From Candidatus Melainabacteria bacterium 17Bon1m (GTDB taxonomy: Bacteria > Cyanobacteriota > Vampirovibrionia > Obscuribacterales > Obscuribacteraceae): a stretch of 64,000 nt of DNA. The translations under genes were made by a program, and so were the position numbers. The notes beneath the pieces are model-generated. The model was not told the DNA's origin. It saw only the letters and a program-made list of their open reading frames with translations, and made no database searches. The stretch is from positions 65,008 through 129,007 of the forward strand of contig JAVLKG010000003.1 in the NCBI GenBank assembly GCA_032128875.1. Reading direction: 5' to 3'. Shown here one piece after another: positions 1-64,000 of this stretch (position 1 is the first letter of the stretch; each line of letters opens with the position of its first letter).

Positions 1-164
1 TCGCAGCCGAGAAGGAAACAGCAAGATTGGCTGCTGAAAAGGAAGCAGCACTCGCAGCCGAGAAGGAAACAGCAAGATTGGCTGCTGAAAAGGAAGCAGC
101 ACTCGCAGCCGAGAAGGAAACAGCAAGACTGGCTGCTGAAAAGGAAGCAGCACTCGCAGCCGAG
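1..164 (+). repeat. 51-bp coding tandem repeat, at least 3.2 copies (AAEKETARLAAEKEAAL)
   Basis: Unit tcgcagccgagaaggaaacagcaagattggctgctgaaaaggaagcagcac restarts at 1, 52, 103 and 154 (partial). There is one synonymous change in the third copy. Confidence 0.97.
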
Positions 165-1499
165 CGTTTCAAACCAGCCGCCGGAGCCGAAATCGTCCCT
201 GGAATCAAAGTCGATCAAAAGGTTAGCGTCGAAGGCGTCAACTGGACCGCCGTCGGCAAAGTCGAAGATCGCGTCGTATTTAAGAAGGATAGCGGCATCG
301 AGCGCAGCAAGACTCCACAGGAATTTAAGCCGGGAGATTTCAATCGTGTTGAAATCTCCGGAGAGAAGGGGACTTACTTCCAGCGTAAAGGTTCAAATAC
401 CCTCTATCAATACATTCCTATGGATGGAAAGCAGGGCTTGGAGCCTGGTCCAGGCAATGGTTTCATATTTAAACTGGACGGAGTCGAGGCAAAACCGCTT
501 GGTTCTCCTGTTGTACGTGCGATGTTGAAATCAAGTCTGGCGACTCCGGAAACTAAAGTCGAGCCTGTGGAAGTTGCTAAACCAGCTACAGAGCCAGTGA
601 AGCCTGCGAAGGATGTGCTCGCTCCCCATCAATTGGCTGCAGTAAATGCGCTGGACAAGACTATCGCCGAAGCGCAGAAATACATGGCTGAAAAGCCGGT
701 TGGCGAAGCTGGAACATTCAAGTTTGCCGAACCTCTCAAATTGAATTTCCACGACAAGCCTTTGACCGTCAGTGCGATTGAAGTTGTTGACGGCAAAATG
801 TACCTCAAATCCGCGACAGACGGCATGCGCTACAGCGCTGACGCCTGGCTCAACGCAGTCACTGAAGGCCTGCAAGAACGTTCTGCATCGACCACCATCG
901 CTGCAGCTGATGCGCAAGCCGCCAAACTTTCATTGGAAGCCCTTTCAGCCAGTCCTGAAGCACGCATCGCGTTGATTAAAGCATTGGCTACTAATTTCGC
1001 CGCCGAAACCAAGGCAATAGCTCCTGCCGAAGTAGTTGCCGCAACGACCACCCCCCTGAGAAAAGGCGGCGCCCCAAGTACTGGTGCGCCAACAGGCAAT
1101 CTAGTGGCTTCGGGAGGCGGCACTGAAATTCGCCCGACGGAAGCGGGCGGATATGAAGTGAAATCGCCCAAGCCAGGTGAAACCGCTCTGGCAGGCAAGG
1201 AAGCAGTTGGCAAAGAGGAAATTGCCAAATTGCGCTCCAATATCCTGGAAGACAAAGAAAGAAAATACACCCCCGAAGAGAAAAGACGCGCTTTACAGGT
1301 GCTTGAACTCGCCGAACGCGGCAATGTTGAAGCTCGTGAAGCGTTACGCGGAGCAGTCGGTCGTGGCGGTGGCATAGACAAGGCCACTGGTACGGTAGTC
1401 GGCGTCGGTCTAGTTGTGACCACGCTGGCCGGTTGGTACGCATACGAGCAAATGAAGAGCGCCAGAAATCCCTACGTTGCCCGTGCTTCGGTTAACTAA
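3..1499 (+). CDS. 5'-truncated large protein with Ala/Glu/Lys repeats, one beta-rich module and the shared C-terminal membrane-anchor module
   Basis: The frame is open from the window edge; the TTG at 27 lies inside a repeat and is probably not the true start. The last ~295 aa align by eye with the C-termini of 2499..5777 and 15918..22874. It ends in GTVVGVGLVVTTLAGWYAY. Confidence 0.85.
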   Translation, partial: AAEKETARLAAEKEAALAAEKETARLAAEKEAALAAEKETARLAAEKEAALAAERFKPAAGAEIVPGIKVDQKVSVEGVNWTAVGKVEDRVVFKKDSGIERSKTPQEFKPGDFNRVEISGEKGTYFQRKGSNTLYQYIPMDGKQGLEPGPGNGFIFKLDGVEAKPLGSPVVRAMLKSSLATPETKVEPVEVAKPATEPVKPAKDVLAPHQLAAVNALDKTIAEAQKYMAEKPVGEAGTFKFAEPLKLNFHDKPLTVSAIEVVDGKMYLKSATDGMRYSADAWLNAVTEGLQERSASTTIAAADAQAAKLSLEALSASPEARIALIKALATNFAAETKAIAPAEVVAATTTPLRKGGAPSTGAPTGNLVASGGGTEIRPTEAGGYEVKSPKPGETALAGKEAVGKEEIAKLRSNILEDKERKYTPEEKRRALQVLELAERGNVEAREALRGAVGRGGGIDKATGTVVGVGLVVTTLAGWYAYEQMKSARNPYVARASVN

Positions 1500-1519
1500 G
1501 AAGCAATTGGCAGATAAGC

Positions 1520-1543
1520 TGTCCGCCGATTTCATGGCGGACA
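1520..1543 (+). terminator. intergenic hairpin (possible terminator or stabiliser)
   Basis: tgtccgcc-gatttcat-ggcggaca just after the stop at 1499; no clear U-tract. Confidence 0.35.
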
Positions 1544-1570
1544 AACTGGGTACGGATTTAAAGGCTCCTC

Positions 1571-2494
1571 ATGAAGCAGACTGGCTCTGCTGTTCGGTTT
1601 TTACCTAACCTGTTTTCACGTGAATCGGGAGGTTTTGTGGCTATAGAGGCGATGGATATTTCCGGGTCCGAAAAGATTGTAGATTTCTTCCCCTGGCCCT
1701 TTAGTGATTTAGAAGCGGGTGAGTCCCTGGATATTAGTGCTAGGTGGATTCGCTTCAATGCAGCGTGGCTGACACTTAAGCCTGGGTCGGGAGTCGAACG
1801 GAATTTTGCGGTCCAGGGAATTTTTCAAAATGCGGGTCAAAACTTCGTTCTTCTTCGGCAAGCCCGAATGGATGCACTTGGTCGTAACCATGGATCTATT
1901 CTGGCTCGATTGGACTCAAAGCAAGTTTCACTCCTATCGCAAACTGAAGTTCAAGACCTGCGTGTTCAGATTTCCAGCGAGCTAGAGAGTGTCTTTTCGC
2001 TTTCAGAACCAGAACGGCTGCGTAAATATCAGACCCCTCTGGAAAAGGTTGTTGGACCTCTTACCGATTGGAACCTCAATGAAGGTCCGTCCTTTGCTAG
2101 TTTTCAAATTTCTACCAACTACCAGGTCGAAGGTCGGCATCTTAAGGACGTTGATTTTGTCGCGCTCAGTCAGTGGACTGAGGATGAAGGTGAGGTCTTT
2201 GTCAGGCTCAAATCTGTTCAGTCCGGAATTGGTGATCAGTTCAAAGTGCAGTGGCTGGATCGTGCACCTTCTCTAACTTTTGTTGGAGTGTGTAAACCTT
2301 CTGAACTGGAAGACCCAGGGGACGAGCATCTCACCAATATATTTGTGTGCCACGAAACAGGCGCATTTGAAGTCGCAAACGCCAGTCAGATTTTGCAAGC
2401 AGTGTCGAGAGCGTTTGATGCTGCTGAATTGGGTGAGCCGCTGAACAGCGAGCAAGCCATATCAGTCTTCTCTTCAATTACAGGAGAGGGTTGA
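1571..2494 (+). CDS. hypothetical protein (weak DUF1292-like segment)
   Basis: 307-aa ORF filling the gap and ending 4 nt before the next ATG. LTLKPGSGVERNFAVQGIFQNAGQNFVLL..ILARLD..SLLSQTEVQDL loosely resembles the DUF1292 pattern. Confidence 0.7.
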   Translation: MKQTGSAVRFLPNLFSRESGGFVAIEAMDISGSEKIVDFFPWPFSDLEAGESLDISARWIRFNAAWLTLKPGSGVERNFAVQGIFQNAGQNFVLLRQARMDALGRNHGSILARLDSKQVSLLSQTEVQDLRVQISSELESVFSLSEPERLRKYQTPLEKVVGPLTDWNLNEGPSFASFQISTNYQVEGRHLKDVDFVALSQWTEDEGEVFVRLKSVQSGIGDQFKVQWLDRAPSLTFVGVCKPSELEDPGDEHLTNIFVCHETGAFEVANASQILQAVSRAFDAAELGEPLNSEQAISVFSSITGEG

Positions 2495-2498
2495 TACC

Positions 2499-5400
2499 AT
2501 GGGCGGTGGAAATAGAAAACCTAATGAGCCTGAAAACGAGAAGAATCCATTAGAGCGTCCAGTTAAACCGCCTGCGGAAGCTGAGTTCGATGCAGCGGAC
2601 AATATGCTCGATGAAACAGACAAGGCCGCCGAAAAGAAAAATACCGGCAGCCAAGATGGTCGTGGTGCGGGCGACAATCCGGCAGCACAGAAAGTCGAGC
2701 CCGGTATGGAAGTCAAACTCGGCGGCGAAAAATGGAAGATCGACAACCTTGTTCCTGATAAAGGTCTGGTTGTTCTCAAGCAAGAAGGGCGAGGTCGCGG
2801 CTTTGCAGTGATTGGTGAAATCACGACTCCTGAAGAATTGAAAGAGAAGTATGTTGAAACGGAAGTGGGTGGTCGCAAACTATATTCGCTGAAGGGCGAT
2901 AAGAAAGGAGCTGCATACGAAGTTGTGCCAGGGCTTTCGGGCGAAGGCAAAGTGCAGCTTTTCCCTCGCCACGACTTCAGATTTGTGTCATCTGACGAAA
3001 TCAAAGGCGTGCTTGAAGCACAGCAGCGCGTTGAAAGAGTCCAGCGAATGGCTGATGCACTGCGTTTTCCAAAAGGCAAAGAAGTTAATTACGACTACGA
3101 AAATTGGAAAGTTGCAGAGGTTTTAGGCGACAAAGGGCGAGTGTTGCTGCACAATCCCGAGCATGGCAAAGACTATGCGCTCGTCACCACTAGCGTGACT
3201 AAAGAGCAACTGGAAAAAGACTATACGAAGGTACAAGTTGGCAAAGACGAGCTCTATATCAGCGAAAAGGGGCAGGTCATGCAGCGCTCGCCCATGCCGC
3301 AAAGAGGAGACAAGATTCAGCTCTGGCCAAAACATGAATATGAGGCTCCAACGTTTGGTCAGCTAGATGCTGCAATTGCAGCACAAGAGAAGGCGGCAGC
3401 AAAAGCGGCAAAACCTGCAGAAACGGCCAAGGCTGAGAAACCTGCAGGAGAGAAGAAAGCACCAGGCGCCGCTGAAAGTGTAAAACCCGGAGACCATTTT
3501 GATGTCGACGGTGAAAAACTTGTTGTTGCCGAAGTCGACAAAACCGGCAAATATGCGCTGATTGAAGAAAAACCAGGCAACCGACCGGCCAGAGTGATCA
3601 ATCCAAGCATTGAAGAAATGACGCGTGATTTCAAGCCACTAGAAGTCGGCGACAAAGTCTATTACATAAACGATTCTACAGGCGAAGTTTATGAGCCGAC
3701 CGGAAACGGGCGTGAATTGAAGGAAGTGCAGAATCGTTCGGCTTGGCCTGTTAAAGATTTGAAAGTGGCTGCCAGTGAAGAATTCAAAGATATCTTCAAG
3801 GCCGTAGATGCGAACGACAAAGTTGGTGGTGAGCGTGAAATCAACGGACACAAAGTTAAGGTCACGTCTGATGGACCGATGCGCACGCTCAATATCGACG
3901 GTAAAGACTACAGGCTTTTTGGCAGCAGCTGGTTCAGCCATGATTTCACAGGTCCGAACGGAAAAGTGCTTCCGCATGGCGATGTGAAGATACACGTTTA
4001 TGGAAAAGACCCGAAAGACCTCGCTAAGGTTCAAGCGGAGCTTATTCCCGAACTGATTCGCGCTACGGAACCTGGCGGTCCTCTGCATGGCAAGCTGGGT
4101 GGATTTAAGACTCACGATCCCATGCACATGGTTAAGGATGGATGGGAAAATGTCACGCCTATTAATGATGGGCGCTCGGACAAATTTATGCCTGGGCCGA
4201 CTGGTCAGAACGCCAAGGGATTCACAATATATCCGCGCGACGCTGAAGCTGCTAAGCAAGTCCAGGAATATCTGGGCAAATTTTTAGCTGAACGTGGACT
4301 GCGCATGGACGAGAAAGTCGACAGTAAAAACGTTGGCGATCGATCGCTGGATAAATCATCTAATCGCGTTTCTCTCGAGCGCGATCTCTATGAAGTCGGC
4401 ATCGTAGGCAAGGGAGAACAGGGCGCTCTTCTGCCTGCAGAGCAAGAGGCTGCGATTAAAGAGTTCGCGGAAAAGAAAGTGGCTGCCGGCGCCAAAGGTT
4501 GGGAGCAGTTCAAATCCGCAGCAGATCTTTATACGGATGAGTCTCGAACAATGTTGAAGGATGCTGTTCTCAAACAGCTGAATCAGGAATTCAGGCTTGA
4601 TCCGCGATTGTGCTCGCTGGCTTACGCTGATGCGGTTCCGGGCGAGACTCAACGACGTGTGATGCTGGTAAGCAACGATGGATCGCACAATCACAAAGGC
4701 TCATATTATCTCGATGAATCGAAAGCGAGGAAGGAAAAGGACATCACTTACGATAGCGAGGGCAAGCTGAAGACTGGACTTACAGGACGTCCGGCGATGT
4801 ATGAAATTGCCAAAGTGCTATCCGAGTCTACCGGCAAAGATCTTGATCCGGCGATATTGCGCGCCGAGCAAGTTGCTCGCATCAACGCGATTTTGCCGGT
4901 GGAGGAAGCCGCTGCAGTCAACGCATTGAAGAGTACTTTGAAATATGCCGAGGACGCAGCTTCTCGCAGACTGCCCGGTGAAAATGGGCTGCATAAGCTC
5001 GAACAGCCGTTGAAATTGAACTTAGGCGGCAAGCCTTTGAATATTGGTGCAATCGAAGTTGTCGATGGACAGATTTATTTGAAGTCCGCTGAAGACGGTA
5101 CTAGATATCGAGCACAGCCGTGGCTCGATGCAATCACGGAAGGACTGCGTGAAAGGGCTGCTGCAAAGGACGGCACTTCGTATTCTGCAAAGCAGGCTTT
5201 AGCCCAACTTGAGGGCAATCTCGAAGCACGGGTAGCGCTTGTTAATGCTCTGGCAAAGGAGTATGCGTTCAACACCAGAGTACTGACTCCTCCCGCCACC
5301 GAGAAGGCCGCGGAAATTGTTGCTGGAAAGCCACTTCGCAAGGGCGCTGGCAGCCAGGTATTCAGTGGCAATTTTACTCCTTCAGGAGGCGCTGCTGAAA

Positions 5401-5777
5401 TCGGTGTTACCGAAGGTGGTGGCTACAAGGTTACTGAAAAAGGCGGGGAAAAGGGAGGTGCTGTTCCTCGTCGCTTTGAGGAAATTCCGCGCGAAGAAAT
5501 AGCGCAGATGCGAGAGCGCATCATGAACGAGAAAAAGCTTAGTGCAGAAGATCGAGCCGCCAGCTTGCGCGTTCTCGAGCTTGCGCAAGAAGGCGATCCT
5601 CGTGCTCGCGAGGCCATTGGTAGAGCGATGGCTGAGGTGAAAAGAGGCGGATTTGATAAGACCACCGGCGCTGCTGTTGGCGTAGGAATCGTTGTCTCAG
5701 CTCTGGCAGGCTGGTACGCGTATTACAAGATGCAGCAAGCGCGTGAACCATATGTGCCGAAGGCAGTTGTGCGTTAG
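2499..5777 (+). CDS. large modular protein: three beta-rich repeats, a phosphothreonine-lyase-like domain and the shared C-terminal module
   Basis: 1092-aa ORF with SD-like ggagagg upstream. Motifs GDVKIHV, FK and KGFTIYP; C-terminal GAAVGVGIVVSALAGWYAY. Confidence 0.85.
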   Translation: MGGGNRKPNEPENEKNPLERPVKPPAEAEFDAADNMLDETDKAAEKKNTGSQDGRGAGDNPAAQKVEPGMEVKLGGEKWKIDNLVPDKGLVVLKQEGRGRGFAVIGEITTPEELKEKYVETEVGGRKLYSLKGDKKGAAYEVVPGLSGEGKVQLFPRHDFRFVSSDEIKGVLEAQQRVERVQRMADALRFPKGKEVNYDYENWKVAEVLGDKGRVLLHNPEHGKDYALVTTSVTKEQLEKDYTKVQVGKDELYISEKGQVMQRSPMPQRGDKIQLWPKHEYEAPTFGQLDAAIAAQEKAAAKAAKPAETAKAEKPAGEKKAPGAAESVKPGDHFDVDGEKLVVAEVDKTGKYALIEEKPGNRPARVINPSIEEMTRDFKPLEVGDKVYYINDSTGEVYEPTGNGRELKEVQNRSAWPVKDLKVAASEEFKDIFKAVDANDKVGGEREINGHKVKVTSDGPMRTLNIDGKDYRLFGSSWFSHDFTGPNGKVLPHGDVKIHVYGKDPKDLAKVQAELIPELIRATEPGGPLHGKLGGFKTHDPMHMVKDGWENVTPINDGRSDKFMPGPTGQNAKGFTIYPRDAEAAKQVQEYLGKFLAERGLRMDEKVDSKNVGDRSLDKSSNRVSLERDLYEVGIVGKGEQGALLPAEQEAAIKEFAEKKVAAGAKGWEQFKSAADLYTDESRTMLKDAVLKQLNQEFRLDPRLCSLAYADAVPGETQRRVMLVSNDGSHNHKGSYYLDESKARKEKDITYDSEGKLKTGLTGRPAMYEIAKVLSESTGKDLDPAILRAEQVARINAILPVEEAAAVNALKSTLKYAEDAASRRLPGENGLHKLEQPLKLNLGGKPLNIGAIEVVDGQIYLKSAEDGTRYRAQPWLDAITEGLRERAAAKDGTSYSAKQALAQLEGNLEARVALVNALAKEYAFNTRVLTPPATEKAAEIVAGKPLRKGAGSQVFSGNFTPSGGAAEIGVTEGGGYKVTEKGGEKGGAVPRRFEEIPREEIAQMRERIMNEKKLSAEDRAASLRVLELAQEGDPRAREAIGRAMAEVKRGGFDKTTGAAVGVGIVVSALAGWYAYYKMQQAREPYVPKAVVR

Positions 5778-5800
5778 CATTTTTTGTGAGGACTTTCGAC

Positions 5801-8800
5801 ATGGGCGATACTGCAAAGCCTGGAAAGAAGGAAGACGAGGTCAAACGGCCCCCGACTCCTGAAGAATTGCCGCAACCAGAAGAGCTTGATGATGAGGAAG
5901 GTAGTTTAGCCGATGAGGCTGATGAGCTCTTCGAGGAGCAGGGTGGAGACCCTGAGCGTGCCGGGGAAGGCAAGGGCGAAGCAGGTTTGGAAAAGCTGCA
6001 ATTTCCTCTCAATGTCGTTGAGTCGGAAGAGGATAAGCGCACTGCCAAGTTGCAGGACTTCCTGATTCAGAAATTGGAAAGGGTCTATCTTCCGATTGAA
6101 GGAAAAGACGAAGCGTACATGACTGACCTGCTAGAGCGCATGAAGAAAGAGCGCTCAGGTGAGGTCAATAAAACCAATCCTGGTCATCCTGAGTTTGGCG
6201 CAGCAACTAAAGAGTTGTTTGCCGCTTATAAAAATAATTTGGAAAATCGGCAGCTGAAATCGGTAATGACCGAGTTGTCGACCATGGATCTTGGTTCGCC
6301 TTCTTTGAGTCCTGAGCGCCTGAGAATGGAGAACCATGCCGGCAAGATGCTCCCAGAGACACCGGCGTCATTTCTCGCGAGAATGCGGCGGGGAGATACG
6401 GAATTTAAACTGCAGACGGCCGAAAGCGGAAAAATGGTCGACGTCGATACCAATAAGCTCCCAACTGATGATGTTTTCAAACGCATCCAGTCTGCCGAAG
6501 ATTTCATGACTTGGGCAAACGACAAGGTGATCCTCGATCGCAAATTGCGCTATCACGAGAATCTTTTAGAAGAACGAATCAAGAAAGAGGGCTGGCCGAA
6601 AGAGTGGTTGGAAAGCCCGATGAAACAAACCAATCGAGCTGGTTGGTGTATGGCTGTTATGGAGCGCATGACTGACTCGACAAGCATGGCTCGCTCAATT
6701 GAATCGCTGTACGCTATGCGTACAAAGCAAGGCATGGCCAACTATGGCGATGAAGCCTTAAAAAATCTTCCGAAGCATGTTCATGTTGAAACTGAAAAGC
6801 GCGACGGCAAAGAGTACGTCAAGCGGGTTACGTTTGACCAGCCGCTTGATCTTGATCTGCGCAATCCCGACTTTCTCAAGAATCGCCAGGGTGAAGTTAA
6901 CTGGCAGACCAAGCATGGACGCGAAATCGACAAGCTCGTAATGAAGAGCGATATGGCTCACGCGAATATCAAAAACTGGCTTTTCCAGGGCGATATCAAA
7001 GTGCCCGGTATGCAGGTCATTGTCGATAAAAAGACCAATGAAATTCTCGGCATGCACAAGAAAGATGTGCTGAAAGACCCGGCAAAAATGGAGATGATTC
7101 TTCAGGAAGCAGGCAAAAAACGTTCTGATGTGACAATTGAAGATGCTGATATGATGCGCTGCCGCATCAATGCAGGCGAAGAACGTGGTGAAAGTGGGGA
7201 GTTGAAATTCGTCACGATAGATTATGGCGTGCAGTATGGATTGACTCCGCCCATCAATTACCACAACCTTTTCATGTCGCCAATCGGCAAGCCCAGCCGT
7301 CCTTCTGCAGAAGGAGAAGCTGACGGTCTGCAGCGTTTCAAGCCAGATGAGATTGTAATCGGTAGAGATGGTCATGGCGAAGATAAGCCGATGCCGGCGA
7401 AAGATGTCGCGCTCTATGCTCAATGCGAAGACTTGAAACGTGCGCTGGATGTTGGTGTTTCGGTGGTAATGGATGCGTCGATGATTCTTGGTGTGGGCGC
7501 CGCCTTCCAGGGTGTACGCCTGGTCAGAGCAGCACACGGCGCTATGGATTTGATTCGTGCCGGACAAGCCGGTATGGCGGTCGCCAACGGTGTTGCATCG
7601 AAAGAAATGGCGGCGGTGGGCTACAGAATGATCCGCCACGGTGTTAAGGACTTCGCGCTGGGTGCCTCCGCTTTCATTAATAACGACACTGTACAGCAGT
7701 ACCGTGGATATTATTTTCTCGGTCATGCTGCTTCCGGGTTGCCCGGCGTCAATCGCATCACAGGCGCTATAGCTGGGCGTTTTGGTGGTGCTCGAGACGT
7801 AGAAACTCTTAAGTCTTTGAAGGACGCAGCTTTGGCTGACGGCAAAACTCTGAAAGAAGTTCGATCGTTGGGGCTTTCGGAAGGCGCTTTCTATTCAGCA
7901 ACAAAGCCGCTTGCAGAAAAGGGCTTCAAATACAGCAATTATGCCTTTGCAGGAATACTCAGTCATGAGTTGTGGAAACAGTCTGAGTTCATCAATGGTA
8001 TCGGTTCTGCCGACGGTTTTGCGATTGCTAAAGACCGTATGAAAGGCGTCGATACGCAAGGCAAGAAGCGTACGCCCGAAGAAGAACGCGTTCGTCAAGA
8101 TGAAGTGCATCGTACTGCCAGCCGTATTTTGGAAGACTACAGCAAGAGCACGACTGGAAATGGCGCCGAAGTAAAATCGATTGCAGATCGGACAAAGGCA
8201 CTGTTGGAGCCACCTCCCAAGGAATTGAAAGGCGCCGAGCTGGATGCCTGGAATGCAAAACGCAAGGCGGATATTGAACAGTTCCAAAAAGATTTGCGTG
8301 CCAATTATTTGCAGTTTGACGGAAAGCGTGTCGCTGATCTGGAGCGTCAGCGTGCAGAGAAAACGCCTTCGAATGCAACAGATGTCGGCAAACTGCAAGA
8401 CGACCCGGTGTACGTTCAAAGTGTGAAGCTGGAAGGCGATAAACTCGCTGCAGCAGTCGAGGCGTACCGAGCCAAAGAGGAAGAGTACAAAAAACTCGGC
8501 GAAGCAAAAGATGACGCGGAAAGAGCTCAGCGCAGAGATGATTTAGCCAAACTGAAATTTCAAAAAGAGTTTGCCCAGGACCGTTATGACAGCGCTGCTT
8601 CTGGTCAAACTTTGGCTGTGCGAGGATTGGAAACATCAGATCCAAAGTTGGACAACGGTGCGCCGGAGCGAAAGTTTGCCGACCGTCTGGATGCGCAGAA
8701 AGCCGCTGCTCTAGCTTACATGCTGCTGTATTCCGCAGACGGCAAAGAGCTGCCTGCTGATGGCGTTCTTGCAAAAGATTCAATGACAATTCCTGGTTGG

Positions 8801-11800
8801 AAGGTAGAGAAAACCTGGCAAGAATCAAACGGGGAGACAAGTGTCACTCGCTCTGCGACGATTGAAGGAAAAGAAAGAAAAATCGATCAGAAGTTGACTG
8901 TGGACGATCTGACAAAGCTTCTCAATCCCGATATGTCGGCAGAAGTTTCTGCGATGAAGCGCATAACTACTGCAGAGGCGTTAGATCGGCTGCGCATGAT
9001 TCCGCCTGAGATTCATGCTTCCGTACTCAAGCGCATTGCCTTGGACCCGAGCGCTGATCCCAAAGATAGAAGCAGAGCCGTGGCGGATCTCGGTGCTGTT
9101 GTTGTTCAGCTGGAATTGGATGAAGCAAGAAGAATGACTTCGGGTGTGCCGATGTCCGCTCAGCTTGCTGCAGCCGGCGACCGCTTCGGCAATACTTCTA
9201 AGGATCTCAAGGAAGTGCTTGCAAAGATCGCTTCTGATTCGAATGAAAAGCAGCAAGATGTGCGCGCCATGGCCACCTATATGTCTTATGCGCTCGATAA
9301 GCGAAGCAGCAAGTGGGATGACAGCGATCGCGATTTCTTCGAGAAAACGATATTGCAGAATCCACCGACTATGTCTTATGACCAGTTGCTCGGATATTTG
9401 AAACCGCTTGCCGGTATGCAGCATGGCGACAAGATGTCGCAGAACCTCGACGAGAAGGACCTTGCCGGTTGGGAAAGACGTGCCAGGGCTCTTGTCGCTC
9501 TGGAGAAGCTTTGCAATCCGAAAGATGGTTATGCGCCAAATGCTGGCTTCAGTCAAAAGGAAATCAATGAGAGGCTTGCCCAGTGCGCGCATCCATCGCG
9601 TCCGGCAACCACTGCTTTTGTGATGAATGCGATGTTGGATAACGTTAGGCAAGATGGTGTGCCTCGCACTCGCCTCGAACAGTTCACGCTGGATAATCCG
9701 CGTGCGGCGATGGATTTCCGTCGCAAGTCTCTAGATCTTTTGAAGACTTCGTTTGGCGGCGACGTCAAAAACGATCCGAATGCCAGAGCTGAAGTTACCG
9801 CCCGCATTCAGCTGATGGAACAATTGCCGGAGTTTCTCAAATCAAAAGAAATTCCTGAAGCATTTAAAGCCGAACTGCAAGGAATGAGGCAGGAAGCTGG
9901 ACGCGTGCTAAAGGCCACGTTGTGCGCTGCCGATGAAATGGAAGTTCGCTTTATGCGCGCTGCTCTTCGAGATGTGTTGTCCACCCCCAATGCTAGCAAG
10001 GAAAAAATTGCAGAAGCTCAAGCGGCAGTGGACAAAGCTGAGCGTGACATGATTTTGGCCAAGGGTTGTCAGCTCAATCCTGACAGTCCGCAGGTGATCG
10101 AGCTGTCCGCTAAGATGCGGGCCGCAAAAGATAATCCGGAAGAATTGAAGCGCTTGAAAGACGAGTGGATCAATTCCTGGGGTGTTTCCTTGTACGGTCC
10201 GCAGAAATTGGACGCTTCTGGGAAGCCACTACCAGACCTGTCTATGCTGAATGGCATCGCATACGAAGATGCTGAAATGCGGAAGGCGGCAATTCGTGCT
10301 CTTGGTGAATTCGGTGCTGGAGATGAAGACAGTAGGCGAATTTTGATTGAGCGCGCCACGCCTCCAAAAAATGAAGCGCTCAGTGAGTGTCGCTTTGAGA
10401 ATGTTGCAGACGTAAGATTGGCTGCATTGAATGCCTTGCAGAAATCGATGGCACCGCTGAGTTTTTCCCGCTTGTGCAACAGCTTGGTGGAGAAAGAACC
10501 ATCCCCTGGCGTGGCGACAAAAATGCGGATGAATACCTGGTATTCAGATATAGCGCTCGACCCTCAGTCAGTCGGATATCAGGATTTATCTGATAGGGCG
10601 ACCGAATTCATCAAGCCGTTTAAAAACCTGGATGAGATCAAAGCCAGGTATCACAGTGAAACCGGTGGGCATTACTGGCTTTCCGGGCAGAAGCTGGGGG
10701 CTGATCTGGCTAAAGCTGCCGACCAATACAACTGGTTGACGGCTGGTGTCACCAACCTTTTTTCAGATACTCGGGTGAAAACTAAAGAGAGGGAGGCTCT
10801 TCTTGATACATATAAAACCTATCGCGAGAAGATCAATACCGACATCATTGCCAAATTCACGAAGGGCGACGCAGAAGGGCGGAAGTTTGCTCGCGAGATG
10901 TGTTTTGGTATTTTGGCGGCACCGCCTGAGGGATTCAACGATAACGCTGCAACCAAAAAATCTCAGGACGACAATGCTTATTCAAATCAGCGTCTCTATG
11001 CGTCCAAGGAAATTTTGCACGACATTCAAATGCAGGCGGCAAAAGCCTTGTCCGAAGCGTGTAAGGCCGGCAATCCGGAGCGCGATCAGACGGCAGCTTA
11101 CATAATTCAGTCGCTCAAAATGACGACTGACTATGCCGTGAAGCGAGAGCTTTTGAAAGGGTTGACTCATCTCAGCAGCAATAAAGTCGGCGGTGCCACA
11201 GACAAGACCGAAAGTGAAACGCTGGCATTTGATCCAGGTGTTGGCTCGAAGTTCGTTCTTGATGCAATAACAGACTCGATTGGCGACAGTGCTCAGAATC
11301 CGCAGAAGTCACAGTTTCAGCTTGAGTGTGCAAATTATTTGCGCCAGGTTATGACTTCAGACGTAATGCGTAAAACCAATATTTATGCCGAATTAGAAGG
11401 TAAAGCAAATCACAAAGATTGCCCTTCTGCGCTCCGTCATGCACTCTTGGATATCATTGCTGACAGGCGCGATCGCGTCATGCCGGTTTGGGGCGCTTGC
11501 CGTGTGGATTCTGTGAATGCGACAGTCGAGGATCGCATGCAGTTGCTCAGAGAGGCTGCGGCTGATGTGAAACCGGGTCTGCTGGAAGGTACACCAGCAC
11601 AGCCTGCCGCTAATGGTAGTGAGTTAGAAGCACGTGTTCCCAGCGCCGTGTACAAGATTTTTGCGGCCGCTAAGGACAGCTCTATTCCACTAGGGGATCC
11701 TCGCATTGATGCTTTGAAGGCGCTCGCCTCCGGGAATGTGAAGCCCGGCGAAAGACAAACAGACGAACGGGTCCGGCTTGCCGCAGCATTTGCTTTGTAT

Positions 11801-14800
11801 AAGACAGGCAGCAATTTCGAAACGGCCAAGCAATCGCTGGATGCGATTGTTGACGTGGCAGTCAACGGCAATCGCCCAGGTGTCAGGCGTGATGCTATGG
11901 ATATTATTGCCAATATGAAGGGTGATTATCTGCGTGAAGCAGAGCGCCTTTTGAATGCGTCCAGAGCCAAGACTGAGGATGCTTCGGGACAACCATATCC
12001 GAAGAAAGACGTTGATATGGCGGAAGCTGCTCGTCTTGGAATGCTCGGTAAAGTGCTTGTGGCGCAGAATAGAAACAAAGAAGCCGAGGCGCCGTTGCGT
12101 GCTGCGTATAATCTTTACCTTGGTAAACCCGTTGATACGCCGCTGCATACAGGTGCTAATTATCCCGAAGAAGACGCCCGTGCTCTCAGTGCGTTAAGAG
12201 GTGACAGGCGCTTCCGCGAGGTTGCCGATGCAGTTGAAAATCTGCAGCGTTTGCGTCCTGATTCGCATCTGGCAATGTCAGCGAATTGGGCTCGCTACAA
12301 TGCCTTTGGGCCGAATCACCCAGAGTCTGTGAACGCACATTTTAATAGCGGTTTGCAACAGAAAAAGTATGCACTGGAAAGGCAGCAAAAAGAAGGCATT
12401 AGCGGATTTGTTGATTTGTTCAATGCGCGAAAAGAATTTGTTAGTGCCTTTAATGGCGCTGTCAGCGGTTTCTACCCAATGCCTCTGGATGTTCGGCTCA
12501 AGAGCCTTGATGAAATTGGCGACATTTCATTGCGCTTAGCGCCGATGGAGCATCCATTAGAAATTGCTATCGGTTATGTGCCGGCCGGCTATAAGGACGC
12601 CGCTTACGACCTTGATCGTGCTCAAAGGGCTTACAACCAAAGCCTGGAAATGAAGGAGAAGTACAAGGTTGGTGCAGCGGATCTGGCGCAAGCTCATTTC
12701 AATTTGGCTCGGGTCGCTGAGATGAAGGCAAAGCTTTTGCCGGGGCAGCAGGAATCAGGCATGACGACTGCTCGAGCGGAGGTCGATAAGGCGCTGCAAA
12801 TTGCCCGAGGAGCGAAAGATAATCTCGTGCTTTCCGACCAATTGCGAAATGCTGCTCAGTTCTACAAACGAAACGGCGATGCGCAGAAGAGTGCGCAGTA
12901 TGAAAAGGAAGCGTTAGACATAGTCGAGAAGCGTGTTGGAAAGGGCTCTCTGGGCGATAAGACTGCAGAACAGGTTGAAGAAACTATTGCTTCCTTCATG
13001 GCTTCCCTTGGTGCAGACCATCCGGTTGTGGCGAAACTTCTGACCGATGCTTCTACTCGTTATTTGCAGCTGGGTAAGCTTGATATGGCAGAGAAGCATG
13101 CTGATTCGGCACTGGCCATTTACAAGGCTAAACCGCCGGAAGATGCCAGCACTGTAATCGATGCTTTGAATGCCAGGCATAATGCGGTCTTTCGATATCG
13201 TACAAATGAAAAGAATGCCAGCTGCGTTGATTCACTTACATGGCTGAAGACCTTGCAAGAAGGGCAGGCTAAAGGAGAAAACACGCCAGCGCTGCAGCGC
13301 ACCCGGGCCAATTTGTCCGAGTGTTTGGCGGCCCGAGCCGGAGTTAATGCCGAAGCCGGCAATACAGCAGCCGCACGCAGTGATTTTGCTTTGCTGTTAG
13401 CGAATGAAAACGTATCGAAAGATCAAAAACTCTCTGAAGAAGCCAAGGCAAGGCTCGCGCACGTTGCGCAGCGCTTAGAGAATCAAGCTTATGGACTTCG
13501 CAATCAGAATAAATTCAACGAAGCCGGCGAGCTTTTCACTTTTGCGCTATCCTGTCGCCTGCAGGAAAATGGTGGCAAACTGCCTGAAAAGCTTGAGAAG
13601 CAGTACAAAGACCTCGTCAACAATTACGAAGGCTATCTGGGAGGCCAACTTAAAGCGCTTAAAAATACCGGCAAGATGGAGGATGCCAGCAGAGCTATCG
13701 AGACTTGGGTCCAGCTATCGAGGCAGTTAAATGGTGGGCGTGTTTCGGATGACGTCCTCAAGAAGCTCAATATTGTTCATTCCGAATACGCAAATCACAT
13801 CAACAAGACAGTGCCACTTGATGCTGATTACAATGCCGAAAAAATGCGGACAGCCGAGCCGGTTTTCCAATCTGTGTTGGCTGCGCAAAGAGAGAGACTT
13901 CTTGTTTTGAAAGAGCAAGGGCGAAAAGACGAAACAGTGGACATGGACTTGCAGATAAGAGAATTGCGGGTCGTCAATTACGCTCTTATGAAACACTATC
14001 AAAGCGAAAAGCAATTTGCTAAGTCTGATGCAACGTCAGAGAGAAATATTGAGACAGCTCGTTTGGTAGCACCAAGCAGTTATGAAACTGCCGGTCTGGT
14101 TGCGCAAAAGATGGATAATTATCTTGCTCAGGGCAAGCGAGAGCTGGCTTTGGCAGAAGTGGACAAGCACATTGATAAAGTTGCCGATACTTTAGGCACC
14201 GCAGATGGTGTTGCTGGTGTGGCTGAATTAATGCGATTGGCTTCGATTGTTGAATGCAATTCTAAACAGCCAGGTGTGACTGCGGATGTGGCGGCCAAAG
14301 CGATAGCTGCGCTCAATCGCAATGTGCAGAAACTGCCCAAGGATAAGCAAGTCGAGGCTTTGAACAATCTCAATGCCGAAGTGCTTAATGCAATGAATGG
14401 TGGTATCAATGAGCTCGAGGCTTTCACCAGAGACCCGCGGTTTGAAAAGCGCACGGATGCCGAGAAAGAACAGCATAAAGAGTCTATCAAGCGTCTTCTT
14501 GAATTGAAGAATCAGACTCATTCTGCCGCTGATGGCGCATTAAAGCTATCAGTTGAAAAATGGAGTTCGTCTTTGGCAGGAGCCGGTAAAGAAGAACCTT
14601 CGCAGCACTTGCGTGATTTAATCGACAATTATTGCCAGTCCGGACGCTACGCAGAGGGCGCCAAGTTTGTTCGCGATCACATCAAGACTGTGATGGAGAA
14701 AGGTACTCCAGAGCAGGCGGCAGATGCTTTGGCTTCTCAGTTGCGCGCGCTCAGTTTTTCCAATGCAACTCCGGAGCAAATCGCTGACATTTCTGCCGGT

Positions 14801-15895
14801 TTGTGTGGAGACGTTATCGCAATGATCGATCAAATGCCAGAAGGAAAGCGCGATCAGATGTATTCCATATTGGGCTCGGAAGCCGCACGAGGAATGCATA
14901 ATAACGTTCTTTCTTTGCGCTCGCCCGGATTTGGTGAGAATACGGACAACGCAAAACGCGAAGCTGGAGCTAAGAAGCTGCAAGAAGTCTATGATCGTGT
15001 TGCTGAGAAAATCAGCCCCAGCCTGCTTAAGGAGATCGATAAGTTCGAAAAAGGCGCAGATAAAGAAAACCCTTGCAAAGCTTTTACTGCGATGTTCGAA
15101 ATGCAGGTTGCTCAAGGCAAAATGAAAGAAGCTAATGAACTCGCTGGCAGACACATGGCTGCTTTGCTGAGTTCTGGCAGGTTGGAGCAAGTCAATGTAT
15201 TAATGCGAGATATTGGAGGCAATTTCAACTCTGAGGATAGAGCCTCTCACGGTGAGTTTCTCCTGAATGCAAAAAGCGTTCTGGACAAACATCTAGCTTC
15301 CGTTCCTCAAGAGCAGAAGCAAGATGTCCTCGCTCGTGTCGCTCCTCTACTCTCGGAAAGAATGCAAACGGAAGCGCGCATGGTTAGTGCGCATGACGCA
15401 ACTGCTTCTCAAAAGCTGCAAGCTGGAGCAAAGGAAGTTGCCATAACGGCGAAAGGCGCATTGCAGGCGCGTTTGTCCAAGGCCGTTGCGGCTAAGGACG
15501 ATGCCTCCATTGTCGATGCCTATGGCAGCCTGACTTCAGCTTTCGTGGCTATGGAAGATTGGGCCGAGCTGCAGAAGAGTACGGAAGCTTTGGTTAAGTC
15601 GATGAATGAGAATGGCAACACTGAGCGCGCAACGTTTACTGTTCAAAACGTTTTGATGAATGCTCTGCGCAATGACAGCCAGTCGAAGGTGGGTCCGACA
15701 GCGCTGGCGGCGTTGCAAATGATTGAAACTCAAGTCGCTAAGCTCGACAAAGCAGAAGATCGCAGCCGCCAATTCCGGGCACTGGCTGAAGCGTACGATC
15801 ATTTCTCGAGTTATGTTAATGACCAGGAGATCTCTAAGCAGATGAAAGAACGGTCGGCAAATCTGAAAAAACGTGAGCTTGCCGGGTCGAGATAA
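5801..15895 (+). CDS. giant HEAT-repeat and TPR-repeat protein (~3360 aa)
   Basis: 10-kb ORF; ATG at 5801 follows gagga. HEAT-like: MRKAAIRALGEFG, DVRLAALNALQK, ERVRLAAAFALYK. TPR-like: LGMLGKVLVAQNRNKEAEAPLRAA, LGADHPVVAKLLTDASTRYLQLGKLDMAEKHADSALAIY. Confidence 0.9.
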   Translation: MGDTAKPGKKEDEVKRPPTPEELPQPEELDDEEGSLADEADELFEEQGGDPERAGEGKGEAGLEKLQFPLNVVESEEDKRTAKLQDFLIQKLERVYLPIEGKDEAYMTDLLERMKKERSGEVNKTNPGHPEFGAATKELFAAYKNNLENRQLKSVMTELSTMDLGSPSLSPERLRMENHAGKMLPETPASFLARMRRGDTEFKLQTAESGKMVDVDTNKLPTDDVFKRIQSAEDFMTWANDKVILDRKLRYHENLLEERIKKEGWPKEWLESPMKQTNRAGWCMAVMERMTDSTSMARSIESLYAMRTKQGMANYGDEALKNLPKHVHVETEKRDGKEYVKRVTFDQPLDLDLRNPDFLKNRQGEVNWQTKHGREIDKLVMKSDMAHANIKNWLFQGDIKVPGMQVIVDKKTNEILGMHKKDVLKDPAKMEMILQEAGKKRSDVTIEDADMMRCRINAGEERGESGELKFVTIDYGVQYGLTPPINYHNLFMSPIGKPSRPSAEGEADGLQRFKPDEIVIGRDGHGEDKPMPAKDVALYAQCEDLKRALDVGVSVVMDASMILGVGAAFQGVRLVRAAHGAMDLIRAGQAGMAVANGVASKEMAAVGYRMIRHGVKDFALGASAFINNDTVQQYRGYYFLGHAASGLPGVNRITGAIAGRFGGARDVETLKSLKDAALADGKTLKEVRSLGLSEGAFYSATKPLAEKGFKYSNYAFAGILSHELWKQSEFINGIGSADGFAIAKDRMKGVDTQGKKRTPEEERVRQDEVHRTASRILEDYSKSTTGNGAEVKSIADRTKALLEPPPKELKGAELDAWNAKRKADIEQFQKDLRANYLQFDGKRVADLERQRAEKTPSNATDVGKLQDDPVYVQSVKLEGDKLAAAVEAYRAKEEEYKKLGEAKDDAERAQRRDDLAKLKFQKEFAQDRYDSAASGQTLAVRGLETSDPKLDNGAPERKFADRLDAQKAAALAYMLLYSADGKELPADGVLAKDSMTIPGWKVEKTWQESNGETSVTRSATIEGKERKIDQKLTVDDLTKLLNPDMSAEVSAMKRITTAEALDRLRMIPPEIHASVLKRIALDPSADPKDRSRAVADLGAVVVQLELDEARRMTSGVPMSAQLAAAGDRFGNTSKDLKEVLAKIASDSNEKQQDVRAMATYMSYALDKRSSKWDDSDRDFFEKTILQNPPTMSYDQLLGYLKPLAGMQHGDKMSQNLDEKDLAGWERRARALVALEKLCNPKDGYAPNAGFSQKEINERLAQCAHPSRPATTAFVMNAMLDNVRQDGVPRTRLEQFTLDNPRAAMDFRRKSLDLLKTSFGGDVKNDPNARAEVTARIQLMEQLPEFLKSKEIPEAFKAELQGMRQEAGRVLKATLCAADEMEVRFMRAALRDVLSTPNASKEKIAEAQAAVDKAERDMILAKGCQLNPDSPQVIELSAKMRAAKDNPEELKRLKDEWINSWGVSLYGPQKLDASGKPLPDLSMLNGIAYEDAEMRKAAIRALGEFGAGDEDSRRILIERATPPKNEALSECRFENVADVRLAALNALQKSMAPLSFSRLCNSLVEKEPSPGVATKMRMNTWYSDIALDPQSVGYQDLSDRATEFIKPFKNLDEIKARYHSETGGHYWLSGQKLGADLAKAADQYNWLTAGVTNLFSDTRVKTKEREALLDTYKTYREKINTDIIAKFTKGDAEGRKFAREMCFGILAAPPEGFNDNAATKKSQDDNAYSNQRLYASKEILHDIQMQAAKALSEACKAGNPERDQTAAYIIQSLKMTTDYAVKRELLKGLTHLSSNKVGGATDKTESETLAFDPGVGSKFVLDAITDSIGDSAQNPQKSQFQLECANYLRQVMTSDVMRKTNIYAELEGKANHKDCPSALRHALLDIIADRRDRVMPVWGACRVDSVNATVEDRMQLLREAAADVKPGLLEGTPAQPAANGSELEARVPSAVYKIFAAAKDSSIPLGDPRIDALKALASGNVKPGERQTDERVRLAAAFALYKTGSNFETAKQSLDAIVDVAVNGNRPGVRRDAMDIIANMKGDYLREAERLLNASRAKTEDASGQPYPKKDVDMAEAARLGMLGKVLVAQNRNKEAEAPLRAAYNLYLGKPVDTPLHTGANYPEEDARALSALRGDRRFREVADAVENLQRLRPDSHLAMSANWARYNAFGPNHPESVNAHFNSGLQQKKYALERQQKEGISGFVDLFNARKEFVSAFNGAVSGFYPMPLDVRLKSLDEIGDISLRLAPMEHPLEIAIGYVPAGYKDAAYDLDRAQRAYNQSLEMKEKYKVGAADLAQAHFNLARVAEMKAKLLPGQQESGMTTARAEVDKALQIARGAKDNLVLSDQLRNAAQFYKRNGDAQKSAQYEKEALDIVEKRVGKGSLGDKTAEQVEETIASFMASLGADHPVVAKLLTDASTRYLQLGKLDMAEKHADSALAIYKAKPPEDASTVIDALNARHNAVFRYRTNEKNASCVDSLTWLKTLQEGQAKGENTPALQRTRANLSECLAARAGVNAEAGNTAAARSDFALLLANENVSKDQKLSEEAKARLAHVAQRLENQAYGLRNQNKFNEAGELFTFALSCRLQENGGKLPEKLEKQYKDLVNNYEGYLGGQLKALKNTGKMEDASRAIETWVQLSRQLNGGRVSDDVLKKLNIVHSEYANHINKTVPLDADYNAEKMRTAEPVFQSVLAAQRERLLVLKEQGRKDETVDMDLQIRELRVVNYALMKHYQSEKQFAKSDATSERNIETARLVAPSSYETAGLVAQKMDNYLAQGKRELALAEVDKHIDKVADTLGTADGVAGVAELMRLASIVECNSKQPGVTADVAAKAIAALNRNVQKLPKDKQVEALNNLNAEVLNAMNGGINELEAFTRDPRFEKRTDAEKEQHKESIKRLLELKNQTHSAADGALKLSVEKWSSSLAGAGKEEPSQHLRDLIDNYCQSGRYAEGAKFVRDHIKTVMEKGTPEQAADALASQLRALSFSNATPEQIADISAGLCGDVIAMIDQMPEGKRDQMYSILGSEAARGMHNNVLSLRSPGFGENTDNAKREAGAKKLQEVYDRVAEKISPSLLKEIDKFEKGADKENPCKAFTAMFEMQVAQGKMKEANELAGRHMAALLSSGRLEQVNVLMRDIGGNFNSEDRASHGEFLLNAKSVLDKHLASVPQEQKQDVLARVAPLLSERMQTEARMVSAHDATASQKLQAGAKEVAITAKGALQARLSKAVAAKDDASIVDAYGSLTSAFVAMEDWAELQKSTEALVKSMNENGNTERATFTVQNVLMNALRNDSQSKVGPTALAALQMIETQVAKLDKAEDRSRQFRALAEAYDHFSSYVNDQEISKQMKERSANLKKRELAGSR

Positions 15896-15917
15896 ACGAA
15901 TCTGAAATAACGAACTT

Positions 15918-18900
15918 TTAGCGGACGTCTGCGCGTCCGATGTAGGGGCTTCTGGCGCTGTTCATCTGCTCGTAGGCATACCAACCGGCAAGAGTAGTCA
16001 CCACCATTCCCATGCCTACGAAGCTTCCGGCCGCTTTGTCTATGCCTGCGCCGCGACCAACCGCTCCTCGAAGAGCCTCGCGTGCCTCTTTATGACCGCG
16101 CTCTGCCAATTCGAGAACCTGCAGCGCACGTCGTTTTTGTTCCGGCGTGTATTTGTTTTCCCGGTCTTCCAAAATTTTGGATCTCAATCGAGCAATATCT
16201 TCCTTCGGCATTTCCGCCCCGGCTCGAATTTCTCCTTCTGCTGGCTTCTCGCTCGCAACTTCATATCCGCCTGCTTCTGTGGAGCGTATTTCGGTGCTGC
16301 CTCCGGCCGCTACGAGCGGAGCGCCGCTTGTGGCAGAGACGCCTGGCGTTGTTGTTCCACCTGCTGCGCCGCCCTTTCTGAGTGGAGTAACAGCCGGTGC
16401 GGCGACAGCGACTGTTTCCGCTCCGGCAGGTGTGACTGCTTTTGACTCGAGAGCGAAATTGGAGGCAAGCGCTTTGATGATTGAGACTCGAGCATCGATG
16501 CTATTTGCGATCGACTCGAGTGAGACTTTTGCTGCTTGTGCATCGGCTGCTGGAATAGCAGTTGAGTTGGCGCGCTCTTCCAAGCCGTCTTTCACTGCGT
16601 TTAGCCAGCCTTCAGTGCTATAGCGTTTTCCATCTTTGGCGGCCTTGAGATAGAGTTTTCCTTCAACAATGTCTATACCACTGACTGTAAGCGGCTTGTC
16701 TTTGAAGTTGAGCGTAATTGGTTCGGCGAATTTGACCGTTCCTCCCTCTGCTACTGCCTTTTCGGCTAAGTATTTTTGCGCATCGGCAATCGTGAAATCA
16801 ATTGCGTTGGAAGCCGCTAGTTGATGCGGAGCCAGTCCTACGCGCACTACTCCGGCGTTTCCTACTGAGTATGTTTCACGCTCTTCGATGGTTTTGGCTA
16901 GTTTTGGTTTTTTCTCGGGATTGAAAAGAAAGCGGTTGCTCAGTTCATCTGTAGCGGTTGCAGCGGATGCACCATTGTTGATTCGATATGCTGCAACCAC
17001 TGCCGGGGCGCGATCTGTTCCGCTGAAGTCTTGTACGAAGACTCTGCCGTTTTTTCCTTTTACTCTTTCAATTTCAGCAAGTACTTGGTTTATTTGTTCT
17101 TGAGTCATCAGATTTGGGTCTTTGACTGGCAAATGTTTGTACTCGACGTTGTTGAGTTCGCACCACTGTTTTTGTGCTTCGTTGGGCTTTTGTCCCAGAT
17201 CGATGATGGTAGTGACGCCCATCTCTTTTAGTGATTCCAGCGAATCTACTAAAGGAAGCTTTTTGCTGTCGCTCGGCTTGGAGCCGACAAGCAGGTCAGC
17301 GCTCACCTCGGTGAAGCGGTTGATTCCTGGCACTGTCGTAATTTCCTTGAGTGGATGCTCAACGCTGAACAGCTTCTCTTTCACAACTTGATCGATAGAT
17401 TCTTTGAAGCGAGTTGCGTCTGCTTGAGGATATTGGGAAGCCAGTTCTTGCGCACGGTATGTCAGAAGCTGGCGCATGATTTCCACTTTGGCTTTTTGAA
17501 ATTGCGACGCTTCAGCCAGACTTGGGTCGAGAACAATTGAGAGCGTTTTATCCTCCACCATGCGCGTTCCGGTTGGAGTGCCGAATTCAACGTTCACTCT
17601 GATGCCTTCCAAGCCGAGATTGGCATTTGTTTTCTGGTGTTGCTCGAGGAAATTCTGCAGTCCTTCTTTGAGCATGGCTCGCAGTTCTTGAGGTTTGTTG
17701 CCTTCACCTGGTTTGAAGGCGCTTTCCATGCTTTCGGAATATTCTTCGGCCGCTCTTGAATGGACTGACTTCAGCAGTTTGGAGACAGTTTCTCTTTGTG
17801 CACGGGGGTCGTTGATGTCTTTGAAATCAGATGCTGCGTTTTCCAGTTCAAGCTGACCTTTAGATTCAATGTGCGCTTTGGGTACGCCAAGATAGTTAGC
17901 CAGGTCGCTCAGCAGTCGAGCTGTGGTGTTTGAGCGAATGTGAGACATGAAGAGGGAGGAAACAACTTTGGCACCATTCACTTTTTCGCCTGGTTTATAT
18001 GTTTCGGCGTTCCAGTCCGGAGCGCCAAGAATTCTTTCGGCTTCTTTGACGGTGAACTCTCCTGTGCTTTCCGGCAGACCTTCCGTTATCTCGGGGTGCC
18101 TTGCAAGCAGACGTGAAATTTTGGCGCGCTGCGGAGAACTCGCTGCTTTCGAGTAGGCATCTTGATATTCAGCCTGAGCAATGATTTCCACGCCTGCCAG
18201 ATTTCCAGCCTCCGTTGCGACTTTTATGCCCTCTGCGTATCCGAACAAGTTTGCGATGGCGACTTTTGCTCCATTCGCTTTCAGTTCTTGCATCTTTGGA
18301 ATATTCTTCTGTGCTTCTGTGCCGCTGTATATTCCATCGTTGAGTTGAACGAAGCAAAGCCCGCTCCCCTTCATAGCCTTGGCTTGTTCGAAGGTGATGA
18401 ATTTTCCGTCGAACTCTTTGCCTTCCATGCCATTTGCGAGTCTGTACAAATCAATGGAAAGATGATTGCTGTTGACCTTTTCGTCGACGATGAAGAAAGT
18501 GTTCTCTTTCGTCGCACCTAGCCTTTTGGCAAGCGAGTCCTGCAATCCGTGTGCTTGTTTGATCAAGTCGTCATATCTGCCGACGTCGAGAGAGGCATTT
18601 GCCACCATTGCGTGAAGTTGAACGGGTCCACCCAGGTTGGCTTGTTTTTGCGCGAAATACAGCAACGACCCTGCTTCGACCCGTGCTCTGTTTTCGTTGT
18701 TTTTCTGCTGCGCGAGGTTTTTCAGCAGCTTGAATTCGTTTTCGGTAGTGACACCAGGGGGGTGGTTGGTAGCGTCTCCTTTCAGCTCCGCTGGACGTCC
18801 TGCTCGCTTTGCTTCTTCGAGCATTAGATTCAATTGTTGTTTTGCCTGCGCCGGGTCTCCTGTCGCTTCTGCAACGGCTAGATGCTTGTAATTCAAGCCT

Positions 18901-21900
18901 TTTTGGAACGCTTCCAATTCACTTGCCACGCGCAAGTTCGATGCTGCTTTTACACTTTCACGCATGCTTTCGGGCACGCAAGACATTGGTTCAATCAGCA
19001 CACCTTTGCCGGTGGGGAGCGGCTCTCCTGGTTTTAAAACCTCCAGCTCGACTTGTAGGTGAGTGTGTTTTTTGAGTTGGTACGCCAGAGCCTTTGTTTG
19101 CGTCGATTCGCTGAATGTGTAGAGTTTGACAGTTTCGACTTGGCGACCGCGCGACTCGCCGGTGGCCTTTACGACTACCATATTCTCTTTTCGAAGTTTT
19201 TCTGCGAAGTCATTGAGCTGGTTAATGAAACCTGCTTCGGTTAGATGTGCAGCACGTTCTGCCAGTAATTCCAAAGCCAGAGCTCGCTCTTCCGGGCTTT
19301 TGTCTGCGAGCAGTTTATCGATTGTTTCTTTAGTCAGTTCTTCGCCGACTATTTTGTTGGTGATGTCTGCGATGATTTCTGCCGTAGGTTTTGTGTCGAC
19401 CAATCCAGGCTCGGACTTGAGCATTTTTCTCAATTCATCAGTCAGCCAGCGCACTTGGTCGATGGATGCCTTGCGAATCATCTCGGGTGTTATGTGACGC
19501 AGGACGTCTTTGTAGACTGAATCTTTGATGTCAGAACGCTCTGGGTTGCCGGATTCGCGAACAATGTCGATGAGCAATCTTGCTTGAGTCTCTTTGGAGA
19601 GTTGTTCCATCTGCTCAACTGTGATTGAGCTGGTGAGCTGCTTGAGCTGTTCGTTGGATAAGTTTTGGAAGTCACTGGCCTGGAGGTTTTTCAAAATCTC
19701 GAAAGTCGCAGGCCGTCTTTCGGAGTTGACGGACGGCAATCCGCCGGCGGCGCTTAACCAGGAGCTGATGAACTCATGCCGGCTAGCCTCAATGCCATTT
19801 TTGAAGCGACTTTGGAATTGAGAAACCAGTTCTCTCGTCAATTCTTCTTTGCGGGCATCAGTGAGCGTAGGCAAGTATTGTTTTGCGGAATTGGCGAGCT
19901 CGACAAATCTTTCGTTGGAGAGTGTTTTCAGTTTTTCTGTCGGCGTGTTTTGTAAAACCTGCCACGCCAGCTCCGGCTCTGCGGTGAGCATTTCGACCAG
20001 CGCGTTGCGCCCGTCCTTAGCGAGGATGCTTTGCTCGAGCTGAAGCCAGTCGTTTCGCTGAACTTTCAGTCTTTCAATTTCTGGGTCGCGAATCGGCAGT
20101 GATTTGATGTTTTTAGAGATTTCGGCAGCTTGTTGCTTCGCATACTCAGAGAGCTCTAAAGCCACGGCTTCAATGTCTTCCGGAGTTTTTAACTTGATCT
20201 CGCGGAACTTAAGGTTGGCATCTTTTCTGGAAAGTTCCAAAAATTTTGCTTGGAGGGCGGTATCGCGGTACAGGTCTTCCAGGCTCATTCCTGGAAAACG
20301 CCGGGCCAGGTCCAGTACTTTATCTTTGGCTGCCAGGCATGCTTTTGCGTCTAATTCGCCGATTGCTTCCTGCATTATGCATGCAGCACCGAGTGAATCC
20401 CGGAAATTTGGTTGAAGCAGTCGTGATGAGACCAGCTCTCTAGCTTTCTCAATTGTTTTGGAAGTGATTTCGAGGGCGGGATTTTCCTTCTGAAATCGAT
20501 CCACTTCCATTGATTCAGTGACGCTCAGACCCAAGCGTTCTCGCAGCCCTCTGGTGTTTGCAAGTTCTGTCTGAGTGCGATTTACATTTTCAGGTGTATC
20601 CGCGTCTAAGCCTTGAGAAATCAGAAGGAATGCGGCTTCCATCCTGTCTATTGGCTTAACGTTTTCAGGAACATTTACTTCTTTGAATTCATGTTGCAGC
20701 GCCATATAGTCGCTGGCTTCGTTAAGTCTCGTTAGATCAATGCGTTTTGCGTTTGCGTCTTCTAGAATCCGCGTATAACGGCGAATTTCGTCCTCGGCAA
20801 ACTGCGTCGACTTCAGGTCTTGAATAGCGTGATGATCCAAAGCGCCTTTTATCAAACCCTCTTCAATGGCTTTGCGACTGCCTTTGGGAAGAGTCATGAT
20901 TTTGATCATCTCTGTTTGAGTTTTGATCGTGCCTCGGTCGAGTGCATCGAAATAGCCTTTAAGAGTCTTTTCTGTCGGCTCCGTTTTGAAAATCTGGGTC
21001 AAACATTCGGACGATAATGGATTTTTGTCGTATTTCACTTCTAGCATGCGCTCGCGAATGGTCTGCTGCAGTTGCTTGTCTGCAGCCATCATTTCGTTAA
21101 TGTTTTCAGAAGTGATCCGATTGGCTTTTTTTTCCACCAAAAGTTTAGACATCAGGTCCGCGTAGATGCCGTCGCCCGCCATCAGTTTGACACTCTGCGC
21201 GCTAAGTTCTGACTCGCGCATCAATGCTGCCATCGAGGCTCTGTATCCCTCGGTTTTTTTGACAAACCTATCCAGTAGTTCGGAAGTCATAACCTCCGAG
21301 CTGATCGATTTGCGAATGGCTTCCAGCCCGCCATTTGGATAGTCTTGCGAAGCCAGAGCCTTGAATGCGTCAGCCGTGATTGCTTTGTCGCGCGTTACCT
21401 CAGGTTTGCTTTGATCAGCCAAAATTCCTACCAGAGCATCGCGTTCGGAGCGCTCGTGCTTCTCAACTGCCAGAATGTCTTTAGCGTCTAAGCGCAGTCT
21501 CAGTGAAGCGTTGCGATATGCTTCGAGGTCTTTATCACTAAGTGTTTTGTCGGTAGCCAACTTCACAAAGGCTTCGGTTTGATGAACATCGGGACGGGTG
21601 TGCGTAAAGAGTCCAATCAGTCCATCTCTGGTTTGATGCTCTAGCTTCAGAAGAGCTCTTGCTGTCTTCGGATCAACGATGCCATTGGCAATAAAGTTGG
21701 AAAGGGTGCCGACGCGCGAAGTTTCTATGGATTGTGAGAGCATCTCGTTGGCGATGTCGACTGGCAAAGTTCTCTTTTCCAGCCCGTCACGAAGCCTTAT
21801 GGCATCTGGCTCGGCAAGGTTTAAAAGTTCTGTTGCAGCTTTCGGAGTTGTTTTTTCACCCAATGTCTGTTGTAAGTGCACGAGGACCGACGCGCGAACA

Positions 21901-22874
21901 TCAAAGTCTTTGCCCTTCATCGACAAAGCCTTTATTTGGTCCGTGGCGCTGAGATCCTCGAAGCTCTTAATAAGTTTGGGAGTATCGGCTCTCAGGTCGA
22001 GGATTTTTTTGACATTTTCTGCATTGACGTTTTCCGGCTTCAGTGCATTAAACAGGCTGCATGAGCCTTCTCGCTTAACGAGTTCATTGATAGTGTCGGC
22101 GTTGAGATTCAACATCGACGACACGCGCTCCGGCGACATTACCTGCTTTTCTTTGTCCAGCATGTTTACGACATCTTCGCGCGTATATTCGTCCAGCTTT
22201 ATGAGCTTGCCGAGGTCTCTATGATCGATGCGCTTGTTGACGACGAGTTTTTTGTATTTTTCGATCTCGGACGGCTTTATTCCAGCCTTTCCCATATAGT
22301 CATATGCTGATTGGGCTGACTCGAATCCGCCCAACCCTTTGACGGCAAGTACTGCCGATGCGGCTTTGTAGTCTGGCAGTTTGAGGCTTTCTTTGATATT
22401 GACGATTTCGAGCGCTGCATGTGACGGCAATTTTCCTAGTCCCGCCTCTTTGCGAACCTCAGCTAATTTGGCCGCTTCCAGCTTTGCCGCTTCAATGTCT
22501 GCGCCTGACTGCCCATCCTTTTTCTTTGACAAAAGAATTTCTGTTATGTCTTGAACCAAAAGCTCGTTGCCTGGCGTGTTGCCTAGTTTTTCGGCAACGC
22601 GTTTTTTTACCGCTTCTTGAGCGGGATCTGCCGGAGTTGAGTCCTTTTGAGAATCACCTTGTGAATAAATTGATTGACTGAAGTCTAGCGCTGCGGGCGG
22701 CGCGCCGGATTGAACTTCAGGGACGCTTGAACTCGAGCCGTTTTTGCCATTTCCCTCTGTTCGGGTTTTCGTGACTTCTTCTTCGGCGGCGTCGAGAAAG
22801 TCGCCTTCTTCCGGCGCCGTTTCTGGCGGGCGTTCAACTTCTTGCGGTTTGGTTGGTTTTATTGGTTCGGGCAT
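15918..22874 (-). CDS. large modular protein: helical region, PRTase-like domain, dual-specificity-phosphatase-like domain and the shared C-terminal module
   Basis: 2318-aa ORF. Motifs FVQLNDGIYSGTEA, LKEMGVTTIIDL..VFVQDFSGTDRA and C-terminal GSFVGMGMVVTTLAGWYAY. Confidence 0.9.
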   Translation of the reverse strand: MPEPIKPTKPQEVERPPETAPEEGDFLDAAEEEVTKTRTEGNGKNGSSSSVPEVQSGAPPAALDFSQSIYSQGDSQKDSTPADPAQEAVKKRVAEKLGNTPGNELLVQDITEILLSKKKDGQSGADIEAAKLEAAKLAEVRKEAGLGKLPSHAALEIVNIKESLKLPDYKAASAVLAVKGLGGFESAQSAYDYMGKAGIKPSEIEKYKKLVVNKRIDHRDLGKLIKLDEYTREDVVNMLDKEKQVMSPERVSSMLNLNADTINELVKREGSCSLFNALKPENVNAENVKKILDLRADTPKLIKSFEDLSATDQIKALSMKGKDFDVRASVLVHLQQTLGEKTTPKAATELLNLAEPDAIRLRDGLEKRTLPVDIANEMLSQSIETSRVGTLSNFIANGIVDPKTARALLKLEHQTRDGLIGLFTHTRPDVHQTEAFVKLATDKTLSDKDLEAYRNASLRLRLDAKDILAVEKHERSERDALVGILADQSKPEVTRDKAITADAFKALASQDYPNGGLEAIRKSISSEVMTSELLDRFVKKTEGYRASMAALMRESELSAQSVKLMAGDGIYADLMSKLLVEKKANRITSENINEMMAADKQLQQTIRERMLEVKYDKNPLSSECLTQIFKTEPTEKTLKGYFDALDRGTIKTQTEMIKIMTLPKGSRKAIEEGLIKGALDHHAIQDLKSTQFAEDEIRRYTRILEDANAKRIDLTRLNEASDYMALQHEFKEVNVPENVKPIDRMEAAFLLISQGLDADTPENVNRTQTELANTRGLRERLGLSVTESMEVDRFQKENPALEITSKTIEKARELVSSRLLQPNFRDSLGAACIMQEAIGELDAKACLAAKDKVLDLARRFPGMSLEDLYRDTALQAKFLELSRKDANLKFREIKLKTPEDIEAVALELSEYAKQQAAEISKNIKSLPIRDPEIERLKVQRNDWLQLEQSILAKDGRNALVEMLTAEPELAWQVLQNTPTEKLKTLSNERFVELANSAKQYLPTLTDARKEELTRELVSQFQSRFKNGIEASRHEFISSWLSAAGGLPSVNSERRPATFEILKNLQASDFQNLSNEQLKQLTSSITVEQMEQLSKETQARLLIDIVRESGNPERSDIKDSVYKDVLRHITPEMIRKASIDQVRWLTDELRKMLKSEPGLVDTKPTAEIIADITNKIVGEELTKETIDKLLADKSPEERALALELLAERAAHLTEAGFINQLNDFAEKLRKENMVVVKATGESRGRQVETVKLYTFSESTQTKALAYQLKKHTHLQVELEVLKPGEPLPTGKGVLIEPMSCVPESMRESVKAASNLRVASELEAFQKGLNYKHLAVAEATGDPAQAKQQLNLMLEEAKRAGRPAELKGDATNHPPGVTTENEFKLLKNLAQQKNNENRARVEAGSLLYFAQKQANLGGPVQLHAMVANASLDVGRYDDLIKQAHGLQDSLAKRLGATKENTFFIVDEKVNSNHLSIDLYRLANGMEGKEFDGKFITFEQAKAMKGSGLCFVQLNDGIYSGTEAQKNIPKMQELKANGAKVAIANLFGYAEGIKVATEAGNLAGVEIIAQAEYQDAYSKAASSPQRAKISRLLARHPEITEGLPESTGEFTVKEAERILGAPDWNAETYKPGEKVNGAKVVSSLFMSHIRSNTTARLLSDLANYLGVPKAHIESKGQLELENAASDFKDINDPRAQRETVSKLLKSVHSRAAEEYSESMESAFKPGEGNKPQELRAMLKEGLQNFLEQHQKTNANLGLEGIRVNVEFGTPTGTRMVEDKTLSIVLDPSLAEASQFQKAKVEIMRQLLTYRAQELASQYPQADATRFKESIDQVVKEKLFSVEHPLKEITTVPGINRFTEVSADLLVGSKPSDSKKLPLVDSLESLKEMGVTTIIDLGQKPNEAQKQWCELNNVEYKHLPVKDPNLMTQEQINQVLAEIERVKGKNGRVFVQDFSGTDRAPAVVAAYRINNGASAATATDELSNRFLFNPEKKPKLAKTIEERETYSVGNAGVVRVGLAPHQLAASNAIDFTIADAQKYLAEKAVAEGGTVKFAEPITLNFKDKPLTVSGIDIVEGKLYLKAAKDGKRYSTEGWLNAVKDGLEERANSTAIPAADAQAAKVSLESIANSIDARVSIIKALASNFALESKAVTPAGAETVAVAAPAVTPLRKGGAAGGTTTPGVSATSGAPLVAAGGSTEIRSTEAGGYEVASEKPAEGEIRAGAEMPKEDIARLRSKILEDRENKYTPEQKRRALQVLELAERGHKEAREALRGAVGRGAGIDKAAGSFVGMGMVVTTLAGWYAYEQMNSARSPYIGRADVR

Positions 22875-23143
22875 AAACTCTATGCTTTAAAAGCCAACAT
22901 CCAAGAATCGAAAATCGGAGGTTGAAGTCTGAACTTATGCCTATATGCCCTGATTCGATGGTGAACATCTTCTCCTGCCGGTTCTGAAGCGGCTGGCTTG
23001 AAGTGTTCCAGGCGAATCGCTGGACCCGGAGGCTTGGGGTGTTGCTCGCGGGATGACATTCGAAAAAATTGAACACTTCCTGGCTGGATAGAAGTGTTCT
23101 GCAACCATAGTAAAAATCGTTTGTTGCATTTTGATTGCAGCAA

Positions 23144-23173
23144 GAAAACGGCTCGAATGTAATACGAGCCGTT
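23144..23173 (-). terminator. probable intrinsic terminator of the TPR gene
   Basis: aacggctcg-N9-cgagccgtt followed by a T-rich run on the minus strand, ~65 nt after the stop at 23238. Confidence 0.6.
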
Positions 23174-23237
23174 GCGATCTAGTCTAGGTTTATATTTTTA
23201 CTTGGCTGGTTGTATTTTTATCTCATCAAAGCTTCGT

Positions 23238-24908
23238 CTATTTTGCATATCCAAGAGCTTGAGCAATGCCCAGATCGCGCATAGCCAGGTCGTATTTCCC
23301 TAACATTCTGTATGCCGAGCCGCGGTCATGGTACACCGAGGCAAAGCGCGGGTCGATGTTTATCGACTTGGTGTAGCAGTTGACTGCCTGTGTGTACTTC
23401 GACAAGTACATGCATACTGAGCCAAGGTTTCTCCAAGCGTCCTTGTCTTTTGGAGCAAGCGCCGTAGCCTTTAACAAATCGGCTTCCGCTTGCCGATATT
23501 TTTCAAGTGCTGCATAGCAAGCGCCTCTGTTGACATAGGCTGATGCGCATTTTGGATCGAGAGCTAATGCCTTGGTGGCGTCAGCGATACCGTAATTGTA
23601 TTGCTCGCGGAACATGTATAAGCAGGCGCGAGCTGAGTAGAGTGGCGCATATTTAGGCGCAAGGCTCAATCCTTTAACGCAGTCCTGATACGCTTCATTC
23701 TCGCGTTTGAGTGCAATGAGAATATGCACTCTGTGTGCATAGGCTGCAGGTGATTTTGGTTGTAATTCAACCATCGTATTGGCGTCTCTGAGTGCATCAG
23801 AGTACCGCGTCAGAAGAAAATAAAGTTCTGATCTCAACCTGTACGCTTCAATACTTTTCGGGTTTTCTCTCACGCATTTTGTGAGTACATCCAGGCATTT
23901 ATCCCATTTAAGCCGGTCTGCGTATATCTGCGCCAGCGGCAAATAGGGGTCGAGAAATTTTGGCGACAATTCCAGAGATTTCGTCAGGTCATTGAGAGCC
24001 TTGTCGTTCTTCTGCTTCAACGTGAGCAGACCACGCATGTAATAAGCGATTCCCGAATTCGGATCGTTTGCCACCGCCATTTCCGCATCCTTCATTGCTT
24101 GCGCAAGCTGCTTCATTTGGAAAAACGTATTCGCGCGCACGCTGTAAGCCAGACTTTGCCTCGAGTCCAGGGCAATGCTTCGTCCTGCATTTACAATTGC
24201 CTGGGTGTAATTCTTGTAGTGGTTTTCGAGCTGTGCTTGCCGTGCATATGCTGAAGCTAAATTGGGACTGAGTTTTTGCGCTAAAGCAAGATCGGCTTTT
24301 GCATTGTCCCACTTTGTCAAAAACATATAACAGCCGGCTCTGTCTGAAATAAGTGCGGCTTGGTTTGGTTTTTCTTTCAGGGCTAAATTGAGTTGGTTGA
24401 TCGCTGCTTGGAAGTCACCCTTGCTCATTAACTGAGCGGCAAGTTCAGCAGCGTTAGGTTGCTGCGGTTCTGGCGATAAAGCTTTGTCGACAGCAGCATT
24501 GTCGGTAACAGCATCCAACGTTTGCATTTGTTTTTCATCGGCTTGCGCTTTTTCGAGTTCTCCCGATTCTTTGTAAGCGCCTGCTCTTCCCGAAAGCGCG
24601 CGGACGTTTTTGGGATCTTTTTCCAGGCAAGTCGTGAAAGTTTCAATCGCCGAGAAAAATAGCTTGTCGTTTAGCTGCTTGTAGCCTTGCGACAGCAGCT
24701 CCTCAACCGTCGATTCGGCTGTCGAACTTTCCGGCAGAGGCTGAATTTCAGCCATTGGAGGGCGTTGAGGGATGGCCTGAGCGGCGAGAAAACTTCCGCA
24801 CAACAATGGAATTAGAAAAGCGCACGCTGCTGCTCTGAAGGCGAAACGGCTGGAGATTTGTAGGTTTTTCGAATCGATTTGCGAACGTGAATTGCTGGCA
24901 AATTTCAT
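23238..24908 (-). CDS. exported tetratricopeptide repeat protein
   Basis: Signal-peptide-like N-terminus (AAACAFLIPLLCGSFLAAQA); many TPRs such as ASAYVNRGACYAALEKYRQAEADLLKATALAP; SD aaggag. Confidence 0.92.
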   Translation of the reverse strand: MKFASNSRSQIDSKNLQISSRFAFRAAACAFLIPLLCGSFLAAQAIPQRPPMAEIQPLPESSTAESTVEELLSQGYKQLNDKLFFSAIETFTTCLEKDPKNVRALSGRAGAYKESGELEKAQADEKQMQTLDAVTDNAAVDKALSPEPQQPNAAELAAQLMSKGDFQAAINQLNLALKEKPNQAALISDRAGCYMFLTKWDNAKADLALAQKLSPNLASAYARQAQLENHYKNYTQAIVNAGRSIALDSRQSLAYSVRANTFFQMKQLAQAMKDAEMAVANDPNSGIAYYMRGLLTLKQKNDKALNDLTKSLELSPKFLDPYLPLAQIYADRLKWDKCLDVLTKCVRENPKSIEAYRLRSELYFLLTRYSDALRDANTMVELQPKSPAAYAHRVHILIALKRENEAYQDCVKGLSLAPKYAPLYSARACLYMFREQYNYGIADATKALALDPKCASAYVNRGACYAALEKYRQAEADLLKATALAPKDKDAWRNLGSVCMYLSKYTQAVNCYTKSINIDPRFASVYHDRGSAYRMLGKYDLAMRDLGIAQALGYAK

Positions 24909-25148
24909 GCTGAGCTCCTTGGAAAATGCGGATGCACTTTCCAGATAGGGATTAGTCTCAAGGCGTGTGAGGGGGAGTTGTAGAACCGTGGACTTTTTTT
25001 GAGAGTGGCTTGCAGTTGGATGCTGCCATCATATGCGCAGCTCTTGGCAACCGCCTTCAATTTCACCAAGCATTAACATCCGCCAGAGGCTTCTTATTCT
25101 CGTGCGCAAAACATGTAGCAACTAAAATGAATAGTAGGAAGGGGCGCT

Positions 25149-25186
25149 AAAAAACTGGTGGATGAAGGGTTAGCTTCACCCACCAG
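25149..25186 (-). terminator. intrinsic terminator
   Basis: Minus strand ctggtgggtgaag-ctaacc-cttcatccaccag-tttttt. Confidence 0.75.
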
Positions 25187-25285
25187 CCCAGGCGGTCTAA
25201 CCGAAGTTAGAGCCGCCTGTCGGTGCCTCTCGCGGGAGTTTGTGATGCCAGGCAAGTCTAAGGACGTGCAAGGCATTCAAAGTCC

Positions 25286-25651
25286 TTAGCGAGCGCCGCC
25301 GCCGATGCGGGAGGCCAGGAAGGCGCCACCGCCGAGCAGCAGGCCCATGACCACAACGCCAATCAGCGTGCCGAGCGACAGCGCCGTGACGGTGCCGAGA
25401 ACGGCGCCGAGGATGGTGGACAGAACGCCGTAGCCGACGCCCGTGCCGAAGCTCGACAGGAACGTGGGCTGGCGATTCAGGTGCACCATCGAGAAGACGG
25501 CGCCGAAGATGACGCCCTCGATGAGCGAGGACACGAGCAGCGGCACGACGGGCAGAACGCCGGCGGCGAGCAGGAAGAGCCCGGCGCTGAAGATGAAGGT
25601 GGCCAGCGTGGAGCCGATGGCGCCACGGGCGAAGAGTCCGAAGAATTTCAT
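25286..25651 (-). CDS. small Gly-rich integral membrane protein (~4 TM)
   Basis: 121 aa, almost entirely hydrophobic, strong GC3 bias, SD ggag before the ATG. Confidence 0.85.
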   Translation of the reverse strand: MKFFGLFARGAIGSTLATFIFSAGLFLLAAGVLPVVPLLVSSLIEGVIFGAVFSMVHLNRQPTFLSSFGTGVGYGVLSTILGAVLGTVTALSLGTLIGVVVMGLLLGGGAFLASRIGGGAR

Positions 25652-25710
25652 GGTGATCTCCAGTGATTCTCTAGCTAAGCCTCAGGCAATTAAGCCTGAC
25701 GGCGGTTTGG

Positions 25711-25748
25711 AAAAAAAGAAGAGGGCACCACCATTGGTGCCGCTCTTC
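25711..25748 (-). terminator. intrinsic terminator
   Basis: Minus strand gaagagcggcacca-atgg-tggtgccctcttc-ttttttt downstream of the 25812 stop. Confidence 0.7.
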
Positions 25749-25811
25749 AAAGTTCGTTGACGCGCTTGGTCAGTTTCCGCCTCTGATTGGACGGCTTTTT
25801 ACCGCGTCAAC

Positions 25812-26669
25812 TTAGACGCAGGTGGTCTCAGCAAGCGCCGCTTCTGCAGCCTTGAGGAGCTGTTTGCTCTGCTTGTACTGGCGACGCTTGAGGGCGTCGG
25901 CGGCACGTTCGAGCGCGGTCACGACCTGGGAGGCGTCGCACTCGTCAAAGTGCGGGTCGACCTTGCCGGGGGAATCGGCGTTGTGCTTCAGCCACTGCGC
26001 GGCACGCCGGCAGTAGAGCTCAGCCTTGTCCCAGTCGGAAAAGCGCTTGGAGAAGAACCACATCAGGCTGCAATCGGCATTGCTGGCAGCGGTGTTGGCC
26101 AGTGCCAGGCGATCGCACATACCCGGAAGCGCCTCTTCCGAAAGGCTGTCCAGCTTCACAGAGAAGCTCATGATGTCGAACAGATTGTCCAGGACGCCGT
26201 CCAGCTTCTCGGCGCTGGTCACGTAGTGTTCCACTGCCATGACGCGGTTGAGGCGGTTGGAAAGCTGGCTGGTGTAGCCGACGATGACGGTGGCCATCGC
26301 CTGCTTGCCCTGGTTGTCGGGATACTTCTCGGTCAGCGACGCGGCGCAGATGGCGATGATGTCCGCCAGGTCGCGATGCTGTTTCAGAACGTTGCCGGAG
26401 TGCAGCGCGAGGGTGATGCCCTTTGCGGCACAGGCAGTGATCACCCGGGCACAAGCTTCACGATGGGCTGAGACCGCATCGGGATGACCGGCAGTGAGGC
26501 TGTCGGCTTGCTTCAACCAGTTGACACACTCTGCGAAATCGCCGGCATCGAATGCCTGCGAGAACTTGCTCATGGCAAGCACAAACATCTGGGGCGCCGG
26601 CTCCTTGCGGGGGGCGGCAGCGGTACCAGCATTTTCTGCGGTCCCGAGAACCTCAGGGGTTTCGCTCAT
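25812..26669 (-). CDS. hypothetical alpha-helical protein
   Basis: GC3-biased ORF; ATG at 26669 (MSETPEV) follows gaggaa. Confidence 0.8.
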   Translation of the reverse strand: MSETPEVLGTAENAGTAAAPRKEPAPQMFVLAMSKFSQAFDAGDFAECVNWLKQADSLTAGHPDAVSAHREACARVITACAAKGITLALHSGNVLKQHRDLADIIAICAASLTEKYPDNQGKQAMATVIVGYTSQLSNRLNRVMAVEHYVTSAEKLDGVLDNLFDIMSFSVKLDSLSEEALPGMCDRLALANTAASNADCSLMWFFSKRFSDWDKAELYCRRAAQWLKHNADSPGKVDPHFDECDASQVVTALERAADALKRRQYKQSKQLLKAAEAALAETTCV

Positions 26670-27473
26670 ATTCGTATTCCTCTTGGTTCGTTGAACACAA
26701 AGCAATCCCAAACACAGTGATGGCCTTCCTCGCTCACTTCAAAAGAGAAGAGAAGAGACGGAAATCTTTGTGGGGAGTACTCTCTGAGGGTGGTTAGAGA
26801 AGTTGAGCTGAAGAAAAAATATGCAAGAAACTCTGTGACGCTAACAAAAGAACTAAGCTCTTTCAAAGCTCATGAGACAAAAATTAGCGCTAAGCGCCAC
26901 TGGTTTTGCTTCTTGGCAAGGTGTTTGCGCAAGCTATCGAAGCTCGCAATCACCGGCCGTGGTGGCACTCTCGAATGTGAGAAAGTCGCAGAAAAATGAG
27001 CGCGCTTCAATCTTGTCAGAGTTGCGCTAGCCTGCGCTTCATTACATGTTGCCAATAATGGTGTCCGTCGGGCCATGCTGAAGTGCTTTTCAGAAAGAAA
27101 TCTTGTGATTTCAAGACCCGTATTAGTAGCCTAAATCGTTAGTTTCTTTCGTTCAACTTACAGGAGAGTCTTTAAGACCGCAAAAGTCCAAATCGTCAGA
27201 TTTGTCAGCTCTTCTCAATCGAAAAACTCACCATCGTGCTGAATCTAACCATTCGGCGCGAGAATCGACTCGAACATGCAGCAAAACACGCTGAACGAGA
27301 AACTTTGACGCTTGAACAAGCATGTGCACAAGCTCCGCTTGCGCTCGTGTTATTGGCTTCGTCTCATGTTTTTCCTGAGGATGTTTTGCTCAACCCGCGC
27401 GAAGTACTGGTTTTGAAGCTTCTCATGTTGCTTCACTCCAGGTGCTCGCGGACCTAGTGATTGGGAGTTATCT

Positions 27474-28166
27474 ATGCTCAACGCACTTCCGAAGTGGCTT
27501 AGGAAAGCTTTGCCCACTCTCATTCTGCTTGGCCTGGTCATCGTCGCATCCTTCACGAACTGGATGCCGGCCGGCCTGCATCAGAGCATCATCGACACTC
27601 TCAAAGGCTATGGCACAGCGCTTTTGCCGCTGGTGGGCGATTTGCTGGTGTGCGCGCTGTTTCTCAGCATCGCTCACCTGATCTACTCGCCACTATCCAA
27701 CGGAGTCTGCAAAGCGCTGGCTCGCTCAGGTGCCAGCAATCGCGGCAAGACTTTGGTCACACGTTCGCTCCAGATTGTCTACTGGAGTGTGGCCATCTTC
27801 ATCGCCGCGTCCATGCTCGCCCCCGACTTGCTCGCCAAGCTTTTCCTTGGAGTCAGCTTGTTCGGTGCCGCCCTCGCTCTTGCCTTGCAAGGCATGATGA
27901 AAGAGGTCATTAGCGGCGCCCTCCTGCAGCTGATGCCGAAATTCGAGGTCGGACAACACATCGAAGTTGTCGGCATCGCTGACGCCAAGGGCAAAGTCGT
28001 CGATATCGAGTATCTGTCCACGAAAGTCGAAGGGGCTTCCGGACCGATCATTATCCCCAACTCGAAGATCTGGGAAAACCCGGTCAAGCTGGTGCCTCCG
28101 CCCCCGCCGCCGGCTCCTCCCAAGTCGTTGCTCATCCTGCCTGGGGATCCCGGGTTCAACGGTTAA
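27474..28166 (+). CDS. small-conductance mechanosensitive channel (MscS family) protein, short form
   Basis: TM helices then ALALALQGMMKEVISGALLQLMPKFEVGQHIEV..GKVVDIEYLSTKV..IIIPNSKIW. Confidence 0.88.
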   Translation: MLNALPKWLRKALPTLILLGLVIVASFTNWMPAGLHQSIIDTLKGYGTALLPLVGDLLVCALFLSIAHLIYSPLSNGVCKALARSGASNRGKTLVTRSLQIVYWSVAIFIAASMLAPDLLAKLFLGVSLFGAALALALQGMMKEVISGALLQLMPKFEVGQHIEVVGIADAKGKVVDIEYLSTKVEGASGPIIIPNSKIWENPVKLVPPPPPPAPPKSLLILPGDPGFNG

Positions 28167-28277
28167 GTCGTTCGCGGCTGAACCAAAACAAGTCTGCAAA
28201 TTTCAGAAACGCTCCTGGCGCGCTGCATCACTCGTCGTGATGCGGTGTCGCCGAGCATGACCGTGAGGTACAAAATC

Positions 28278-29804
28278 ATGAAGTTCAACACCACTCAGCG
28301 CGGTTTCGCCAAAATCGACACCAACGCGCTTCTGATCGCTACTTTCGAAGGGGAGACCGAGTCGGGTCTCTTCAATCACGTCAACACCGCTTCTGGTGGC
28401 AACGTCAAGGCTCAGTCCGAGCTGGAGAAGTTCTCCGGTGCCGTCGGTCAGACGATGTTGACCTACCCGTTCGGCGCCATTGCCGCCAAGCGCGCCATCT
28501 TCTTCGGCGTCGGCAAGCGCAGCGAACTGACCACTGCCAAGCTTCGCAAGGCGCTGGTGGCGGCGTTCAAGCTGGCTCGCGCGCAGAAGATCAACGAGGT
28601 CACGGTCGCCGAGACGACGCTCTCCGGCACCAAGGTGAGCTCTGCTCAGTTCGCTGAGCTGGCCGCCACCGTGTCGCTGCTCGTCGACTACGAAGTCAAC
28701 CACAACAAGACCGTCGGCGTGCTGGGTTATGCGGCGCGTCCGGAGCTGGAAGAGGTGCGTTACCTCTCCGAGCACAAGGTGGGCACGAAGGTGCGCAAGT
28801 CGCTGGCCAAGGGGCGCATCGTCGCTCAGGCGGTCAATTACGCGCGCGACCTGTCCAACCTGCCGGCCGGCGAGCTGACCCCCACGGCGTTCGTCGAGGA
28901 GGCCAAGCGCGTTGCCGAGGAGTCCGGCGGGCTCATCACCTGCAAGGTGCTCAATCCGCAGGAGCTGGCTGTCATCGGTGCCCAGGGCATCATCAATGTC
29001 GGCAAGGGCTCCGACGAGCCGTACTACCTGATCGAGCTCGTCTACACGCCGCCCACCGGCGCCACGCAAGAGGTGCTCGGCTACGTCGGCAAGGCGGTCT
29101 GCTTCGACTCCGGCGGATACGACCTGAAGCCGGCTGACGGCATGCGCCACATGAAGCGCGACATGTCCGGCGGCGGTGCAGTGCTGTCGGCCATGCAGGC
29201 GATCGCCAATCTGCAGCTGCCCATCTCGGTCAAGGCCTACATGGCTCCGGTCGAGAACATGGTCAGCGGGCGCGCCTTCAAGCCGGGTGACCGCATCCGC
29301 ATGCTGAGCGGCATCACGGTCGAGGTGGACAACACCGACGCCGAGGGTCGCCTGACCCTGGGTGACATGATCACCTACGCTCGCAATGCGGGCGTGACGC
29401 GCATCGTCGACGTCGCCACCCTGACCGGCGCCATCCGCCAGGTCAACTCCGACGTGGCTGCCGGTCTCTTCAGCAACAATGACGCTTTCGCGCGTCAGCT
29501 GAAGGCTGCCGGTGAGCGCGTCGGCGAGCAGTACGAGCACCTGACCATGTGGCCGGAGCTGCGTGACTTCAACCGGGCCGAGATGTCCGACCTGAAGAAC
29601 ACGGGCGGTCCTGCCGGTGCCGGTGCCACGACCGCCGCCTGGTTCGTTCGCCAGTTCGCCGGCGAGGAGCTGCCGTGGATCCACCTCGACATCGCGTCGG
29701 TGGCGTTCCGTGACCGCGAATTCGGCGTCGATCCCAAGGGCTCGACCGGATTCTCGGTGCAGACGCTGGTGGAGCTGGCTGCCGAGTTCGCGAAGAAGCG
29801 GTAA
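28278..29804 (+). CDS. pepA: leucyl aminopeptidase (M17)
   Basis: VGKAVCFDSGGYDLKP, MKRDMSGG, NTDAEGRL, DVATLTGA, WIHLDIA; ATG at 28278 after gaggta. Confidence 0.95.
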   Translation: MKFNTTQRGFAKIDTNALLIATFEGETESGLFNHVNTASGGNVKAQSELEKFSGAVGQTMLTYPFGAIAAKRAIFFGVGKRSELTTAKLRKALVAAFKLARAQKINEVTVAETTLSGTKVSSAQFAELAATVSLLVDYEVNHNKTVGVLGYAARPELEEVRYLSEHKVGTKVRKSLAKGRIVAQAVNYARDLSNLPAGELTPTAFVEEAKRVAEESGGLITCKVLNPQELAVIGAQGIINVGKGSDEPYYLIELVYTPPTGATQEVLGYVGKAVCFDSGGYDLKPADGMRHMKRDMSGGGAVLSAMQAIANLQLPISVKAYMAPVENMVSGRAFKPGDRIRMLSGITVEVDNTDAEGRLTLGDMITYARNAGVTRIVDVATLTGAIRQVNSDVAAGLFSNNDAFARQLKAAGERVGEQYEHLTMWPELRDFNRAEMSDLKNTGGPAGAGATTAAWFVRQFAGEELPWIHLDIASVAFRDREFGVDPKGSTGFSVQTLVELAAEFAKKR

Positions 29805-29886
29805 TTCGCGGCACGACCAGCAGGTACGCCTGGTGAGCGGTAGTCGGCTGAGACGCCGACTGCCGCCGCCAGTCGGCGTCCGACCG

Positions 29887-29914
29887 GTAGGGGAGGCGCT
29901 TCTGCCTCCCCTAC
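29887..29914. repeat. GTAG-type REP-like palindrome
   Basis: gtaggggaggc-gcttct-gcctcccctac. Confidence 0.45.
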
Positions 29915-29948
29915 AACAGGGCATGAACGTCTGCTAGAGTATTCAGTC

Positions 29949-31034
29949 ATGAATACTCGATTGAAAAAACTGCAGCAGTCGCTTGCAAAGCACAAAATTG
30001 ACGCGCTACTCGTGCGTGTTCATGAAGGCGACAACCAAAACGTGCTCTACCTGAGCGGATTTGGCGGTACCACCGGCATACTCGTCATCAGCAAAAAGCA
30101 CGCTTTCATCGTCACCGACGCGCGTTATTACACACGCGCCGTTGCCGAGGCGAAAGACTACAAGCTGGTCAAAGTCATTCGCGGCAAGAAATTCACCGAC
30201 CACATCAACGAAGCGCTGGCGCTGGCTAAACTCACTAAGACAAGCCGCATCGGCTTCGAGGCAGCTCACGTTCCTGTCTCGATTGCCGAGATCTGGAAAA
30301 GCGAGTTAAAGGGCAAACTGGTTGCAACGCAGCACGTGGTCGAGCGGTTCAGGCAGTACAAGGACGCCCAGGAAGTGGAGCTCTTGCGCAAAGCCTGCCG
30401 CATCACCAGCAAGGTTTACAACGAAGTGGCGGCGATTATGCGCGCCGGCATGACCGAGAATGAAGTAGCTTTCGAGCTGGATATGCGGCTCAGGCGCTAC
30501 GGCGCTATCAGCAACAGTTTCACCTCGATCGTTGCTGCCGGACCCAATTCGGCTGTTCCGCACCATGCCACTGGCGATCGCAAGTTGCGCGCCGGTGAGC
30601 CTGTCATCATGGATTTCGGCGGCTTGTTTCCCGGCGGTTACTGTTCGGACATAACGCGCACCGCGTTCGTGCCCGGAAAAGAACCGAGCAAGCGCATTCA
30701 AGAAATCTACAACATCGTTCTCAAAGCCAATCAAGCGGCGCGCCGCGGGCTCAAACCCGGCATCACCTACAAAGAGTTCGACAAAATCGCCCGCGACTAC
30801 ATCGCGGAAAACGGTTATGGTCAGTACTTTACGCATGGTCTCGGGCACAGTCTCGGGCTCGTTGCTCATGACCCCTTCGATTACGAACACGATGCGTTCG
30901 AGGTCGGCACCGTCGTAACCGACGAGCCCGGCATCTATATCGACGGTTTCGGCGGCGTGCGTATCGAAGACGACCTGGTGGTGACGAAAGACGGCAACGA
31001 GCGTTTGACCAACGCGCCGTACTGGAAGTTTTAG
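29949..31034 (+). CDS. Xaa-Pro peptidase (M24B; aminopeptidase P/prolidase family)
   Basis: YLSGFGGT, NSAVPHH, DFGG..YCSDITRT, HGLGHSLGL..HD, EPGIYI..GGVRIEDD. Confidence 0.95.
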   Translation: MNTRLKKLQQSLAKHKIDALLVRVHEGDNQNVLYLSGFGGTTGILVISKKHAFIVTDARYYTRAVAEAKDYKLVKVIRGKKFTDHINEALALAKLTKTSRIGFEAAHVPVSIAEIWKSELKGKLVATQHVVERFRQYKDAQEVELLRKACRITSKVYNEVAAIMRAGMTENEVAFELDMRLRRYGAISNSFTSIVAAGPNSAVPHHATGDRKLRAGEPVIMDFGGLFPGGYCSDITRTAFVPGKEPSKRIQEIYNIVLKANQAARRGLKPGITYKEFDKIARDYIAENGYGQYFTHGLGHSLGLVAHDPFDYEHDAFEVGTVVTDEPGIYIDGFGGVRIEDDLVVTKDGNERLTNAPYWKF

Positions 31035-31132
31035 CTCGACCTTTCGCGTGCGCTTGTTATGGATCGCTTGAGTGATAGATCCGAGCGCCGTGCGGCATAG
31101 TCTAAGATAGAGAAAGCGATTAGGGTACAACG

Positions 31133-32104
31133 ATGCCTGAAGATGCCAGCCTTACACTTCTCACGCCGGTTCCGGAAGAGAAGCTTCAGGCGTGGTTGAA
31201 AGAGTTCTACGGCAAGAAAGTGGAGATTGAGGAGCGAGAGCTGCTTCGTCACCGCGATCTAAGCTACGTCGAGCGCCTCAGAATTCGAGATGCGTTGCCG
31301 GCGTCGCTCATCTACAAGCAAGTGTTGCCGCCCTGGGATATCGAGCAGGACTTGCACGAGCGCATTCTCATCCCTTCCATAACCAATTCGGCGCAGCTCT
31401 ACATGGCAGCGCACTTTGGTGAAGTGACAGCGATGTTCATGGAAGACTTGGGTAATGTTCAGGTCAAAGAAGTCGCCACCAAGGAGATTGCTCAGCGCCT
31501 GGGTGAAGACCTGGCGAAGATGCACCGCTCCTATTGCTACCGCACCGACGAACTGGTGCAGATGGGCATCTTGAGTACGCTCTTGCCTATCGACTACGTA
31601 GAGTTCAGCGTGAAGCTGACGCGCAAGTTGTCCGGTTGGAAGCTGGTCAGCCGCTCTCAGGTGAAGAGCCTGAAGGCGCTTGCCGGCACACTGGCACCAA
31701 AGCTTGCCGGAGAGCCGTTCTCACTGGTTCACGGTGATCTCTACGCGGAAAACATCATCAAGCGCGAACAGCGCTTGTTCTTCATCGACTGGTCGTGGTT
31801 CACCATGCTTGGTGTTCCACTGATGGACCTGGCGACAGTGACGATGCCGCATCAGAAAAATGGTGCGCTCGCTCGTTATCGCGAGGACATCATCGACGCG
31901 TACTGCTACGAGGCCGGACGTGATGTCCAAGATGTGCGAAGAGTTTTGCCGCACGCCGAGACGCTCAGCCGCCTGCTCTTCCTGAACTGGCTGGTGGAAA
32001 GGCGTTCGCGCGGCATAACCGGTACGACAGTTGGTCCGGTGGACAAACTGATCGCAACCATTGTCGATGAGCTTATCGAGCGGCTCGCGGCAATTCCAGC
32101 TTAG
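31133..32104 (+). CDS. aminoglycoside-phosphotransferase/choline-kinase-fold protein
   Basis: FMEDLG, LAKMH, LVHGDLYAENII, FFIDW. Confidence 0.88.
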   Translation: MPEDASLTLLTPVPEEKLQAWLKEFYGKKVEIEERELLRHRDLSYVERLRIRDALPASLIYKQVLPPWDIEQDLHERILIPSITNSAQLYMAAHFGEVTAMFMEDLGNVQVKEVATKEIAQRLGEDLAKMHRSYCYRTDELVQMGILSTLLPIDYVEFSVKLTRKLSGWKLVSRSQVKSLKALAGTLAPKLAGEPFSLVHGDLYAENIIKREQRLFFIDWSWFTMLGVPLMDLATVTMPHQKNGALARYREDIIDAYCYEAGRDVQDVRRVLPHAETLSRLLFLNWLVERRSRGITGTTVGPVDKLIATIVDELIERLAAIPA

Positions 32105-32267
32105 CTCGTTGAGGCGCTGCATCGCACCAAGCGTTGCTTGCGCTGATTGAATTACGAGCGACGCTGCGTTGCTCTGCTTCTTCTCTGAAATTCCCGACCG
32201 GCAGCGCCGGTTGGGGTTTCGTTCTAACTGTAAGCGGGCGTTTCACAACGCTCAAAGGAGATCTCAT

Positions 32268-33419
32268 ATGGACGGAAATGATGGCGCTTTTGGCGACCAT
32301 GACGGCCATGATGGCGGTATGGGTTCGCATTCTGGTCATGACGCGTACGGAAATCCGGACGCAGGTGGCGCCGGGCACAGTACCTTCGAGGCGCTGAGCA
32401 TCGGCTTCAGTCACCAGGGGCATTCGCACGGACACTTCTCCGGCTTCGGTGTGATGGCTCACGGTCATCACTGCCAGAGCGGGCCGAGTGGCTCCGGGCA
32501 TGCTTCGCACAGCCATGCGGGCAATCAGCAGGCGCGCTCCAAGCCGGAGCGTTGCGACGTGGCGCCGGAAGTTCCCAACTTCCACGGCGAGCGTCGGATG
32601 TTCGTGGCACACGTCGTGGCTCACGGCGACGTCGACATCGCTGCCCACTTGCCCAGCATCGCCAAGAAGTATGACGTCATTCGTCTCGACCTCTTCCGCC
32701 CGTCGATGAACGGCGAAGATCGTGTCGAGTATCAACTGGCTGACGATCAGCCGTGGCTGCCGCCTTACGATGTGGTCGATCAGCCTCCGGCTGGTTACTA
32801 CCCGAATGCGACTGGCTCAACGCGCTTCGTCAAGCAGATCTGGCAGGTCGGCCGGCGTCCCTCTATCTGGGACAAGGGTTTGGCTGCCTCGCTGCGCATG
32901 ATGCGCAAGCACGAGTGGGTGAGCGATCCGCAGTACGATCCGGATGCGAAGACCTTCTTCGAAGTCGGCATCGTGACGTGGAATTACAAAGAGACCGGTG
33001 ACCACGACACGCTCATCACCATCCGTATCGCCTCACAGCTCGTCTGGCAGCGGTACTTCAACCGGTACGGCTACAAGATCATCCCCTTCCAGAAGCATCA
33101 GGAAGCTGCCGCCAAGATTCTCCAGGACCTCCTGGGAGTCCTCAAGGCTGCCGTTCCCAACGAGATGCAGAAGCGAAATCGGGAGTTCTTCGCCGTCACT
33201 CTGCCCGGTCTCGAGAATGCCGAAGGTGACAAGACCACCCCGGCGCCGACCGAGCCGCAGCCTCCTCAGCCTCCGGTGGACAAGTGTCCTCCGGTTCCGG
33301 CTGGTGATGTGCCCGGCTCCGGTGCGGATCTCGGCAAGGTGATTGACGCCGGCACCGACGCAGAGCCCGACAAGTCGGGATTGCAGAAGGTGGACATCGT
33401 CGTCACGGTGCCTCGCTAA
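32268..33419 (+). CDS. hypothetical protein with His/Gly-rich N-terminus and Pro-rich C-terminus
   Basis: ATG at 32268 after aaggag; strong GC3 bias. Confidence 0.85.
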   Translation: MDGNDGAFGDHDGHDGGMGSHSGHDAYGNPDAGGAGHSTFEALSIGFSHQGHSHGHFSGFGVMAHGHHCQSGPSGSGHASHSHAGNQQARSKPERCDVAPEVPNFHGERRMFVAHVVAHGDVDIAAHLPSIAKKYDVIRLDLFRPSMNGEDRVEYQLADDQPWLPPYDVVDQPPAGYYPNATGSTRFVKQIWQVGRRPSIWDKGLAASLRMMRKHEWVSDPQYDPDAKTFFEVGIVTWNYKETGDHDTLITIRIASQLVWQRYFNRYGYKIIPFQKHQEAAAKILQDLLGVLKAAVPNEMQKRNREFFAVTLPGLENAEGDKTTPAPTEPQPPQPPVDKCPPVPAGDVPGSGADLGKVIDAGTDAEPDKSGLQKVDIVVTVPR

Positions 33420-33433
33420 GGTCGTGAATGTTT

Positions 33434-33486
33434 CATGGAGGGGCGCCGAACTTGTGCTTAGGTGCAGGTTCGGTTGTCCCTCCATG
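33434..33486 (+). terminator. long hairpin after the stop codon
   Basis: catggaggggcgccgaacttgtgc-ttag-gtgcaggttcggttgtccctccatg. Confidence 0.55.
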
Positions 33487-33598
33487 GACGCTCATGGCTT
33501 CCTTTGGCTCCCTGAATATGTTCTGGTGCGGGTAAACTAATGACCTTCACCAGGACATATTTTTTTGGTTGAAGTTGTCAAGAGGTGAGGGGTAGAGG

Positions 33599-35782
33599 GT
33601 GAAACCCTCGGCAGTTGAGGGGTTTGCGTTGTCCGGCTTTAGCCTAGAAAGCTTTCTCAAAAAACAAATCGGCGATGAAGAAAGCTCCTTTTCTGTGCTT
33701 GACTTCAAGGAATTGCAGCATACTGATTCACTCGCCGAGCGCAGTGATCTCGAATGGCTGAGCACCAACGGACTTGGTTCTTACGCCAGCCAAACCCTTG
33801 CGCTTGCAAATTCTCGCCGCTATCACGGTCTTTTCATTGCCTCTCTCGATCCGCCCGTGCGCCGTACTGTGCTGCTTTCTCGTCTTGATGAAGTGGCAAT
33901 CACAGCAGACGGGAAAGAGACAGAACTCGCTACTTCGTATTGGCAGGGCGATGCAGTCGCTCCGCATGGCTACGATCGTTTGAGTGCCTTCACGAATTTA
34001 CCGGTCCCGACCTGGCAATTCGATTTGCCTGGCGGTGTCCTCGTTAAGCAAGTGACGATGATTCATGGCGAGCAGCGAGTGGTGATCGGCTATACGTGGG
34101 TGCCCAATGAGGCAAACAGCGAGTCTTTGGTTTTAAAAACCGCTGTTTTGGCGAATTTTCGTGATTTTCATAGCGAAACCAAAGGAGATGCAAGCTGGAA
34201 ATTCTTGCAAAACCTGCGCTCTAAAGGCGTTTCCATCCGAGCCTATGATGAAGCAACTGAATGGTATCTCGATTTTTCTTCCGGCACCTACGCAGAAGAT
34301 GGCGACTGGTACTGGAATTACAGTTGGTCGGCTGAGTGGGAGCGCGGACTGGCCGACTCTGAAGATCTCTATCGGACAGGCTATATCACAGTTGATTTGC
34401 AACCGGGTGAATCGTTCACTATTACAGCGGGTTTAGAGAGTGCTCAAGGCTCGTTTGATATCGCAGAAGTTGTTCGCGATGAGTGGATGCGGCAGCAAGA
34501 GATCGTTGCTGCGTCGGGCGTCAGTGGACGAATTGCACAGCAATTGCTCATTGCCGGTGATCAATTTGTCGTGCATCGTGCCTCTACAAATGGTGCGTCG
34601 ATTTTGGCTGGCTACCACTGGTTTTCCGATTGGGGGCGGGACACGATGATCAGCCTCACAGGCTTGCTGATCGAAACTGGAAGGCATGCACTTGCACGCA
34701 GTGTTCTCTCCACTTTTGCAAAATATTTGAGCGAAGGAATGCTCCCCAACCACTTTCCTGATTCTGGGCAAGAGCCGCAATACAACACGATTGATGCCAC
34801 TCTCTGGTGGGCTTTCGCTTTAGATGAGTACTATCGAAACACAGGCGATGTTGCGTTTCTTCTAGAACAAGTGCCACTTCTCGATAAAGTAGTAATCGCT
34901 CACTTGCAAGGCACGCGGCACGGCATCAAAGTCGATCCGGTGGATGGTCTGTTGGAAGGTGGCGAGCCACATGTACAACTCACCTGGATGGATGCAAAAT
35001 GCGGAGATCTTGTAGTAACTCCGCGTCAAGGCAAAGCTGTCGAGGTTAATGCGCTCTGGTTCAACCTTTTGAAGACTCTCGAGTTGTTGCACACGACTCT
35101 TGCATCGGCTGTTCTGGGCTCTGAAGGTGCTGAATTTGACATGCATACGGGGCTTTCCCTTCGATATGCGGACATGGCAGAGAAGGCGCGTGTCGGGTTT
35201 TCGGCTTTCTGGAACGATTCAGAGGGCTGTCTTTTCGATGTAATTGGCAAAGACGGCTACGTAGATCCAAGCATTAGGCCCAACCAGATATTCGCTGTCA
35301 GCCTGCCTTTTAAGGTCATTAGTCCAGAACAGGCGGCTGGTGTTCTCGCCGTTGTGGAAAAGGAGCTCCTGACTGACTTCGGCTTGCGTACCTTGGCACC
35401 GCGTGACCCGGCTTATAAGGGGATATATGGCGAAACAATGGGGGCCGCCGATCAGTACCATCGAGACTTGACCTATCACCAGGGTACTGCCTGGCCGTTT
35501 TTGGCTGGTCATTGGGTCGATGCTAGAGTCGCTATTCATGGGCATCAGAAGAGCAATTTCGAATTCATTGCTGAGAGGCTTCTGCCTCTAATACAGCATA
35601 TGAATGAAGAGGCCTGTATCGGTTCTATATCTGAAATATTCGATGGCGATGAGCCGCACCGTCCCATGGGCTGTATTGCGCAAGCGTGGTCTGTAGCAGA
35701 AGTGACCAGAGTAGTTTTGAAATATCCGCAACTTAGAGAAATTTTGGAAGCGACCGTTGCACCGCCAGCGGTGGCAGTTTAG
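33599..35782 (+). CDS. glycogen debranching enzyme / amylo-alpha-1,6-glucosidase
   Basis: EWLSTNGLGSYAS..RRYHGL, AGYHWFSDWGRDTMISL, YNTIDATLW, QLTWMDAK..TPRQGKAVEVNALW, YHQGTAWP, GCIAQAWS. Exact start uncertain. Confidence 0.93.
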   Translation: MKPSAVEGFALSGFSLESFLKKQIGDEESSFSVLDFKELQHTDSLAERSDLEWLSTNGLGSYASQTLALANSRRYHGLFIASLDPPVRRTVLLSRLDEVAITADGKETELATSYWQGDAVAPHGYDRLSAFTNLPVPTWQFDLPGGVLVKQVTMIHGEQRVVIGYTWVPNEANSESLVLKTAVLANFRDFHSETKGDASWKFLQNLRSKGVSIRAYDEATEWYLDFSSGTYAEDGDWYWNYSWSAEWERGLADSEDLYRTGYITVDLQPGESFTITAGLESAQGSFDIAEVVRDEWMRQQEIVAASGVSGRIAQQLLIAGDQFVVHRASTNGASILAGYHWFSDWGRDTMISLTGLLIETGRHALARSVLSTFAKYLSEGMLPNHFPDSGQEPQYNTIDATLWWAFALDEYYRNTGDVAFLLEQVPLLDKVVIAHLQGTRHGIKVDPVDGLLEGGEPHVQLTWMDAKCGDLVVTPRQGKAVEVNALWFNLLKTLELLHTTLASAVLGSEGAEFDMHTGLSLRYADMAEKARVGFSAFWNDSEGCLFDVIGKDGYVDPSIRPNQIFAVSLPFKVISPEQAAGVLAVVEKELLTDFGLRTLAPRDPAYKGIYGETMGAADQYHRDLTYHQGTAWPFLAGHWVDARVAIHGHQKSNFEFIAERLLPLIQHMNEEACIGSISEIFDGDEPHRPMGCIAQAWSVAEVTRVVLKYPQLREILEATVAPPAVAV

Positions 35783-35819
35783 GTTCATTTACTGGTAGGA
35801 AACCTCAAAGGTACAAGGC

Positions 35820-36992
35820 ATGAAGATTCAACCGAAACACTGCGCAATCGTAGCCGGCTCACTGGCTGGTTTTCTTTCGCTTGGCTGGCAAGCGCAAGCT
35901 CAAAATAAACCAGCCGCAACGGGGTCCCCTGCGAAAGAAGCGGCTGCGCAGCCAGCCAGCAAAACAGCGCCGCCGGCTGGTGTAAAACCCGCTCCACAAG
36001 CAGCTCCCACTGGAGCTCCAAAAGTGATGGTTACGCCTGCGCAGCAAAAGGCACTAGTTTCTTCAGTGAAGAGCTTGCAAGAAGCGGTGAAGTTGAGCCG
36101 TGCTCGCAAATGGCCACAAGCACACGCCGCCTACACGAGTTTGATCAAATCCAATCCTGAGCTTGGTATCGCCTATGCCGACCGCGCTCTTACACTCCTT
36201 GCTATGAAGCGATACGGCGAAGCCGTCGCTGATTGCAACAAGGCTATTGCGCTCCGTAAGGACACTTTCGAGGTCTACAATCGGCGGGCTGTTGCATACA
36301 TGCAAATGAAAAAGTACGACCTGGCATTGGCTGATTTCACTAAGGTCATCAATTTGAACCCCAGCTCAGCCGCAGCCTACCGCGATCGCGCCGTCTGCTA
36401 TTTGCGCAAAGGCGACAAGAAAAATGCTAAGCGCGATATAGACATGGCGAAAAAAGCTATAGGCGGCAAGCTGACCGCTTCCAGCCAGCAGCAGAAAACC
36501 TCATTCCTGGCTGTTAAGGGCGGAAATCTTGTCGACTTGAGTTCTGTGCAGACAGAAAAATTTGATGAGATGATGCAGAAAGACCCTGCTCACAAGCCAA
36601 TGTTCATGCTCCAGCGCGCGACGGTCAATATGCTTCAGGCTAAGCCACAAAAGGCGCTGGAAGATGTAGATCAAGTGCTTAAGCTCAGTGACGCCGACTT
36701 GATCAAAGGTGGATGTCCACCCAGAGACAAAGTTCAACAGCTGCGTATGACCGCGCTGCACAAGCTTGGGCGCCATGGTGATGCAATTGCCGAGAGCAAT
36801 AGTCTATTGAAATTGCATCCAGATGATGAGCAAGCGCGCTTGATTCTAGCTATGTCCTACTATGAAACGGGCAAGTATAAAGAAGCGATGGATGAAGCCG
36901 GCAAGATCAAGAAGAATCCGAAATTGGCACAGGCTGCCAAAATCATTAGAGATAAAGCCGGTAAGGGTGCAAAGGCTAGACCTAAGAAGTAA
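35820..36992 (+). CDS. exported tetratricopeptide repeat protein
   Basis: Signal peptide ending AQA, Pro/Ala linker, TPRs such as VYNRRAVAYMQMKKYDLALADFTKVINLNP. Confidence 0.9.
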   Translation: MKIQPKHCAIVAGSLAGFLSLGWQAQAQNKPAATGSPAKEAAAQPASKTAPPAGVKPAPQAAPTGAPKVMVTPAQQKALVSSVKSLQEAVKLSRARKWPQAHAAYTSLIKSNPELGIAYADRALTLLAMKRYGEAVADCNKAIALRKDTFEVYNRRAVAYMQMKKYDLALADFTKVINLNPSSAAAYRDRAVCYLRKGDKKNAKRDIDMAKKAIGGKLTASSQQQKTSFLAVKGGNLVDLSSVQTEKFDEMMQKDPAHKPMFMLQRATVNMLQAKPQKALEDVDQVLKLSDADLIKGGCPPRDKVQQLRMTALHKLGRHGDAIAESNSLLKLHPDDEQARLILAMSYYETGKYKEAMDEAGKIKKNPKLAQAAKIIRDKAGKGAKARPKK

Positions 36993-36995
36993 TGG

Positions 36996-37298
36996 TTGGA
37001 TATGACCGCCGACTCTAATAGCGAAGACAATCCAAAGACCCAAACGGAGACTTCCAGATCATCGGGTGACGGTCGTTATCCACCCTCCCGCACTGCAGTA
37101 GGAGCTGCTGATGAAGGTTCTCCAAGTTATTTGCCGAACGAAGAATTACAGTGTGAGGTAATTGGGTTTCGAGAAGGTGGATTTGAAGTATTGATTCTCC
37201 GAGACGGCAATAAAGCGTTTCTCAAAACCGATCGATACTGCAAATTGGGTGAGATTGTCCTCGCAAGGTTTCAGAACTGGCGGGATCGCCAGCGTTAA
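36996..37298 (+). CDS. small hypothetical protein with S1/OB-like segment
   Basis: Starts 3 nt after the upstream stop. LQCEVIGFREGGFEVLI..AFLKT..KLGEIVLARF resembles an S1-type barrel. Confidence 0.6.
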   Translation: MDMTADSNSEDNPKTQTETSRSSGDGRYPPSRTAVGAADEGSPSYLPNEELQCEVIGFREGGFEVLILRDGNKAFLKTDRYCKLGEIVLARFQNWRDRQR

Positions 37299-37662
37299 GT
37301 CCGGCTAAGCAAAAGCGTTTTGGCTATGGGTAGCGCAAGCTGCGCTTGCCGAGTGCTGCGCAAAATGCTTTGCATTACGACACAGAAAATCAATATGACA
37401 AAAGGTTGCATGCGGCTCCCTAAGCTAGTTCGCGTGTCCGAGATTCTTTTCGTTTTATTGCGCGTTTCGACCTTTTTGGTCTCCCTAGCCGGGCAATGCT
37501 AGGTTTCAACCTCAGTTTTTACTTCTGCCCACTGGAAACATACCGACCCCCGAATCAAATAGCCGCTTCGATTTCAGCCCATTTGCCTTGTCGCATTTGA
37601 GATGGAATAGAAGCCGCCGTTTGATTTCAGGGACGTCAAGAGACCTCAACCAGGAAAACCAC

Positions 37663-39519
37663 ATGACAGAAACACATTCCACGTCCACCACACTCGTCGA
37701 ACACAAAAGTTTGAACGAGTGGATCTCGCAGGTTGCCGCTCTCTGCAAGCCCGATCGCATTCATGTCTGCGACGGCTCTCAAGCTGAGGCGGACAAGCTC
37801 ACTGCCGAGATGGTGGTCAGCGGAACTCTCATCCCTCTTAATGCCGAAATTCGCCCGAACAGCTTTCTGGCGCGCTCGGATATCTCGGATGTCGCCCGCG
37901 TGGAGGAACGCACCTTCATCTGCACCAATCAGCCCGAAGAGGCTGGCCCAACCAACAATTGGATGCATCCCACTGAGGCCAAGGAGACTCTTGCAAGACT
38001 TTTCGACGGCTGCATGCGCGGTCGTGTCATGTACGTCATCCCGTTCAGCATGGGACCGCTCGGCTCGAAGATCTCACACATCGGCGTCGAAATCACCGAC
38101 TCGCCTTATGTCGTCGTCAGCATGCGGCTGATGACGCGCATGGGCAAAGCGGTGATGGACGCACTCGGCGCGGATGGGGAATATGTTCCCTGCTTGCATT
38201 CTGTCGGCAAGCCGCTCGCTGCTGGTGAGAAGGACGTCGCATGGCCTTGCAATGCGGAGACGAAGTATATCTGCCACTTCCCCCAGTCGCACGAGATCAT
38301 CTCCTACGGCTCGGGATACGGTGGCAACGCGCTGCTCGGCAAAAAGTGTTTTGCCTTGCGCATTGCTTCGGCGATGGCGCATCAGCAAGGCTGGCTGGCG
38401 GAGCACATGCTCATTCTCGGACTCGAGTCGCCTCAAGGTGTGAAGAAGTACATCGCATGCGCTTTCCCGAGCGCCTGTGGCAAGACCAATCTGGCCATGC
38501 TGGTTCCGCCTAAGGGACTGGAAGGCTGGAAGGTGACGACGGTAGGAGACGACATCGCCTGGATCAAACGCGGCGAGGACAATGTGTTGCGGGCGATCAA
38601 TCCCGAAGCCGGCTATTTTGGCGTGGCACCGGGCACTTCGGCGAAGACCAATCCCAATGCGATCGCTTCTCTTCGTAGCGATTGCATTTTCACGAACGTG
38701 GCGATAACGCCGGAAGGTGATGTCTGGTGGGAAGGTCTCACCGACACGCCTCCAGCTCGCCTCATCGACTGGCAGGGTAATGACTGGACGCCGGATTGTG
38801 GACGCAAAGCCGCTCATCCGAACGCCCGCTTCACGGTTGCTGCGACTAATTGCCCGTCTCTGGATGAGAACTGGGACAACCCCGCTGGTGTGCCGATCAG
38901 CGCTTTCGTCTTCGGTGGTCGTCGACAGACGACGGTACCGCTGGTGGTGCAGGCGTACAGCTGGCGCGACGGCGTGTACATGGGCGCTACGCTCGGCTCC
39001 GAGACCACTGCTGCGGCTGCTGGTGCGGTCGGACAGGTGCGCCGCGACCCGATGGCCATGCTCCCCTTTTGCGGCTACAACATCGGCGATTATTTCGCGC
39101 ACTGGCTGTCCGTTGGCGACAGCATCGAGAACAGCGTGGTGGACGGCGAAGAGAGCGCGCTGCCGCAGATCTTCTGCGTCAACTGGTTCCGCAAGGACCA
39201 GAACGGCGACTTCCTCTGGCCTGGCTACGGCGAAAACATGCGTGTCTTGAAGTGGATCTTCGAGCGCACATCGGGAGTCGGCGGTGCCGAATCTTCGGAA
39301 CTCGGATTCCGTCCGCGCTTCGACGACCTGGACTGGAGCGGTTTCCCTGCTCCGGATGAAGGGCGTTTTGCAGCGTCCATCAAAATCGATGCTGCCGAGT
39401 GGCTTCAGGAGCTGGAGCTGCAGCGGGAATTCTTCGCCAAGGTCGGCAAGCATCTTCCTGCCACTTTCACTTCCATCTTGGAGCGCCTGGAGATGCGCTT
39501 CCAGCCGAAAAAGACGTGA
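37663..39519 (+). CDS. pckG: phosphoenolpyruvate carboxykinase (GTP)
   Basis: [75 protein letters not shown] at 37663 after agga. Confidence 0.97.
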
Positions 39520-39564
39520 GCCTCGCTCGCGGCTATTCGTCGCATTGAGCTGAACGACTGAGTA

Positions 39565-39598
39565 GAGCTGGAGGGGGTGTTTTCGCCCTCTCCAGCTC
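39565..39598. terminator. hairpin between convergent genes
   Basis: gagctggagggggtg-tttt-cgccctctccagctc. Confidence 0.55.
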
Positions 39599-39739
39599 GC
39601 CTCTTCTCGCGCTAGTTCAGAGCCACTCTGCGTTTTCGGCTTTTTACATCCGTGATACGACGACATATAATAGAAAGCGTTCGAAAAACGACTGCACCTG
39701 GTTGCGCTTGTAATTGCGCAGACCAAGGCAGTCGTAGGC

Positions 39740-40543
39740 TTAGAACCGAAGCGCAGGCAAGTCTCTGGTGAGGTCGAGAACGAGCACGCCGACAGCGCGG
39801 AAGCGCGGCAGCTGCTCGAACTCATCATCGACAAACTCTTCACGCTTCGGAGCGTCAGCACCCCAGAGAGACTGAACAATCGAGAGCTTGAGCTTCCACT
39901 CTTCTGCCGAAGCATCGATGCCGAAACGCTTTTGACGTTCGATTCCGTTGTCTTCGTCGAAGATGGGTCCAAGCTGTTCGTTGTCCAGACCTTCCGCATC
40001 CCAGACCAGGTCGATGTCGCTGGGCTTTGGCTTGCTGCTTACGAAGCTGCCGGCAATCGTCACCTTCTTGCACCCTGCCGCCTTCAGCATCGTCAGCGCC
40101 TCGTGGAGGAGCTTCAGCTGCGATTTGCGGTGAGTGTTGAAGGCGAGCTTGTCGACGAATTCTTCGAAGGTAACATGCCAGAATCCAGGCGGCAGCGTGC
40201 CCCATTCGGAAAGCGCCGGGAAACGCATTCCCTCAGGACGGGCAATTCCTTCCACGCGGCTGGGATCGAGTGTGCGGTGTACTTGCAGGTACTGCTTGAT
40301 CTCGAAAACCAGTGCTTCGCGAGCTTGCTTTCCCGCCTCCGTGTGGCGCATGTTGCGTGGCACCATGCGCGCAGCCAAGAACACCTTGCGAAGAATCGCA
40401 TCCGGCGCCTTGATTGCGATGAACATCGAACCAGCGACGCAGAGAAGGCGTCTGTAACTCAAGCGATCGAGCCAGGCATCCTGCGCTGGACGATCACTCA
40501 GTGGAACTAACTTCCGTGTTTTTTCCATATCGTAAACATCCAT
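39740..40543 (-). CDS. DUF6932-like nucleotidyltransferase-fold protein with N-terminal extension
   Basis: GTLPPGFWHVTFEEF..IAGSFVSSKPKPSDIDLVWD (GS...DxD motif of the pol-beta superfamily). Confidence 0.75.
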   Translation of the reverse strand: MDVYDMEKTRKLVPLSDRPAQDAWLDRLSYRRLLCVAGSMFIAIKAPDAILRKVFLAARMVPRNMRHTEAGKQAREALVFEIKQYLQVHRTLDPSRVEGIARPEGMRFPALSEWGTLPPGFWHVTFEEFVDKLAFNTHRKSQLKLLHEALTMLKAAGCKKVTIAGSFVSSKPKPSDIDLVWDAEGLDNEQLGPIFDEDNGIERQKRFGIDASAEEWKLKLSIVQSLWGADAPKREEFVDDEFEQLPRFRAVGVLVLDLTRDLPALRF

Positions 40544-41033
40544 ATCTGAACGTCGTCTGACGTTCGGTCATGAGCGTGAGCTGCGCGACGATTCGCGAAG
40601 CAAGCGCTCGGTTGGTTTCCAATCCGCCTCAAGGTTCACCGAACGCAATTTCGAGTGCCGGTCTGCATCTGGCGCCGCAAAGGCGTTCAGAGCTGGTAGT
40701 GAAAGTGCGCTAAGGGTTGGCTTTGTTCAGCTTTGGTGAGTTTCGGTTTTGTGGAAAAGGGTGAAAAGAGATGTCATACACTAACAGCTTTGCCTGTGCA
40801 GAAAAAAGCTTCTCGAAAAGCAGTCGTTAATGCTTCGTGCGTGCGAAAGGTTCACAGACTCATGTTTCTGTATAGGCTTTTTGAAAAGAACTGAGGGCAT
40901 AGGCTTATAACTTATCCAAAAACAATTAAAGGGCGGTAATTTTTCTCTTCGCAAAGCTCGCGTTAGTCTTGGTTTTTCCAAGACTGTCTCAGCTATGACA
41001 CTAGTTCACTAACTGGTTTGCAAAATACAAATA

Positions 41034-41717
41034 CTAGTGCGTACGCTTCTTCGCGGGTTTGTGTTTCGTCGCGTGTGTCGCCTTGCCCTTCGATTCGAGC
41101 GCTGTTTTTATCGTCGGTCCAAAGTAATGCCAGACGCCGTATCCCATGCCGATAATGCACGCCCAGATAAGCGGTCCTTTCAAAATCATGTTGCGCATTT
41201 CCAGTCTGCGCATACGCTTCTTGCCGCGGGCAACTCTGTCGGGATCGGATTTCTCCATTTGCGGTCGGTTGCCGCTTCTCAATTCCTCGGCGTCAATCTC
41301 GAATCGTTGTTTCTGATTGGGTGGAATAGTTTGTTCTTGCTTGTACCGGTCAGGCGCCTCGGGCGGTAAATTTGGCAACTGTTCGATGATATCGCCGATA
41401 TCAACGTTCAAACCTTCGCTTTCCAGCGCCAGTGTGTGGTCTCCGCCGGTTTTGTAGACAAAATAAGCTTGTTTGAGGCCGAGTAACCGCCGCAAAGCCG
41501 CGTAGCCTTTCTCAGTTCGCCCCTGCTCGCAAGTTTCACGATAAATCGCGCCTTTTATGGCGCTTCCCTTGCTGATATAAATTGCGCCTTCTTCCGAGCG
41601 ATCGGTGCTGGCGACATGAATCGTTGAAGTTTCGAAAAATCCCATCGAGAGAATAGTCTGCAAAGCCTTGGCTGCAGAACTGTTGCTGTCGACATGCGTT
41701 TCCAGGATAGTGGTCAT
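41034..41717 (-). CDS. DUF4388-like domain protein with C-terminal TM helix
   Basis: LQTILSM..TIHV..EGAIYISKG..GYAALRRLLGLKQAYFVY; TM segment PLIWACIIGMGYGVWHYF. Confidence 0.7.
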   Translation of the reverse strand: MTTILETHVDSNSSAAKALQTILSMGFFETSTIHVASTDRSEEGAIYISKGSAIKGAIYRETCEQGRTEKGYAALRRLLGLKQAYFVYKTGGDHTLALESEGLNVDIGDIIEQLPNLPPEAPDRYKQEQTIPPNQKQRFEIDAEELRSGNRPQMEKSDPDRVARGKKRMRRLEMRNMILKGPLIWACIIGMGYGVWHYFGPTIKTALESKGKATHATKHKPAKKRTH

Positions 41718-41787
41718 TCCCGGGGGCTGCCTCGCCTTGTTTTAGATTGATCTAGGACACTCCACACCCTACTCATACCCACTTTTT

Positions 41788-42279
41788 TCAGTTTGGAAAG
41801 AAAAACCTATAATCGTTTTCATCATTTCCTGGACGAATCAGGACCAATTTCCCTTCCTCGCGGGTAGGGCGACCACCCCTACCGATGGTCGAATGCATTT
41901 TGGCAACGATGTCTTCAGGCACCATCCGCCCGCGGTTCTTGTTTCTTGTTATGCAAACTTGCAGAGGCGTTTCCATTACCCAAAGTTGAACATCGGCATA
42001 CTCAAACTTTTTGGCGCGGTCGAGAATTTCTTTTCGGTGCAGAGGGTTCGCGTTGGTGTTGTCGATTATCAGATCTGCGCCGTCCGCCATCAACTTTTCC
42101 ATGCACTCGAAAAAAACTTTGAACACTTCCGCCGGATCGCCTTGCTCAACTGCGTCTCCGTAGAGTTCTGCGCGGATGGCGTCGGCGCACAAGATGGTAA
42201 AACCCTTCTCTGCAATCTTGGCTGCCAGCGTAGATTTACCTGAGCCGGGCACTCCGATAAGAAGAATAATTCGCTTCAC
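41788..42279 (-). CDS. P-loop kinase (AAA_33 / polynucleotide-kinase-like)
   Basis: LLIGVPGSGKSTLA, ADAIR, IIDNTN, RNKNRGRMVPEDIV. Confidence 0.88.
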   Translation of the reverse strand: MKRIILLIGVPGSGKSTLAAKIAEKGFTILCADAIRAELYGDAVEQGDPAEVFKVFFECMEKLMADGADLIIDNTNANPLHRKEILDRAKKFEYADVQLWVMETPLQVCITRNKNRGRMVPEDIVAKMHSTIGRGGRPTREEGKLVLIRPGNDENDYRFFFPN

Positions 42280-42290
42280 TTGCTTGACCC

Positions 42291-42746
42291 CTACGAGACT
42301 TCCTGAGACGGTGGCGGGCTTTCCAGTTGCAGTTTTTTGCGCTTTTCCACTGCTTCGTCATAAGCGACCTTGAGCCAGACAATACCGAGCATGATGCTCA
42401 CACCCATGTATGCCACCAACATGCCCGTTCTCGCATTTGTTTGGTCTTCTCCGGCGACTGCCGCACGGTCAACGAGCCATGGGTTTTGGTAGAAAACCAG
42501 CGCAACCGAGAAGAAGAACAGACCAGTGGCAATGTAAGAAAAGCGAGCTAATTTGGACAATTCTCTCCACGAATACGCGGACTGAACAAAATAGCCGAAA
42601 GAGAAAAGGAAAATCGCCATCGCGTAATGTTGAAAGCGACCGATTGAAATGATGTGCTGCACTGGTGTCACCCAGAGGGCAACGGATAACAAGGCGAACA
42701 AAATCACCAGGTGATAGCGGCGAGTTTCTTTCAGGTACTGACTCAT
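42291..42746 (-). CDS. hypothetical membrane protein (4 TM)
   Basis: Hydrophobic 151-aa ORF starting 3 nt after the pyrC stop. Confidence 0.8.
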   Translation of the reverse strand: MSQYLKETRRYHLVILFALLSVALWVTPVQHIISIGRFQHYAMAIFLFSFGYFVQSAYSWRELSKLARFSYIATGLFFFSVALVFYQNPWLVDRAAVAGEDQTNARTGMLVAYMGVSIMLGIVWLKVAYDEAVEKRKKLQLESPPPSQEVS

Positions 42747-42749
42747 TTT

Positions 42750-44108
42750 CTATTTTGAACTGGCGCAAACTTCTTGCACGCGCTTTGCGGCTCGTTCTTT
42801 GTCGAAGTAGACAATCTTGCCGTCGAAGATGGTGACGAGGTTTTTGCCCTTGAGAGAACGACCGGTGAATGGTGAATTTTTGCTCTTGGAAAAACTCTCG
42901 ACAATCTCGAAATTCCAACGCATTTCAGGATCGACTATGGCGATATTGGCGCGTGCGCCGACGGAAATTTGTGGAGCAGGGATGCCCAAGATTTTTGCAG
43001 GGTGTGTCGTTATCAGCGCAAGAAACTTGTTTGGAGCCATTTTGCCTGAGAGGACGAGCTTTTCAAAACATAATGAGAATGCCGTTTCCAGCCCGATTAT
43101 ACCGAAGGGTGCATGATCGAAAGGTTTGCTCTTGTCCAATTTTGAATGCGGCGCATGATCCGTCGCAATTGCGTCGATTACGCCTTCGACGAGCGCTTGT
43201 TCGATTGCTTCGACGTCCTTCTTCGAACGTAATGGAGGGTTCATCTTGAACGAAGTATCGTATGGAGTCATCTCGGCATCGCTCAAAACCAAGTGGTGTG
43301 GCGTTGCGTCAGCGGTGACTTGAAGTCCTTGAGCCTTCGCCTGACGAATCAAATCAATCGAAGCTTTCGCGGATGTGTGGGCAAAGTGCAGGCGCCCACC
43401 CGTATAACGCAGAACTTCAATTTCACGTGCTACGCATGCAGCTTCACTTGCAGAAGGAATTCCTTTCATGCCAAGGCAGGTAGACTGGCAGCCTTCGTTC
43501 ATCGAGCCGCCGTGCGAGAGATCTTTGTCTTCGGGGTGACTGATGATCGGTCTTCCGTGCAAACGTGCATATTCAAAAGCGCGACGCAGTACATCGAGGT
43601 TCGAAATAGGCATGCCGTCATCAGAAAAAGCGATGGCACCCATGTCGGACATCTCGACCATATTGGTCAGCTCAACACCCTTTAGCCCTTTGGTAACTGC
43701 AGCGACAGGCAGTACTTCAACAATGGCTCGCTCGTGAATGCGTTTTATCACTCGGTCGAGAATTTCCGCACAATCAGTGGGCGGGTCAGTGTTCGCCATG
43801 GCGACAACGGTTGTATAACCGCCTGCTGCCGCGGCTTTTGTGCCGGTGGAAATGTCTTCTCTGTCCGCTTGCCCGAGGTCACGCAGATGGGTGTGCATGT
43901 CGACGAATCCCGGCATCACCCAGCATCCTTGTGCATCTACCACTGATTCGTTGTCTTTCGGCTTGAGTTCGCTCTCCATCTCAGTAATCTTGCCGTCCCG
44001 AATGCGAATGTCGAGACTTTGATTACTGGCGACATTGCTGCTTGCTTTGCCGTTTGCATCAGTAGGATTAATTACTCGTCCGTTCTTAATGAGAATCGCG
44101 CTTTCCAT
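42750..44108 (-). CDS. pyrC: dihydroorotase
   Basis: PGFVDMHTHLR, AAAAGGYTTV, FSDDG, KMNPPLR, IATDHAPH, APFGIIGLETA; adjacent to pyrB. Confidence 0.96.
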   Translation of the reverse strand: MESAILIKNGRVINPTDANGKASSNVASNQSLDIRIRDGKITEMESELKPKDNESVVDAQGCWVMPGFVDMHTHLRDLGQADREDISTGTKAAAAGGYTTVVAMANTDPPTDCAEILDRVIKRIHERAIVEVLPVAAVTKGLKGVELTNMVEMSDMGAIAFSDDGMPISNLDVLRRAFEYARLHGRPIISHPEDKDLSHGGSMNEGCQSTCLGMKGIPSASEAACVAREIEVLRYTGGRLHFAHTSAKASIDLIRQAKAQGLQVTADATPHHLVLSDAEMTPYDTSFKMNPPLRSKKDVEAIEQALVEGVIDAIATDHAPHSKLDKSKPFDHAPFGIIGLETAFSLCFEKLVLSGKMAPNKFLALITTHPAKILGIPAPQISVGARANIAIVDPEMRWNFEIVESFSKSKNSPFTGRSLKGKNLVTIFDGKIVYFDKERAAKRVQEVCASSK

Positions 44109-44119
44109 TAGTTTGTCCC

Positions 44120-45163
44120 CTATGCATCTTGGCCGTCATACATGAGCAAGTACAAAACCGCCATTCTTACGGCGATGCCGTTGGCAACCTGAAGGTTTAC
44201 GAGAGAAACTTTCGAATCGTCGACGAGGTCATCGGTGATTTCGATGCCTCTATTGACCGGTCCTGGGTGCAAAACCCGCACGTCCGGCTTGCAGCGTTTG
44301 ATGCGCTCGTGATCGAGCCTGTAAAGCCGTTTGTATTCGCCGATGCTTGGTATGAGTCCTTCGTCTTGACGCTCTAGCTGTAATCTCAGAGCAATGACAA
44401 AATCTGCATCCTTTATGGCAGGTTCTAACTTCTCATGCACGGTCACGCCGAAACTGTCGAGTTCAACAGGTACTAAAGTCGGCGGTCCGGCAACATGGAT
44501 ATCGGCGCCGAGTTTTTGCAGCAACCAGATGTTCGAGCGCGCCACGCGGCTATGCGTGATGTCGCCGATGATTGCCACTTTGCGGCCTTTGATGGTTTTA
44601 CCTGTCTCCTGCATACTGAAGAGGTCCAGCAATGCTTGCGTGGGGTGGGCATTCCATCCGTCCCCTGCATTGAGAACGTGAACTTCATCTCTCAAAAGTT
44701 CTGCCAGTTTGTGTGCGCTGCCGGAAGAGCTGTGGCGCTGTACAACAGCATCTACGCCCATTGACACCAGTGTTCGCGCAGTGTCTTCGATCGTCTCGCC
44801 TTTTGCAACCGACGACATCCGAATGTCCAGGTTTAAAACAGAGGCTCCCAACTTTCGTGCTGCAAGTTCAAAGCTGCTGCGGGTTCTCGTTGAATTTTCG
44901 TAGAACAAATTAGCCACTACTTTATGGCTGAGCACCGTCAGTGGTGGTCGCCCTTTTGAGTGGATGTCTTTGCAGAGCTTTGCGACAGCGATAAGCGCAT
45001 CGACTTCTTCGCCGCTCATGTCCTTGGTGTCGAGCAAGTGGCGGCGCGCTTTCCAGGCGTTTAGCCCAGGAAGGTTATCCGGCAATACTAAGTTTGAATC
45101 TTTTTCGTCCGCCATTTTTTTCTTTGTGCTTTTTTCCACTGCAAGTGAAGATGCGTCTGACAT
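44120..45163 (-). CDS. pyrB: aspartate carbamoyltransferase catalytic subunit
   Basis: FYENSTRTRSSFE, NAGDG..HPTQALLD, GDITHSRVARSN, LRLQLERQ, HPGPVNRG. Confidence 0.97.
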   Translation of the reverse strand: MSDASSLAVEKSTKKKMADEKDSNLVLPDNLPGLNAWKARRHLLDTKDMSGEEVDALIAVAKLCKDIHSKGRPPLTVLSHKVVANLFYENSTRTRSSFELAARKLGASVLNLDIRMSSVAKGETIEDTARTLVSMGVDAVVQRHSSSGSAHKLAELLRDEVHVLNAGDGWNAHPTQALLDLFSMQETGKTIKGRKVAIIGDITHSRVARSNIWLLQKLGADIHVAGPPTLVPVELDSFGVTVHEKLEPAIKDADFVIALRLQLERQDEGLIPSIGEYKRLYRLDHERIKRCKPDVRVLHPGPVNRGIEITDDLVDDSKVSLVNLQVANGIAVRMAVLYLLMYDGQDA

Positions 45164-45391
45164 TTAGCGAGTCCGCTCCTGTGAGAACCTGCGAAAGCGT
45201 TAGCAGGACTGTATTTTAAAGGTATTGAAGCCTCTGTTCTTTTGCAAAGAAGTAAATGTGCTGAGTTTGATTCGTTAATTCAAATTCACCTAGATGAAAT
45301 ATCGCTTGTCATCCGGCTTTTCCGGGTTACACTCATGTGACTGGTAACTCCGTTCTGGCGATTCTCTTACATGAGATGCGGAGGGCAATAC

Positions 45392-45595
45392 ATGGAAAAT
45401 GCGACCAAATCGCAAGTTTGCGACGATGTAAGTCGAGCGAATTACGCTAACAGACTTTTATCGCGCGCTATTCACGAAAGGCGCAAGCCTGAGACTGTGA
45501 CAGGTCGATTTTTCGGTATGTTTGCAAAAAGCGAGAAAGCAATCGCACAGGCAGAGGATGACAGCAAGGTTCTGGTTGGCGCGGGACAACGCTGA
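45392..45595 (+). CDS. small hypothetical protein (67 aa)
   Basis: ATG at 45392 after ggaggg; MENATKSQ... Confidence 0.55.
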   Translation: MENATKSQVCDDVSRANYANRLLSRAIHERRKPETVTGRFFGMFAKSEKAIAQAEDDSKVLVGAGQR

Positions 45596-45666
45596 GTAGT
45601 CGGGCATTTAAGCGACTGCATTTAGACAACTGGATCTAGACAACTGAAGGATTAGTGTTAAATGCG

Positions 45667-45686
45667 ATCCACCCCACCGGGGGGAT
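45667..45686. promoter_or_regulatory. putative CsoR/RcnR operator
   Basis: atccaccccaccggggggat: a C-tract/G-tract pseudo-palindrome ~75 nt upstream of the csoR-family gene. Confidence 0.6.
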
Positions 45687-45758
45687 TGGTTGAACTCGCC
45701 CGCGAGTTCTGCTTTTATTTGTTCATAGCAAACCCACATATGTTTAGGCGGTAAATGC

Positions 45759-46109
45759 GTGGCTATCACAGGCGACACAAAGCGTCAGCTCAGGTCCCGT
45801 TTGGTCAAAGCACAGGGACACCTGTCAGCGGTCATACGCATGATTGACGACGAAAAATATTGCATCGATGTTTTAACTCAGCTCAAAGCAGTTCAAGCTG
45901 CTCTCGATAAAACAGCGCATCTGATGCTGAAGCAGCATTTGGATACTTGCGTTGTCGAAGCCGTTAAGGCGGACGATTCTGCTCGTGTAATGAACGAACT
46001 CTGGCAACTCTTGCGTCGTGGTGAGTCCTCTTTCGAAGCCGAAGAAGAGGGCGAAGATCTGGAGGTAACAAAGTCCCAGCAGAAACCGCATACTCAGTGC
46101 TGTCATTGA
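45759..46109 (+). CDS. csoR: CsoR/RcnR-family metal-sensing repressor
   Basis: RLVKAQGHLSAVIRMIDDEKYCIDVLTQLKAVQAAL..QHLDTCV (Cys-His-Cys ligand set); tail HTQCCH. Confidence 0.9.
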   Translation: MAITGDTKRQLRSRLVKAQGHLSAVIRMIDDEKYCIDVLTQLKAVQAALDKTAHLMLKQHLDTCVVEAVKADDSARVMNELWQLLRRGESSFEAEEEGEDLEVTKSQQKPHTQCCH

Positions 46110-46180
46110 GTTTGCAATCTTCAATTTCTCTTGTTTGGTGAGAATTTAGCAGGTCCCCTCGTCCTTTCTGGAGGATTTTT

Positions 46181-46348
46181 ATGCAACCATGTTGTTGTTG
46201 GACCGCATTTTTCAATTCTGTTGTACAAATGCTCCCGTTTTTAGCTGTTTTCGGTATTGTCGGCGAGAGATTTCTCAAAACGTTTTCGAGACCAAGTCCA
46301 AAACCTGTTGAGGAGGTCGTCACCCCGTGTTGTGGGGATGTCCACTAA
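46181..46348 (+). CDS. 55-aa Cys-rich single-TM microprotein (below the ORF-track cutoff)
   Basis: Strong SD ggagga 5 nt before the ATG. Translates as MQPCCCWTAFFNSVVQMLPFLAVFGIVGERFLKTFSRPSPKPVEEVVTPCCGDVH; the stop is 3 nt before the next ORF. Confidence 0.7.
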   Translation: MQPCCCWTAFFNSVVQMLPFLAVFGIVGERFLKTFSRPSPKPVEEVVTPCCGDVH

Positions 46349-46351
46349 GTT

Positions 46352-47302
46352 TTGAGATCGGTAAAACACAGAAATTTCGTAACTGCCGTCGCTGCTTTTT
46401 CATGCAGCATCATCCCACTGGCAATTTCACCCGCCCATGGCGAAACACCTCTATCCGGCAACGCTGGAGTTAAGAAGGTTTTGCCGGGCGGTTCTGTGTC
46501 TGGGCGTGGCGACAAATTTCAACTTGCTGTCGGCGAACGTGATCGTTGGACTCCGAAAATTCAAGCGAATCCCAAAGACCCCAAGAATTATGTTGGGCGC
46601 GCAAAAGATTACATGTTGCTTTGCGAGGATGAGAAGGCGCTTGCTGATTTTTCTACCGCGCTTTCTCTCGACCCGCGCAACAGAGAAGCGCTTCACGAGC
46701 GAATTCTTTTATTGGGCGACCTGGGGCGAAAAGAAGAAGCGCTGCGAGATTGCAACACTCTGATCAAGGCATATCCGAAGTCGACTTTTGGCTACGAGCA
46801 TAGGTGTATCGTTTATCAGAGCATGCAGAAGTTGAAAGAGGCGCTTGCTGACACTGACGCGGCGCTAAAGATAGAACCGAATGCCGTCACCGTTTGGCAA
46901 TACCGATGCTCGATTTTCATTAATCAAGGTGATTCGGCTGGCGCTCTAAAGTGTCTGACTCGGCTCACTGAGCTGTGTCCCGATAATTCAACGAATTTTT
47001 CAGTGCGTGCCAATTACTACGTGAAACGTAAGGAGTATTCGAAAGCCATTGCTGATTTGACTCAAACAATCAAACTGCGGCAAGGAGAGTTCGAGCCGTT
47101 TATCATGCGTGCTGAGGTGTTCAAAGAAATGAAGGAGTACAAGAAAGCCATTGCCGATTACACTCGAGCAATCGAGATGAACCGATTTCGTGCCGGCTAT
47201 GCGTACAAAGGCCGTGGCGAATGCTATAAGGCATTGGGTGATGGCGCTGCTGCGCAGCGAGATTTCGTGCAGAGCAAAAGTGGAGAGAAGGCATATCGCT
47301 GA
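46352..47302 (+). CDS. exported tetratricopeptide repeat protein
   Basis: Signal-peptide-like N-terminus; TPRs such as FIMRAEVFKEMKEYKKAIADYTRAIEM. Confidence 0.88.
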   Translation: MRSVKHRNFVTAVAAFSCSIIPLAISPAHGETPLSGNAGVKKVLPGGSVSGRGDKFQLAVGERDRWTPKIQANPKDPKNYVGRAKDYMLLCEDEKALADFSTALSLDPRNREALHERILLLGDLGRKEEALRDCNTLIKAYPKSTFGYEHRCIVYQSMQKLKEALADTDAALKIEPNAVTVWQYRCSIFINQGDSAGALKCLTRLTELCPDNSTNFSVRANYYVKRKEYSKAIADLTQTIKLRQGEFEPFIMRAEVFKEMKEYKKAIADYTRAIEMNRFRAGYAYKGRGECYKALGDGAAAQRDFVQSKSGEKAYR

Positions 47303-47313
47303 GTTTGGTTTTT

Positions 47314-49131
47314 TTACCGAACAACCAATTTGGGAAGCCTTATCATAAAACTGAATCCGCTAGGCTTCTGGCTGTATGAGCTGATGTTGCCGTAATGCGC
47401 TTCAACGATTTGTTTGCAAATTGAATATTTAAGAAGAGACCGGTTGCTGTGCCCGCTTAGTTTGTGCGTGGGAACGCTCGATTCTATTTGAGCGATTTCC
47501 TCGTCGGTGAGCCCTTCTGCCTGGTCGACAATTCTTACTTGGACAATATCTGCAATTTCGGTAACTTCTATGCGAATGATTGTGTCGCTCGGCGCTGCCT
47601 TTATCGCATTCTCTAGTGATGCTGTAATCGCTTGTGTCATAAGGCGTTTGTCCACATTTACGGTGGCGTCGCCGGAAATATCGAATTTGATATTTTTTGC
47701 TTCGGCGCTTATTTCCGTATTTGAAACCGCCTTCTGCAAGAGTTCGTTCAGCATAGTGGAGGCAGGCTCTGTCTCGATGTTTCGCGCGCTAAGTTTTTGG
47801 AAATCCAACAGGTCACTTACCAATTCGATTAATTGCTCGACCATCTTTGCAGACTTTTCTACCTTGAGTTTTGCATCGGGCGGAAGCGCTCCCTTCGCTC
47901 CTCTCGAGAGAATTGCCAGTGAGATGTTGACAGATGTCAGAGGACTTCTCAGATCGTGGCTGATCATATCGACAAGATCTTGCTTCATCCTTTCTGCGTT
48001 TTTCGTTTCTGTAATGTCGTGTGCGACGCAGAAAAAGGCCTTCTGTGCATCAGACCAGAAGCATGACCAGCGTGTATCAACTACGTCCTTGGAATCACTC
48101 ACTAGTCGCAGATCGAAAACACTGATGTTGGTGGAAGTTCTCGACTCTCTCAGCTTTTCATCGCAGAAAAAGCTCTCGTCCGGGATCGTCAAATCATGTA
48201 AATTTCTTCCGATGAGTTCTTCGGGGCTATAGCCCAGTATGCGGGTCGCGTATGGGTTGGCACTGATGAAGGCGCCATCTTCAGTGAGTGAACAAATGAG
48301 ATCGGTGGCGTTTTCCACCAGTGTTTTTTCGTCTTGCTGAATCTTGTCGAGAGCCGCGGCCGTCGAGTGAAGCAGCCTGTCTAGCGTGGCCAACTCATCT
48401 GTGCCTGTCAGGGCTGGCGGCAGTGGTTGCCCTTTTGCCAACAACATACCGTTGCGACAAGTCAGCCGGAGCGGGCGTTTGACCAATACTATGTACATGT
48501 AGCCGAGTAGCGCAGCCAGCAAGGCGCTCAGAACAAGCGCAACAACCAGCGTAGCCCAGACCCTGCTAAGCAAATCGTGAATCAGTGCAGGTCTTCTGGC
48601 TTGCCGCTCTTCTTCCAGCTCGACTATCGCTGTTGTGGCGGCGGCATACTGGCGGGCGCAGTTGAGGAAGCGATGAAAGTACTTTTGGCGTGAAGTAATA
48701 CGATCTTCATTGTCTTTGAAAGAGAGGTGCTGTGCATCTTTGTACATCTCTTGCAGCTCTTTATGGCAACTGCGCAACTCTTGCATTCTTTGCTCGGATT
48801 CGCTGTCCGTGCGGGCGACATTGAAGAGTCCCTGCAGGTTTTCGTTGAGAGCCTGAATCGGGTTGCTTTCGGTAGGCATTTTGGGAAGTAGCTTATACAT
48901 CACAGTCGGCGCTTCGAACTTGAAATTCAAGTTGTAGATGGTCTCCATAGCATCTCGGTTGAGGACGAATGTTCGGGCGATGATTTCTTGAGACCGTGAT
49001 TCTGTAACGATTTCGTTCTTCAGTGCGAGTAAGTTGTAAGCCAGAAAGACGACTATGATGACCTGCAGCAGCAAGGGGATCATCGTAATGATGATGCCGC
49101 GCCAGAATAGGTTGGGAGTAGGAATATTCAA
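47314..49131 (-). CDS. membrane PAS sensor histidine kinase with intact H-box and degenerate ATPase domain
   Basis: Two TM helices, HAMP-like and PAS regions, ISHDLRSPL. G1 reads DQAEG and there is no GxGLGL G2 box. Confidence 0.9.
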   Translation of the reverse strand: MNIPTPNLFWRGIIITMIPLLLQVIIVVFLAYNLLALKNEIVTESRSQEIIARTFVLNRDAMETIYNLNFKFEAPTVMYKLLPKMPTESNPIQALNENLQGLFNVARTDSESEQRMQELRSCHKELQEMYKDAQHLSFKDNEDRITSRQKYFHRFLNCARQYAAATTAIVELEEERQARRPALIHDLLSRVWATLVVALVLSALLAALLGYMYIVLVKRPLRLTCRNGMLLAKGQPLPPALTGTDELATLDRLLHSTAAALDKIQQDEKTLVENATDLICSLTEDGAFISANPYATRILGYSPEELIGRNLHDLTIPDESFFCDEKLRESRTSTNISVFDLRLVSDSKDVVDTRWSCFWSDAQKAFFCVAHDITETKNAERMKQDLVDMISHDLRSPLTSVNISLAILSRGAKGALPPDAKLKVEKSAKMVEQLIELVSDLLDFQKLSARNIETEPASTMLNELLQKAVSNTEISAEAKNIKFDISGDATVNVDKRLMTQAITASLENAIKAAPSDTIIRIEVTEIADIVQVRIVDQAEGLTDEEIAQIESSVPTHKLSGHSNRSLLKYSICKQIVEAHYGNISSYSQKPSGFSFMIRLPKLVVR

Positions 49132-50909
49132 TTCGCTGCGCTCCCTTTGAATTTCGGCAAGTCGATGTAAAAACAGCTGCCCCCAATCTGCATCGGCTTG
49201 TATCCGGCTGTTCCACCGTGCGCTTCTGCGATTGATTTCACGAGCGCCAGACCCAATCCGCTGCCCTTTATCTTTGTTTTGTTGACGGATTCGCTTTGGT
49301 TAAACTTCGTGAAAATGAGTTCTCTGTCCTTCTCAGGAATGCCTGGTCCCTGGTCGATAACGCTGATGGTGACAGTGTTAGTGCCTTCTTTGATGTCGAG
49401 AGTAACCGTTGAATTTTTGGGTGAAAACTTAATTGCGTTCGAAAGCAAATTGATCAGAGCTTGTATTAAGCGTCCTTGGTCACCAATAGCGGTGGCATCG
49501 TTTGTGGATTGAACTATCTCAATCGCGTTAGAAGTCGCCAGGGCTTCAAGCGTGAGGCGCGCTTGTCGGCATAGTTCTGATGCGCTTATTGGAAGTTTTT
49601 CAATGTCTCGATCGGCTGTTTCTACATCTTCTAAATCAAGCAGTTCCGATACAAGATCCGATAGGCGCATGAGGTTGTAATTCGCCTTGGCCAGCTCTTC
49701 TTGCGCTGCTTGTGGGATGTTTGCGTGGTTTTCGTTGACGATTGAACCAATGAGCGAGTTGACTTCTTTGAGCGGTGAGCGAAGCTCTTCACTTGCCGTG
49801 TTGAGGAACTGTTGTTTCAAGCGTTGTGCGGCTTTCATCTCGGAGATGTTGTGGGCAACACAGAAATAACTTGCTTGTTCTTTCGAGTAAGAAACCTTCC
49901 AGAGAAATGGTTGTACCGTTCCATCTTTTCGTTTTACATCGTTCTCAAATTCGCATTCACCTGCTGTTTCAGCCAGCTTGCTCAGATTTTGCCGAGCTGC
50001 TTCTTGCGTGTCCTCGGTGATTATGGAAATCAACGAAAGTCCCAAAAGTTCATCCGGAGAGTAAAGCCAGACCTTACTGGCTGCATCTCCCACTGTGATG
50101 AAGCGCAGGCGAGCATCCAAGGTGCAAAGAACATCGCGTGCATTGTCTAAGATCGCGAACTGTTTTTGCCGTGCTTGCTTTATCTCTGTGTGTGCTTGCA
50201 GGAGAACTTTATCTAGCTCGGCAAGCTCGTCGTTGCCGTCAATGGGCGGCGGCAAATCGCGCCCGCCAGCCAAAAGAAGCGCCTTGTTAGCGACATTGCT
50301 CAGCCTGTTGAGAAAACCGGCAGTGAAGTCGCGAACCAGCCAGAGTGAGATGAGAAAGCCGATTGCTGCGCCGCTTGCAAGGATGATGCCTAGCTTCCAG
50401 GTCAGACTTTCAATCTGCCCCGTGTCGGAATTGAGCATGTCGGTTTCGACTTCGATTATGCGCTTGCTGAGCGGTCTTACTTCCATAAACATCGTTATTG
50501 TTGATGCTTTCGGCAGCAGCTTGCCGGCTGGCAAAGTTCGTCCCATGTGCTGGTACAGGCGCAGGCGCACTTGTTTTAACACAGCAATCAAATTGACTCT
50601 AGCGGACTCCGAGTCTCTAATAATGGCGTTCAGCTCTGGGTGTTCGATGGAATTTGCCGTAGTCCACGGAATTTCCAGAGCGCGTATGAGCATGTCTATA
50701 TCGGCGATTTTCTTCTCTGCGTGCGAGTCTTCTTCCTGCGCCAGAGCAAGCAGAGCATCTTCTGCGACCTTTTCGAAATGATGTAACTGAATAAGCGCAT
50801 GCCTGGATCTCTCGAGGCGTTCGTACTCTTTGGTCGCCTCGTATAGCCTGTTTCCCACAATGCCAAGAAAGACAAGCTCAATTACGACTGGTACCAATAC
50901 CAGTATCAT
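49128..50909 (-). CDS. membrane PAS sensor histidine kinase lacking the phospho-His, with intact ATPase domain
   Basis: Two TM helices, HAMP-like and PAS regions, ASEELRSPL (H to E), NLLSNAIKFS, DQGPGI, IFTKF, GSGLGL. The true start may be a few codons upstream. Confidence 0.9.
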   Translation of the reverse strand: MILVLVPVVIELVFLGIVGNRLYEATKEYERLERSRHALIQLHHFEKVAEDALLALAQEEDSHAEKKIADIDMLIRALEIPWTTANSIEHPELNAIIRDSESARVNLIAVLKQVRLRLYQHMGRTLPAGKLLPKASTITMFMEVRPLSKRIIEVETDMLNSDTGQIESLTWKLGIILASGAAIGFLISLWLVRDFTAGFLNRLSNVANKALLLAGGRDLPPPIDGNDELAELDKVLLQAHTEIKQARQKQFAILDNARDVLCTLDARLRFITVGDAASKVWLYSPDELLGLSLISIITEDTQEAARQNLSKLAETAGECEFENDVKRKDGTVQPFLWKVSYSKEQASYFCVAHNISEMKAAQRLKQQFLNTASEELRSPLKEVNSLIGSIVNENHANIPQAAQEELAKANYNLMRLSDLVSELLDLEDVETADRDIEKLPISASELCRQARLTLEALATSNAIEIVQSTNDATAIGDQGRLIQALINLLSNAIKFSPKNSTVTLDIKEGTNTVTISVIDQGPGIPEKDRELIFTKFNQSESVNKTKIKGSGLGLALVKSIAEAHGGTAGYKPMQIGGSCFYIDLPKFKGSAAN

Positions 50910-51046
50910 TCCTCGGGCTGTCGAATTGAATTGCAGGAGTATCGATCCCGTCTAAGGTTGCCGTTCGGAAACGCTGGAAAGCCAAGAGCCGACCGCGCCT
51001 CGATTCTATGATACAGGCAACTGGGCGAAGATTCGGATGTTGCAGA

Positions 51047-51787
51047 TTAATAGCCGACGACCGAGCCGCGAATGTGGCGAGTATTATCCATGCCTGCTGC
51101 GCGCATCATGCCGCCCACTCCGCCATTTCCGACGAAGAGTCCAAACAATGCCGCTGCGCCTGCTACGCCGACCGCGCGTTGCATCATTTGTGGATCGTTC
51201 ATAAGCGTATTGCCGATGGTCTGGGCGATTCCACCGTTGTTGCTGTTTGTGCCATTGTTTTGCATCATGCCGCCAGCCATGTTGTTCATGCCGTTTTGCT
51301 GCATCATGCCGCTGGACATGTTATTCATTCCACTGTTGGAACCGCTGAACATGCCGCTGTTCATATTATTCATGCCGTTCATGACGTTCATCTGTGCAGA
51401 ACCGTTCATGCTGTTCATACTGTTTGTGCCATTCATAGAACTCGTCGCATTGCTGCTTCCATTGTTCATGGCTCCGTTGCCGAATGCATTACCTTGACCG
51501 AGTTGTGTATTTTGGCTGTTGAGGTTGGTATACAGCCCGTTTTGGGATAGGCTGTTGTTGAATGCGCCATTGGCGTTTGAGTTAAAACCCTGTCCAGGCG
51601 CGCCATTGGGGCTAGGGGCGGTTGGCGAGCCAAATGAATCCCCGCAAATGTCGATACCGTTGAAGTTCTGCGCGGCAACTTGCTCTTCGGCGGTTAGTTG
51701 ACCATTGACTCCTTGAGCTAATGCAGGCGTGTTCATCGCCAGCGAGGCGAGAAGCATTGCTGCGGCTGTTCGAGTGCGGACTGACAT
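51047..51787 (-). CDS. exported low-complexity Asn/Met/Gly-rich protein
   Basis: ATG at 51787 after ggaga; signal peptide ending PALA; repeats such as MNGTNSMNSMNG and MMQQNGMNNM; hydrophobic Gly-rich C-terminus. Confidence 0.82.
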   Translation of the reverse strand: MSVRTRTAAAMLLASLAMNTPALAQGVNGQLTAEEQVAAQNFNGIDICGDSFGSPTAPSPNGAPGQGFNSNANGAFNNSLSQNGLYTNLNSQNTQLGQGNAFGNGAMNNGSSNATSSMNGTNSMNSMNGSAQMNVMNGMNNMNSGMFSGSNSGMNNMSSGMMQQNGMNNMAGGMMQNNGTNSNNGGIAQTIGNTLMNDPQMMQRAVGVAGAAALFGLFVGNGGVGGMMRAAGMDNTRHIRGSVVGY

Positions 51788-51951
51788 GGTAATTCTCCGG
51801 AGGTGCCAGGAGATCGTATTACTCGCGCGCGCGTCCGTCACTGGTGGAAGTACGTACTTGCGAGCTGGCTTGTACGGGAGTCGCATCCGGCCCCATGGCA
51901 GGGAAGCGCGGACCGCCGGCACGAGCGCTTCCCGTACACAACGGAAGTGAA

Positions 51952-52686
51952 CTATTTCTTCTCTTGCAAATGCGAAAGATACTCGACGATTGAGTCGACT
52001 TGTTCTTTCGCCAACGGACCACCGGCGTCTCCTATAAAACCAGGCATGGTGATTTTTCTGGGGCTGCCGTAGGCCGTTACGTGCCACACGTGCTTCTTGA
52101 TGGCTGGGTCGTTGTAGTCGCGCACGAGGCAAGGGCCGACTCCTCCTTGTGCATCTTGTCCATGACACATGGCGCAATCTGCCTTGTAGAGCTCTTCTCC
52201 GAAAAGTCCAACTCCTTGTGCGACGTGGCAACTGGTGCACTTTTCGTCAGTGAGAAACTTTGCTTTGCTGCGCTCTGAGAGCGCCTTGTGACGGTTTTCC
52301 ACGACCATTGACATAGAGAGAATCACAAGTGGTCGCTCAGGATCGTCTGATGAAATATCTACTGTTTTGGTGATCTCGTCTTGTTTCATCGAGGTGTCCA
52401 ACTGCACTGTCAGAGTTGTTGATTCACCCGGGTTCAAAAGCGTCTTTGGCAGTTTTGGAACGGTGCAGCCACATGTTGAGTAGGCTTTGATTATTTGAAG
52501 GGGCTCAGTACCCTTGTTGAATATCTTGAATTTGTGCTCCAGCTCTATGCCTTCTGCCACGTGACCGAAGTCGAACTCTTCATGGTCGAACGTAATTTGC
52601 GCGCCATTCGCGGGCGGTTTTGGCTTCTCTTCTGCGCATGCGGAGAGAAGAGCAAAAGTGCATATCGCGATCAGAAACTTCCTCAT
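51952..52686 (-). CDS. lipoprotein with DUF1573-like Ig domain and two c-type heme motifs
   Basis: Lipobox LSAC; FDFG..FKIFNKGTEPLQI..STCGCT..LNPGES; CTSCH and CAMCH; MPGF. Confidence 0.85.
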   Translation of the reverse strand: MRKFLIAICTFALLSACAEEKPKPPANGAQITFDHEEFDFGHVAEGIELEHKFKIFNKGTEPLQIIKAYSTCGCTVPKLPKTLLNPGESTTLTVQLDTSMKQDEITKTVDISSDDPERPLVILSMSMVVENRHKALSERSKAKFLTDEKCTSCHVAQGVGLFGEELYKADCAMCHGQDAQGGVGPCLVRDYNDPAIKKHVWHVTAYGSPRKITMPGFIGDAGGPLAKEQVDSIVEYLSHLQEKK

Positions 52687-52817
52687 TCACCGATGATATG
52701 TGCAAGCGGGGCGCCCCGCAACCCTGGGTCGGGGAGGCAAGACAGCGTGCTTGTGCTGGGAGTATCCTTTGGTTTAATTCGAGGATACTAAACGGACTAA
52801 TAGAATTTAGGCTTAAA

Positions 52818-52847
52818 GGAAACTGGCTCAGGGGGGAGCCAGTTTCC
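52818..52847 (-). terminator. hairpin terminator
   Basis: ggaaactggctc-aggggg-gagccagtttcc downstream of the 52905 stop. Confidence 0.6.
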
Positions 52848-52904
52848 GATGGTTTCACTCAAAGCAGCACAAGAAGCGGTGCTTCCTGCGTTGTCTGTAT
52901 CGAG

Positions 52905-53612
52905 TTACTTCCCGCAGAGCGGATCCGGGGTTTCGCCGTGATGCTCATGATGCGGCATGGGGTGCGACATCGGCGAGCATGGCTGAGACTGGACCGGAGC
53001 CACGGTGCTGCCGTGATGTGCATGACCCGGCATCAGTAATGCGGGGAAAAGCGACATCAGGAGCATGACGACGCCCATCGAAAGATGCGCGAGGTCGGAA
53101 GTGAACGAGAGGCTCTTGCCGGCGCGTGCGTCGAGGACGGCGTCCTTGACGTAATAGCCGGAGAACCAGGTCCAGAAGAGCAGCATGGCGCCGTTGAAGA
53201 GCGTGAGCAGGAGCGGGCTGAGCGCAAGCGGCTGGAACATGGTGAACATGCCCAGAAACATCGCCGAGTGCGTCCAGTCCCACCACTGCTTGTTGTACGA
53301 CAGGCGCTTGCCCCAGGTCATGGCGCGCGCGGCGTAGTACACAGTACCGAAGCCGAGAATCCACGACCACGCAAGAGCGGGGACGGGAATCAGCCAGGCA
53401 GCCAGATGGCTAGCCATCGCCAGCATGCAAACGAAGTGCCCCGCTTCGCCTTCCCAGTCGAAGAAGCCGATGGCGTTCTTGACCATGGAGGGGCGGAAGA
53501 GGCGATAGAGATAGAAACCGGCGAACCCGAGGAAGAGTAAGCCGACGGAAGTGATCAACCATTCGGGCGAGGTGAAAGCACCAGCGTCCGGCATGTGATG
53601 CGTATGGTCCAT
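52905..53612 (-). CDS. His/Met-rich membrane protein (DUF5134-like)
   Basis: ATG at 53612 after aaggag. Intramembrane H-x-x-M-type motifs (GHFVCMLAM, THSAMFLGM, AHLSMGVVM); His-rich termini. Confidence 0.75.
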   Translation of the reverse strand: MDHTHHMPDAGAFTSPEWLITSVGLLFLGFAGFYLYRLFRPSMVKNAIGFFDWEGEAGHFVCMLAMASHLAAWLIPVPALAWSWILGFGTVYYAARAMTWGKRLSYNKQWWDWTHSAMFLGMFTMFQPLALSPLLLTLFNGAMLLFWTWFSGYYVKDAVLDARAGKSLSFTSDLAHLSMGVVMLLMSLFPALLMPGHAHHGSTVAPVQSQPCSPMSHPMPHHEHHGETPDPLCGK

Positions 53613-54231
53613 TTGAGTCTCCTTGGTCACGTAGTTGTGCGCACTTGCAAGAGCGAGTGCACAGCAGGAGTTCGATAGCTAATTCAGGGACACACTCAGA
53701 TGCACGTGCTACGGGCGCGTGACAAAGTCTCTAAAGTCGAATGAGGAGAAACCTCTGAGTGTTTTTGATTCCTGAGTGATGAAAAAGAAAGATGAGGACT
53801 AAAACTGGCAGATACGGCAGACGTTTCGCTACTTGGCAGGGTTGTTGTTAAGAGGTTGTCGCCCTGGCTGGAGTGCAGTGTATGCGGCAACTGATGGCAG
53901 TCTTGCGTAAGTTGACTAACTGATTAAGTGACGGGAATTTCGTCTAAACTGCGCACAACCGGCTCGCAGAGCTGTATGAGCCTATCCCCGGGAGGGGGTT
54001 GTTATCACCAATTGCTTGCCGCTATTTGTTATTCCATAACTTGCCAAGCTTGAGCCGTTTGTGCCTGTCGAAAGTCGTCAGTTAATTTGGTTTGGAGGGC
54101 CACCGCATGTGGTGCTAGCACGTCTTGCGATTATGGCCCGTCCTGCAATGCAAATGGGTGTCGGCGCGACCTTCTGACCTTCTGTTACCTGGTGCTAGAA
54201 GAGATAGTAGCGTGAGTGCTTAGAAGAAAAG

Positions 54232-54274
54232 ACCGAAGAGGGTTGGCGCGTTTTTCATCGCCAACCCCCTCGGT
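54232..54274 (-). terminator. intrinsic terminator
   Basis: accgaagagggttggcg-N10-cgccaaccccctcggt with a T-rich tail on the minus strand. Confidence 0.65.
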
Positions 54275-54331
54275 AATTTCGTTCTCTCGCGTGCGCGTTA
54301 ACGATACGAGACTCTGCGAACTCAGTGCAAG

Positions 54332-55306
54332 TTACGCAGCAGCCTCCGTCTCGCTTTCCAGCGGACGGCGGTACTTGTAGACGTGCACGGAGTTGATCAG
54401 CTGCGAGCCATTCTCGGGCAGGAAGGTATCCACCCAGGTCAAGCCGGGGATGCATGCTTCCATGTCCTCGAGGAGGTCATCAGCCGGTTCGTAGAGCAAA
54501 GCGCGCATGTTGACGGGGTCAACGCTGCGCACCAGGAAGGTCACTTCGTTGCCCGGAGCGACTTGCGACATGATGTTGAGCATCACGCGCTCCTTCTCCG
54601 TCACCATGCTGGCGATGAAGAAGGTGTCGAAGCCGGGCGGAACCACCAGATGGGCACCATCGACCTGGGTGACCTGCACGTGGTCCTGCATGCCGAGCTT
54701 GGTGAGTGCCTTCACCGCCTGAGCAGCCGCTTCCGGCTCCTTCTCGACGGAGAGAATCTGGAACGCGCTCGGCCAGTCGCGCCAGAATTCACGGTGGATG
54801 ACCTTCGTCAGCTGAGCTTCGGCCTGAGGATCGTTGTCGACAAGACAACGAGTCAGCTCGCCGAGCATGCCCTGCGCGCGCGCAGCCTGGACGATCGTCA
54901 GCACCAGCGGCGTCCACGGAAGCGGACCACCACCGACGAAAACGACGCGGCTGTTCGAGTTCAGGTTGGCCAGCTCGCTCTCCTTGAGCGCCAGCTTCAG
55001 ATAGTGGTCGATGTACGGGAAGTCCAGAACTCGGCCGGGGTCGCTGTAAAACAGCTCCAGCTGAAACTCGGCGCGCTGGCAAAGCGTGCGGAGGTCAGCG
55101 GTCACACCCGACTCGCTCAGGGCCTGTAGAGCGCGCCGCGCAGCCGCCTGATTGTGCGGCAGCGTGACGTATCGAACGAGTTCGGTCAGCTTCTGGTTGA
55201 CGATTGCGTTGCGCGGCGACAGGTCGGTCTGTCGTGCAAGCACATCGCGCGTTTCGGTAACGTGCGACACCAACTCGCAGAAGCGACGGTTTTGCCATCG
55301 TTTCAT
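54332..55306 (-). CDS. nicotianamine-synthase-like SAM-dependent aminobutanoyltransferase
   Basis: LSP..VNQKLTELV, AEFQLE, FPYIDHYLKL, VVFVGGGPLPWT, IASMV..K, RS..MRALLYEP, LINS; ATG at 55306 after aaggag. Confidence 0.85.
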   Translation of the reverse strand: MKRWQNRRFCELVSHVTETRDVLARQTDLSPRNAIVNQKLTELVRYVTLPHNQAAARRALQALSESGVTADLRTLCQRAEFQLELFYSDPGRVLDFPYIDHYLKLALKESELANLNSNSRVVFVGGGPLPWTPLVLTIVQAARAQGMLGELTRCLVDNDPQAEAQLTKVIHREFWRDWPSAFQILSVEKEPEAAAQAVKALTKLGMQDHVQVTQVDGAHLVVPPGFDTFFIASMVTEKERVMLNIMSQVAPGNEVTFLVRSVDPVNMRALLYEPADDLLEDMEACIPGLTWVDTFLPENGSQLINSVHVYKYRRPLESETEAAA

Positions 55307-55467
55307 GACTGTTCTCCTTATCATGAGTATTCCGATCGGGCACAGCTGTCGCCCAATGCGGTGAGTTACGTAAACGACATTTCACGCCCGATCGCGCGGC
55401 TTGCTTGCCACCTGCGACTCGTGCGTGAGATTCAGAGTTGGATTCAAATTTGCGATATCGAGAACTC

Positions 55468-55546
55468 GTAGGGGAGCCGCATGCGGCTCCGTGTCAGGGA
55501 AGCGCATGCGCTTCGCCTGCTTGAAGAGCGAATGCGCTTCCCCTAC
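55468..55546. repeat. GTAG-type REP-like composite palindrome
   Basis: gtaggggagccgcatgcggctcc ... gaagagcgaatgcgcttcccctac (inverted ends, internal hairpins). Confidence 0.5.
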
Positions 55547-55561
55547 TCGAAGAAGTGAAGA

Positions 55562-55861
55562 CTATTTCTTCTTTTTCTTCTTCTCGATGACCAGCCGTTG
55601 GACGGGACCTGAGCCTTCGCTGTGAGCTTTGATGATCTCAGCGGCGTCTTCAGGTTCCACGCGCCCATATCGAACTTTGTCCGGCGTCACGACGATGCTC
55701 GGACCCTTCTTGCACAAATCAAGGCATCCACAGCCTTTGACTTCCAGCGAGCTTGCTTGTGCGGTGACTTCAGCTTGCAGCTGCTCCAACACCTTCTTGC
55801 TGCCGCGCTTCGGGCATTTCTTGCCCTGGGTGCAAACATAGATTTTTGTGGGTTTCCCCAT
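55562..55861 (-). CDS. thioredoxin-like [2Fe-2S] ferredoxin
   Basis: IYVCTQGKKCPKRGS..GCLDLCKKGPSIVVTPD..YGRV; SD ggagg. Confidence 0.92.
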   Translation of the reverse strand: MGKPTKIYVCTQGKKCPKRGSKKVLEQLQAEVTAQASSLEVKGCGCLDLCKKGPSIVVTPDKVRYGRVEPEDAAEIIKAHSEGSGPVQRLVIEKKKKKK

Positions 55862-56434
55862 GTAGTGCCTCCCTTGCGACAGTGATGCCGCACGTTAGGA
55901 GAAGGTCATGTCAGTGACTGCGTGACCTCACACAGCGGTGCAAGGTAGCGCAGCACATCCATTTCGGGAAGAAAACACAGCCTTACGTCTCTTCGTGAAT
56001 GACCGTTCTCCGGAGGAGAAGTTTCAAGACACAAGTTTGACGAGGTTGCTTAGGTTTCCTGAAAAGGGAGAAGACTTCTCCGAGAAGAAATGAAGTACTG
56101 AAAATTACAAGTGCAGTCTAAGAAGCTCATGACCCTAGTATCAACCTTCAAAACTAAAGATATTCCTGAGCTTCGAGGTGTATCTGGACCCATTTTTCGG
56201 AACTGTTGGGGTGCTCCGCTAGTTTGACCTTATTGCGAATTAGTATCAACAATCCCTGCGCTAACTACGTCACCTTTACAACTATTTGCGAATCATTCCG
56301 CAATTTTAGAGACCAAAAAGGGCACTAACTTCGTATTTGCACCCTGGTCAGAGTGCCCACTAGGTGCGATTATCGAGCATGCGGTCATGTATTTTTGGAC
56401 CGCTCTCAGGCAGCTTTGACCATGAAATAGACCA

Positions 56435-56644
56435 ATGGACGTCTGGACAGTCTTACTTTTAGTTGCGTTAATGACCGGCATCATGGGCTGGTTCGTTACG
56501 CCGTTTACCAGCGCCATAATCTACATTTGCATGATGTGCGACGGTGACCCTATCGACTGGGGGCTGGAAGTGGCGTTCTCCCTTGCCGTTCCATTTGCGT
56601 GGGTCTTTGCAATCATGGAAATCATCCTTTTATATCGTCTCTAA
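56435..56644 (+). CDS. small hypothetical membrane protein (2 TM)
   Basis: 69-aa hydrophobic ORF in an otherwise empty gap. Confidence 0.55.
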   Translation: MDVWTVLLLVALMTGIMGWFVTPFTSAIIYICMMCDGDPIDWGLEVAFSLAVPFAWVFAIMEIILLYRL

Positions 56645-56755
56645 AAGCTTGTTGCGAACGTGAAAGGCTTATTGCGAATATTGTCAAATTAGCAAGAGCG
56701 TACCGCCAGGGTTTTTAAGCGAGTATGCTTACGTACAACCGCCGCTGGCTGGACC

Positions 56756-57670
56756 ATGGTCGCCACATTTACCGCAGAAGAAATACTCGAAATAACGACT
56801 GGGCGCCTGGCTCAGGGCATGATGCCGGACGAAAACGAAGCCGCGGAAATTTGCATCGATACGAGAGAAATCAAGGAAGGCGCATGGTTTGTGGCTTTGC
56901 GCGGTGATCGCTTCGACGGACACGATTTTTTGGGTGATGCATTTGCTTCGGGGGCGCTCGGCTGCATCGTAAGCGAAAGAGGCAGCTACCCGATAGCCAG
57001 CTCGTCTTTTCCGCTGATTGCCGTCGACGATACGATGATTGCCTTGAAGAACCTCGCGCGCAACTGGCGTCGGCGTCTCAGCCCAACTGTAGTGGCAGTC
57101 ACAGGCTCAAAGAGTCAGCCCTTCGGAATCGTTACTCAACTGATGGCAAGGGTAATGGGCTCGTGCTTTGACGAACAATTTCATTTTTTGCCACCAACTG
57201 CGGTGCTGCCCGCGGGAGAGGCATTGACTTGTTTATTGTCGATGGATGAGATGGCTCGTTATTGTTTGTTCGAGTTGACACCACGCTCCGTCGACGAGCT
57301 GTCACTGTTCTGCGGCGCACTGGCTCCTAACATTCTCATCGTCACCAATGACGGCTATCGTGATTTGAAGGCGGGAGCTGCCGGAGGTGATGCGATCGAG
57401 GCGCTAGCTGAGGTTCTTGCCAATATGGACCCACGCAAGAAGATGGTTATTTCTGAAGATCCGCCCGGTACTGAAATGCAGAAATTTGCGGCAGTTTTTC
57501 CCGGACGCTTTGAGGTTTATTCTGAAACGGCCGAAAACCCGCTTGTCGGTGGGGATTTCTCCGAGAATAGAGAACTTGCGCAGCATCTCTGGTGTGTATT
57601 CACCGCTGCACGTGAGATGGGTGTGGACGAAGCCGAAGTATTATCTCTGCTGTCTATGGAAAATGCTTAG
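56756..57670 (+). CDS. truncated, degenerate MurF-like (Mur ligase) protein
   Basis: Intact Mur N-domain (CIDTREIKEGAWFVALRGDRFDGHDF; IAVDDTMIALKNLA; VVAVTGS), but no GKTT and only 304 aa. Confidence 0.8.
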   Translation: MVATFTAEEILEITTGRLAQGMMPDENEAAEICIDTREIKEGAWFVALRGDRFDGHDFLGDAFASGALGCIVSERGSYPIASSSFPLIAVDDTMIALKNLARNWRRRLSPTVVAVTGSKSQPFGIVTQLMARVMGSCFDEQFHFLPPTAVLPAGEALTCLLSMDEMARYCLFELTPRSVDELSLFCGALAPNILIVTNDGYRDLKAGAAGGDAIEALAEVLANMDPRKKMVISEDPPGTEMQKFAAVFPGRFEVYSETAENPLVGGDFSENRELAQHLWCVFTAAREMGVDEAEVLSLLSMENA

Positions 57671-57680
57671 AGGTTGAAGC

Positions 57681-57708
57681 AAAAGAAAAGGAGCCGCGAA
57701 CGGCTCCT
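57681..57708. terminator. terminator between convergent genes
   Basis: aaaagaaa-aggagccg-cgaa-cggctcct. Confidence 0.65.
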
Positions 57709-57732
57709 GGAAAGGATTTTGCTTGGCTGAAG

Positions 57733-58122
57733 CTATGCGTTCTGCTGGGTTAGCAAACGCCGATTGCGCGATGCAAACAAATAGCATTGCTTGGTGATCC
57801 ACATCGTGCCTGGCAATATGTAGAAAACAGCTGCCAATTTGCCGAGCGGCAAATGCTTGAGAATGAGCGGGATGGCTTCTGGTCCTTGCCAGCGACTGCC
57901 TTCTTCGTCGATGAGCATCAAGCTCCAGCGTGAGCTGTCCAGCTCGGTAATTAACCGCTGCGCAGCAGGATTTCTCGAGTCTCTATCTACGAAAGTGAAG
58001 ATGGCTTCTCGATCCCACCATTTCACCAGCGAGCTGAAATTGCGGACCATGCCGCATCTTTCGTCGCAGACGATAGTAAAAGACGACAAGTTTATTGGGC
58101 TTTGAATGGCTGCAGTTTCCAT
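57733..58122 (-). CDS. DCC1/DUF393-like thiol-disulfide oxidoreductase family protein
   Basis: IVCDERCGMV..WWDR..LIDEEGSRWQGPEAI..CYLFASRNR; likely ATG at 58122. Confidence 0.78.
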   Translation of the reverse strand: METAAIQSPINLSSFTIVCDERCGMVRNFSSLVKWWDREAIFTFVDRDSRNPAAQRLITELDSSRWSLMLIDEEGSRWQGPEAIPLILKHLPLGKLAAVFYILPGTMWITKQCYLFASRNRRLLTQQNA

Positions 58123-58507
58123 TGCTTGCTCGCCTTTTCTTGAGGTGGGTCTTTTACGGAATTCCTGGTCTTGACTCTTAATCTTTAGATTTGAGTTGCT
58201 TAATTTTAGCAGAGCATAGTGCATATTTGATACCAATATTCGAGAAATATTTTTCCGCTTCTACTATTGAAGGGCTCACGAAAACGCCGTTGCCACGCGG
58301 GATTTCAAGTAGTGCCCCAAAATATTTCGTTGTTCATTTCTTGACTTCTGTCGACGATCAGCCACAAATCTTGAAGTTTGCAAAGCGATACTGTATTAGC
58401 GTTTTCTATTTGATGTTTTTCCAACGCGTGATACCTTGATGTCAGGGAACTTCTTGGCGCAAGACGCGCCTTATACATCAGAGTTCCCGAGCGTGGAGCG
58501 AAACCCC

Positions 58508-58726
58508 ATGAAGCCTGGCAATATCAGACTAAGCAGATTTATAAGCTCCGAAGCCGGAGATGGAACCGTTGAGTACGGGACCATCATGACCTATTCAGTA
58601 ATCGCGGTTGCATTGATCATCACTATCTTCAACGCAGCTCAATCCGGATTGATTGCCACTTTGACGGATGATGCAGTTTCACGCGTCAATTGGGTCGCCG
58701 CAAAACAAGCCGGAACCTGGAACTAG
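58508..58726 (+). CDS. Flp/type IVb pilin-like protein
   Basis: RFISSEAG-DGTVEYG followed by a hydrophobic helix (Flp-type G..EY motif). Confidence 0.65.
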   Translation: MKPGNIRLSRFISSEAGDGTVEYGTIMTYSVIAVALIITIFNAAQSGLIATLTDDAVSRVNWVAAKQAGTWN

Positions 58727-58816
58727 AATTTGCTTTTCAAAATTTGGTGAGTGCATGGAGATGCGCTTGTTTCCTGGTTTTTTGCTTATATTATAAAGAG
58801 TAGTAAAAATGCGCTG

Positions 58817-58875
58817 AAAAAAAGAGGTTCTGCAGTCAGGATGCATCTTTCGATACAGCCTGAAAGCAGAACCCC
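58817..58875 (-). terminator. long hairpin terminator after htpX
   Basis: gaggttctgc..tcagg..cctga..gcagaacccc with an A-run at 58817-58823 (U-tract on the minus strand). Confidence 0.6.
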
Positions 58876-58910
58876 TCAAAGCTAAGTCGTGCCGTTGGCG
58901 CTCTCGTCGC

Positions 58911-59981
58911 TTAGTCGAGGTCGCGAACGCGCGGGCACTGGTCGCCGGCCATTGCATCCAGCTCAGCCATGCGCTTTTCGACAGACGGGTGATGTTCACC
59001 CAGTCCGCGCCACCAACGACCAAGTCGAGCGCCCAGGCTGTTGTCGACGCCAGTCTCGTCGTCCTCGTCAAACGCGTTGACGATGAAGAGAGGCTTCATG
59101 CCGCGAGTCAGAGTGATGAGGCGAATGTCACGACGCTGACGCATCATGAAATTGCGGATCTTCTGCAGCGCGCTGGAAAGGGCGCACGGATCCTGCGTCC
59201 ACTCAGCGGCAAGCACGTCGGCAGCGCTTTCGCGGCAACGGCTGACGAAGAGCGCCAGGAATTTCGTGAGCATGCTGACCAGGTAGAAAATGACCAGCAT
59301 CATGATGAAACCAGCGACGCCGCCATCTGGCGTGAAGAATCGCTTCTTGTCCTTATTCACCTTGTCCGACAGTTTGTCGAGCAGAGGCGCTTCGCCGCCG
59401 GAGAACACACCGCGGAAGAGTCCGGGAATGCCGGCAGACAGGACGATGGCGAACAGCGAGCCCATCACAGCCATGAACGACCCAATCGAAACGTCACGGC
59501 ACTTCACGTGCGCAAGTTCGTGGGCAAGCACAGCTTTGAGCTCTGCGTCGGTGAGGCCGAGATGCAGCAACCCTTCGGTTGCGGCGATGAAGCTGTTGGC
59601 CGGATTCCGACCCGTCGCAAAAGCGTTCGGCATCGGAATCGGCGAGATGTACACCGGCGGCTTGACCTTGAGACCGGTCACCGGATACAGCTCATTGACC
59701 AGGCGCACAAGGCGCTGGTGATCGGGATTGTGCGCGTTTGGCTCGCGGCACTTCATCAGCTTCAGAACAAGCGTGCCGCTGTGATACCAGCTGAAAACCG
59801 GCACCAGCGACCACGCACCAAGAAGCACGACTCCCCATGTGAAGCTGAGCCCGAAATACATCAGGGCTGCAACTGCAAGCACGGAAATGAGAGACATGCC
59901 AAAGATAGTCTTAAACCAGGTCGACGCGAGGCGGCGCTTCGTTGCGGCTGCGTCAAACCCGTGAGAATGTTTGTGTGGCAT
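58911..59981 (-). CDS. htpX: HtpX-family zinc metalloprotease (M48)
   Basis: PNAFATGRNP, ATEGLL, AVLAHELAHVK, SRCRESAAD, LSSALQKI, HPSVEKR. Confidence 0.9.
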   Translation of the reverse strand: MPHKHSHGFDAAATKRRLASTWFKTIFGMSLISVLAVAALMYFGLSFTWGVVLLGAWSLVPVFSWYHSGTLVLKLMKCREPNAHNPDHQRLVRLVNELYPVTGLKVKPPVYISPIPMPNAFATGRNPANSFIAATEGLLHLGLTDAELKAVLAHELAHVKCRDVSIGSFMAVMGSLFAIVLSAGIPGLFRGVFSGGEAPLLDKLSDKVNKDKKRFFTPDGGVAGFIMMLVIFYLVSMLTKFLALFVSRCRESAADVLAAEWTQDPCALSSALQKIRNFMMRQRRDIRLITLTRGMKPLFIVNAFDEDDETGVDNSLGARLGRWWRGLGEHHPSVEKRMAELDAMAGDQCPRVRDLD

Positions 59982-60374
59982 CTCACGACTCCTTCAGATT
60001 TGCATTTAGAACCGCGCCGCTCTTCGTAGAACAAGCAGCAGCGGTGCGGGAAAGGCGAGGTAGGTAGGTATTTCCAGTCGTAGAAAAGCCGGCCTACAAC
60101 TCCCGCATGCTGCTAGGCACGAGGTTGAAGAGAACTAAGCCGGAAAACGGGAGATTTAGCCTGAGGGCTAGATACCTGTAAGAGCAGAAAAAAGCGGGTG
60201 AAACGGAAGAACTCTAATCAAGTCATGACAGCTGTTTCTAGAAGACTAATAAAACAGTGCTTTAGAAACGGCGGATTACAGTTCGCATCGCTTATGTAGC
60301 CAAGGGTTCGCAGCTAGCGACGTCTTTGCGAGCAAGACGTCAAGCGCTTTGCCGCTTTGTAGTTCTCGCGGGTT

Positions 60375-61184
60375 TTACTGCTTTGCAGCTTCGACTGCTT
60401 TGTCTTTCTTGCCGCAGCAGTCTTCGGATTTGCTCATGGGCGCGCTGTTTTTGTCCATGGTGCCAGTAAACGGATCGTAGAGGGGAGTTTCGTCGTTGTG
60501 TTTTTCAGCTGGCGTTGGGCCTACACCGGGCGCCCATAGGCGAGTTTTCCAGTATTTCTTAATCGCTGGGCTAGGTTGCTCGAAAAATGGATATTTGGGA
60601 CCCCAGTTGAGATCCACAGCCTTCTGAATATCGGCTACTGATGAGCCTTTCTTGCTCATTTTGTAGGCCATTACAACCTCACCTTTGCAGTAGTTGCAAT
60701 CGACTCCGTGATCAGACGTGAAGCAGTCGAGCAAGGACACATGCTCATCTGTGTAGTCGCAGCCGCAATAGCAAAAAACCTTTTCTGCTATTTCAGGAAC
60801 GCGTTGAGCGGCAATATAAGCCATTTTTGTTTGTCCTATCCACTTTTCTGAGGTTAGGACTTTTTTGCCCAATGCCGAAAGCTTTTCGCCATTCTCTGTC
60901 GTTTCTAATGATTTTGTCGATGCTGTTTCCGCTGGCTTCTCATCGGAATCTGAAGCAACATCGGTAGTGGTCGAGGTCGTGCTTGTCTCTTTTGTTGTGT
61001 TTGTTGCAGTGGTGGTAGTCGTTGTGGTCGTTGTAGTGTTCGCTGTCGAAGTCGCAGCCGTCGTTGAGTCGCTGGTTTTCGTTTTACCGCATCCGGTCAG
61101 CGCAACGCATGAAAGCAGCAAAAGCAATGTGCCAGCTGTCAGTGACACAGCGGCACGCGATGAAATCTTTTCCGAAAAACTCAA
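60375..61184 (-). CDS. PCYCGC-motif lipoprotein with Thr-rich linker
   Basis: Lipobox LTGC; poly-Thr; VFCYCGCD..HVSLLDCF..HGVDCNYC. Confidence 0.85.
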   Translation of the reverse strand: MSFSEKISSRAAVSLTAGTLLLLLSCVALTGCGKTKTSDSTTAATSTANTTTTTTTTTTATNTTKETSTTSTTTDVASDSDEKPAETASTKSLETTENGEKLSALGKKVLTSEKWIGQTKMAYIAAQRVPEIAEKVFCYCGCDYTDEHVSLLDCFTSDHGVDCNYCKGEVVMAYKMSKKGSSVADIQKAVDLNWGPKYPFFEQPSPAIKKYWKTRLWAPGVGPTPAEKHNDETPLYDPFTGTMDKNSAPMSKSEDCCGKKDKAVEAAKQ

Positions 61185-61382
61185 CTTAGACCCCCAAGAG
61201 GTTCTGAAATCTAGACTACATAAGACTTAGTTGTAACACACCGATTGTTTCCGGCATTCGGTGTATGTGCCTGTGCAATTTGCTCTGTGACAAAATGCTC
61301 GTTTTCTCTAGCTGCTGGGGCTAAAGGGGTTGTAATTTGGTAAGATCACCCTTCCTGGGTCCGCTCGCCCGAGTAATTCATC

Positions 61383-63281
61383 ATGCTGGAATTTGATGTC
61401 GTAGTAATCGGTGGAGGTCATGCTGGCGTTGAGGCTGCTAATGCGGCGTCTCGCCTGGGTCTCAACACGCTTATGTTGGCGGTAAATCTCGACACCATCG
61501 GCGCCATGCCCTGCAATCCGGCTGTTGGTGGTCCTGGCAAGTCGCACCTGGTGAAAGAAATTGATGCGTTGGGTGGCGTCATGGGCATTGCTGCCGACGC
61601 CACTTATTTGCAAATGCGAGTTTTGAATTCCAGTCGAGGTCCTGCCGTGCAGTCCTTGCGCGCACAGAGCGACAAGCGCGAGTATTCCGTGTGGATGAAG
61701 ACATACATGGAATCACTGCCCAATGTGACTCTGCGTCAGGGCATGGTCAAGTCCTTGATTTTAGAAAACGGCAAGATTGCCGGTGTTGAGCTAGCCTTTG
61801 GCGATCGCATCAAAGCAAAAGCTGTTGTTCTTTGTGCCGGCACGTTCCTTGAAGGAACGATTTGGATTGGTAAGGAAACAACTCCTGCCGGTCGGGCTGG
61901 AGAATTTCCCGCAGTTGGCCTTTCCTCGATGCTCAAGTCGATGGGTTTCCGCATGCCGCGTTTTAAGACTGGCACACCGCCTCGCCTTGATGGACGCACG
62001 ATCAACTATGCGGAATTGCCTGTCGTTCCTGGTGATGATTCGCCGCAGTTTTTCTCATTCCTCGACAATCGCCCCGTGCTTCCGCAAATTCCGTGCCATC
62101 AAACTCGGACTACCGAGCGCACGCATGAACTGATCAACGCAAACTTGCACGAATCGCCGATGTATTCAGGTTTGATCGATGCGAAAGGTCCGCGCTATTG
62201 CCCGTCTATTGAAGACAAAATTGTTCGTTTCGCCGATAAAGACAGCCATTCGTTGTTTTTGGAACCGGAAGGTCGCTCTACCTATGAAGTCTATCTCCAG
62301 GGTTGTTCGACAAGCTTGCCGGTTCACATCCAGCATGAGATCGTTCATTCGTTGCCAGGACTCGAAAACGCAGTCATGGTGCGCCCGGCCTATGCCGTTG
62401 AATATGACTATCTGCCTGCAGTGCAGTTTAACCACACATTGATGATGAAGGATTTGCCCGGATTTTTTGCTGCCGGACAAATGCTTGGAACGAGTGGATA
62501 CGAAGAAGCCGCTGCGCAAGGGCTTGTCGCCGGTATCAACGCAGCGCAGTACGTCAAGAATGAAGAACAGTTTGTTCTCTCACGCTCATCGAGTTATACC
62601 GGAACACTCATCGACGACCTTGTCTCCAAGGAAATCGGCGAGCCTTATCGCATGATGACTTCGCGTTCTGAGTATAGATTGTTGCTGCGCCAAGACAACG
62701 CAGATCAGCGTCTCACCCCGCTTGGTCGCGAGTTGGGCATGGTGGACGATCATCGCTGGGAACTGTTCGAGCGCAAGCAAAACGGCATGAAAGCTGAGCG
62801 CAAGCGCTTGAAAGAAACGCGCGTCCATCCATCGCCTGAGTGGGAAGCGGCTCTAGCACCGCTTGATGAGAAATTGAAGCAGGCGATGACCCTGGAAGAA
62901 ATTTTGCGCCGACCGAAAGTCCCTTACACGCTGATTGAACAGCTGGTGCCGGCCGATGCTGAGAAAACTTTTGAATGGTCGTTGGAAGTAGAAACCGACG
63001 TCAAATACGAAGGGTATATCGCGCGTCAAAAACATCAAGTCGAACAAGCTGAAAAACTCGACGGCGTGAAAATGCCAGCCGACATTGATTACATGGCAGT
63101 TGAGAATTTATCCAAAGAAGCGCGCGAAAAACTCAGCCGCATTCGCCCCGAAACTCTCGGTCAAGCCTCGCGTATGGGCGGTGTTTCGCCAGCCGATATT
63201 TCTGTTCTTCTGATCATTTTGGAATCGCGCCGCCGCTCTCGCCGTGGCGGAAAGCACAACGCATCCCCAGTTCAAGCGTAG
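61383..63281 (+). CDS. mnmG: tRNA uridine-5-carboxymethylaminomethyl modification enzyme MnmG
   Basis: [63 protein letters not shown]. Confidence 0.98.
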
Positions 63282-63286
63282 GGGCG

Positions 63287-63757
63287 ATGACTTCACGTCC
63301 TCCAGTTCCACCGTTTACGCTGGAAACAGCAGTGCAAAAAGTTCGCATGGCTGAGGATTCTTGGAACACTCGCGATGCTCACAAGGTTTCACTTGCGTAC
63401 ACAGAGGACAGTCAGTGGAGAAATCGCGCGGAATTCATCACCGGCCGTGAGCAGATCGTCGCGTTTCTCACCAGGAAATGGAATAAAGAACTCGATTACA
63501 GGCTAATCAAAGAGCTTTGGTCGTTTGAAGGTAATCGCATAGCCGTTCGTTTTGCCTATGAATGGCATGATGACTCGGGCAACTGGTTTCGCTCATACGG
63601 AAACGAAAATTGGGAGTTCAACGAAGACGGATTGATGGAAAGGCGTTTCGCATCGATCAACGACCTTCCAATTTTAAGCGAGGAACGAAAGTTCCACTGG
63701 GACTCATCTAATCCGCGACCTGCAGACCACCCCGGATTGAGCGAGCTTGGTCTTTAG
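63287..63757 (+). CDS. DUF1348 / SnoaL-like (NTF2-fold) protein
   Basis: [46 protein letters not shown]. Confidence 0.93.
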
Positions 63758-64000
63758 AGTTCTTGTTGGCGCTGTTGTTCTAAATCAAGACGCAAGTCAT
63801 TTTTCTGTTGGTAAAAGCCCTTTTTCTGTTGGAAGGGTTTATACTGAAAGTGTTGTAATTTCTGTGGACGACAATTGCAATGCCAGCACCGATGCCCGAA
63901 AAGCAATTTTTAAAGATAGTGAAAGGCGCGGGCTGCACCAGCGTACATACTGTTCTGGAGCAAGTTGTAATGATCAAAAAAGAAGCAATTCAACGAACGG

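Follow-up and report, generated by a model that had tools for sequence, protein, structure and literature searches.

Three large proteins encoded around the gene for a giant protein have wholly different N-terminal parts and a constant C-terminal part of ~295 residues. The locus raises the question of what this shared end does for the heads in front of it and where it would send them. We considered it in the window (the whole 64,000-nucleotide stretch of DNA that was analysed), in the rest of the genome and in related genomes.

Organization of the locus

The locus comprises five ORFs. On the plus strand lie the C-terminal part of gene 1 (P0001; 3..1499, 5'-open), P0002 (1571..2494; 307 aa), P0003 (2499..5777; 1092 aa, ending in the module) and the giant P0005 (5786..15895; 3369 aa, helical-repeat-like outside its N-terminal domain), which starts 8 bases past the end of P0003. 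The gene for P0004 (15918..22874, minus strand; 2318 aa, ending in the module) is convergent with that of the giant. Upstream of it is a gene for a TPR protein (23238..24908, minus strand), and three related loci contain a gene like it.

A 100-N assembly gap directly upstream of window base 1 cuts the 51-bp tandem repeat of gene 1 (1..164, plus strand), which encodes a 17-aa AAEKE.. repeat. Since an open frame of ~590 codons continues gene 1 upstream of the gap, its product is at least ~1100 aa long rather than ~500 aa. Besides a Pro-rich stretch and a short hydrophobic segment, this upstream part encodes an N-terminal domain that resembles the one in P0039 (E 1e-20). P0003 is built of an acidic disordered N-terminus, three small beta-rich repeats, a lyase-fold head and the module, and P0004 of a long helical N-terminal part, a weak PRTase-CE-like stretch, a DSP-like domain and the module. 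The N-termini of the window proteins are short acidic disordered stretches, polar in character.

The surroundings are housekeeping genes without marks of mobile elements, and a Ser/Thr kinase gene lies ~2 kb upstream of gene 1. Neither an integrase nor a tRNA was found near the locus, nor a break in composition at it, an observation that runs counter to an effector role.

A constant C-terminal module

The module spans 618..1499 and 4890..5777 on the plus strand and 15918..16838 on the minus strand, so that 'minus strand' in the initial annotation applies to the third copy alone. In copy 1 (plus strand), an alpha/beta sub-domain A (618..1022) precedes a region (1035..1496) made of a PLRKG linker, a beta-hairpin, three helices, a hydrophobic helix and a tail. 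Their alignment has 311 columns, in which the other two copies are 48% and 69% identical to copy 1, and every motif listed in the initial annotation can be seen there (PLRKG, TExGGY.V, VLELA..G..AREA, LAGWYAY, PY...V). A three-module profile searched against the 7.55-Mb genome matched exactly these three places at E 1e-147 to 1e-162, and the likeness is therefore far beyond chance. Alignment and search together confirm the common module first noticed in the initial annotation, which had also been right in finding no name for it: no family in Pfam, NCBIfam or PADLOC matched, and comparison with solved structures and PDB sequences gave neither a fold nor a sequence match.

The module is very rare: among 1.84 billion representatives it had 30 matches at E<=1e-3, ~27 of which we judged genuine and three (P0020, P0032, P0034) spurious-looking. 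In 22 of the ~27 the match runs to the end of the protein or stops a few residues short of it; in the others (P0011, P0019, P0022, P0028, P0031) it covers an earlier part of the module, and four of these five proteins likewise close with a hydrophobic helix and tail of similar kind. The end of the module is the last residue of the protein in all genuine matches that reach it. The three window proteins are members of a lineage-restricted modular family with a constant C-terminal part.

The AF2 model of the module (pLDDT 80.9, above 90 over residues 1-132) places a helix at residues 259-281 of 293, followed by a 12-residue tail. The best 17-residue hydropathy within the last 60 residues of the module proteins is 1.45-1.76, no other segment of P0001, P0003 or P0004 reaches 1.6 (Kyte-Doolittle 19-residue mean), and the module proteins carry no N-terminal signal peptide. 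A single hydrophobic helix near the C-terminus without an N-terminal signal is the hallmark of a tail anchor, and insertion into a membrane is predicted. By default such a helix enters the membrane of the producer and leaves the heads in the cytoplasm, which speaks against an effector function.

Two other assignments of the C-terminal part were rejected. A sortase, exosortase or rhombosortase sorting signal does not fit proteins that lack a signal peptide and have their conserved terminal motif after the helix rather than before it. Nor do the proteins have the N-terminal trafficking region of polymorphic toxins, as what is conserved in them is the last 100-295 residues, and their N-terminal parts differ.

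The module extends a wider unit that accompanies the giant

The last ~100 residues of the module (1197..1496 in copy 1, plus strand) form a unit common to many proteins encoded beside giants in related genomes. It consists of short helices, a Gly/Ala-rich helix of moderate hydrophobicity, and a tail of 17-25 residues that closes with (R/K)-A-x-V-x(0-2)-[RKN]; its end is the last residue of the protein in every checkable member. The ~295-aa module is a genus-level extended form of this unit, to which the PLRKG linker, a GGY-E-V beta-hairpin and a ~135-aa alpha/beta domain are added upstream. Searching the unit in its own genome returned only the three window proteins, with the next best match at E 0.45.

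The giant has a conserved ~700-aa N-terminal domain (6023..8125, plus strand), with a Gly/Ala-rich hydrophobic stretch at aa ~550-720, by which a multi-copy protein family is defined. This family is restricted to one bacterial family, where it occurs patchily in 61 of 104 genomes with up to 13 matches per genome, and was found in 0 of 297 genomes of the other families of the class. The HEAT/TPR character initially ascribed to the giant is borderline in Pfam, where TPR_12 scores 30.0 bits (cut-off 30.1) and HEAT stays under its cut-off.

The unit is present in 22 of the 104 family genomes, 21 of which also encode the N-terminal domain of the giant. Counted by hand, 31 of the 51 unit matches listed share a contig with a listed giant match, within ~13 kb, and BLAST clustering identified an anchor-family ORF in 10 of 16 loci picked solely via the giant. 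The unit thus co-occurs with the giant family and is usually its gene neighbour, and the proposed link between module genes and giant stands, as the adjacency recurs in related loci.

Parts of the window arrangement are found again elsewhere. The order P0002-like gene, lyase plus module, giant is repeated in a metagenome contig (identities 27%, ~44% and 43%), orthologues of P0004 and the giant are again paired in a congener, and a diverged version of the cassette is present in genome G002. The overall distribution is extremely patchy, multi-copy and fast diverging. By raw count, eight Ser/Thr-kinase-like ORFs lie near giants in 7 of 22 loci; such kinase-like neighbours, together with FHA heads, fit internal phospho-signalling and in this respect run against the effector reading. 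The wider unit, the family-restricted multi-copy giant as its companion and the pairing of P0002 with the lyase are additions to the initial annotation.

A lyase-fold head and its small companion gene

The head of P0003 (3831..4883, plus strand) is predicted to adopt the phosphothreonine/phosphoserine-lyase fold of the OspF/SpvC and lanthipeptide-synthetase lyase type. Its AF2 model has a pLDDT of 86.8, and almost every one of the top 18 Foldseek matches is to a lyase domain or to SpvC/VirA (E 6e-4 to 2e-2, within an overall range of 6e-4 to 5e-2). VIA gave moderate Z scores to lanthipeptide lyase domains (9.8, 9.3 and 9.0, the last for CuvL; the match to ThurKC at 9.8 has an rmsd of 2.7 A over 126 residues) and to HopA1 (8.5), OspF (7.9) and SpvC/VirA (6.5-7.5). 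The lyase-like cargo suggested in the initial annotation therefore holds at the level of the fold, by AF2, Foldseek and VIA. P0003 matched neither VRP3 nor RamC_N in Pfam at E<=0.1, and phmmer with the head gave no PDB match at E<=10; a language-model search placed VRP3 clusters at 0.79-0.81, which is a lead and no more. In the lyase alignment, K53, K93 and K129 are invariant in all eight rows and the His of K-x-H is kept in seven, P0038 having Gly. These Lys and His residues are candidate equivalents of the SpvC catalytic residues. The C-terminal fusion partner of the lyase domains is the module or another anchor.

P0002, which matched no known family, goes with the lyase head and not with the module: P0002-like ORFs adjoin four of the six lyase ORFs seen, and one of the two without such a neighbour lies at a locus edge. 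The P0002-like gene is upstream of the lyase in the window and in locus L014, and downstream in L022 and L052. This varying position differs from the strict toxin-then-immunity order and is a point against an effector role. We propose that P0002 serves the lyase head as inhibitor, immunity protein or chaperone. In genome G015, a protein of >1440 aa has the lyase domain as its C-terminal tip and is directly followed by a P0002-like ORF and then by an Rhs-core-like ORF.

The DSP-like head of P0004 and the heads of relatives

P0004 carries a DSP/PTP-like domain (16944..17255, minus strand) that matches the Pfam models PTP-SAK (30.0 bits) and Tc-R-P (29.4 bits), both above the cut-off of 27, and DSPc at 27.8 bits, below the cut-off of 33.5; its best match to a DSP in the PDB has an E of 8e-5. 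PTP-SAK and Tc-R-P, the best models, stem from polymorphic-toxin and effector sets. Aligned to 'IHCRAGYGRTG' of a solved DSP, the P0004 sequence 'VQDFSGTDRAP' has Asp at the position of the catalytic Cys and keeps the Arg (DX5R, not CX5R), and P0007, the orthologue in a congener, has the same Asp. The phosphatase-like cargo noted at the outset is thus upheld by the family HMM match and not by the catalytic residue, and the lack of this Cys counts against the effector reading. The PRTase-like call is weak: PRTase-CE reached 17.9 bits (E 0.003) against a family threshold of 27.

Interchange of the parts upstream of the constant module is borne out by relatives, which carry FHA (Pfam, two proteins), AvrB-like (AvrB_AvrC, one protein), HExxH (motifs seen by eye), lyase-fold and DSP-like (Pfam, two proteins) parts.

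Secretion machinery encoded in the genome

Delivery to another cell gains no support from T3SS, T6SS or sheath markers: in the genome (93% complete) we found no TssC, TssF, SctV/FlhA or contractile-sheath family. PF02534 VirD4-type coupling proteins have four matches, one of which adjoins a VirB4-type P-loop_TraG ATPase, and PF03135 has none. This T4SS-type ATPase pair is the only candidate export machine found. T4SS substrates are recognised via C-terminal signals, and T4SS-type genes do occur in the same genome as the module proteins. They lie far from the locus and are near-universal in the family (P-loop_TraG ATPase in 103 of 104 genomes), without co-variation with the system. The lack of T3SS, T6SS and sheath markers and the distance and independence of the T4SS-type genes weigh against the effector reading.

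A model for the modular proteins

Our preferred reading, which we hold tentatively and at slightly less than an even chance, is that the module proteins are conflict effectors of modular build that carry an anchor and address unit at the C-terminus, whatever their delivery route. The unit would serve as membrane anchor and address label, bringing different heads to the site of action of the giant. The heads would be conflict-type effectors: the P0003 lyase may remove phosphate irreversibly from phospho-Thr/Ser by beta-elimination, the DSP-like domain of P0004 may bind phospho-groups or act as an atypical phosphatase, and the FHA, HExxH protease-like and AvrB-like parts would be the conflict heads of relatives. 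P0002 would be dedicated to the lyase. The target could be another cell or the membrane of the producer, with the T4SS-type ATPase pair as candidate machine. In a stronger form, which we consider unlikely, the giant and the unit proteins would constitute an undescribed delivery or membrane-targeting system of the Obscuribacterales-type family, the label being read by the giant or by the T4SS-type ATPases and the heads acting against other cells. If true, large-genome non-photosynthetic relatives of cyanobacteria would live by attacking or manipulating prey or hosts. The system looks like an undescribed means of sending exchangeable enzymes to one address.

The best-surviving alternative, somewhat unlikely in our estimation, is cell-autonomous: ordinary tail-anchored inner-membrane proteins would hold phospho-signalling parts (lyase, pseudo-phosphatase, FHA, kinase-like) at the cytoplasmic face, with the helical-repeat giant as scaffold and nothing exported. 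It accords with a single C-terminal helix and short tail without signal peptides, a genome in which T3SS, T6SS and sheath markers were not found, a neighbourhood of housekeeping type, FHA heads in two relatives and recurrent kinase-like genes, including the kinase upstream of gene 1, although kinases are common in genomes of this kind. A patchy, multi-copy and fast-diverging distribution would, however, be odd in a signalling device of housekeeping type, AvrB-like, HExxH and toxin-set DSP models are among the heads, and the G015 lyase is the tip of a toxin-like protein in the company of Rhs-core-like and P0002-like ORFs.

We regard as improbable that the proteins are envelope or surface structures, with long coiled-coil or repeat stalks fixed at one or both ends by hydrophobic segments as fibres or tethers, a structural giant and enzyme-like heads of secondary importance. 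In many relatives, among them P0039, P0049 and gene 1, a second hydrophobic segment does lie inside the protein, with basic residues behind it, alongside Pro-rich stretches and very long coiled coils, and the tandem 17-aa repeats of gene 1 are likewise consistent with stalks; yet at a Kyte-Doolittle 19-residue mean of 1.6 no hydrophobic segment is seen inside P0003 or P0004, the heads are well-folded enzyme folds, and a signal peptide for stalk export is missing. A classical polymorphic toxin locus (Rhs/CdiA/LXG) with a known export route and the module as a lineage-specific pre-toxin or repeat region, already disfavoured, is very improbable: the toxin-set models matching P0004 and the G015 arrangement (an Rhs-core-like ORF, a toxin followed by a small ORF) are outweighed by the opposite polarity (constant part C-terminal, variable part N-terminal), by the lack of any Rhs, LXG, PAAR or filamentous-haemagglutinin Pfam family in the five window proteins and by T6SS markers not being found in the genome.

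Comparison with known systems

The 'reverse polarity' described in the initial annotation is not in itself unusual, as constant C-terminal address modules with variable N-terminal cargo include the Bartonella BID domain and tail, the T9SS C-terminal domain and T1SS signals. The Bep-type T4SS effectors of Bartonella begin with variable FIC or phosphorylation modules and end in a BID domain, which is constant, and a charged tail. The proteins described here resemble them in having a constant helical module and short charged tail at the extreme C-terminus, exchangeable heads of enzymatic or adaptor kind, several paralogues per locus and T4SS-type ATPases in the genome. They differ in that the module matches nothing solved, contains a hydrophobic helix and is linked to the giant rather than to a T4SS operon.

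Some bacterial effectors are tail-anchored and insert into host membranes. Tail-anchored proteins share with ours a single moderately hydrophobic helix in the last ~35 residues, the absence of a signal peptide and a large N-terminal part predicted to lie on one side of the membrane, whereas the residues after the helix are here conserved to the last one and are preceded by ~60-250 conserved residues, far beyond the needs of an anchor.

Polymorphic toxins (Zhang et al. 2012, PMC3482391) are similar in their shuffled toxin-type heads, in a small partner gene beside one head type, in a patchy multi-copy distribution and in the Pfam models of the set that match P0004. By comparison, the module proteins have reversed polarity and no known trafficking domain, and the order of the partner gene varies.

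Finally, the P0003 head has in common with OspF/SpvC/HopAI1 and the class III/IV lanthipeptide lyases its predicted fold, the K-x-H motif and two further invariant Lys residues, and is set apart from them by ~150 extra residues and by fusion to the module or to other anchors.

Organization of the locus

ORF calling places five long genes in the first 23 kb of the window. Four lie on the plus strand, namely gene 1 (3..1499, open at the window start), the small gene P0002 (1571..2494, 307 aa), P0003 (2499..5777, 1092 aa) and the giant P0005 (5786..15895, 3369 aa), and they look like one operon because the spacings between them are only 71, 4 and 8 bases. The fifth, P0004 (15918..22874, 2318 aa), is on the minus strand and convergent with the giant. 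The window belongs to a 1.1-Mb contig in a 7.55-Mb assembly of 35 contigs (93% complete, 4.5% contamination). Exactly 100 N abut its first base (locus L008, 2401..2500) within a 51-bp tandem repeat, and an open frame of ~590 codons leads up to this run from upstream of the window. We interpret the N run and this frame as indicating that gene 1 encodes one protein of at least ~1100 aa that is split by an assembly gap; the position of the gap in the tandem repeat obscures the repeat number and the true length of the protein.

A Ser/Thr kinase gene (locus L004, 14122..16140) is found ~2 kb upstream of gene 1, and kinase genes occur near giants in 7 of 22 related loci. Elsewhere in the window, the minus strand encodes, within 39740..42279, a DUF6932 protein and, ~1.2 kb off it, an AAA_33/Zeta-toxin-like kinase with a 227-aa ORF between the two; this set may represent toxin-antitoxin-type or defence genes unrelated to the module. 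The minus strand also carries a nicotianamine-synthase-like gene (54332..55324, Pfam NAS, E 6e-17), a type of gene uncommon in bacteria.

A rare C-terminal module shared by three proteins

The last ~295 residues of P0003 and P0004 are 48% and 69% identical, respectively, to those of gene 1, and all the sequence motifs that the initial annotation had read in this shared module recur in the three-way alignment. An HMM built from the three modules matches the window's own genome at these three sites and nowhere else (E 1e-147 to 1e-162), and Pfam, NCBIfam and PADLOC return no match in the module region, in keeping with the proposal that it lies outside named families.

An AlphaFold2 model of the module, computed from a 21-sequence alignment (pLDDT 80.9, pTM 0.68), predicts a confident alpha/beta sub-domain A at residues 1-132 (pLDDT >90), made up of two helices, a sheet of four strands and another three helices. 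A linker predicted to be disordered, with the PLRKG motif, then leads to a beta-hairpin that corresponds to the GGYEV motif, and the module ends with three short helices, a helix at residues 259-281 (G-x-G-x-V-V-x-x-L-A-G-W-Y-A-Y) and a 12-residue tail. The final helix is moderately hydrophobic, with a 17-residue Kyte-Doolittle mean of 1.45-1.76. Foldseek detected no match in the PDB at E<=1e-3, a wide VIA-align search peaked at Z 5.6 for the helical C-terminal third only, with a list that barely samples sub-domain A, and the best PDB sequence in a profile search scored E 0.15.

The module profile yielded 30 matches at E<=1e-3 among 1.84 billion representative proteins, 18 of them at E<=1e-10. 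We set three aside as apparently spurious (a T9SS repeat protein, another repeat protein and a Gram-positive-like surface protein) and judge about 27 to be genuine relatives. The match runs to within a few residues of the protein's own last residue in 22 of these ~27. In the other five (P0011, P0019, P0022, P0028 and P0031) it covers an earlier portion of the module; four of them still terminate in a comparable hydrophobic helix plus tail, and P0022 contains the front sub-domain alone. Sub-domain A is present in some relatives only; the matched profile positions suggest that the stretch beginning near residue 140 occurs more widely. The ten clusters of distant relatives that we looked up are mostly single sequences from metagenome assemblies. 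In one short relative, P0016 (166 aa), the beginning of an enoyl-CoA hydratase is joined to a module tail that to the eye matches the end of P0009, a lyase-module protein from the metagenome contig L014; it is probably a chimeric assembly rather than a real fusion.

In many relatives (P0013, P0017, P0037-P0040, P0046 and P0049) and in gene 1 upstream of the gap, there is a second hydrophobic segment, short and internal, with a basic stretch behind it (for example ..YGGYxxIKxGxK..) and in many cases a Pro-rich region ahead of it. This recurrent motif bears on the membrane topology of these proteins.

The module is joined to unrelated heads

The idea that the upstream parts are interchangeable was borne out, since the relatives, which are 92 to 2629 aa long, have mutually unrelated N-terminal parts. 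Pfam assigns FHA domains to two relatives, AvrB_AvrC to one (25.9 bits for a cut-off of 23.2) and a DSP-like domain to one relative and to P0004. By eye only, HExxH motifs and a kinase-like glycine loop can be recognized as well.

The lyase-like head proposed for P0003 (residues 445-795) is supported at the level of the fold. Its model, folded from eight sequences (pLDDT 86.8, pTM 0.83), returned class III lanthipeptide synthetase lyase domains and SpvC/VirA/OspF as the Foldseek leaders (E 6e-4 to 5e-2), and VIA-align ranked ThurKC (Z 9.8, rmsd 2.7 Å over 126 residues), CuvL (9.0), chain B of the lexapeptide dehydratase complex LxmKY (8.7), HopA1 (8.5), OspF (7.9) and SpvC/VirA (6.5-7.5). These scores are moderate, but the matches form a coherent list. 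A language-model search pointed in the same direction, at the level of a lead, and phmmer against PDB sequences found nothing. The alignment of the head retains a K-x-H motif and further lysines, which are candidate catalytic residues by comparison with SpvC. Proteins with different hydrophobic C-termini carry this head as well, and a word-indexed search for short stand-alone homologues found none.

The reading of P0004 as a protein with phosphatase-like and PRTase-like domains stands in part. The phosphatase-like domain passes the Pfam PTP-SAK and Tc-R-P cut-offs but, compared with solved DSPs, has an Asp at the position of the catalytic Cys (DX5R). This Asp is also found in P0007, the congener orthologue of P0004, and the domain may be a pseudo-enzyme or an atypical enzyme. 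The PRTase-like assignment is weak, as the PRTase-CE match falls below the Pfam cut-off.

A ~100-residue C-terminal unit is genomically linked to a family of giant proteins

The order of P0002, P0003 and the giant is repeated on the metagenome contig L014, where a P0002-like ORF (27% identity, E 3e-15) precedes P0009, and a giant homologue follows 12 bases downstream of P0009 (43% identity over 1764 residues). On a congener contig, the P0004 orthologue is convergent with a giant orthologue of 86% identity; a second congener locus holds the same pair, and the two were counted once. A diverged version is seen in genome G002, where a 665-aa protein whose tail has diverged lies ahead of a 279-aa ORF and of a distant homologue of the giant with 1935 aa (E 3e-14).

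A profile of the N-terminal ~700 residues of the giant (A6) matched 61 of 104 genomes of the same bacterial family. A single genome has as many as 13 matches, which almost always fall within ORFs of 1400-6800 codons, and no match at E<=1e-8 was found in 297 genomes from the 11 other families of the class. The window's own genome holds one copy. This domain has no PDB sequence relative, and a language-model search gave weak leads only (a PT-TG cluster at 0.86 with a low shared count). ORFs of 279-415 aa that cluster with the giants by BLAST, and that adjoin giants in most of the loci L018, L045, L048, L049, L050, L051, L052 and L056, are probably helical repeats. The window has no separate gene of this kind, and its giant exceeds most relatives in length by ~1400 aa.

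ORFs adjoining giants repeatedly share one ending. A crude C-terminal signature (a hydrophobic 17-mer and a near-terminal A.[VI]) proved unspecific, selecting 49 of 7436 mechanically called ORFs in the genome, and was replaced by a profile (A7) of the aligned last 100 residues of 15 giant-adjacent ORFs. This unit consists of helices with A-H-(R/K), a glycine-rich linker, a helix with x-G-I-x-V-S-A-A-L-A-x-Y, a polar spacer and a terminal (R/K)-A-x-V-x(0-2)-[RKN]. The best-scoring members are the window's own modules, which are also the only A7 matches in that genome (E 1e-28 to 1e-31; next best 0.45).

Across the bacterial family, the unit is found in 22 of the 104 genomes, in 21 of them together with the giant's domain; the one genome that lacks this domain, G120, is 70% complete. 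When genomes are grouped post hoc by a best giant match of E<=1e-50, the unit is present in 20 of the 21 that pass this threshold and in 2 of the 83 others, the single strong-giant genome without it being G006 (79% complete, 1250 contigs). By hand count, at least 31 of the 51 unit matches on the list share a contig with a listed giant match and lie no more than ~13 kb from it. This figure is too low, as many contigs are short and a further 22 giant matches fall outside the list. An anchor-family ORF was likewise present in 10 of 16 loci picked through the giant alone (BLAST single-linkage). As related genomes are not independent, these counts are purely descriptive.

The small gene accompanies the lyase head

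P0002 belongs to no known family, has no PDB relative and is rare: similar ORFs occur in 3 of the 104 genomes at E<=1e-3, in L014 and in one more place that was detected with a profile built for the purpose. In each of the four clear cases the neighbour is a lyase-fold ORF: the P0002-like ORF is upstream of it in the window and in L014 and directly downstream in L052 and in locus L022 of genome G015. Two further lyase ORFs have no P0002-like neighbour; one of them is at a locus edge, and behind the other, P0037, the adjacent ORF is not P0002-like. P0002 thus goes with the lyase head and not with the module. At L022 (G015:C457, 6677..13195, minus strand), the lyase domain forms the C-terminal tip of a toxin-like protein of >1440 aa that has no tail unit and that displays, by eye, HExxH and Cys-protease-like motifs; a 144-aa P0002-like ORF follows, and then an ORF with what appears by eye to be the end of an Rhs core.

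Export machinery

The genome, at 93% completeness, gave no match for VipB/TssC, TssF, FHIPEP (SctV/FlhA), Phage_sheath_1 or CagE_TrbE_VirB, and it encodes four VirD4-type coupling proteins. Two of these are beside relaxases on small contigs (C27, L060 5051..8422; C17, L061 7201..11364) and probably belong to mobilisable or conjugative elements. On contig C1 (~802-809 kb; L062 4751..11393), a coupling protein adjoins a 939-aa VirB4-type P-loop_TraG ATPase, and a second site of this T4SS-type equipment is C3:886317. The ATPase family is present in 103 of the 104 genomes, usually as two copies of ~940 aa, so that it appears to be core T4SS-type equipment of the lineage, not part of a mobile element, and is of no use for a co-occurrence test. 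The ATPase is not linked to the module locus. Soo et al. 2015 (PMC4451040) propose that a T4SS passes effectors of the related predator Vampirovibrio chlorellavorus into algal prey.

Discussion

Our analyses establish a rare, unnamed C-terminal unit with exchangeable heads, its genomic coupling to a giant protein family restricted to one bacterial family, and a partner gene for one type of head. We propose that the unit would anchor the heads to a membrane and address them to the site of action of the giant.

We tentatively favour, at somewhat under even confidence, a conflict-type role (effector or toxin) for the module proteins, because of the shuffling of the heads, the domain models from toxin sets, the layout in G015 and the small partner gene, together with a patchy, multi-copy and fast-diverging distribution. 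The main rival, which we regard as less likely, holds that these are cell-autonomous, tail-anchored signalling enzymes on a giant scaffold. In its favour, the proteins lack signal peptides, no export machine is linked to them, kinase-like neighbours recur (eight ORFs in 7 of 22 loci) and some heads are FHA domains. We rejected a mobile island, given that the window contains no tRNA, that the neighbours scanned around the locus include no integrase or transposase family and that composition does not break at the locus, and an anti-phage defence system, given that PADLOC returned no match.

Nearly all that is known of the non-photosynthetic sister lineages of Cyanobacteria comes from metagenome bins, and how their large-genome members live is for the most part a matter of conjecture. 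Outside subscription journals, we found no literature on Melainabacteria or Vampirovibrionia with tail-anchored proteins, phosphothreonine lyases or polymorphic toxins, or on Obscuribacter with effectors or giant proteins. Three unnamed families (the C-terminal unit, the giant N-terminal domain and the P0002 family) travel together, confined to one bacterial family, and the locus follows a modular logic of one address unit with many enzyme heads. Were the heads effectors, they would offer a handle on the dealings of these bacteria with other cells, as well as a source of new phospho-protein-modifying enzymes and a natural inhibitor; were they to act internally, they would constitute an unusual case of tail-anchored signalling enzymes in bacteria. 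On either reading, the families can now be defined by profile. At L022 in G015, the same pair of lyase and partner appears to be used in what looks like a classical polymorphic-toxin layout.

Follow-up and report, generated by a model that had tools for sequence, protein, structure and literature searches.

A domain at aa ~443-644, probably extending to ~798, of a 1092-aa protein from Candidatus Melainabacteria bacterium 17Bon1m, an uncultured non-photosynthetic cyanobacterium, is, judging by homology, probably a catalytically competent phospho-Ser/Thr lyase of the superfamily that comprises OspF/SpvC and LanKC/LanL. The protein (P0001) is encoded at 2499..5777 on the forward strand of the window, the 64,000-nucleotide stretch of DNA analysed here. 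In structure and residue pattern the lyase is nearest to the lanthipeptide-synthetase type. It is neither part of a lanthipeptide synthetase nor a type III effector, and the clade to which it belongs is diverged and lineage-restricted.

Placement of the domain in the lyase superfamily

An earlier note on this DNA had proposed a phosphothreonine-lyase-like domain within P0001. The predicted fold, a profile alignment, a language model, a set of bridging sequences and the domain fusions of relatives all assign aa ~443-644 to the superfamily of phospho-Ser/Thr lyases that includes OspF/SpvC and LanKC, and the proposed membership is thus supported. The AlphaFold model of the domain has a pLDDT of 95.1, and the structural search suggested as a check returned SpvC/OspF and ThurKC and not an unrelated fold. 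The top Foldseek matches were VirA/SpvC 3bo6 (E 2.6e-4), ThurKC 8sam (4e-4), SpvC 2q8y and OspF 3i0u, so that class III lanthipeptide synthetases and effector lyases are the best structural matches of the model. The fold also agrees with the solved lyase domains of ThurKC, CuvL, SalKC and PneKC.

Alignment of the family profile with 26 SpvC-family sequences by hhalign paired K497/H499 with K104/H106, K537 with K136, D540 with D139 and FTIY578 with FTLY158, in keeping with the K-x-H, K and Y correspondence claimed earlier. The score of 29.3 was reached by none of 150 column shuffles (mean 13.7, sd 2.9, maximum 23.2) and the reversed profile scored 14.1, while the hhalign probability for the two families was only 4-20%. 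The OspF/SpvC motifs quoted in the note agree with the SpvC sequence of plasmid pSLT, which contains GDKFHIS, WKVTD, GAQFTLY, SD and SYR. In the language-model comparison, RamC_N and/or VRP3 are carried by each of the three clusters closest to the domain (0.90, 0.89 and 0.87). A bridge is provided by segments from six small-genome class-mates that match the family HMM (E 1e-15 to 2e-31). All six exceed the 27-bit cut-off of Pfam RamC_N (2.6e-30 to 2e-07) and read W-K-x-H, and the family profile and PF25816 found the same 19 of 169 small-genome-family genomes.

Existing models reach P0001 poorly. The window domain scored 13.6 bits against RamC_N (PF25816; cut-off 27, E 0.048), the match being confined to profile positions 83-114, and a search of its own genome with RamC_N gave E 0.79, which is not significant. 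Weak RamC_N matches were obtained in only 4 of 31 family members, the best at E 0.0017. VRP3 (PF03536), carried by all 93 SpvC homologues found, matched neither whole P0001 (E <=0.01) nor any of the 31 domain segments (E <=1). Whole-protein searches of Pfam, NCBIfam and PDB sequences with P0001 gave no match, and the family profile returned two chance matches only from PDB sequences (an antibody heavy chain, E 0.46; Syd, E 1.7). Since present Pfam and NCBIfam models overlook the subfamily in the window, annotation would gain from a profile built for it.

Architecture, gene cluster and relatives

The full-length homologues of this modular protein (P0002, 86% identity; P0003, about 59-64%) share its MGGG N-terminus. 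Three repeats of ~90-100 aa each (aa ~64-164, 189-277 and 327-417; 2688..3749, +) precede the lyase. Each consists of a small beta-barrel and then a helix, and they are likely binding modules. Self-BLAST of P0001 did not detect the repeats, and their assignment as Tudor/KOW-like was weak. The lyase core (aa 443-644; 3825..4430, +) was delimited by the model, the structural matches, the SpvC-family profile alignment, the language model and the RamC_N bridge. It is followed by an alpha/beta region with helices (aa 645-798; 4431..4892, +) that is co-conserved with the core, the two being kept together in about 15 close homologues whose matches span query aa ~445-794. In the full-length model, structural alignments of the lyase cover ~455 to ~791 and reach the last residue of SpvC (241), and a helix may pack back onto the core.

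The C-terminal module (aa 799-1092; 4893..5774, +) was recognised by BLASTP to two paralogues in the window, and Pfam, PDB sequences and the ESM Atlas yielded no usable match to a known family. It contains a single hydrophobic helix (aa ~1056-1079; nt 5664-5735), 13 residues before the end of the protein, that looks like a tail anchor. The hydropathy maximum of P0001, 1.52 at aa 1056, is borderline, and the model has a helix at 1058-1079. The N-terminus has no hydrophobic helix and no signal peptide.

P0001 starts with an ATG 4 nt past the point where the upstream ORF stops, and its own stop is followed after 8 nt by the next ORF. This downstream gene (5786..15895, +) encodes a 3369-aa protein with TPR and HEAT traces only, a weak homologue of which (27% identity over 363 aa) is found near the lyase orthologue in L039/L002. 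At the closest orthologue the lyase gene recurs and the 3369-aa neighbour recurs weakly; the other cluster genes do not. The two paralogues that share the C-terminal module carry different heads. The first (3..1499, +; 45% identity over 304 aa to P0001 aa 798-1091) has the module after coiled-coil repeats, its frame being open at the 5' end of the window with at most 553 aa open. The second, a 2318-aa protein (15918..22874, minus strand; 39% identity to P0001 aa 799-1092), combines it with a dual-specificity phosphatase domain (PTP-SAK, 6.3e-07, 30.0 bits, cut-off 27) and also matches Tc-R-P (1.2e-06) in Pfam. Only three copies of the module occur in the genome, all of them within the lyase gene cluster, and elsewhere its partners are DSP-PTPase (P0018) and AvrB_AvrC (P0030, 25.9 bits, cut-off 23.2).

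The lyase clade has members in 45 of 107 Obscuribacterales genomes and in 19 of the 169 genomes from a small-genome sister family, and in none of 231 others in the phylum sample. Expansion of the family is seen in Obscuribacterales, where the domain is often part of giant proteins, and the copy number of the family ranges from 1 to 7 per genome with shuffled architectures. LysM, annexin or LRR domains occur in some relatives. Of 66 other family proteins, 4 carry the phosphothreonine-binding FHA domain at a score above the cut-off, and it was present in both giant class-mate proteins examined, each of which has two RamC_N domains. Neither Pkinase nor LanC was found in 85 related proteins or in these two giants. 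As the earlier note had stated, the same holds for P0001 and its immediate neighbours.

Kinase domains were found at 125 places in the genome, together with at least 7 FHA domains. One Hanks kinase is encoded some 8.4 kb upstream of the lyase gene, and another is near one orthologue. Across 33 family loci (359,123 bases) there were 4 kinase matches, against about 5.9 expected at the genome density of 16.5 per Mb, and a dedicated partner kinase was rejected because kinase density near family members is at or below this background. VirB4, TssC and FHIPEP (SctV/FlhA), markers of type IV, type VI and type III secretion, respectively, had no match in the 93.2%-complete genome; FHIPEP was matched in 4 of 14 genomes in a control search, and absence from an incomplete genome is no proof.

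The nearest characterised free-standing enzymes are injected effectors, and P0001 could itself be a delivered effector or toxin, in which swappable heads such as the lyase and the dual-specificity phosphatase sit on a C-terminal module for export or for insertion into another cell's membrane. We consider this unlikely, and give the same low standing to the idea that the lyase inactivates kinases or phosphoproteins of a eukaryotic host, prey or rival bacterium in the manner of OspF/SpvC. Delivery would be consistent with the different heads of the three cluster paralogues, with the further partners of their shared module, with the variable copy number and shuffled architectures, and with the annexin, LRR and LysM domains of family members, a set that also suits proteins aimed at other cells. 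However, P0001 lacks an N-terminal signal peptide or hydrophobic segment, the genome gave no match to the three secretion markers, and the genes around the lyase cluster are chromosomal housekeeping genes. In addition, PADLOC gave no match on six cluster proteins, no polymorphic-toxin trafficking domain appeared in the domain search of P0001 and its neighbours, and internal substrates would be ample given the FHA fusions and the many kinase domains. The earlier description of the enzyme as stand-alone applies only to its missing kinase and cyclase domains, the lyase being part of a multidomain protein. The effector-like character lacks support: P0001 has an apparent C-terminal anchor and no signal peptide, and its genome gave no type III, IV or VI secretion marker.

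Motifs and candidate catalytic residues

The four motif strings on which the domain was originally recognised all occur, in order, within 3900-4400 of the ORF at 2499-5777 (+), across aa 492-629. PHGDVKIHVYG (aa 492-502, nt 3972-4004), GGFKTHD (aa 534-540, nt 4098-4118), GQNAKGFTIYPRD (aa 569-581, nt 4203-4241) and GDRSLDKSSNRVSLERD (aa 613-629, nt 4335-4385) are each present on the forward strand as quoted. These strings are no chance matches; together they make up the conserved core that a domain in 67 of 91 collected related proteins has in common. Conservation was counted in a family alignment of 62 rows, from which five fragment rows (<140 matched positions) were left out. K497 is kept in 60 rows, H499 in 57, K537 in 60, T538 in 60, D540 in 57, Q570 in 55, K573 in 60, Y578 in 60, R623 in 61, R628 in 53 (plus 3 with Lys) and D629 in 50. 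An acidic residue at 613/614 is present in 57 rows, and the catalytic positions overall are kept in 53-61 of the 62.

By the hhalign columns, the K-x-H motif K497-I-H499 (3987..3995, +) falls on SpvC K104 and H106. Within K537-T-H-D540 (4107..4118, +), K537 falls on SpvC K136 (VenL K80) and D540 on D139, and in K573-G-F-T-I-Y578 (4215..4232, +) Y578 falls on SpvC Y158. The stretch N611-V-G-D614 ... S621-N-R623-V-S-L-E-R628-D629 (4329..4385, +) holds an acidic residue that may partner the His, together with candidate phosphate-binding arginines. The acidic residue at 613/614, R623 and R628 would match SpvC D201, R213 and R220, or VenL D137, R149 and R156. Forced extension of the hhalign alignment put N611-V612 on SpvC D201-V202 with zero confidence, and the columns of the C-terminal arginines were likewise at zero. 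No Arg of the family aligns with SpvC R148, and K573 sits in an insertion beside that position. In the model, K497/H499, K537 and K573-Y578 lie on three core strands, where their SpvC counterparts would be expected too, and the next strand opens with R623 and closes with R628. In SpvC, K104 contacts the enolate and the phosphate, H106 is the general acid and K136 is the catalytic base, according to the available text of PMC4159009.

For VenL, the accessible portion of PMC8341899 gives the catalytic set as W50, K51, H53, K80, K103, D137 and R149, describes K103 as conserved in class III/IV lyase domains only, and states that VenL needs the Trp preceding K-x-H. The proposed pairing with VenL is based on the order of the motifs, on the alignment with SpvC and on the W-K-x-H bridging sequences. 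From the equal five-residue spacing to the Tyr (K103/Y108 in VenL), we infer that K573 is the counterpart of K103. The candidate counterparts of K51, H53, K80, K103 and R149, namely K497, H499, K537, K573 and R623, are kept in 57-61 of the 62 rows. The residue before K497, at the position of VenL W50, is Val, as in 40 of 62 rows.

Two relatives, P0026 and P0027, have lost K497, H499, K537 and K573, and non-catalytic forms thus do arise in the family. This, and the missing Trp of the class III/IV W-K-x-H, would fit a module that is catalytically dead or has been repurposed to bind phosphopeptides, reading pThr/pSer or some other phosphorylated ligand with the fold kept as in eIF4E. Such a module is improbable for P0001: the full set of base, acid, enolate and phosphate candidates is retained across the family, whereas a plain binder could do with fewer residues, and equivalents of K136 and H106, lacking in eIF4E, are both present in the window family. 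Still less credible, despite best structural matches to lanthipeptide synthetase lyase domains, is that P0001 supplies the dehydratase half of a lanthipeptide-like pathway in which a separately encoded kinase phosphorylates the precursor peptide, since P0001 and its operon neighbours carry no Pkinase, APH-like or LanC domain, kinases are not enriched near the family, the gaps of only 72, 4 and 8 bp between adjacent long ORFs on the lyase strand leave no space for a precursor gene, and the domain resides in giant, tail-anchored, repeat-rich proteins.

Proposed role and comparison with known systems

With catalytic competence the preferred reading, a reaction can be proposed by homology. K537 would take the alpha-proton from a phosphothreonine or phosphoserine of a protein substrate, the enolate being stabilised by K497 and Y578. 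H499, kept in place by the acidic residue at 613/614, would protonate the leaving phosphate, which K573, R623 and R628 would grip. The product would be dehydrobutyrine or dehydroalanine, making re-phosphorylation impossible. As neither a partner kinase nor a type III, IV or VI secretion marker was found, P0001 may act on the cell's own phosphoproteins, and it most probably has its target within the producing cell. The enzyme would be tethered to the producer's own membrane, facing the cytoplasm, and would irreversibly wipe phospho-marks set by the genome's many Hanks-type kinases. In relatives, the fused FHA domain may locate phosphothreonine substrates.

Phosphothreonine lyases are known from two settings, as injected effectors that permanently disable host MAP kinases and as dehydratase domains in lanthipeptide synthesis. 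The P0001 family points to a third, without a kinase, cyclase or secretion partner, in large, modular, membrane-tethered proteins with repeated FHA fusion. Among the open-access papers listed in literature searches, none connected phosphothreonine lyase to Melainabacteria, Vampirovibrionia or Obscuribacter, and nothing relevant linked Obscuribacterales with effectors or phosphothreonine lyase with FHA domains. We tentatively raise the possibility, itself rather doubtful, that Obscuribacterales and their small-genome gut-type relatives use irreversible 'eliminylation' as internal signalling or quality control. Tethered, often giant lyases guided by FHA domains or beta-barrels would turn the phosphothreonine of Hanks-kinase substrates into dehydrobutyrine and so permanently retire the proteins, unlike the resetting achieved by a phosphatase. 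This would be the first such use outside host attack and peptide natural-product synthesis. If the enzymes do act on the cell's own proteins, bacteria would be able to erase Ser/Thr phosphorylation irreversibly, and dehydro-amino acids in proteins would have a natural source; should the enzymes be exported, the gut-type relatives would be candidate modulators of host signalling.

Among the more distant systems, the eIF4E/BLES03 fold relatives differ from the window family in the catalytic Lys and His positions, the equivalents of K136 and H106 being absent from eIF4E in the available text of PMC4159009. The LanY/HopA1-like lyases from the class V lanthipeptide and thioamitide pathways (LxmY 9dk1/9dk2; HopA1 4rsw) are distinguished by the K-x-H motif: the accessible part of PMC9486802 describes LanY/HopA1 as lacking K104 and H106 equivalents, with Arg replacing K104, whereas the window family keeps K497 and H499 almost throughout.

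OspF, SpvC, HopAI1 and VirA (VRP3) are closer. Their K104/H106, K136, D139 and Y158 pair with residues of P0001, and they resemble it in being free of kinase and cyclase domains, for which reason the substrates of P0001 would be proteins that other enzymes have phosphorylated. In contrast to P0001, with about 1100 aa and a putative membrane anchor, these effectors are soluble proteins of ~240 aa. Their N-terminal MAPK-docking region is replaced in P0001 by unrelated repeats, and their R148 apparently by a LanL-type Lys. They are type III secreted, whereas the genome of P0001 gave no match to a type III export gate.

The class III/IV synthetase lyase domains (RamC_N) appear to share with P0001 the K-x-H, the base Lys, the Lys five residues before the Tyr, the acidic residue and the Arg (for VenL, in the available portion of PMC8341899), and class-mate relatives of the window family exceed the RamC_N cut-off. 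P0001 differs from them in having neither a kinase nor a cyclase domain, in leaving no room for a precursor peptide gene between the neighbouring long ORFs, and in carrying Val where Trp precedes K-x-H. The setting of the domain is also distinct, since in P0001 it lies within an apparently tail-anchored protein with beta-barrel repeats, and FHA domains are recurrent partners in the family.

The lyase-like domain and its conservation

The lyase gene (2499-5777, + strand), the second complete + strand gene of the window, encodes a 1092-aa protein (P0001) for which the earlier note had proposed an OspF/SpvC/HopAI1- or LanKC-like lyase domain. The four strings quoted there are all present in the product, in the same order and on the + strand: PHGDVKIHVYG (aa 492-502, nt 3972-4004), GGFKTHD (aa 534-540), GQNAKGFTIYPRD (aa 569-581) and GDRSLDKSSNRVSLERD (aa 613-629, nt 4335-4385). 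The OspF/SpvC motifs given there for comparison agreed with the SpvC sequence translated from plasmid pSLT. Searched as a whole by sequence against Pfam, NCBIfam and all PDB chains, P0001 gave no match, and a profile of the domain gave only two matches among PDB sequences, both at chance level; the window's subfamily escapes the Pfam and NCBIfam models.

When 1.84 billion representatives were searched exhaustively with HMMER, 87 proteins reached E <= 1e-3, 43 of them <= 1e-10 and 16 <= 1e-30, and the region aa ~445-655 was present in 67 of the 91 proteins collected. The lyase-like domain is a real, conserved and mobile unit: its place varies among proteins whose lengths range from 344 to 4612 aa, and one of them has two copies. 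In a 62-row alignment (the 67 domain proteins minus five fragments with <140 matched positions), the conserved columns coincided exactly with the motif residues: R623 was kept in 61/62 rows, K497, K537, T538, K573 and Y578 in 60 each, H499 and D540 in 57, Q570 in 55, R628 in 53 (Lys in 3 more) and D629 in 50, and 57 rows had an acidic residue at 613/614.

Sequence and structural links to known lyases

Compared by hhalign with a SpvC-family alignment (26 rows, from 93 natural homologues collected), the family profile reached a probability of 4% with 31 rows and of 20% (P 0.0011) with 62 rows. The low-probability alignment paired K497/H499 with SpvC K104/H106, K537 with K136, D540 with D139 and F-T-I-Y578 with F-T-L-Y158. 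None of 150 profiles with shuffled columns came up to the hhalign score of 29.3 (their mean was 13.7, with an sd of 2.9 and a maximum of 23.2), and the reversed family profile scored 14.1. A direct Pfam scan found RamC_N (PF25816, the class III/IV lanthipeptide synthetase lyase domain) weakly in 4/31 family segments (best E 0.0017); the segment from P0001 reached 13.6 bits, below the cut-off of 27. In a feature search, the three nearest ESM Atlas clusters (0.90, 0.89 and 0.87) had members with RamC_N and/or VRP3 (PF03536, OspF/SpvC effectors).

Bridging sequences are the most telling of these four sequence-level routes. Six class-mate segments matched the 62-row family HMM at 1e-15 to 2e-31, showed W-K-x-H, (W/F)-K-T, Q-x-G-K-A-F-T-I-Y-P and G-D-R...S-G-R, and all exceeded the RamC_N cut-off (2.6e-30, 6.6e-20, 2.2e-12, 1.8e-13, 7.4e-10 and 2e-07). 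Since these segments match both models, transitive homology places the window's domain in the RamC_N / OspF superfamily, as a divergent member. A search of 401 genomes of the phylum with the 31-row alignment found the domain in the source genome, in 19 of the 169 members of a single sister family (genome sizes 1.7-2.2 Mb) and in none of the other 231 genomes; a PF25816 search of the same 401 genomes returned the identical 19 genomes and identical places.

An AlphaFold2 model of aa 455-644, built from the 31-row alignment, had a mean pLDDT of 95.1 and a pTM of 0.89, and in it the candidate catalytic residues are predicted to sit on core strands. Foldseek ranked both groups that the earlier note had named for comparison, the SpvC/OspF and the LanKC lyase domains, at the top: VirA/SpvC 3bo6 (E 2.6e-4) and ThurKC 8sam (4e-4), with SpvC 2q8y, OspF 3i0u, CuvL, PneKC and SalKC also among the top PDB matches, at TM-scores of 0.36-0.50. 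A Foldseek-independent scan of 48,161 representative chains gave ThurKC (9.8), CuvL (9.5), HopA1 (8.3), LxmY (8.1), SalKC (7.6), eIF4E5 (7.6) and SpvC (6.8), the next chain scoring 5.9. The presence of eIF4E5 is expected and no contradiction, because a lyase fold without the catalytic Lys and His has already been described for eIF4E (PMC4159009). Very probably, the domain is homologous to the pSer/pThr lyases and has its catalytic set intact, and it is probably an active lyase.

In a full-length model (mean pLDDT 82.7, from a 37-row alignment), the lyase core is followed by a conserved extension, which runs to ~aa 798, and by a C-terminal module. Going by their ranges, the lyase alignments cover ~455-791 of this model and extend as far as SpvC's final residue, so the extension may complete the lyase domain.

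Gene cluster, domain partners and probable site of action

The C-terminal module (aa ~799-1092) closes with a single hydrophobic helix (aa ~1056-1079, 13 residues from the end), and no N-terminal hydrophobic segment was found in P0001. The 7.55-Mb genome has three copies of the module, all in the cluster of the window, the other two being an ORF with the module behind coiled-coil repeats (3-1499, +, open at the window's 5' end; 45% identity to the P0001 module) and a convergent 2318-aa ORF combining it with a dual-specificity phosphatase (15918-22874, -; 39% identity). The three heads differ (coiled-coil repeats, lyase and phosphatase), an arrangement reminiscent of a cassette system in which phospho-signalling enzymes share one anchor. 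The phosphatase is a 'Swiss Army Knife' / polymorphic-toxin type DSP-PTPase (PF22784 30.0 and PF22785 29.4 bits, cut-off 27), accompanied by a sub-threshold PRTase-CE trace; the protein has a 2308-aa counterpart elsewhere (P0018), and in other genomes the module is fused to DSP-PTPase, AvrB_AvrC or FHA domains. Tightly packed with the lyase gene in its operon are a 307-aa ORF (1571-2494, +) and a 3369-aa ORF (5786-15895, +), with gaps of 72, 4 and 8 bp between the packed cluster ORFs; TPR/HEAT traces aside, neither product could be assigned to a family. The genes flanking the cluster are ordinary chromosomal ones.

In a region of the source genome that runs into window 1-1499 (G000:C3:63146-66506, equal to L038:16139-19499), a 632-aa ORF of no known family overlaps the 550-aa C-terminal-module ORF by ~190 nt in a different frame, and the two could be one frameshifted gene or two genes. 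In another genome (L042), the N-terminal part of the 632-aa ORF has a homologue immediately upstream of the lyase domain, in the same orientation and probably within the lyase-domain protein. Among unannotated ORFs of the window, a small 163-aa AAA_33 / Zeta-toxin-like kinase (41788-42279, -) and a DUF6932 protein (39740-40543, -) could form a toxin-antitoxin-like pair. A nicotianamine-synthase-like protein (PF03059, E 6.2e-17) is encoded at 54332-55324 (-) of the window.

The domain was found at 33 loci in GTDB-species genomes, almost all of them from MAGs with Obscuribacterales or Obscuribacter in the title. Within the Obscuribacterales it occurred in 45/107 genomes (17 of the 39 of high quality), each with 1-7 places, and in open frames of up to 11,971 aa; the source genome has one copy. 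Pfam detected FHA above cut-off in four of the 66 other family proteins (P0040 57.9 bits, P0087 43.3, P0028 28.1 and P0068 21.9), LysM in two, annexin above cut-off in two and LRR in one, and no kinase or cyclase domain in any of the 66. Two giant class-mate proteins likewise combine RamC_N with FHA, one of 2862 aa (L049:2018-10603, genome G319; two RamC_N) and one of 2183 aa (L050:5496-12044, genome G033; LysM and two RamC_N); both lack a kinase or cyclase. FHA is a phosphothreonine-binding module, and its repeated fusion gives independent support for a phosphothreonine-directed function. One of the giant proteins has EF-hand traces besides LysM, and a Mu-type transposase gene (L049:11870-13810) adjoins a giant gene.

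A hydrophobic stretch occurs in the last 70 residues of 17/67 family proteins. In P0057 and P0063, an N-terminal LysM is followed by a hydrophobic helix near aa 200-225 and then the lyase-like domain, which would lie in the cytoplasm provided that LysM is directed towards the wall. The source genome has ~125 kinase-domain places, of Hanks type, and at least 7 FHA domains; VirB4, TssC and FHIPEP had no match in this 93.2% complete assembly. In the 33 loci, 359,123 bases in total, 4 kinase matches were found against ~5.9 expected from those 125 places (16.5 per Mb), and kinase genes are not enriched near family members there. Upstream of the lyase gene, at a distance of ~8.4 kb, a 672-aa kinase (G000:C3:59129-61147) fits the background density.

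The more likely site of action is the cytoplasmic side of the producer's own membrane, because P0001 has an apparent tail anchor and no signal peptide, and the genome gave no match to the three secretion markers and is rich in kinases and FHA. The same features speak against P0001 being a delivered effector, an unlikely reading to which the cassette-like make-up of the cluster and its family's partner domains (annexin, LRR, AvrB and phosphatase) nevertheless lend some weight. Two family proteins, P0026 and P0027, have lost K497, H499, K537 and K573 and retain the fold-defining residues; they look degenerate and, from their sequences, are likely inactive derivatives. Two readings are less likely: that the domain of P0001 is itself a pseudo-enzyme reader is very improbable, and a peptide-natural-product role is hardly credible.

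Candidate catalytic residues compared with SpvC and VenL

The kind of enzyme is already known, and no description of this lyase clade, its context or its lineage-specific expansion was found in open-access literature text. In SpvC, as described in PMC4159009, K136 is the base and H106 the acid, K104 and Y158 stabilise the carbanion, and the phosphate is held by K104, R148, R213 and R220. The account of VenL in PMC8341899 gives K80 as the base and K51, H53, D137 and R149 as required; W50 and K103, conserved in class III/IV domains only, are required there, and Y108 and R156 are dispensable. P0001 has K497-x-H499, K537 and Y578, and its K573, five residues before the Tyr, reproduces the K103/Y108 spacing of VenL. 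It has no counterpart of SpvC R148 and lacks the Trp, with Val496 in its place. P0001 further has an acidic residue at 613/614, an invariant-like R623 and R628, and its arginines would be the equivalents of those of SpvC and VenL, in a stretch where the forced alignment consists of zero-confidence columns. Lyases of the LanY and HopA1 type are described as being without the K104/H106 pair (PMC9486802); because that pair is kept, the P0001 family is of the OspF/LanKC type.

Follow-up and report, generated by a model that had tools for sequence, protein, structure and literature searches.

Two adjacent, overlapping genes on the minus strand of the 64,000-nucleotide stretch of DNA analysed here (the window) encode histidine kinases that each depart from the canonical design, and the question they raise is whether the two proteins make up one working kinase between them. 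The textbook sensor histidine kinase is a homodimer, and heterodimers are rare in nature. The first gene, HK-A (49128..50909; 593 aa, ATG start), encodes a protein of the order TM-sensor-TM-linker-PAS-DHp-CA, which we term the upstream type; its acceptor histidine is absent and its CA domain intact. The second, HK-B (47314..49131; 605 aa, TTG start), is the downstream-type paralogue, with the histidine kept and the CA domain degenerate. The letters tcaa on the plus strand at 49128..49131 read TTGA on the coding strand, so that the TTG start of HK-B overlaps the TGA stop of HK-A. This 4-nt overlap recurs in all four genomes checked (this one, G011, G005 and G001), and a second pair in G001 overlaps by 1 nt. 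The HK-B N-terminus ahead of the first internal Met is coding: all 20 aligned sequences agree at every residue of P6-G12. The two genes are thus probably translationally coupled and read from one message, the 4-nt overlap being the one feature that points to co-transcription.

Pairwise comparison aligned the two proteins between the HAMP-like linker and the C-terminus (30% identity across 384 aa, E 7e-48), as expected of paralogues, and found no alignment between their extracytoplasmic parts. Hydropathy indicates two hydrophobic segments per protein (1-23 and 169-193 in HK-A; about 12-39 and 186-215 in HK-B). The sensor regions between them span residues 24-168 of HK-A (50406..50840, minus strand, as are all features of these two genes) and about 40-185 of HK-B (48577..49014), and are unrelated in sequence. 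Neither matched a Pfam family, and that of HK-A belongs to no known family. Both proteins carry a PF00989 PAS domain, at residues 252-352 of HK-A (49854..50156, 26.1 bits) and 270-373 of HK-B (48013..48324, 44.7 bits). The nearest NCBIfam models (PnpS, WalK and PhoR) all scored far below their cut-offs.

The defects lie in the catalytic core. HK-A has a DHp-like helical hairpin (residues 355-440, 49590..49847) in which many core leucines are invariant in the orthologue alignment, but it scores only 20.2 bits against HisKA (Pfam cut-off 26.9 bits), and the codon at the acceptor position, read directly, is GAA for Glu374 (49788..49790). Its CA domain (residues 476-586, 49152..49484) scores 94.6 bits against HATPase_c, with the N, G1, F and G2 boxes all in place. 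HK-B is the converse: its HisKA/DHp domain (residues 382-449, 47785..47988, 47.2 bits) has an H-box that is invariant in every orthologue, and the CAC codon of His392 (47956..47958, read directly) specifies the sole candidate phospho-acceptor of the two proteins, whereas its CA domain (residues 494-601, 47329..47652, HATPase_c 47.3 bits) has lost the F box and has a G2 box, at about 47422-47442, devoid of glycine. Each protein thus lacks one defining feature of a canonical class I kinase, and only the pair together has both. These observations agree with a first-pass annotation that had described two paralogues overlapping by TTGA, the upstream one bearing Glu for the phospho-histidine beside intact N, G1, F and G2 boxes. 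That annotation had also called the ATP pocket of HK-B degraded, which holds for the F and G2 boxes but not for the pocket as a whole: the N-box Asn, the G1 Asp and the second G1 Gly are present. Since these residues remain, and most orthologues have the full DxGxG motif, HK-B may still bind nucleotide to some degree.

We asked whether the two losses are stable. Of the 13 genomes of the genus, 9 yielded both A and B, and neither was detected at orthologue level in the other four. All ten orthologous pairs of those nine genomes show the reciprocal losses: the A-type acceptor residue is never His (eight have E, one D and one Q) and all four CA boxes are kept, while every B-type partner has an invariant H-box, a glycine-less G2 and no F box. 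Cluster representatives drawn from a set of 5.8 billion proteins extend the pattern, with 16 of 16 in the A group lacking His (E 12, Q 3, A 1; 45-99% identity) and retaining their CA boxes, and 19 of 19 in the B group combining His with a glycine-less G2 (41-96% identity). The drift of the HK-A acceptor position among E, D, Q and A implies that the residue itself has no fixed role. As to whether orthologous pairs keep both losses under purifying selection, a point that the first-pass annotation had singled out for checking, the answer is yes: dN/dS is about 0.03-0.16 in every domain of both proteins, with about 0.09-0.14 in the HK-A DHp and 0.09-0.12 in the HK-B CA. Against G011, the only unsaturated comparison, it is 0.11 for the His-less DHp of HK-A and 0.12 for the degenerate CA of HK-B; the other comparisons range over 0.05-0.16.

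These values bear on the thought that the genes are functionless, decaying remnants of a duplicated kinase. By the canonical standard both products are indeed defective. However, the frames are open in nine genomes, the seemingly defective domains are constrained like the others, the degenerate G2 stretch of HK-B is nearly invariant among orthologues, and divergence reaches 41-45% identity, all of which makes decay hardly credible.

A second alternative is that both kinases are self-sufficient, HK-A through another acceptor residue and HK-B through an altered pocket that still uses ATP. The pocket remnants of HK-B lend this some colour, as the N-box Asn is kept in 8 of 10 orthologues and DxGxG in 6 of 10, and HK-A has an invariant histidine, His353, at the PAS-DHp junction; the account of FasB likewise leaves open a role for a second histidine (PMC12675982). 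Yet ordinary paralogues with a normal acceptor conserve His353 to the same degree, which argues against its being a replacement, and HK-B has lost its F box and has a G2 box that is glycine-less without exception in orthologues and representatives alike. A G2 box with Ala substitutions is the standard ATP-non-binding mutant in the work described in PMC4734776. Relatives with the same division of labour, described below, go further still, as their dead CA domains have lost every box or are deleted altogether. We consider self-sufficiency very unlikely.

Those relatives come from a family of upstream-type/downstream-type pairs, of which this genome has six, four of them intact. In a tree of 33 paralogues, A, C and four intact kinases form an upstream-type clade (SH-aLRT 100), and B, D and four intact kinases form a downstream-type clade (SH-aLRT 99). 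In pair C/D the losses occur in the opposite gene order to A/B: the upstream member combines a retained His with a dead CA (5 of 5 sequences), and the downstream member has an intact CA (6 of 6) and no acceptor His (of the five sequences covering the position, four have Ser and one has Ala). Approximately unbiased (AU) tests rejected A and D as a single clade (p = 0.0007) and B and C as a single clade (p = 0.0011), and with them a common origin of the A/B and C/D losses. In another genus, the upstream kinase of G019 carries Ser in place of the acceptor His beside an intact CA; the partner stops after the His-bearing DHp, with no CA domain. G024 encodes a fusion of 1233 aa that joins two full units with the losses in A-then-B order, beside a 1239-aa fusion in which both units are intact. 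In one fused family the split is kept in 37 of 37 homologues.

A census of the 134 kinase modules in this genome places this pattern in context. Modules with a single function account for 15 of 31 partnered but only 3 of 103 unpartnered modules (Fisher p = 6e-9, a statistic to be read with the non-independence of paralogues among the modules in mind), and all seven partnered modules that have an intact CA and no His sit with one that has His and no CA (four fused, three adjacent). As orthologues and paralogues are kin, such counts exaggerate how many events were independent; our estimate is about 5 to 8 rather than dozens. Given the conserved reciprocal losses, the reversed pair C/D, the CA-less partner in G019 and the split fusions, it is well supported that HK-A and HK-B would be functionally dependent on each other. 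Since each gene has lost the kinase half that the other kept, they most likely work only together.

Whether the two proteins contact each other was approached by structure prediction; the coupled genes, the fusions and residues of the DHp bear on the question indirectly. The predicted complex of the HK-A and HK-B DHp-CA parts had an ipSAE of 0.52 (runs of 0.50, 0.52 and 0.53) against 0.00 for the best control, with at least 59% of contacts shared between runs and partner pLDDT of at least 79. Of 157 solved complexes, 116 attained the mark applied, as did 2 of 215 mismatches; among these passes, only 18 of the 157 complexes but both mismatches scored 0.60 or less, and the tool rates the result as weak support. 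The score may reflect no more than likeness, because solved kinase homodimers exist, and the prediction does not distinguish a heterodimer from a homodimer. Within the DHp, position 372 is Ala in 20 of 27 upstream-type sequences, Ile in 55 of 69 downstream-type sequences and Val in 31 of 52 single kinases; position 426 is Leu in 27 of 27 upstream-type and Phe in 66 of 69 downstream-type sequences; and charge differs between the two types at positions 358, 367, 427 and 430. Such reciprocal residues are suggestive of a heterospecific bundle, a pattern that clade history alone could also explain.

Taken together, we regard HK-A and HK-B as probably one bipartite kinase, in which the CA domain of HK-A phosphorylates His392 of HK-B within a heteromer, likely a DHp heterodimer. 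HK-A would supply the only competent ATP-binding CA domain and HK-B the only phosphorylatable histidine; the most likely geometry would be a four-helix DHp bundle of one hairpin from each; and the phosphoryl group would pass from the HK-A CA to His392 and on to a response regulator encoded elsewhere. Complex formation, direction of transfer and geometry are what we infer from these data. Within this bipartite arrangement we lean slightly towards a heterodimer over a higher-order assembly; if members of this family autophosphorylate in cis, in the manner of ArcB, a simple heterodimer would fail and another geometry would be needed. Because the extracytoplasmic domains are unrelated, output can depend on two inputs, possibly as the AND gate that the first-pass annotation had suggested. 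The arrangement may have originated from ancestral upstream-type and downstream-type kinases that were already cooperating, each then losing the function that its partner still provided.

HK-B converges with a TPR-repeat protein that has an N-terminal hydrophobic segment (46352..47302, plus strand), a neighbour conserved at 96% in G011, 61% in G005 and 57% in G001. Immediately upstream of HK-A lies an Asn/Met/Gly-rich protein of 253 aa (51047..51808, minus strand) with orthologues in G011 (86%) and G005 (50%), for which searching returned no known family. Further upstream, a DUF1573 and c-type cytochrome protein with a lipoprotein-like N-terminus (51952..52686, minus strand) also precedes the pair in G011, G005 and G001, and could possibly act as a co-sensor. 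A home-made receiver HMM, which made 61 control hits in the genome, found no receiver domain in any six-frame ORF of at least 60 aa in the window, so that the earlier remark that no response regulator is adjacent holds for the entire window. The nearest PF00072 match, among the matches listed (150 of 213 candidates scored), is about 18 kb off, outside the window.

The lack of a cognate regulator nearby is one reason to weigh a third possibility, in which the two proteins are co-expressed with no phosphate passing between them: HK-A would be a pseudokinase that senses, scaffolds or binds ATP as a signal, and HK-B a phosphatase, a phosphate sink or a phosphotransfer protein charged by other kinases or regulators, in the manner of RedE. 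Precedents exist both for the latter (PMC2755868) and for inhibitory kinase-kinase contacts of the RetS type (PMC12189002), and this genome offers room for cross-wiring, since it has well over 100 kinases and at least 150 receiver matches. Left unexplained, however, are the invariable reciprocity of the losses within a pair, in either gene order, the purifying selection on an intact HK-A catalytic site that has no acceptor of its own, and the near confinement of single-function modules to partnered ones. We judge this possibility unlikely.

The bipartite reading can be extended, tentatively and with more doubt than conviction on our part, to all upstream-type and downstream-type kinases of the Obscuribacterales, intact pairs and fusions of about 1,200 aa included, as obligate heterodimeric two-sensor kinases. 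Were this true, A/B, C/D, the G019 pair and the G024 fusion would represent repeated, independent subfunctionalisation inside a pre-existing heterodimer. The products would be hard-wired asymmetric kinases in which phosphate moves one way, from the ATP site of one sensor to the histidine of the other, and the intact, half-dead (of either polarity) and fused forms would be a natural series for studying kinase asymmetry, the choice between cis and trans, and two-input logic. With this locus and its relatives, should the biochemistry hold, one-way phosphotransfer could be studied cleanly in an asymmetric dimer, the combination of two different extracellular sensors in one kinase could be tested, and there would be a worked example of paralogous subunits becoming mutually dependent, with intact sister pairs in the same genome as controls. 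For annotation, a missing His or a degenerate ATP site is not reason enough to dismiss a kinase as a pseudokinase before the neighbouring gene is read.

Among known systems, RedE of the Myxococcus RedCDEF system resembles HK-B as a His-bearing transmitter that needs other proteins for its phosphate. As described in PMC2755868, it does not autophosphorylate, takes its phosphate from one response regulator and removes phosphate from another; it differs in being charged by a regulator rather than by a partner CA domain, and in having a conserved HATPase_c and a poor HisKA domain. The precedents that we found for natural heterodimers are RetS-GacS, which is inhibitory, and FasB/FasC, for which the evidence is genetic (2025). 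RetS and GacS of Pseudomonas aeruginosa share with our pair a kinase contact through DHp domains; in the accounts given in PMC12189002 and PMC12675982, RetS inhibits GacS, both proteins also homodimerise, the genes are non-adjacent and no reciprocal losses are described. Another parallel is CheA3/CheA4 of Rhodobacter sphaeroides, where neither protein can autophosphorylate by itself and the two make up a single kinase, catalysis and phospho-acceptor residing on two proteins (PMC3591291). By the prediction of the same source, a protein with HisKA alone could be one half of a split kinase; of 42417 HisKA proteins in SMART, 1556 have no HATPase domain. In that sense HK-A and HK-B also carry catalytic and acceptor parts on separate polypeptides, with the missing parts disabled, not absent. 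CheA3 and CheA4, as reported there, are class II, cytoplasmic and lack the missing domains altogether (PMC3591291). HK-A and HK-B, in contrast, belong to class I, are membrane sensors and retain both domains, with one of the two disabled in each protein.

The Fas proteins belong to a different kinase family, which is not known to carry PAS or the HisKA-type H-box. In the three-component FasBCA system of group A Streptococcus, two-hybrid data indicate that FasB and FasC associate with each other and not with themselves; FasC requires His246 and not its kinase domain, FasB requires only its DHp and ATPase domains, and the model of the authors is that the FasB kinase domain phosphorylates the FasC histidine (PMC12675982). 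The likeness is that in both systems adjacent genes encode sensor-kinase-like proteins, one giving the His and its partner the kinase domain, co-transcription in our case being read from the 4-nt overlap only. The differences are that FasB, as reported there, retains a candidate His, that reciprocal losses are not established in that account, and that the regulator, ComE-like, is encoded in the same locus (PMC12675982), whereas the HK-A/HK-B window has no receiver. Moreover, HK-A and HK-B are HisKA/PAS kinases with large outside domains, and their split recurs in the family in both polarities and in fusions. The pair would be functionally FasB/FasC-like and, judged by these features, is not a member of that group.

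A further match is a laboratory experiment. EnvZ H243A has no activity by itself, nor has a G2-box mutant of EnvZ, but the two autophosphorylate in trans when mixed; ArcB, a cis kinase, fails the same mixing test (PMC4734776). The two lesions, a His-less subunit and a subunit with a dead G2 box, are those of HK-A and HK-B. The EnvZ subunits, as described in that work, are mutants of one protein that exchange with each other; HK-A and HK-B are paralogues diverged to 30% identity with different sensors. The pair has the look of EnvZ complementation fixed in nature, one that evolution appears to have repeated several times within this class I family, in both gene orders and in fusions.

HK-A (positions 49128-50909, minus strand, 593 aa) and HK-B (47314-49131, minus strand, 605 aa, TTG start), hereafter A and B, overlap in the four nucleotides TTGA and share one domain order. 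In each, two hydrophobic segments bracket an outside domain of about 145 aa and are followed by a HAMP-like linker, a PAS domain, the DHp hairpin (the usual site of the phospho-acceptor) and the ATP-binding catalytic domain (CA). From the linker to the end the two proteins are 30% identical (E = 7e-48), and the alignment does not extend to their outside domains. These sensor domains had no Pfam family match, even at E values up to 5, and all NCBIfam models scored below their cut-offs. We take the overlapping start of HK-B to be real, because the stretch preceding its first internal Met does not vary among all 20 sequences aligned. The first-pass annotation had described reciprocal motif defects in this overlapping pair, and this description holds. 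In HK-A, Glu374 (codon 49788-49790) stands in place of the phospho-acceptor His, and because of this replacement the Pfam HisKA match reaches only 20.2 bits, below the cut-off of 26.9; HATPase_c matches at 94.6 bits, with the N, G1, F and G2 boxes intact. The H-box of HK-B is of textbook form, with His392 (codon 47956-47958) and a HisKA match of 47.2 bits, and the CA domain of this protein has lost the F box and carries a G2 box without glycine. To call the ATP pocket of HK-B degraded is thus correct for these two boxes but slightly too strong overall, since the N-box Asn and the G1 Asp are retained.

The genus is represented by 13 genomes, and we found orthologous A/B pairs in nine of them, one of which (G001) carries two in tandem, giving ten pairs in total; in the other four, neither A nor B was found at the orthologue level. 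In all ten pairs the A-type protein lacks the acceptor His (Glu in eight, Asp and Gln in one each) and retains all four CA boxes, and the B-type protein has an invariant H-box, a glycine-less G2 box and no F box, with the N-box Asn retained in eight and the G1 DxGxG in six. Among cluster representatives from a large protein collection, 16 of 16 in the A group (45-99% identity) are without the His (Glu 12, Gln 3, Ala 1), and 19 of 19 in the B group (41-96% identity) combine the His with a glycine-less G2 box; matches of the A search at about 37% identity and below are ordinary His-bearing kinases. The source names of the close homologues are Candidatus Melainabacteria or Obscuribacterales MAGs. 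A profile search of genome contigs with the family alignment was set aside: the derived patterns were generic N-box and PAS motifs and 79 loci belonged to unrelated kinases of many phyla, the relatives that it returned bearing Obscuribacterales or Melainabacteria titles.

We calculated dN/dS by the Nei-Gojobori method, for which only the comparison with G011, a member of the genus, is unsaturated (dS 0.1-0.5). Here the ratios for the sensor, PAS, DHp and CA domains were 0.03, 0.06, 0.11 and 0.13 in HK-A and 0.03, 0.05, 0.05 and 0.12 in HK-B. More distant comparisons, in which dS exceeds 1 and many ratios are undefined through dS saturation, gave 0.04-0.16, apart from a single DHp ratio, 0.43, in the comparison with G001. 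Judging from such low ratios across the domains, the "dead" domains of A and B are maintained. The expectation that orthologous pairs would keep both reciprocal losses under purifying selection was thereby borne out, by all ten pairs and by the ratios of the individual domains.

The picture of the A/B pair changes in the context of its family. The genome (7.55 Mb, 35 contigs) contains at least 129 kinase ORFs and at least 150 receiver matches, and in a tree built from 33 paralogues that this genome encodes, each about 600 aa long, A falls into an upstream-type clade (SH-aLRT 100) and B into a downstream-type clade (SH-aLRT 99), the six members of each clade making up six overlapping upstream/downstream pairs. 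Four of these pairs, on contig C11, at 384-388 kb of contig C5 and twice on contig C15, are intact in both members. Pair C/D (C5:96654-100318; 1154-4818 of the extracted locus L056) belongs to the same family and has its losses reversed: the upstream protein, C, retains the His and none of the four CA boxes; in the downstream protein, D, the CA domain is intact and Ser occupies the acceptor position. Of the two Pfam models, HisKA alone matches C and HATPase_c alone matches D. This arrangement is kept in four more genomes (G007, G012, G009 and G005), with the C pattern in five of five and, for D, an intact CA domain in six of six and Ser (four) or Ala (one) as acceptor. An OmpR-type response regulator is encoded divergently from pair C/D (L056:374-1069, minus strand). 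The AU test rejected both a single clade of the His-less proteins (p = 0.0007) and a single clade of the CA-dead proteins (p = 0.0011), a test somewhat weakened by the groups having been named after a quick tree had been seen. By hand count, two His and two CA losses placed at random on 12 proteins form two complementary pairs in 60 of 2,970 placements (2%). As for a specific role of Glu374 as a phosphomimetic of phospho-His, we rejected it because orthologues have Asp, Gln or Ala at this position and protein D has Ser or Ala.

Complementary losses recur elsewhere. Our census of the genome took in 129 ORFs of at least 250 aa, with 134 kinase modules between them, modules being counted as partnered if they lie in the same ORF or in same-strand neighbours no more than 100 nt apart. 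Of 17 partnered module pairs, seven are complementary, namely four fused proteins (887-1003 aa) and three adjacent pairs, and all seven partnered modules without His and with an intact CA domain have a partner with His and no working CA domain. Among unpartnered modules, only 3 of 103 are single-function (Fisher p = 6e-9 for partnered versus unpartnered, a value that overstates independence, paralogues being kin). The four fused proteins (C1:32680-35691, C1:524832-527495, C12:35723-38725 and C18:14568-17552; loci L050-L053) and an adjacent pair (C16:10151-12636; L054) each combine a His-bearing module lacking a working CA domain with a His-less module whose CA domain is intact. At C1:471151-474077 (L055), the CA domain is dead in a His-bearing module, whose partner has an intact CA domain and a His in an atypical H-box. 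In the fused family of the C12 type, 37 of 37 homologues (41-100% identity) lack the His in module 1 and combine a His with a dead CA domain in module 2; the next match, at 28% identity, has both modules intact. A different genus (G019) provides a pair (L060:1073-4209, minus strand) in which an upstream-type kinase, with Ser in place of the acceptor His and its CA domain intact, overlaps a partner that stops just past its His-bearing DHp and has no CA domain. In a third genus (G024), two complete units are fused in a 1233-aa frame (L061:1575-5273, minus strand), with an A-then-B order of losses: in the first unit Phe occupies the acceptor position and the CA domain is intact, and in the second the His is present and the CA domain degenerate. 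A 1239-aa fusion (L062:2695-6411, plus strand) and one adjacent pair, also encoded by G024, are both intact.

Indirect signs of contact between A and B are the existence of fused two-unit kinases and the 4-nt overlap of their genes, kept in four of four genomes examined. A further indirect sign comes from DHp residues, compared among 148 proteins assigned to the upstream type (27), the downstream type (69) or the single kinases (52). The commonest residues in upstream-type, downstream-type and single proteins, respectively, are Ala, Ile and Val at core position 372, Leu, Val/Ala and Val at position 369, and Leu, Phe and Ile/Leu/Met at position 426, and charges are swapped between the types at 358, 367, 427 and 430. 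Such a small-versus-large pattern is expected of a heterospecific four-helix bundle, and clade history could yield it as well. As the single direct test of contact, complex prediction with the DHp-CA portions of A and B gave an ipSAE of 0.52 (0.50, 0.52 and 0.53) versus 0.00 for the highest-scoring of three controls, with at least 59% of contacts in common between runs and a partner pLDDT of at least 79, an outcome that the method rates as weak support. The ipSAE mark is reached by 116 of 157 solved complexes and 2 of 215 mismatches; values up to 0.60 include just 18 of the 157 solved complexes and both mismatches, and the pass of A with B may only show likeness, because kinase homodimers are among the solved structures. 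In the mechanism that we propose, A would bind ATP, its CA domain would reach His392 of B within an A:B complex, and phospho-B would then serve a response regulator encoded elsewhere. The first-pass annotation had read the two proteins as an obligate heterodimer, an asymmetric kinase or AND gate; the core of that reading, obligate partnership, is probably right on the sequence evidence, while its geometry and logic are unproven.

No response regulator is adjacent to the pair, as had been noted: the 64-kb window contains no receiver domain, and the conserved neighbourhood in G011, G005 and G001 contains no response regulator. The 240-aa ORFs upstream of the kinases in G005 and G001 were suspected regulators and were ruled out, being DUF1573-cytochrome c proteins. 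In the window, the DUF1573 and c-type cytochrome protein, with a lipoprotein-like start, lies upstream on the same strand as the kinases (51952-52686, minus strand); it is conserved in G011, G005 and G001, and there it stops 5 nt short of the first kinase. Two other neighbours are conserved in related genomes, an Asn/Met/Gly-rich protein of no family (51047-51808, minus strand) and a convergent TPR protein (46352-47302, plus strand), of which a paralogue lies at 36003-36992. Long ORFs antisense to the Asn-rich gene (51008-51550 and 51072-51497, plus strand), His/Ala-rich and Pro/Phe-rich, most likely arise as artefacts of the skewed composition of that gene. The three conserved neighbours may be part of the sensing apparatus and, together with a nearby CsoR-type metal-sensitive repressor (45759-46109, plus strand), they lead us to guess at a redox or metal cue for A/B. 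Also metal-related and encoded nearby are a His-rich membrane protein that weakly matches DUF5134 (52905-53630, minus strand) and a nicotianamine-synthase-like protein (54332-55324, minus strand). Further off, between PEPCK (37588-39519) and pyrB/pyrC (42750-45163), sit genes for a DUF6932 protein (39740-40543, minus strand) and a small AAA_33/zeta-toxin-like P-loop kinase (41788-42279, minus strand).

Positions 45000-53500 are represented in four public plankton metagenome runs labelled RNA-Seq (one sample, one study) by contigs of 13-37 kb. Because their depth is flat and they span genes of both strands, these contigs look like genomic DNA, or the source of this assembly, and we rejected them as evidence of transcription. 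Scanning positions 46000-53000 was uninformative, with no promoter-like sites (shuffle mean 5.3) and 11 terminator-like sites (shuffle mean 8.9).

Split and heteromeric kinases are of a known kind. The laboratory analogue of A/B is EnvZ: EnvZ H243A and a G2-box mutant are each dead alone and active as a mixture by trans-phosphorylation, and ArcB, a cis kinase, fails the mixing test (PMC4734776). Natural analogues are CheA3/CheA4 (PMC3591291) and FasB/FasC (PMC12675982). Our literature search brought up no account of HisKA-type transmembrane pairs whose losses are reciprocal, nor of kinase pairs in Obscuribacterales, a weak negative in both cases as subscription journals were mostly uncovered. 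What appears to be new is the disabling, as opposed to the absence, of domains in class I membrane sensors, the repetition of the losses in both polarities, and the series of intact, split and fused kinases in Obscuribacterales.
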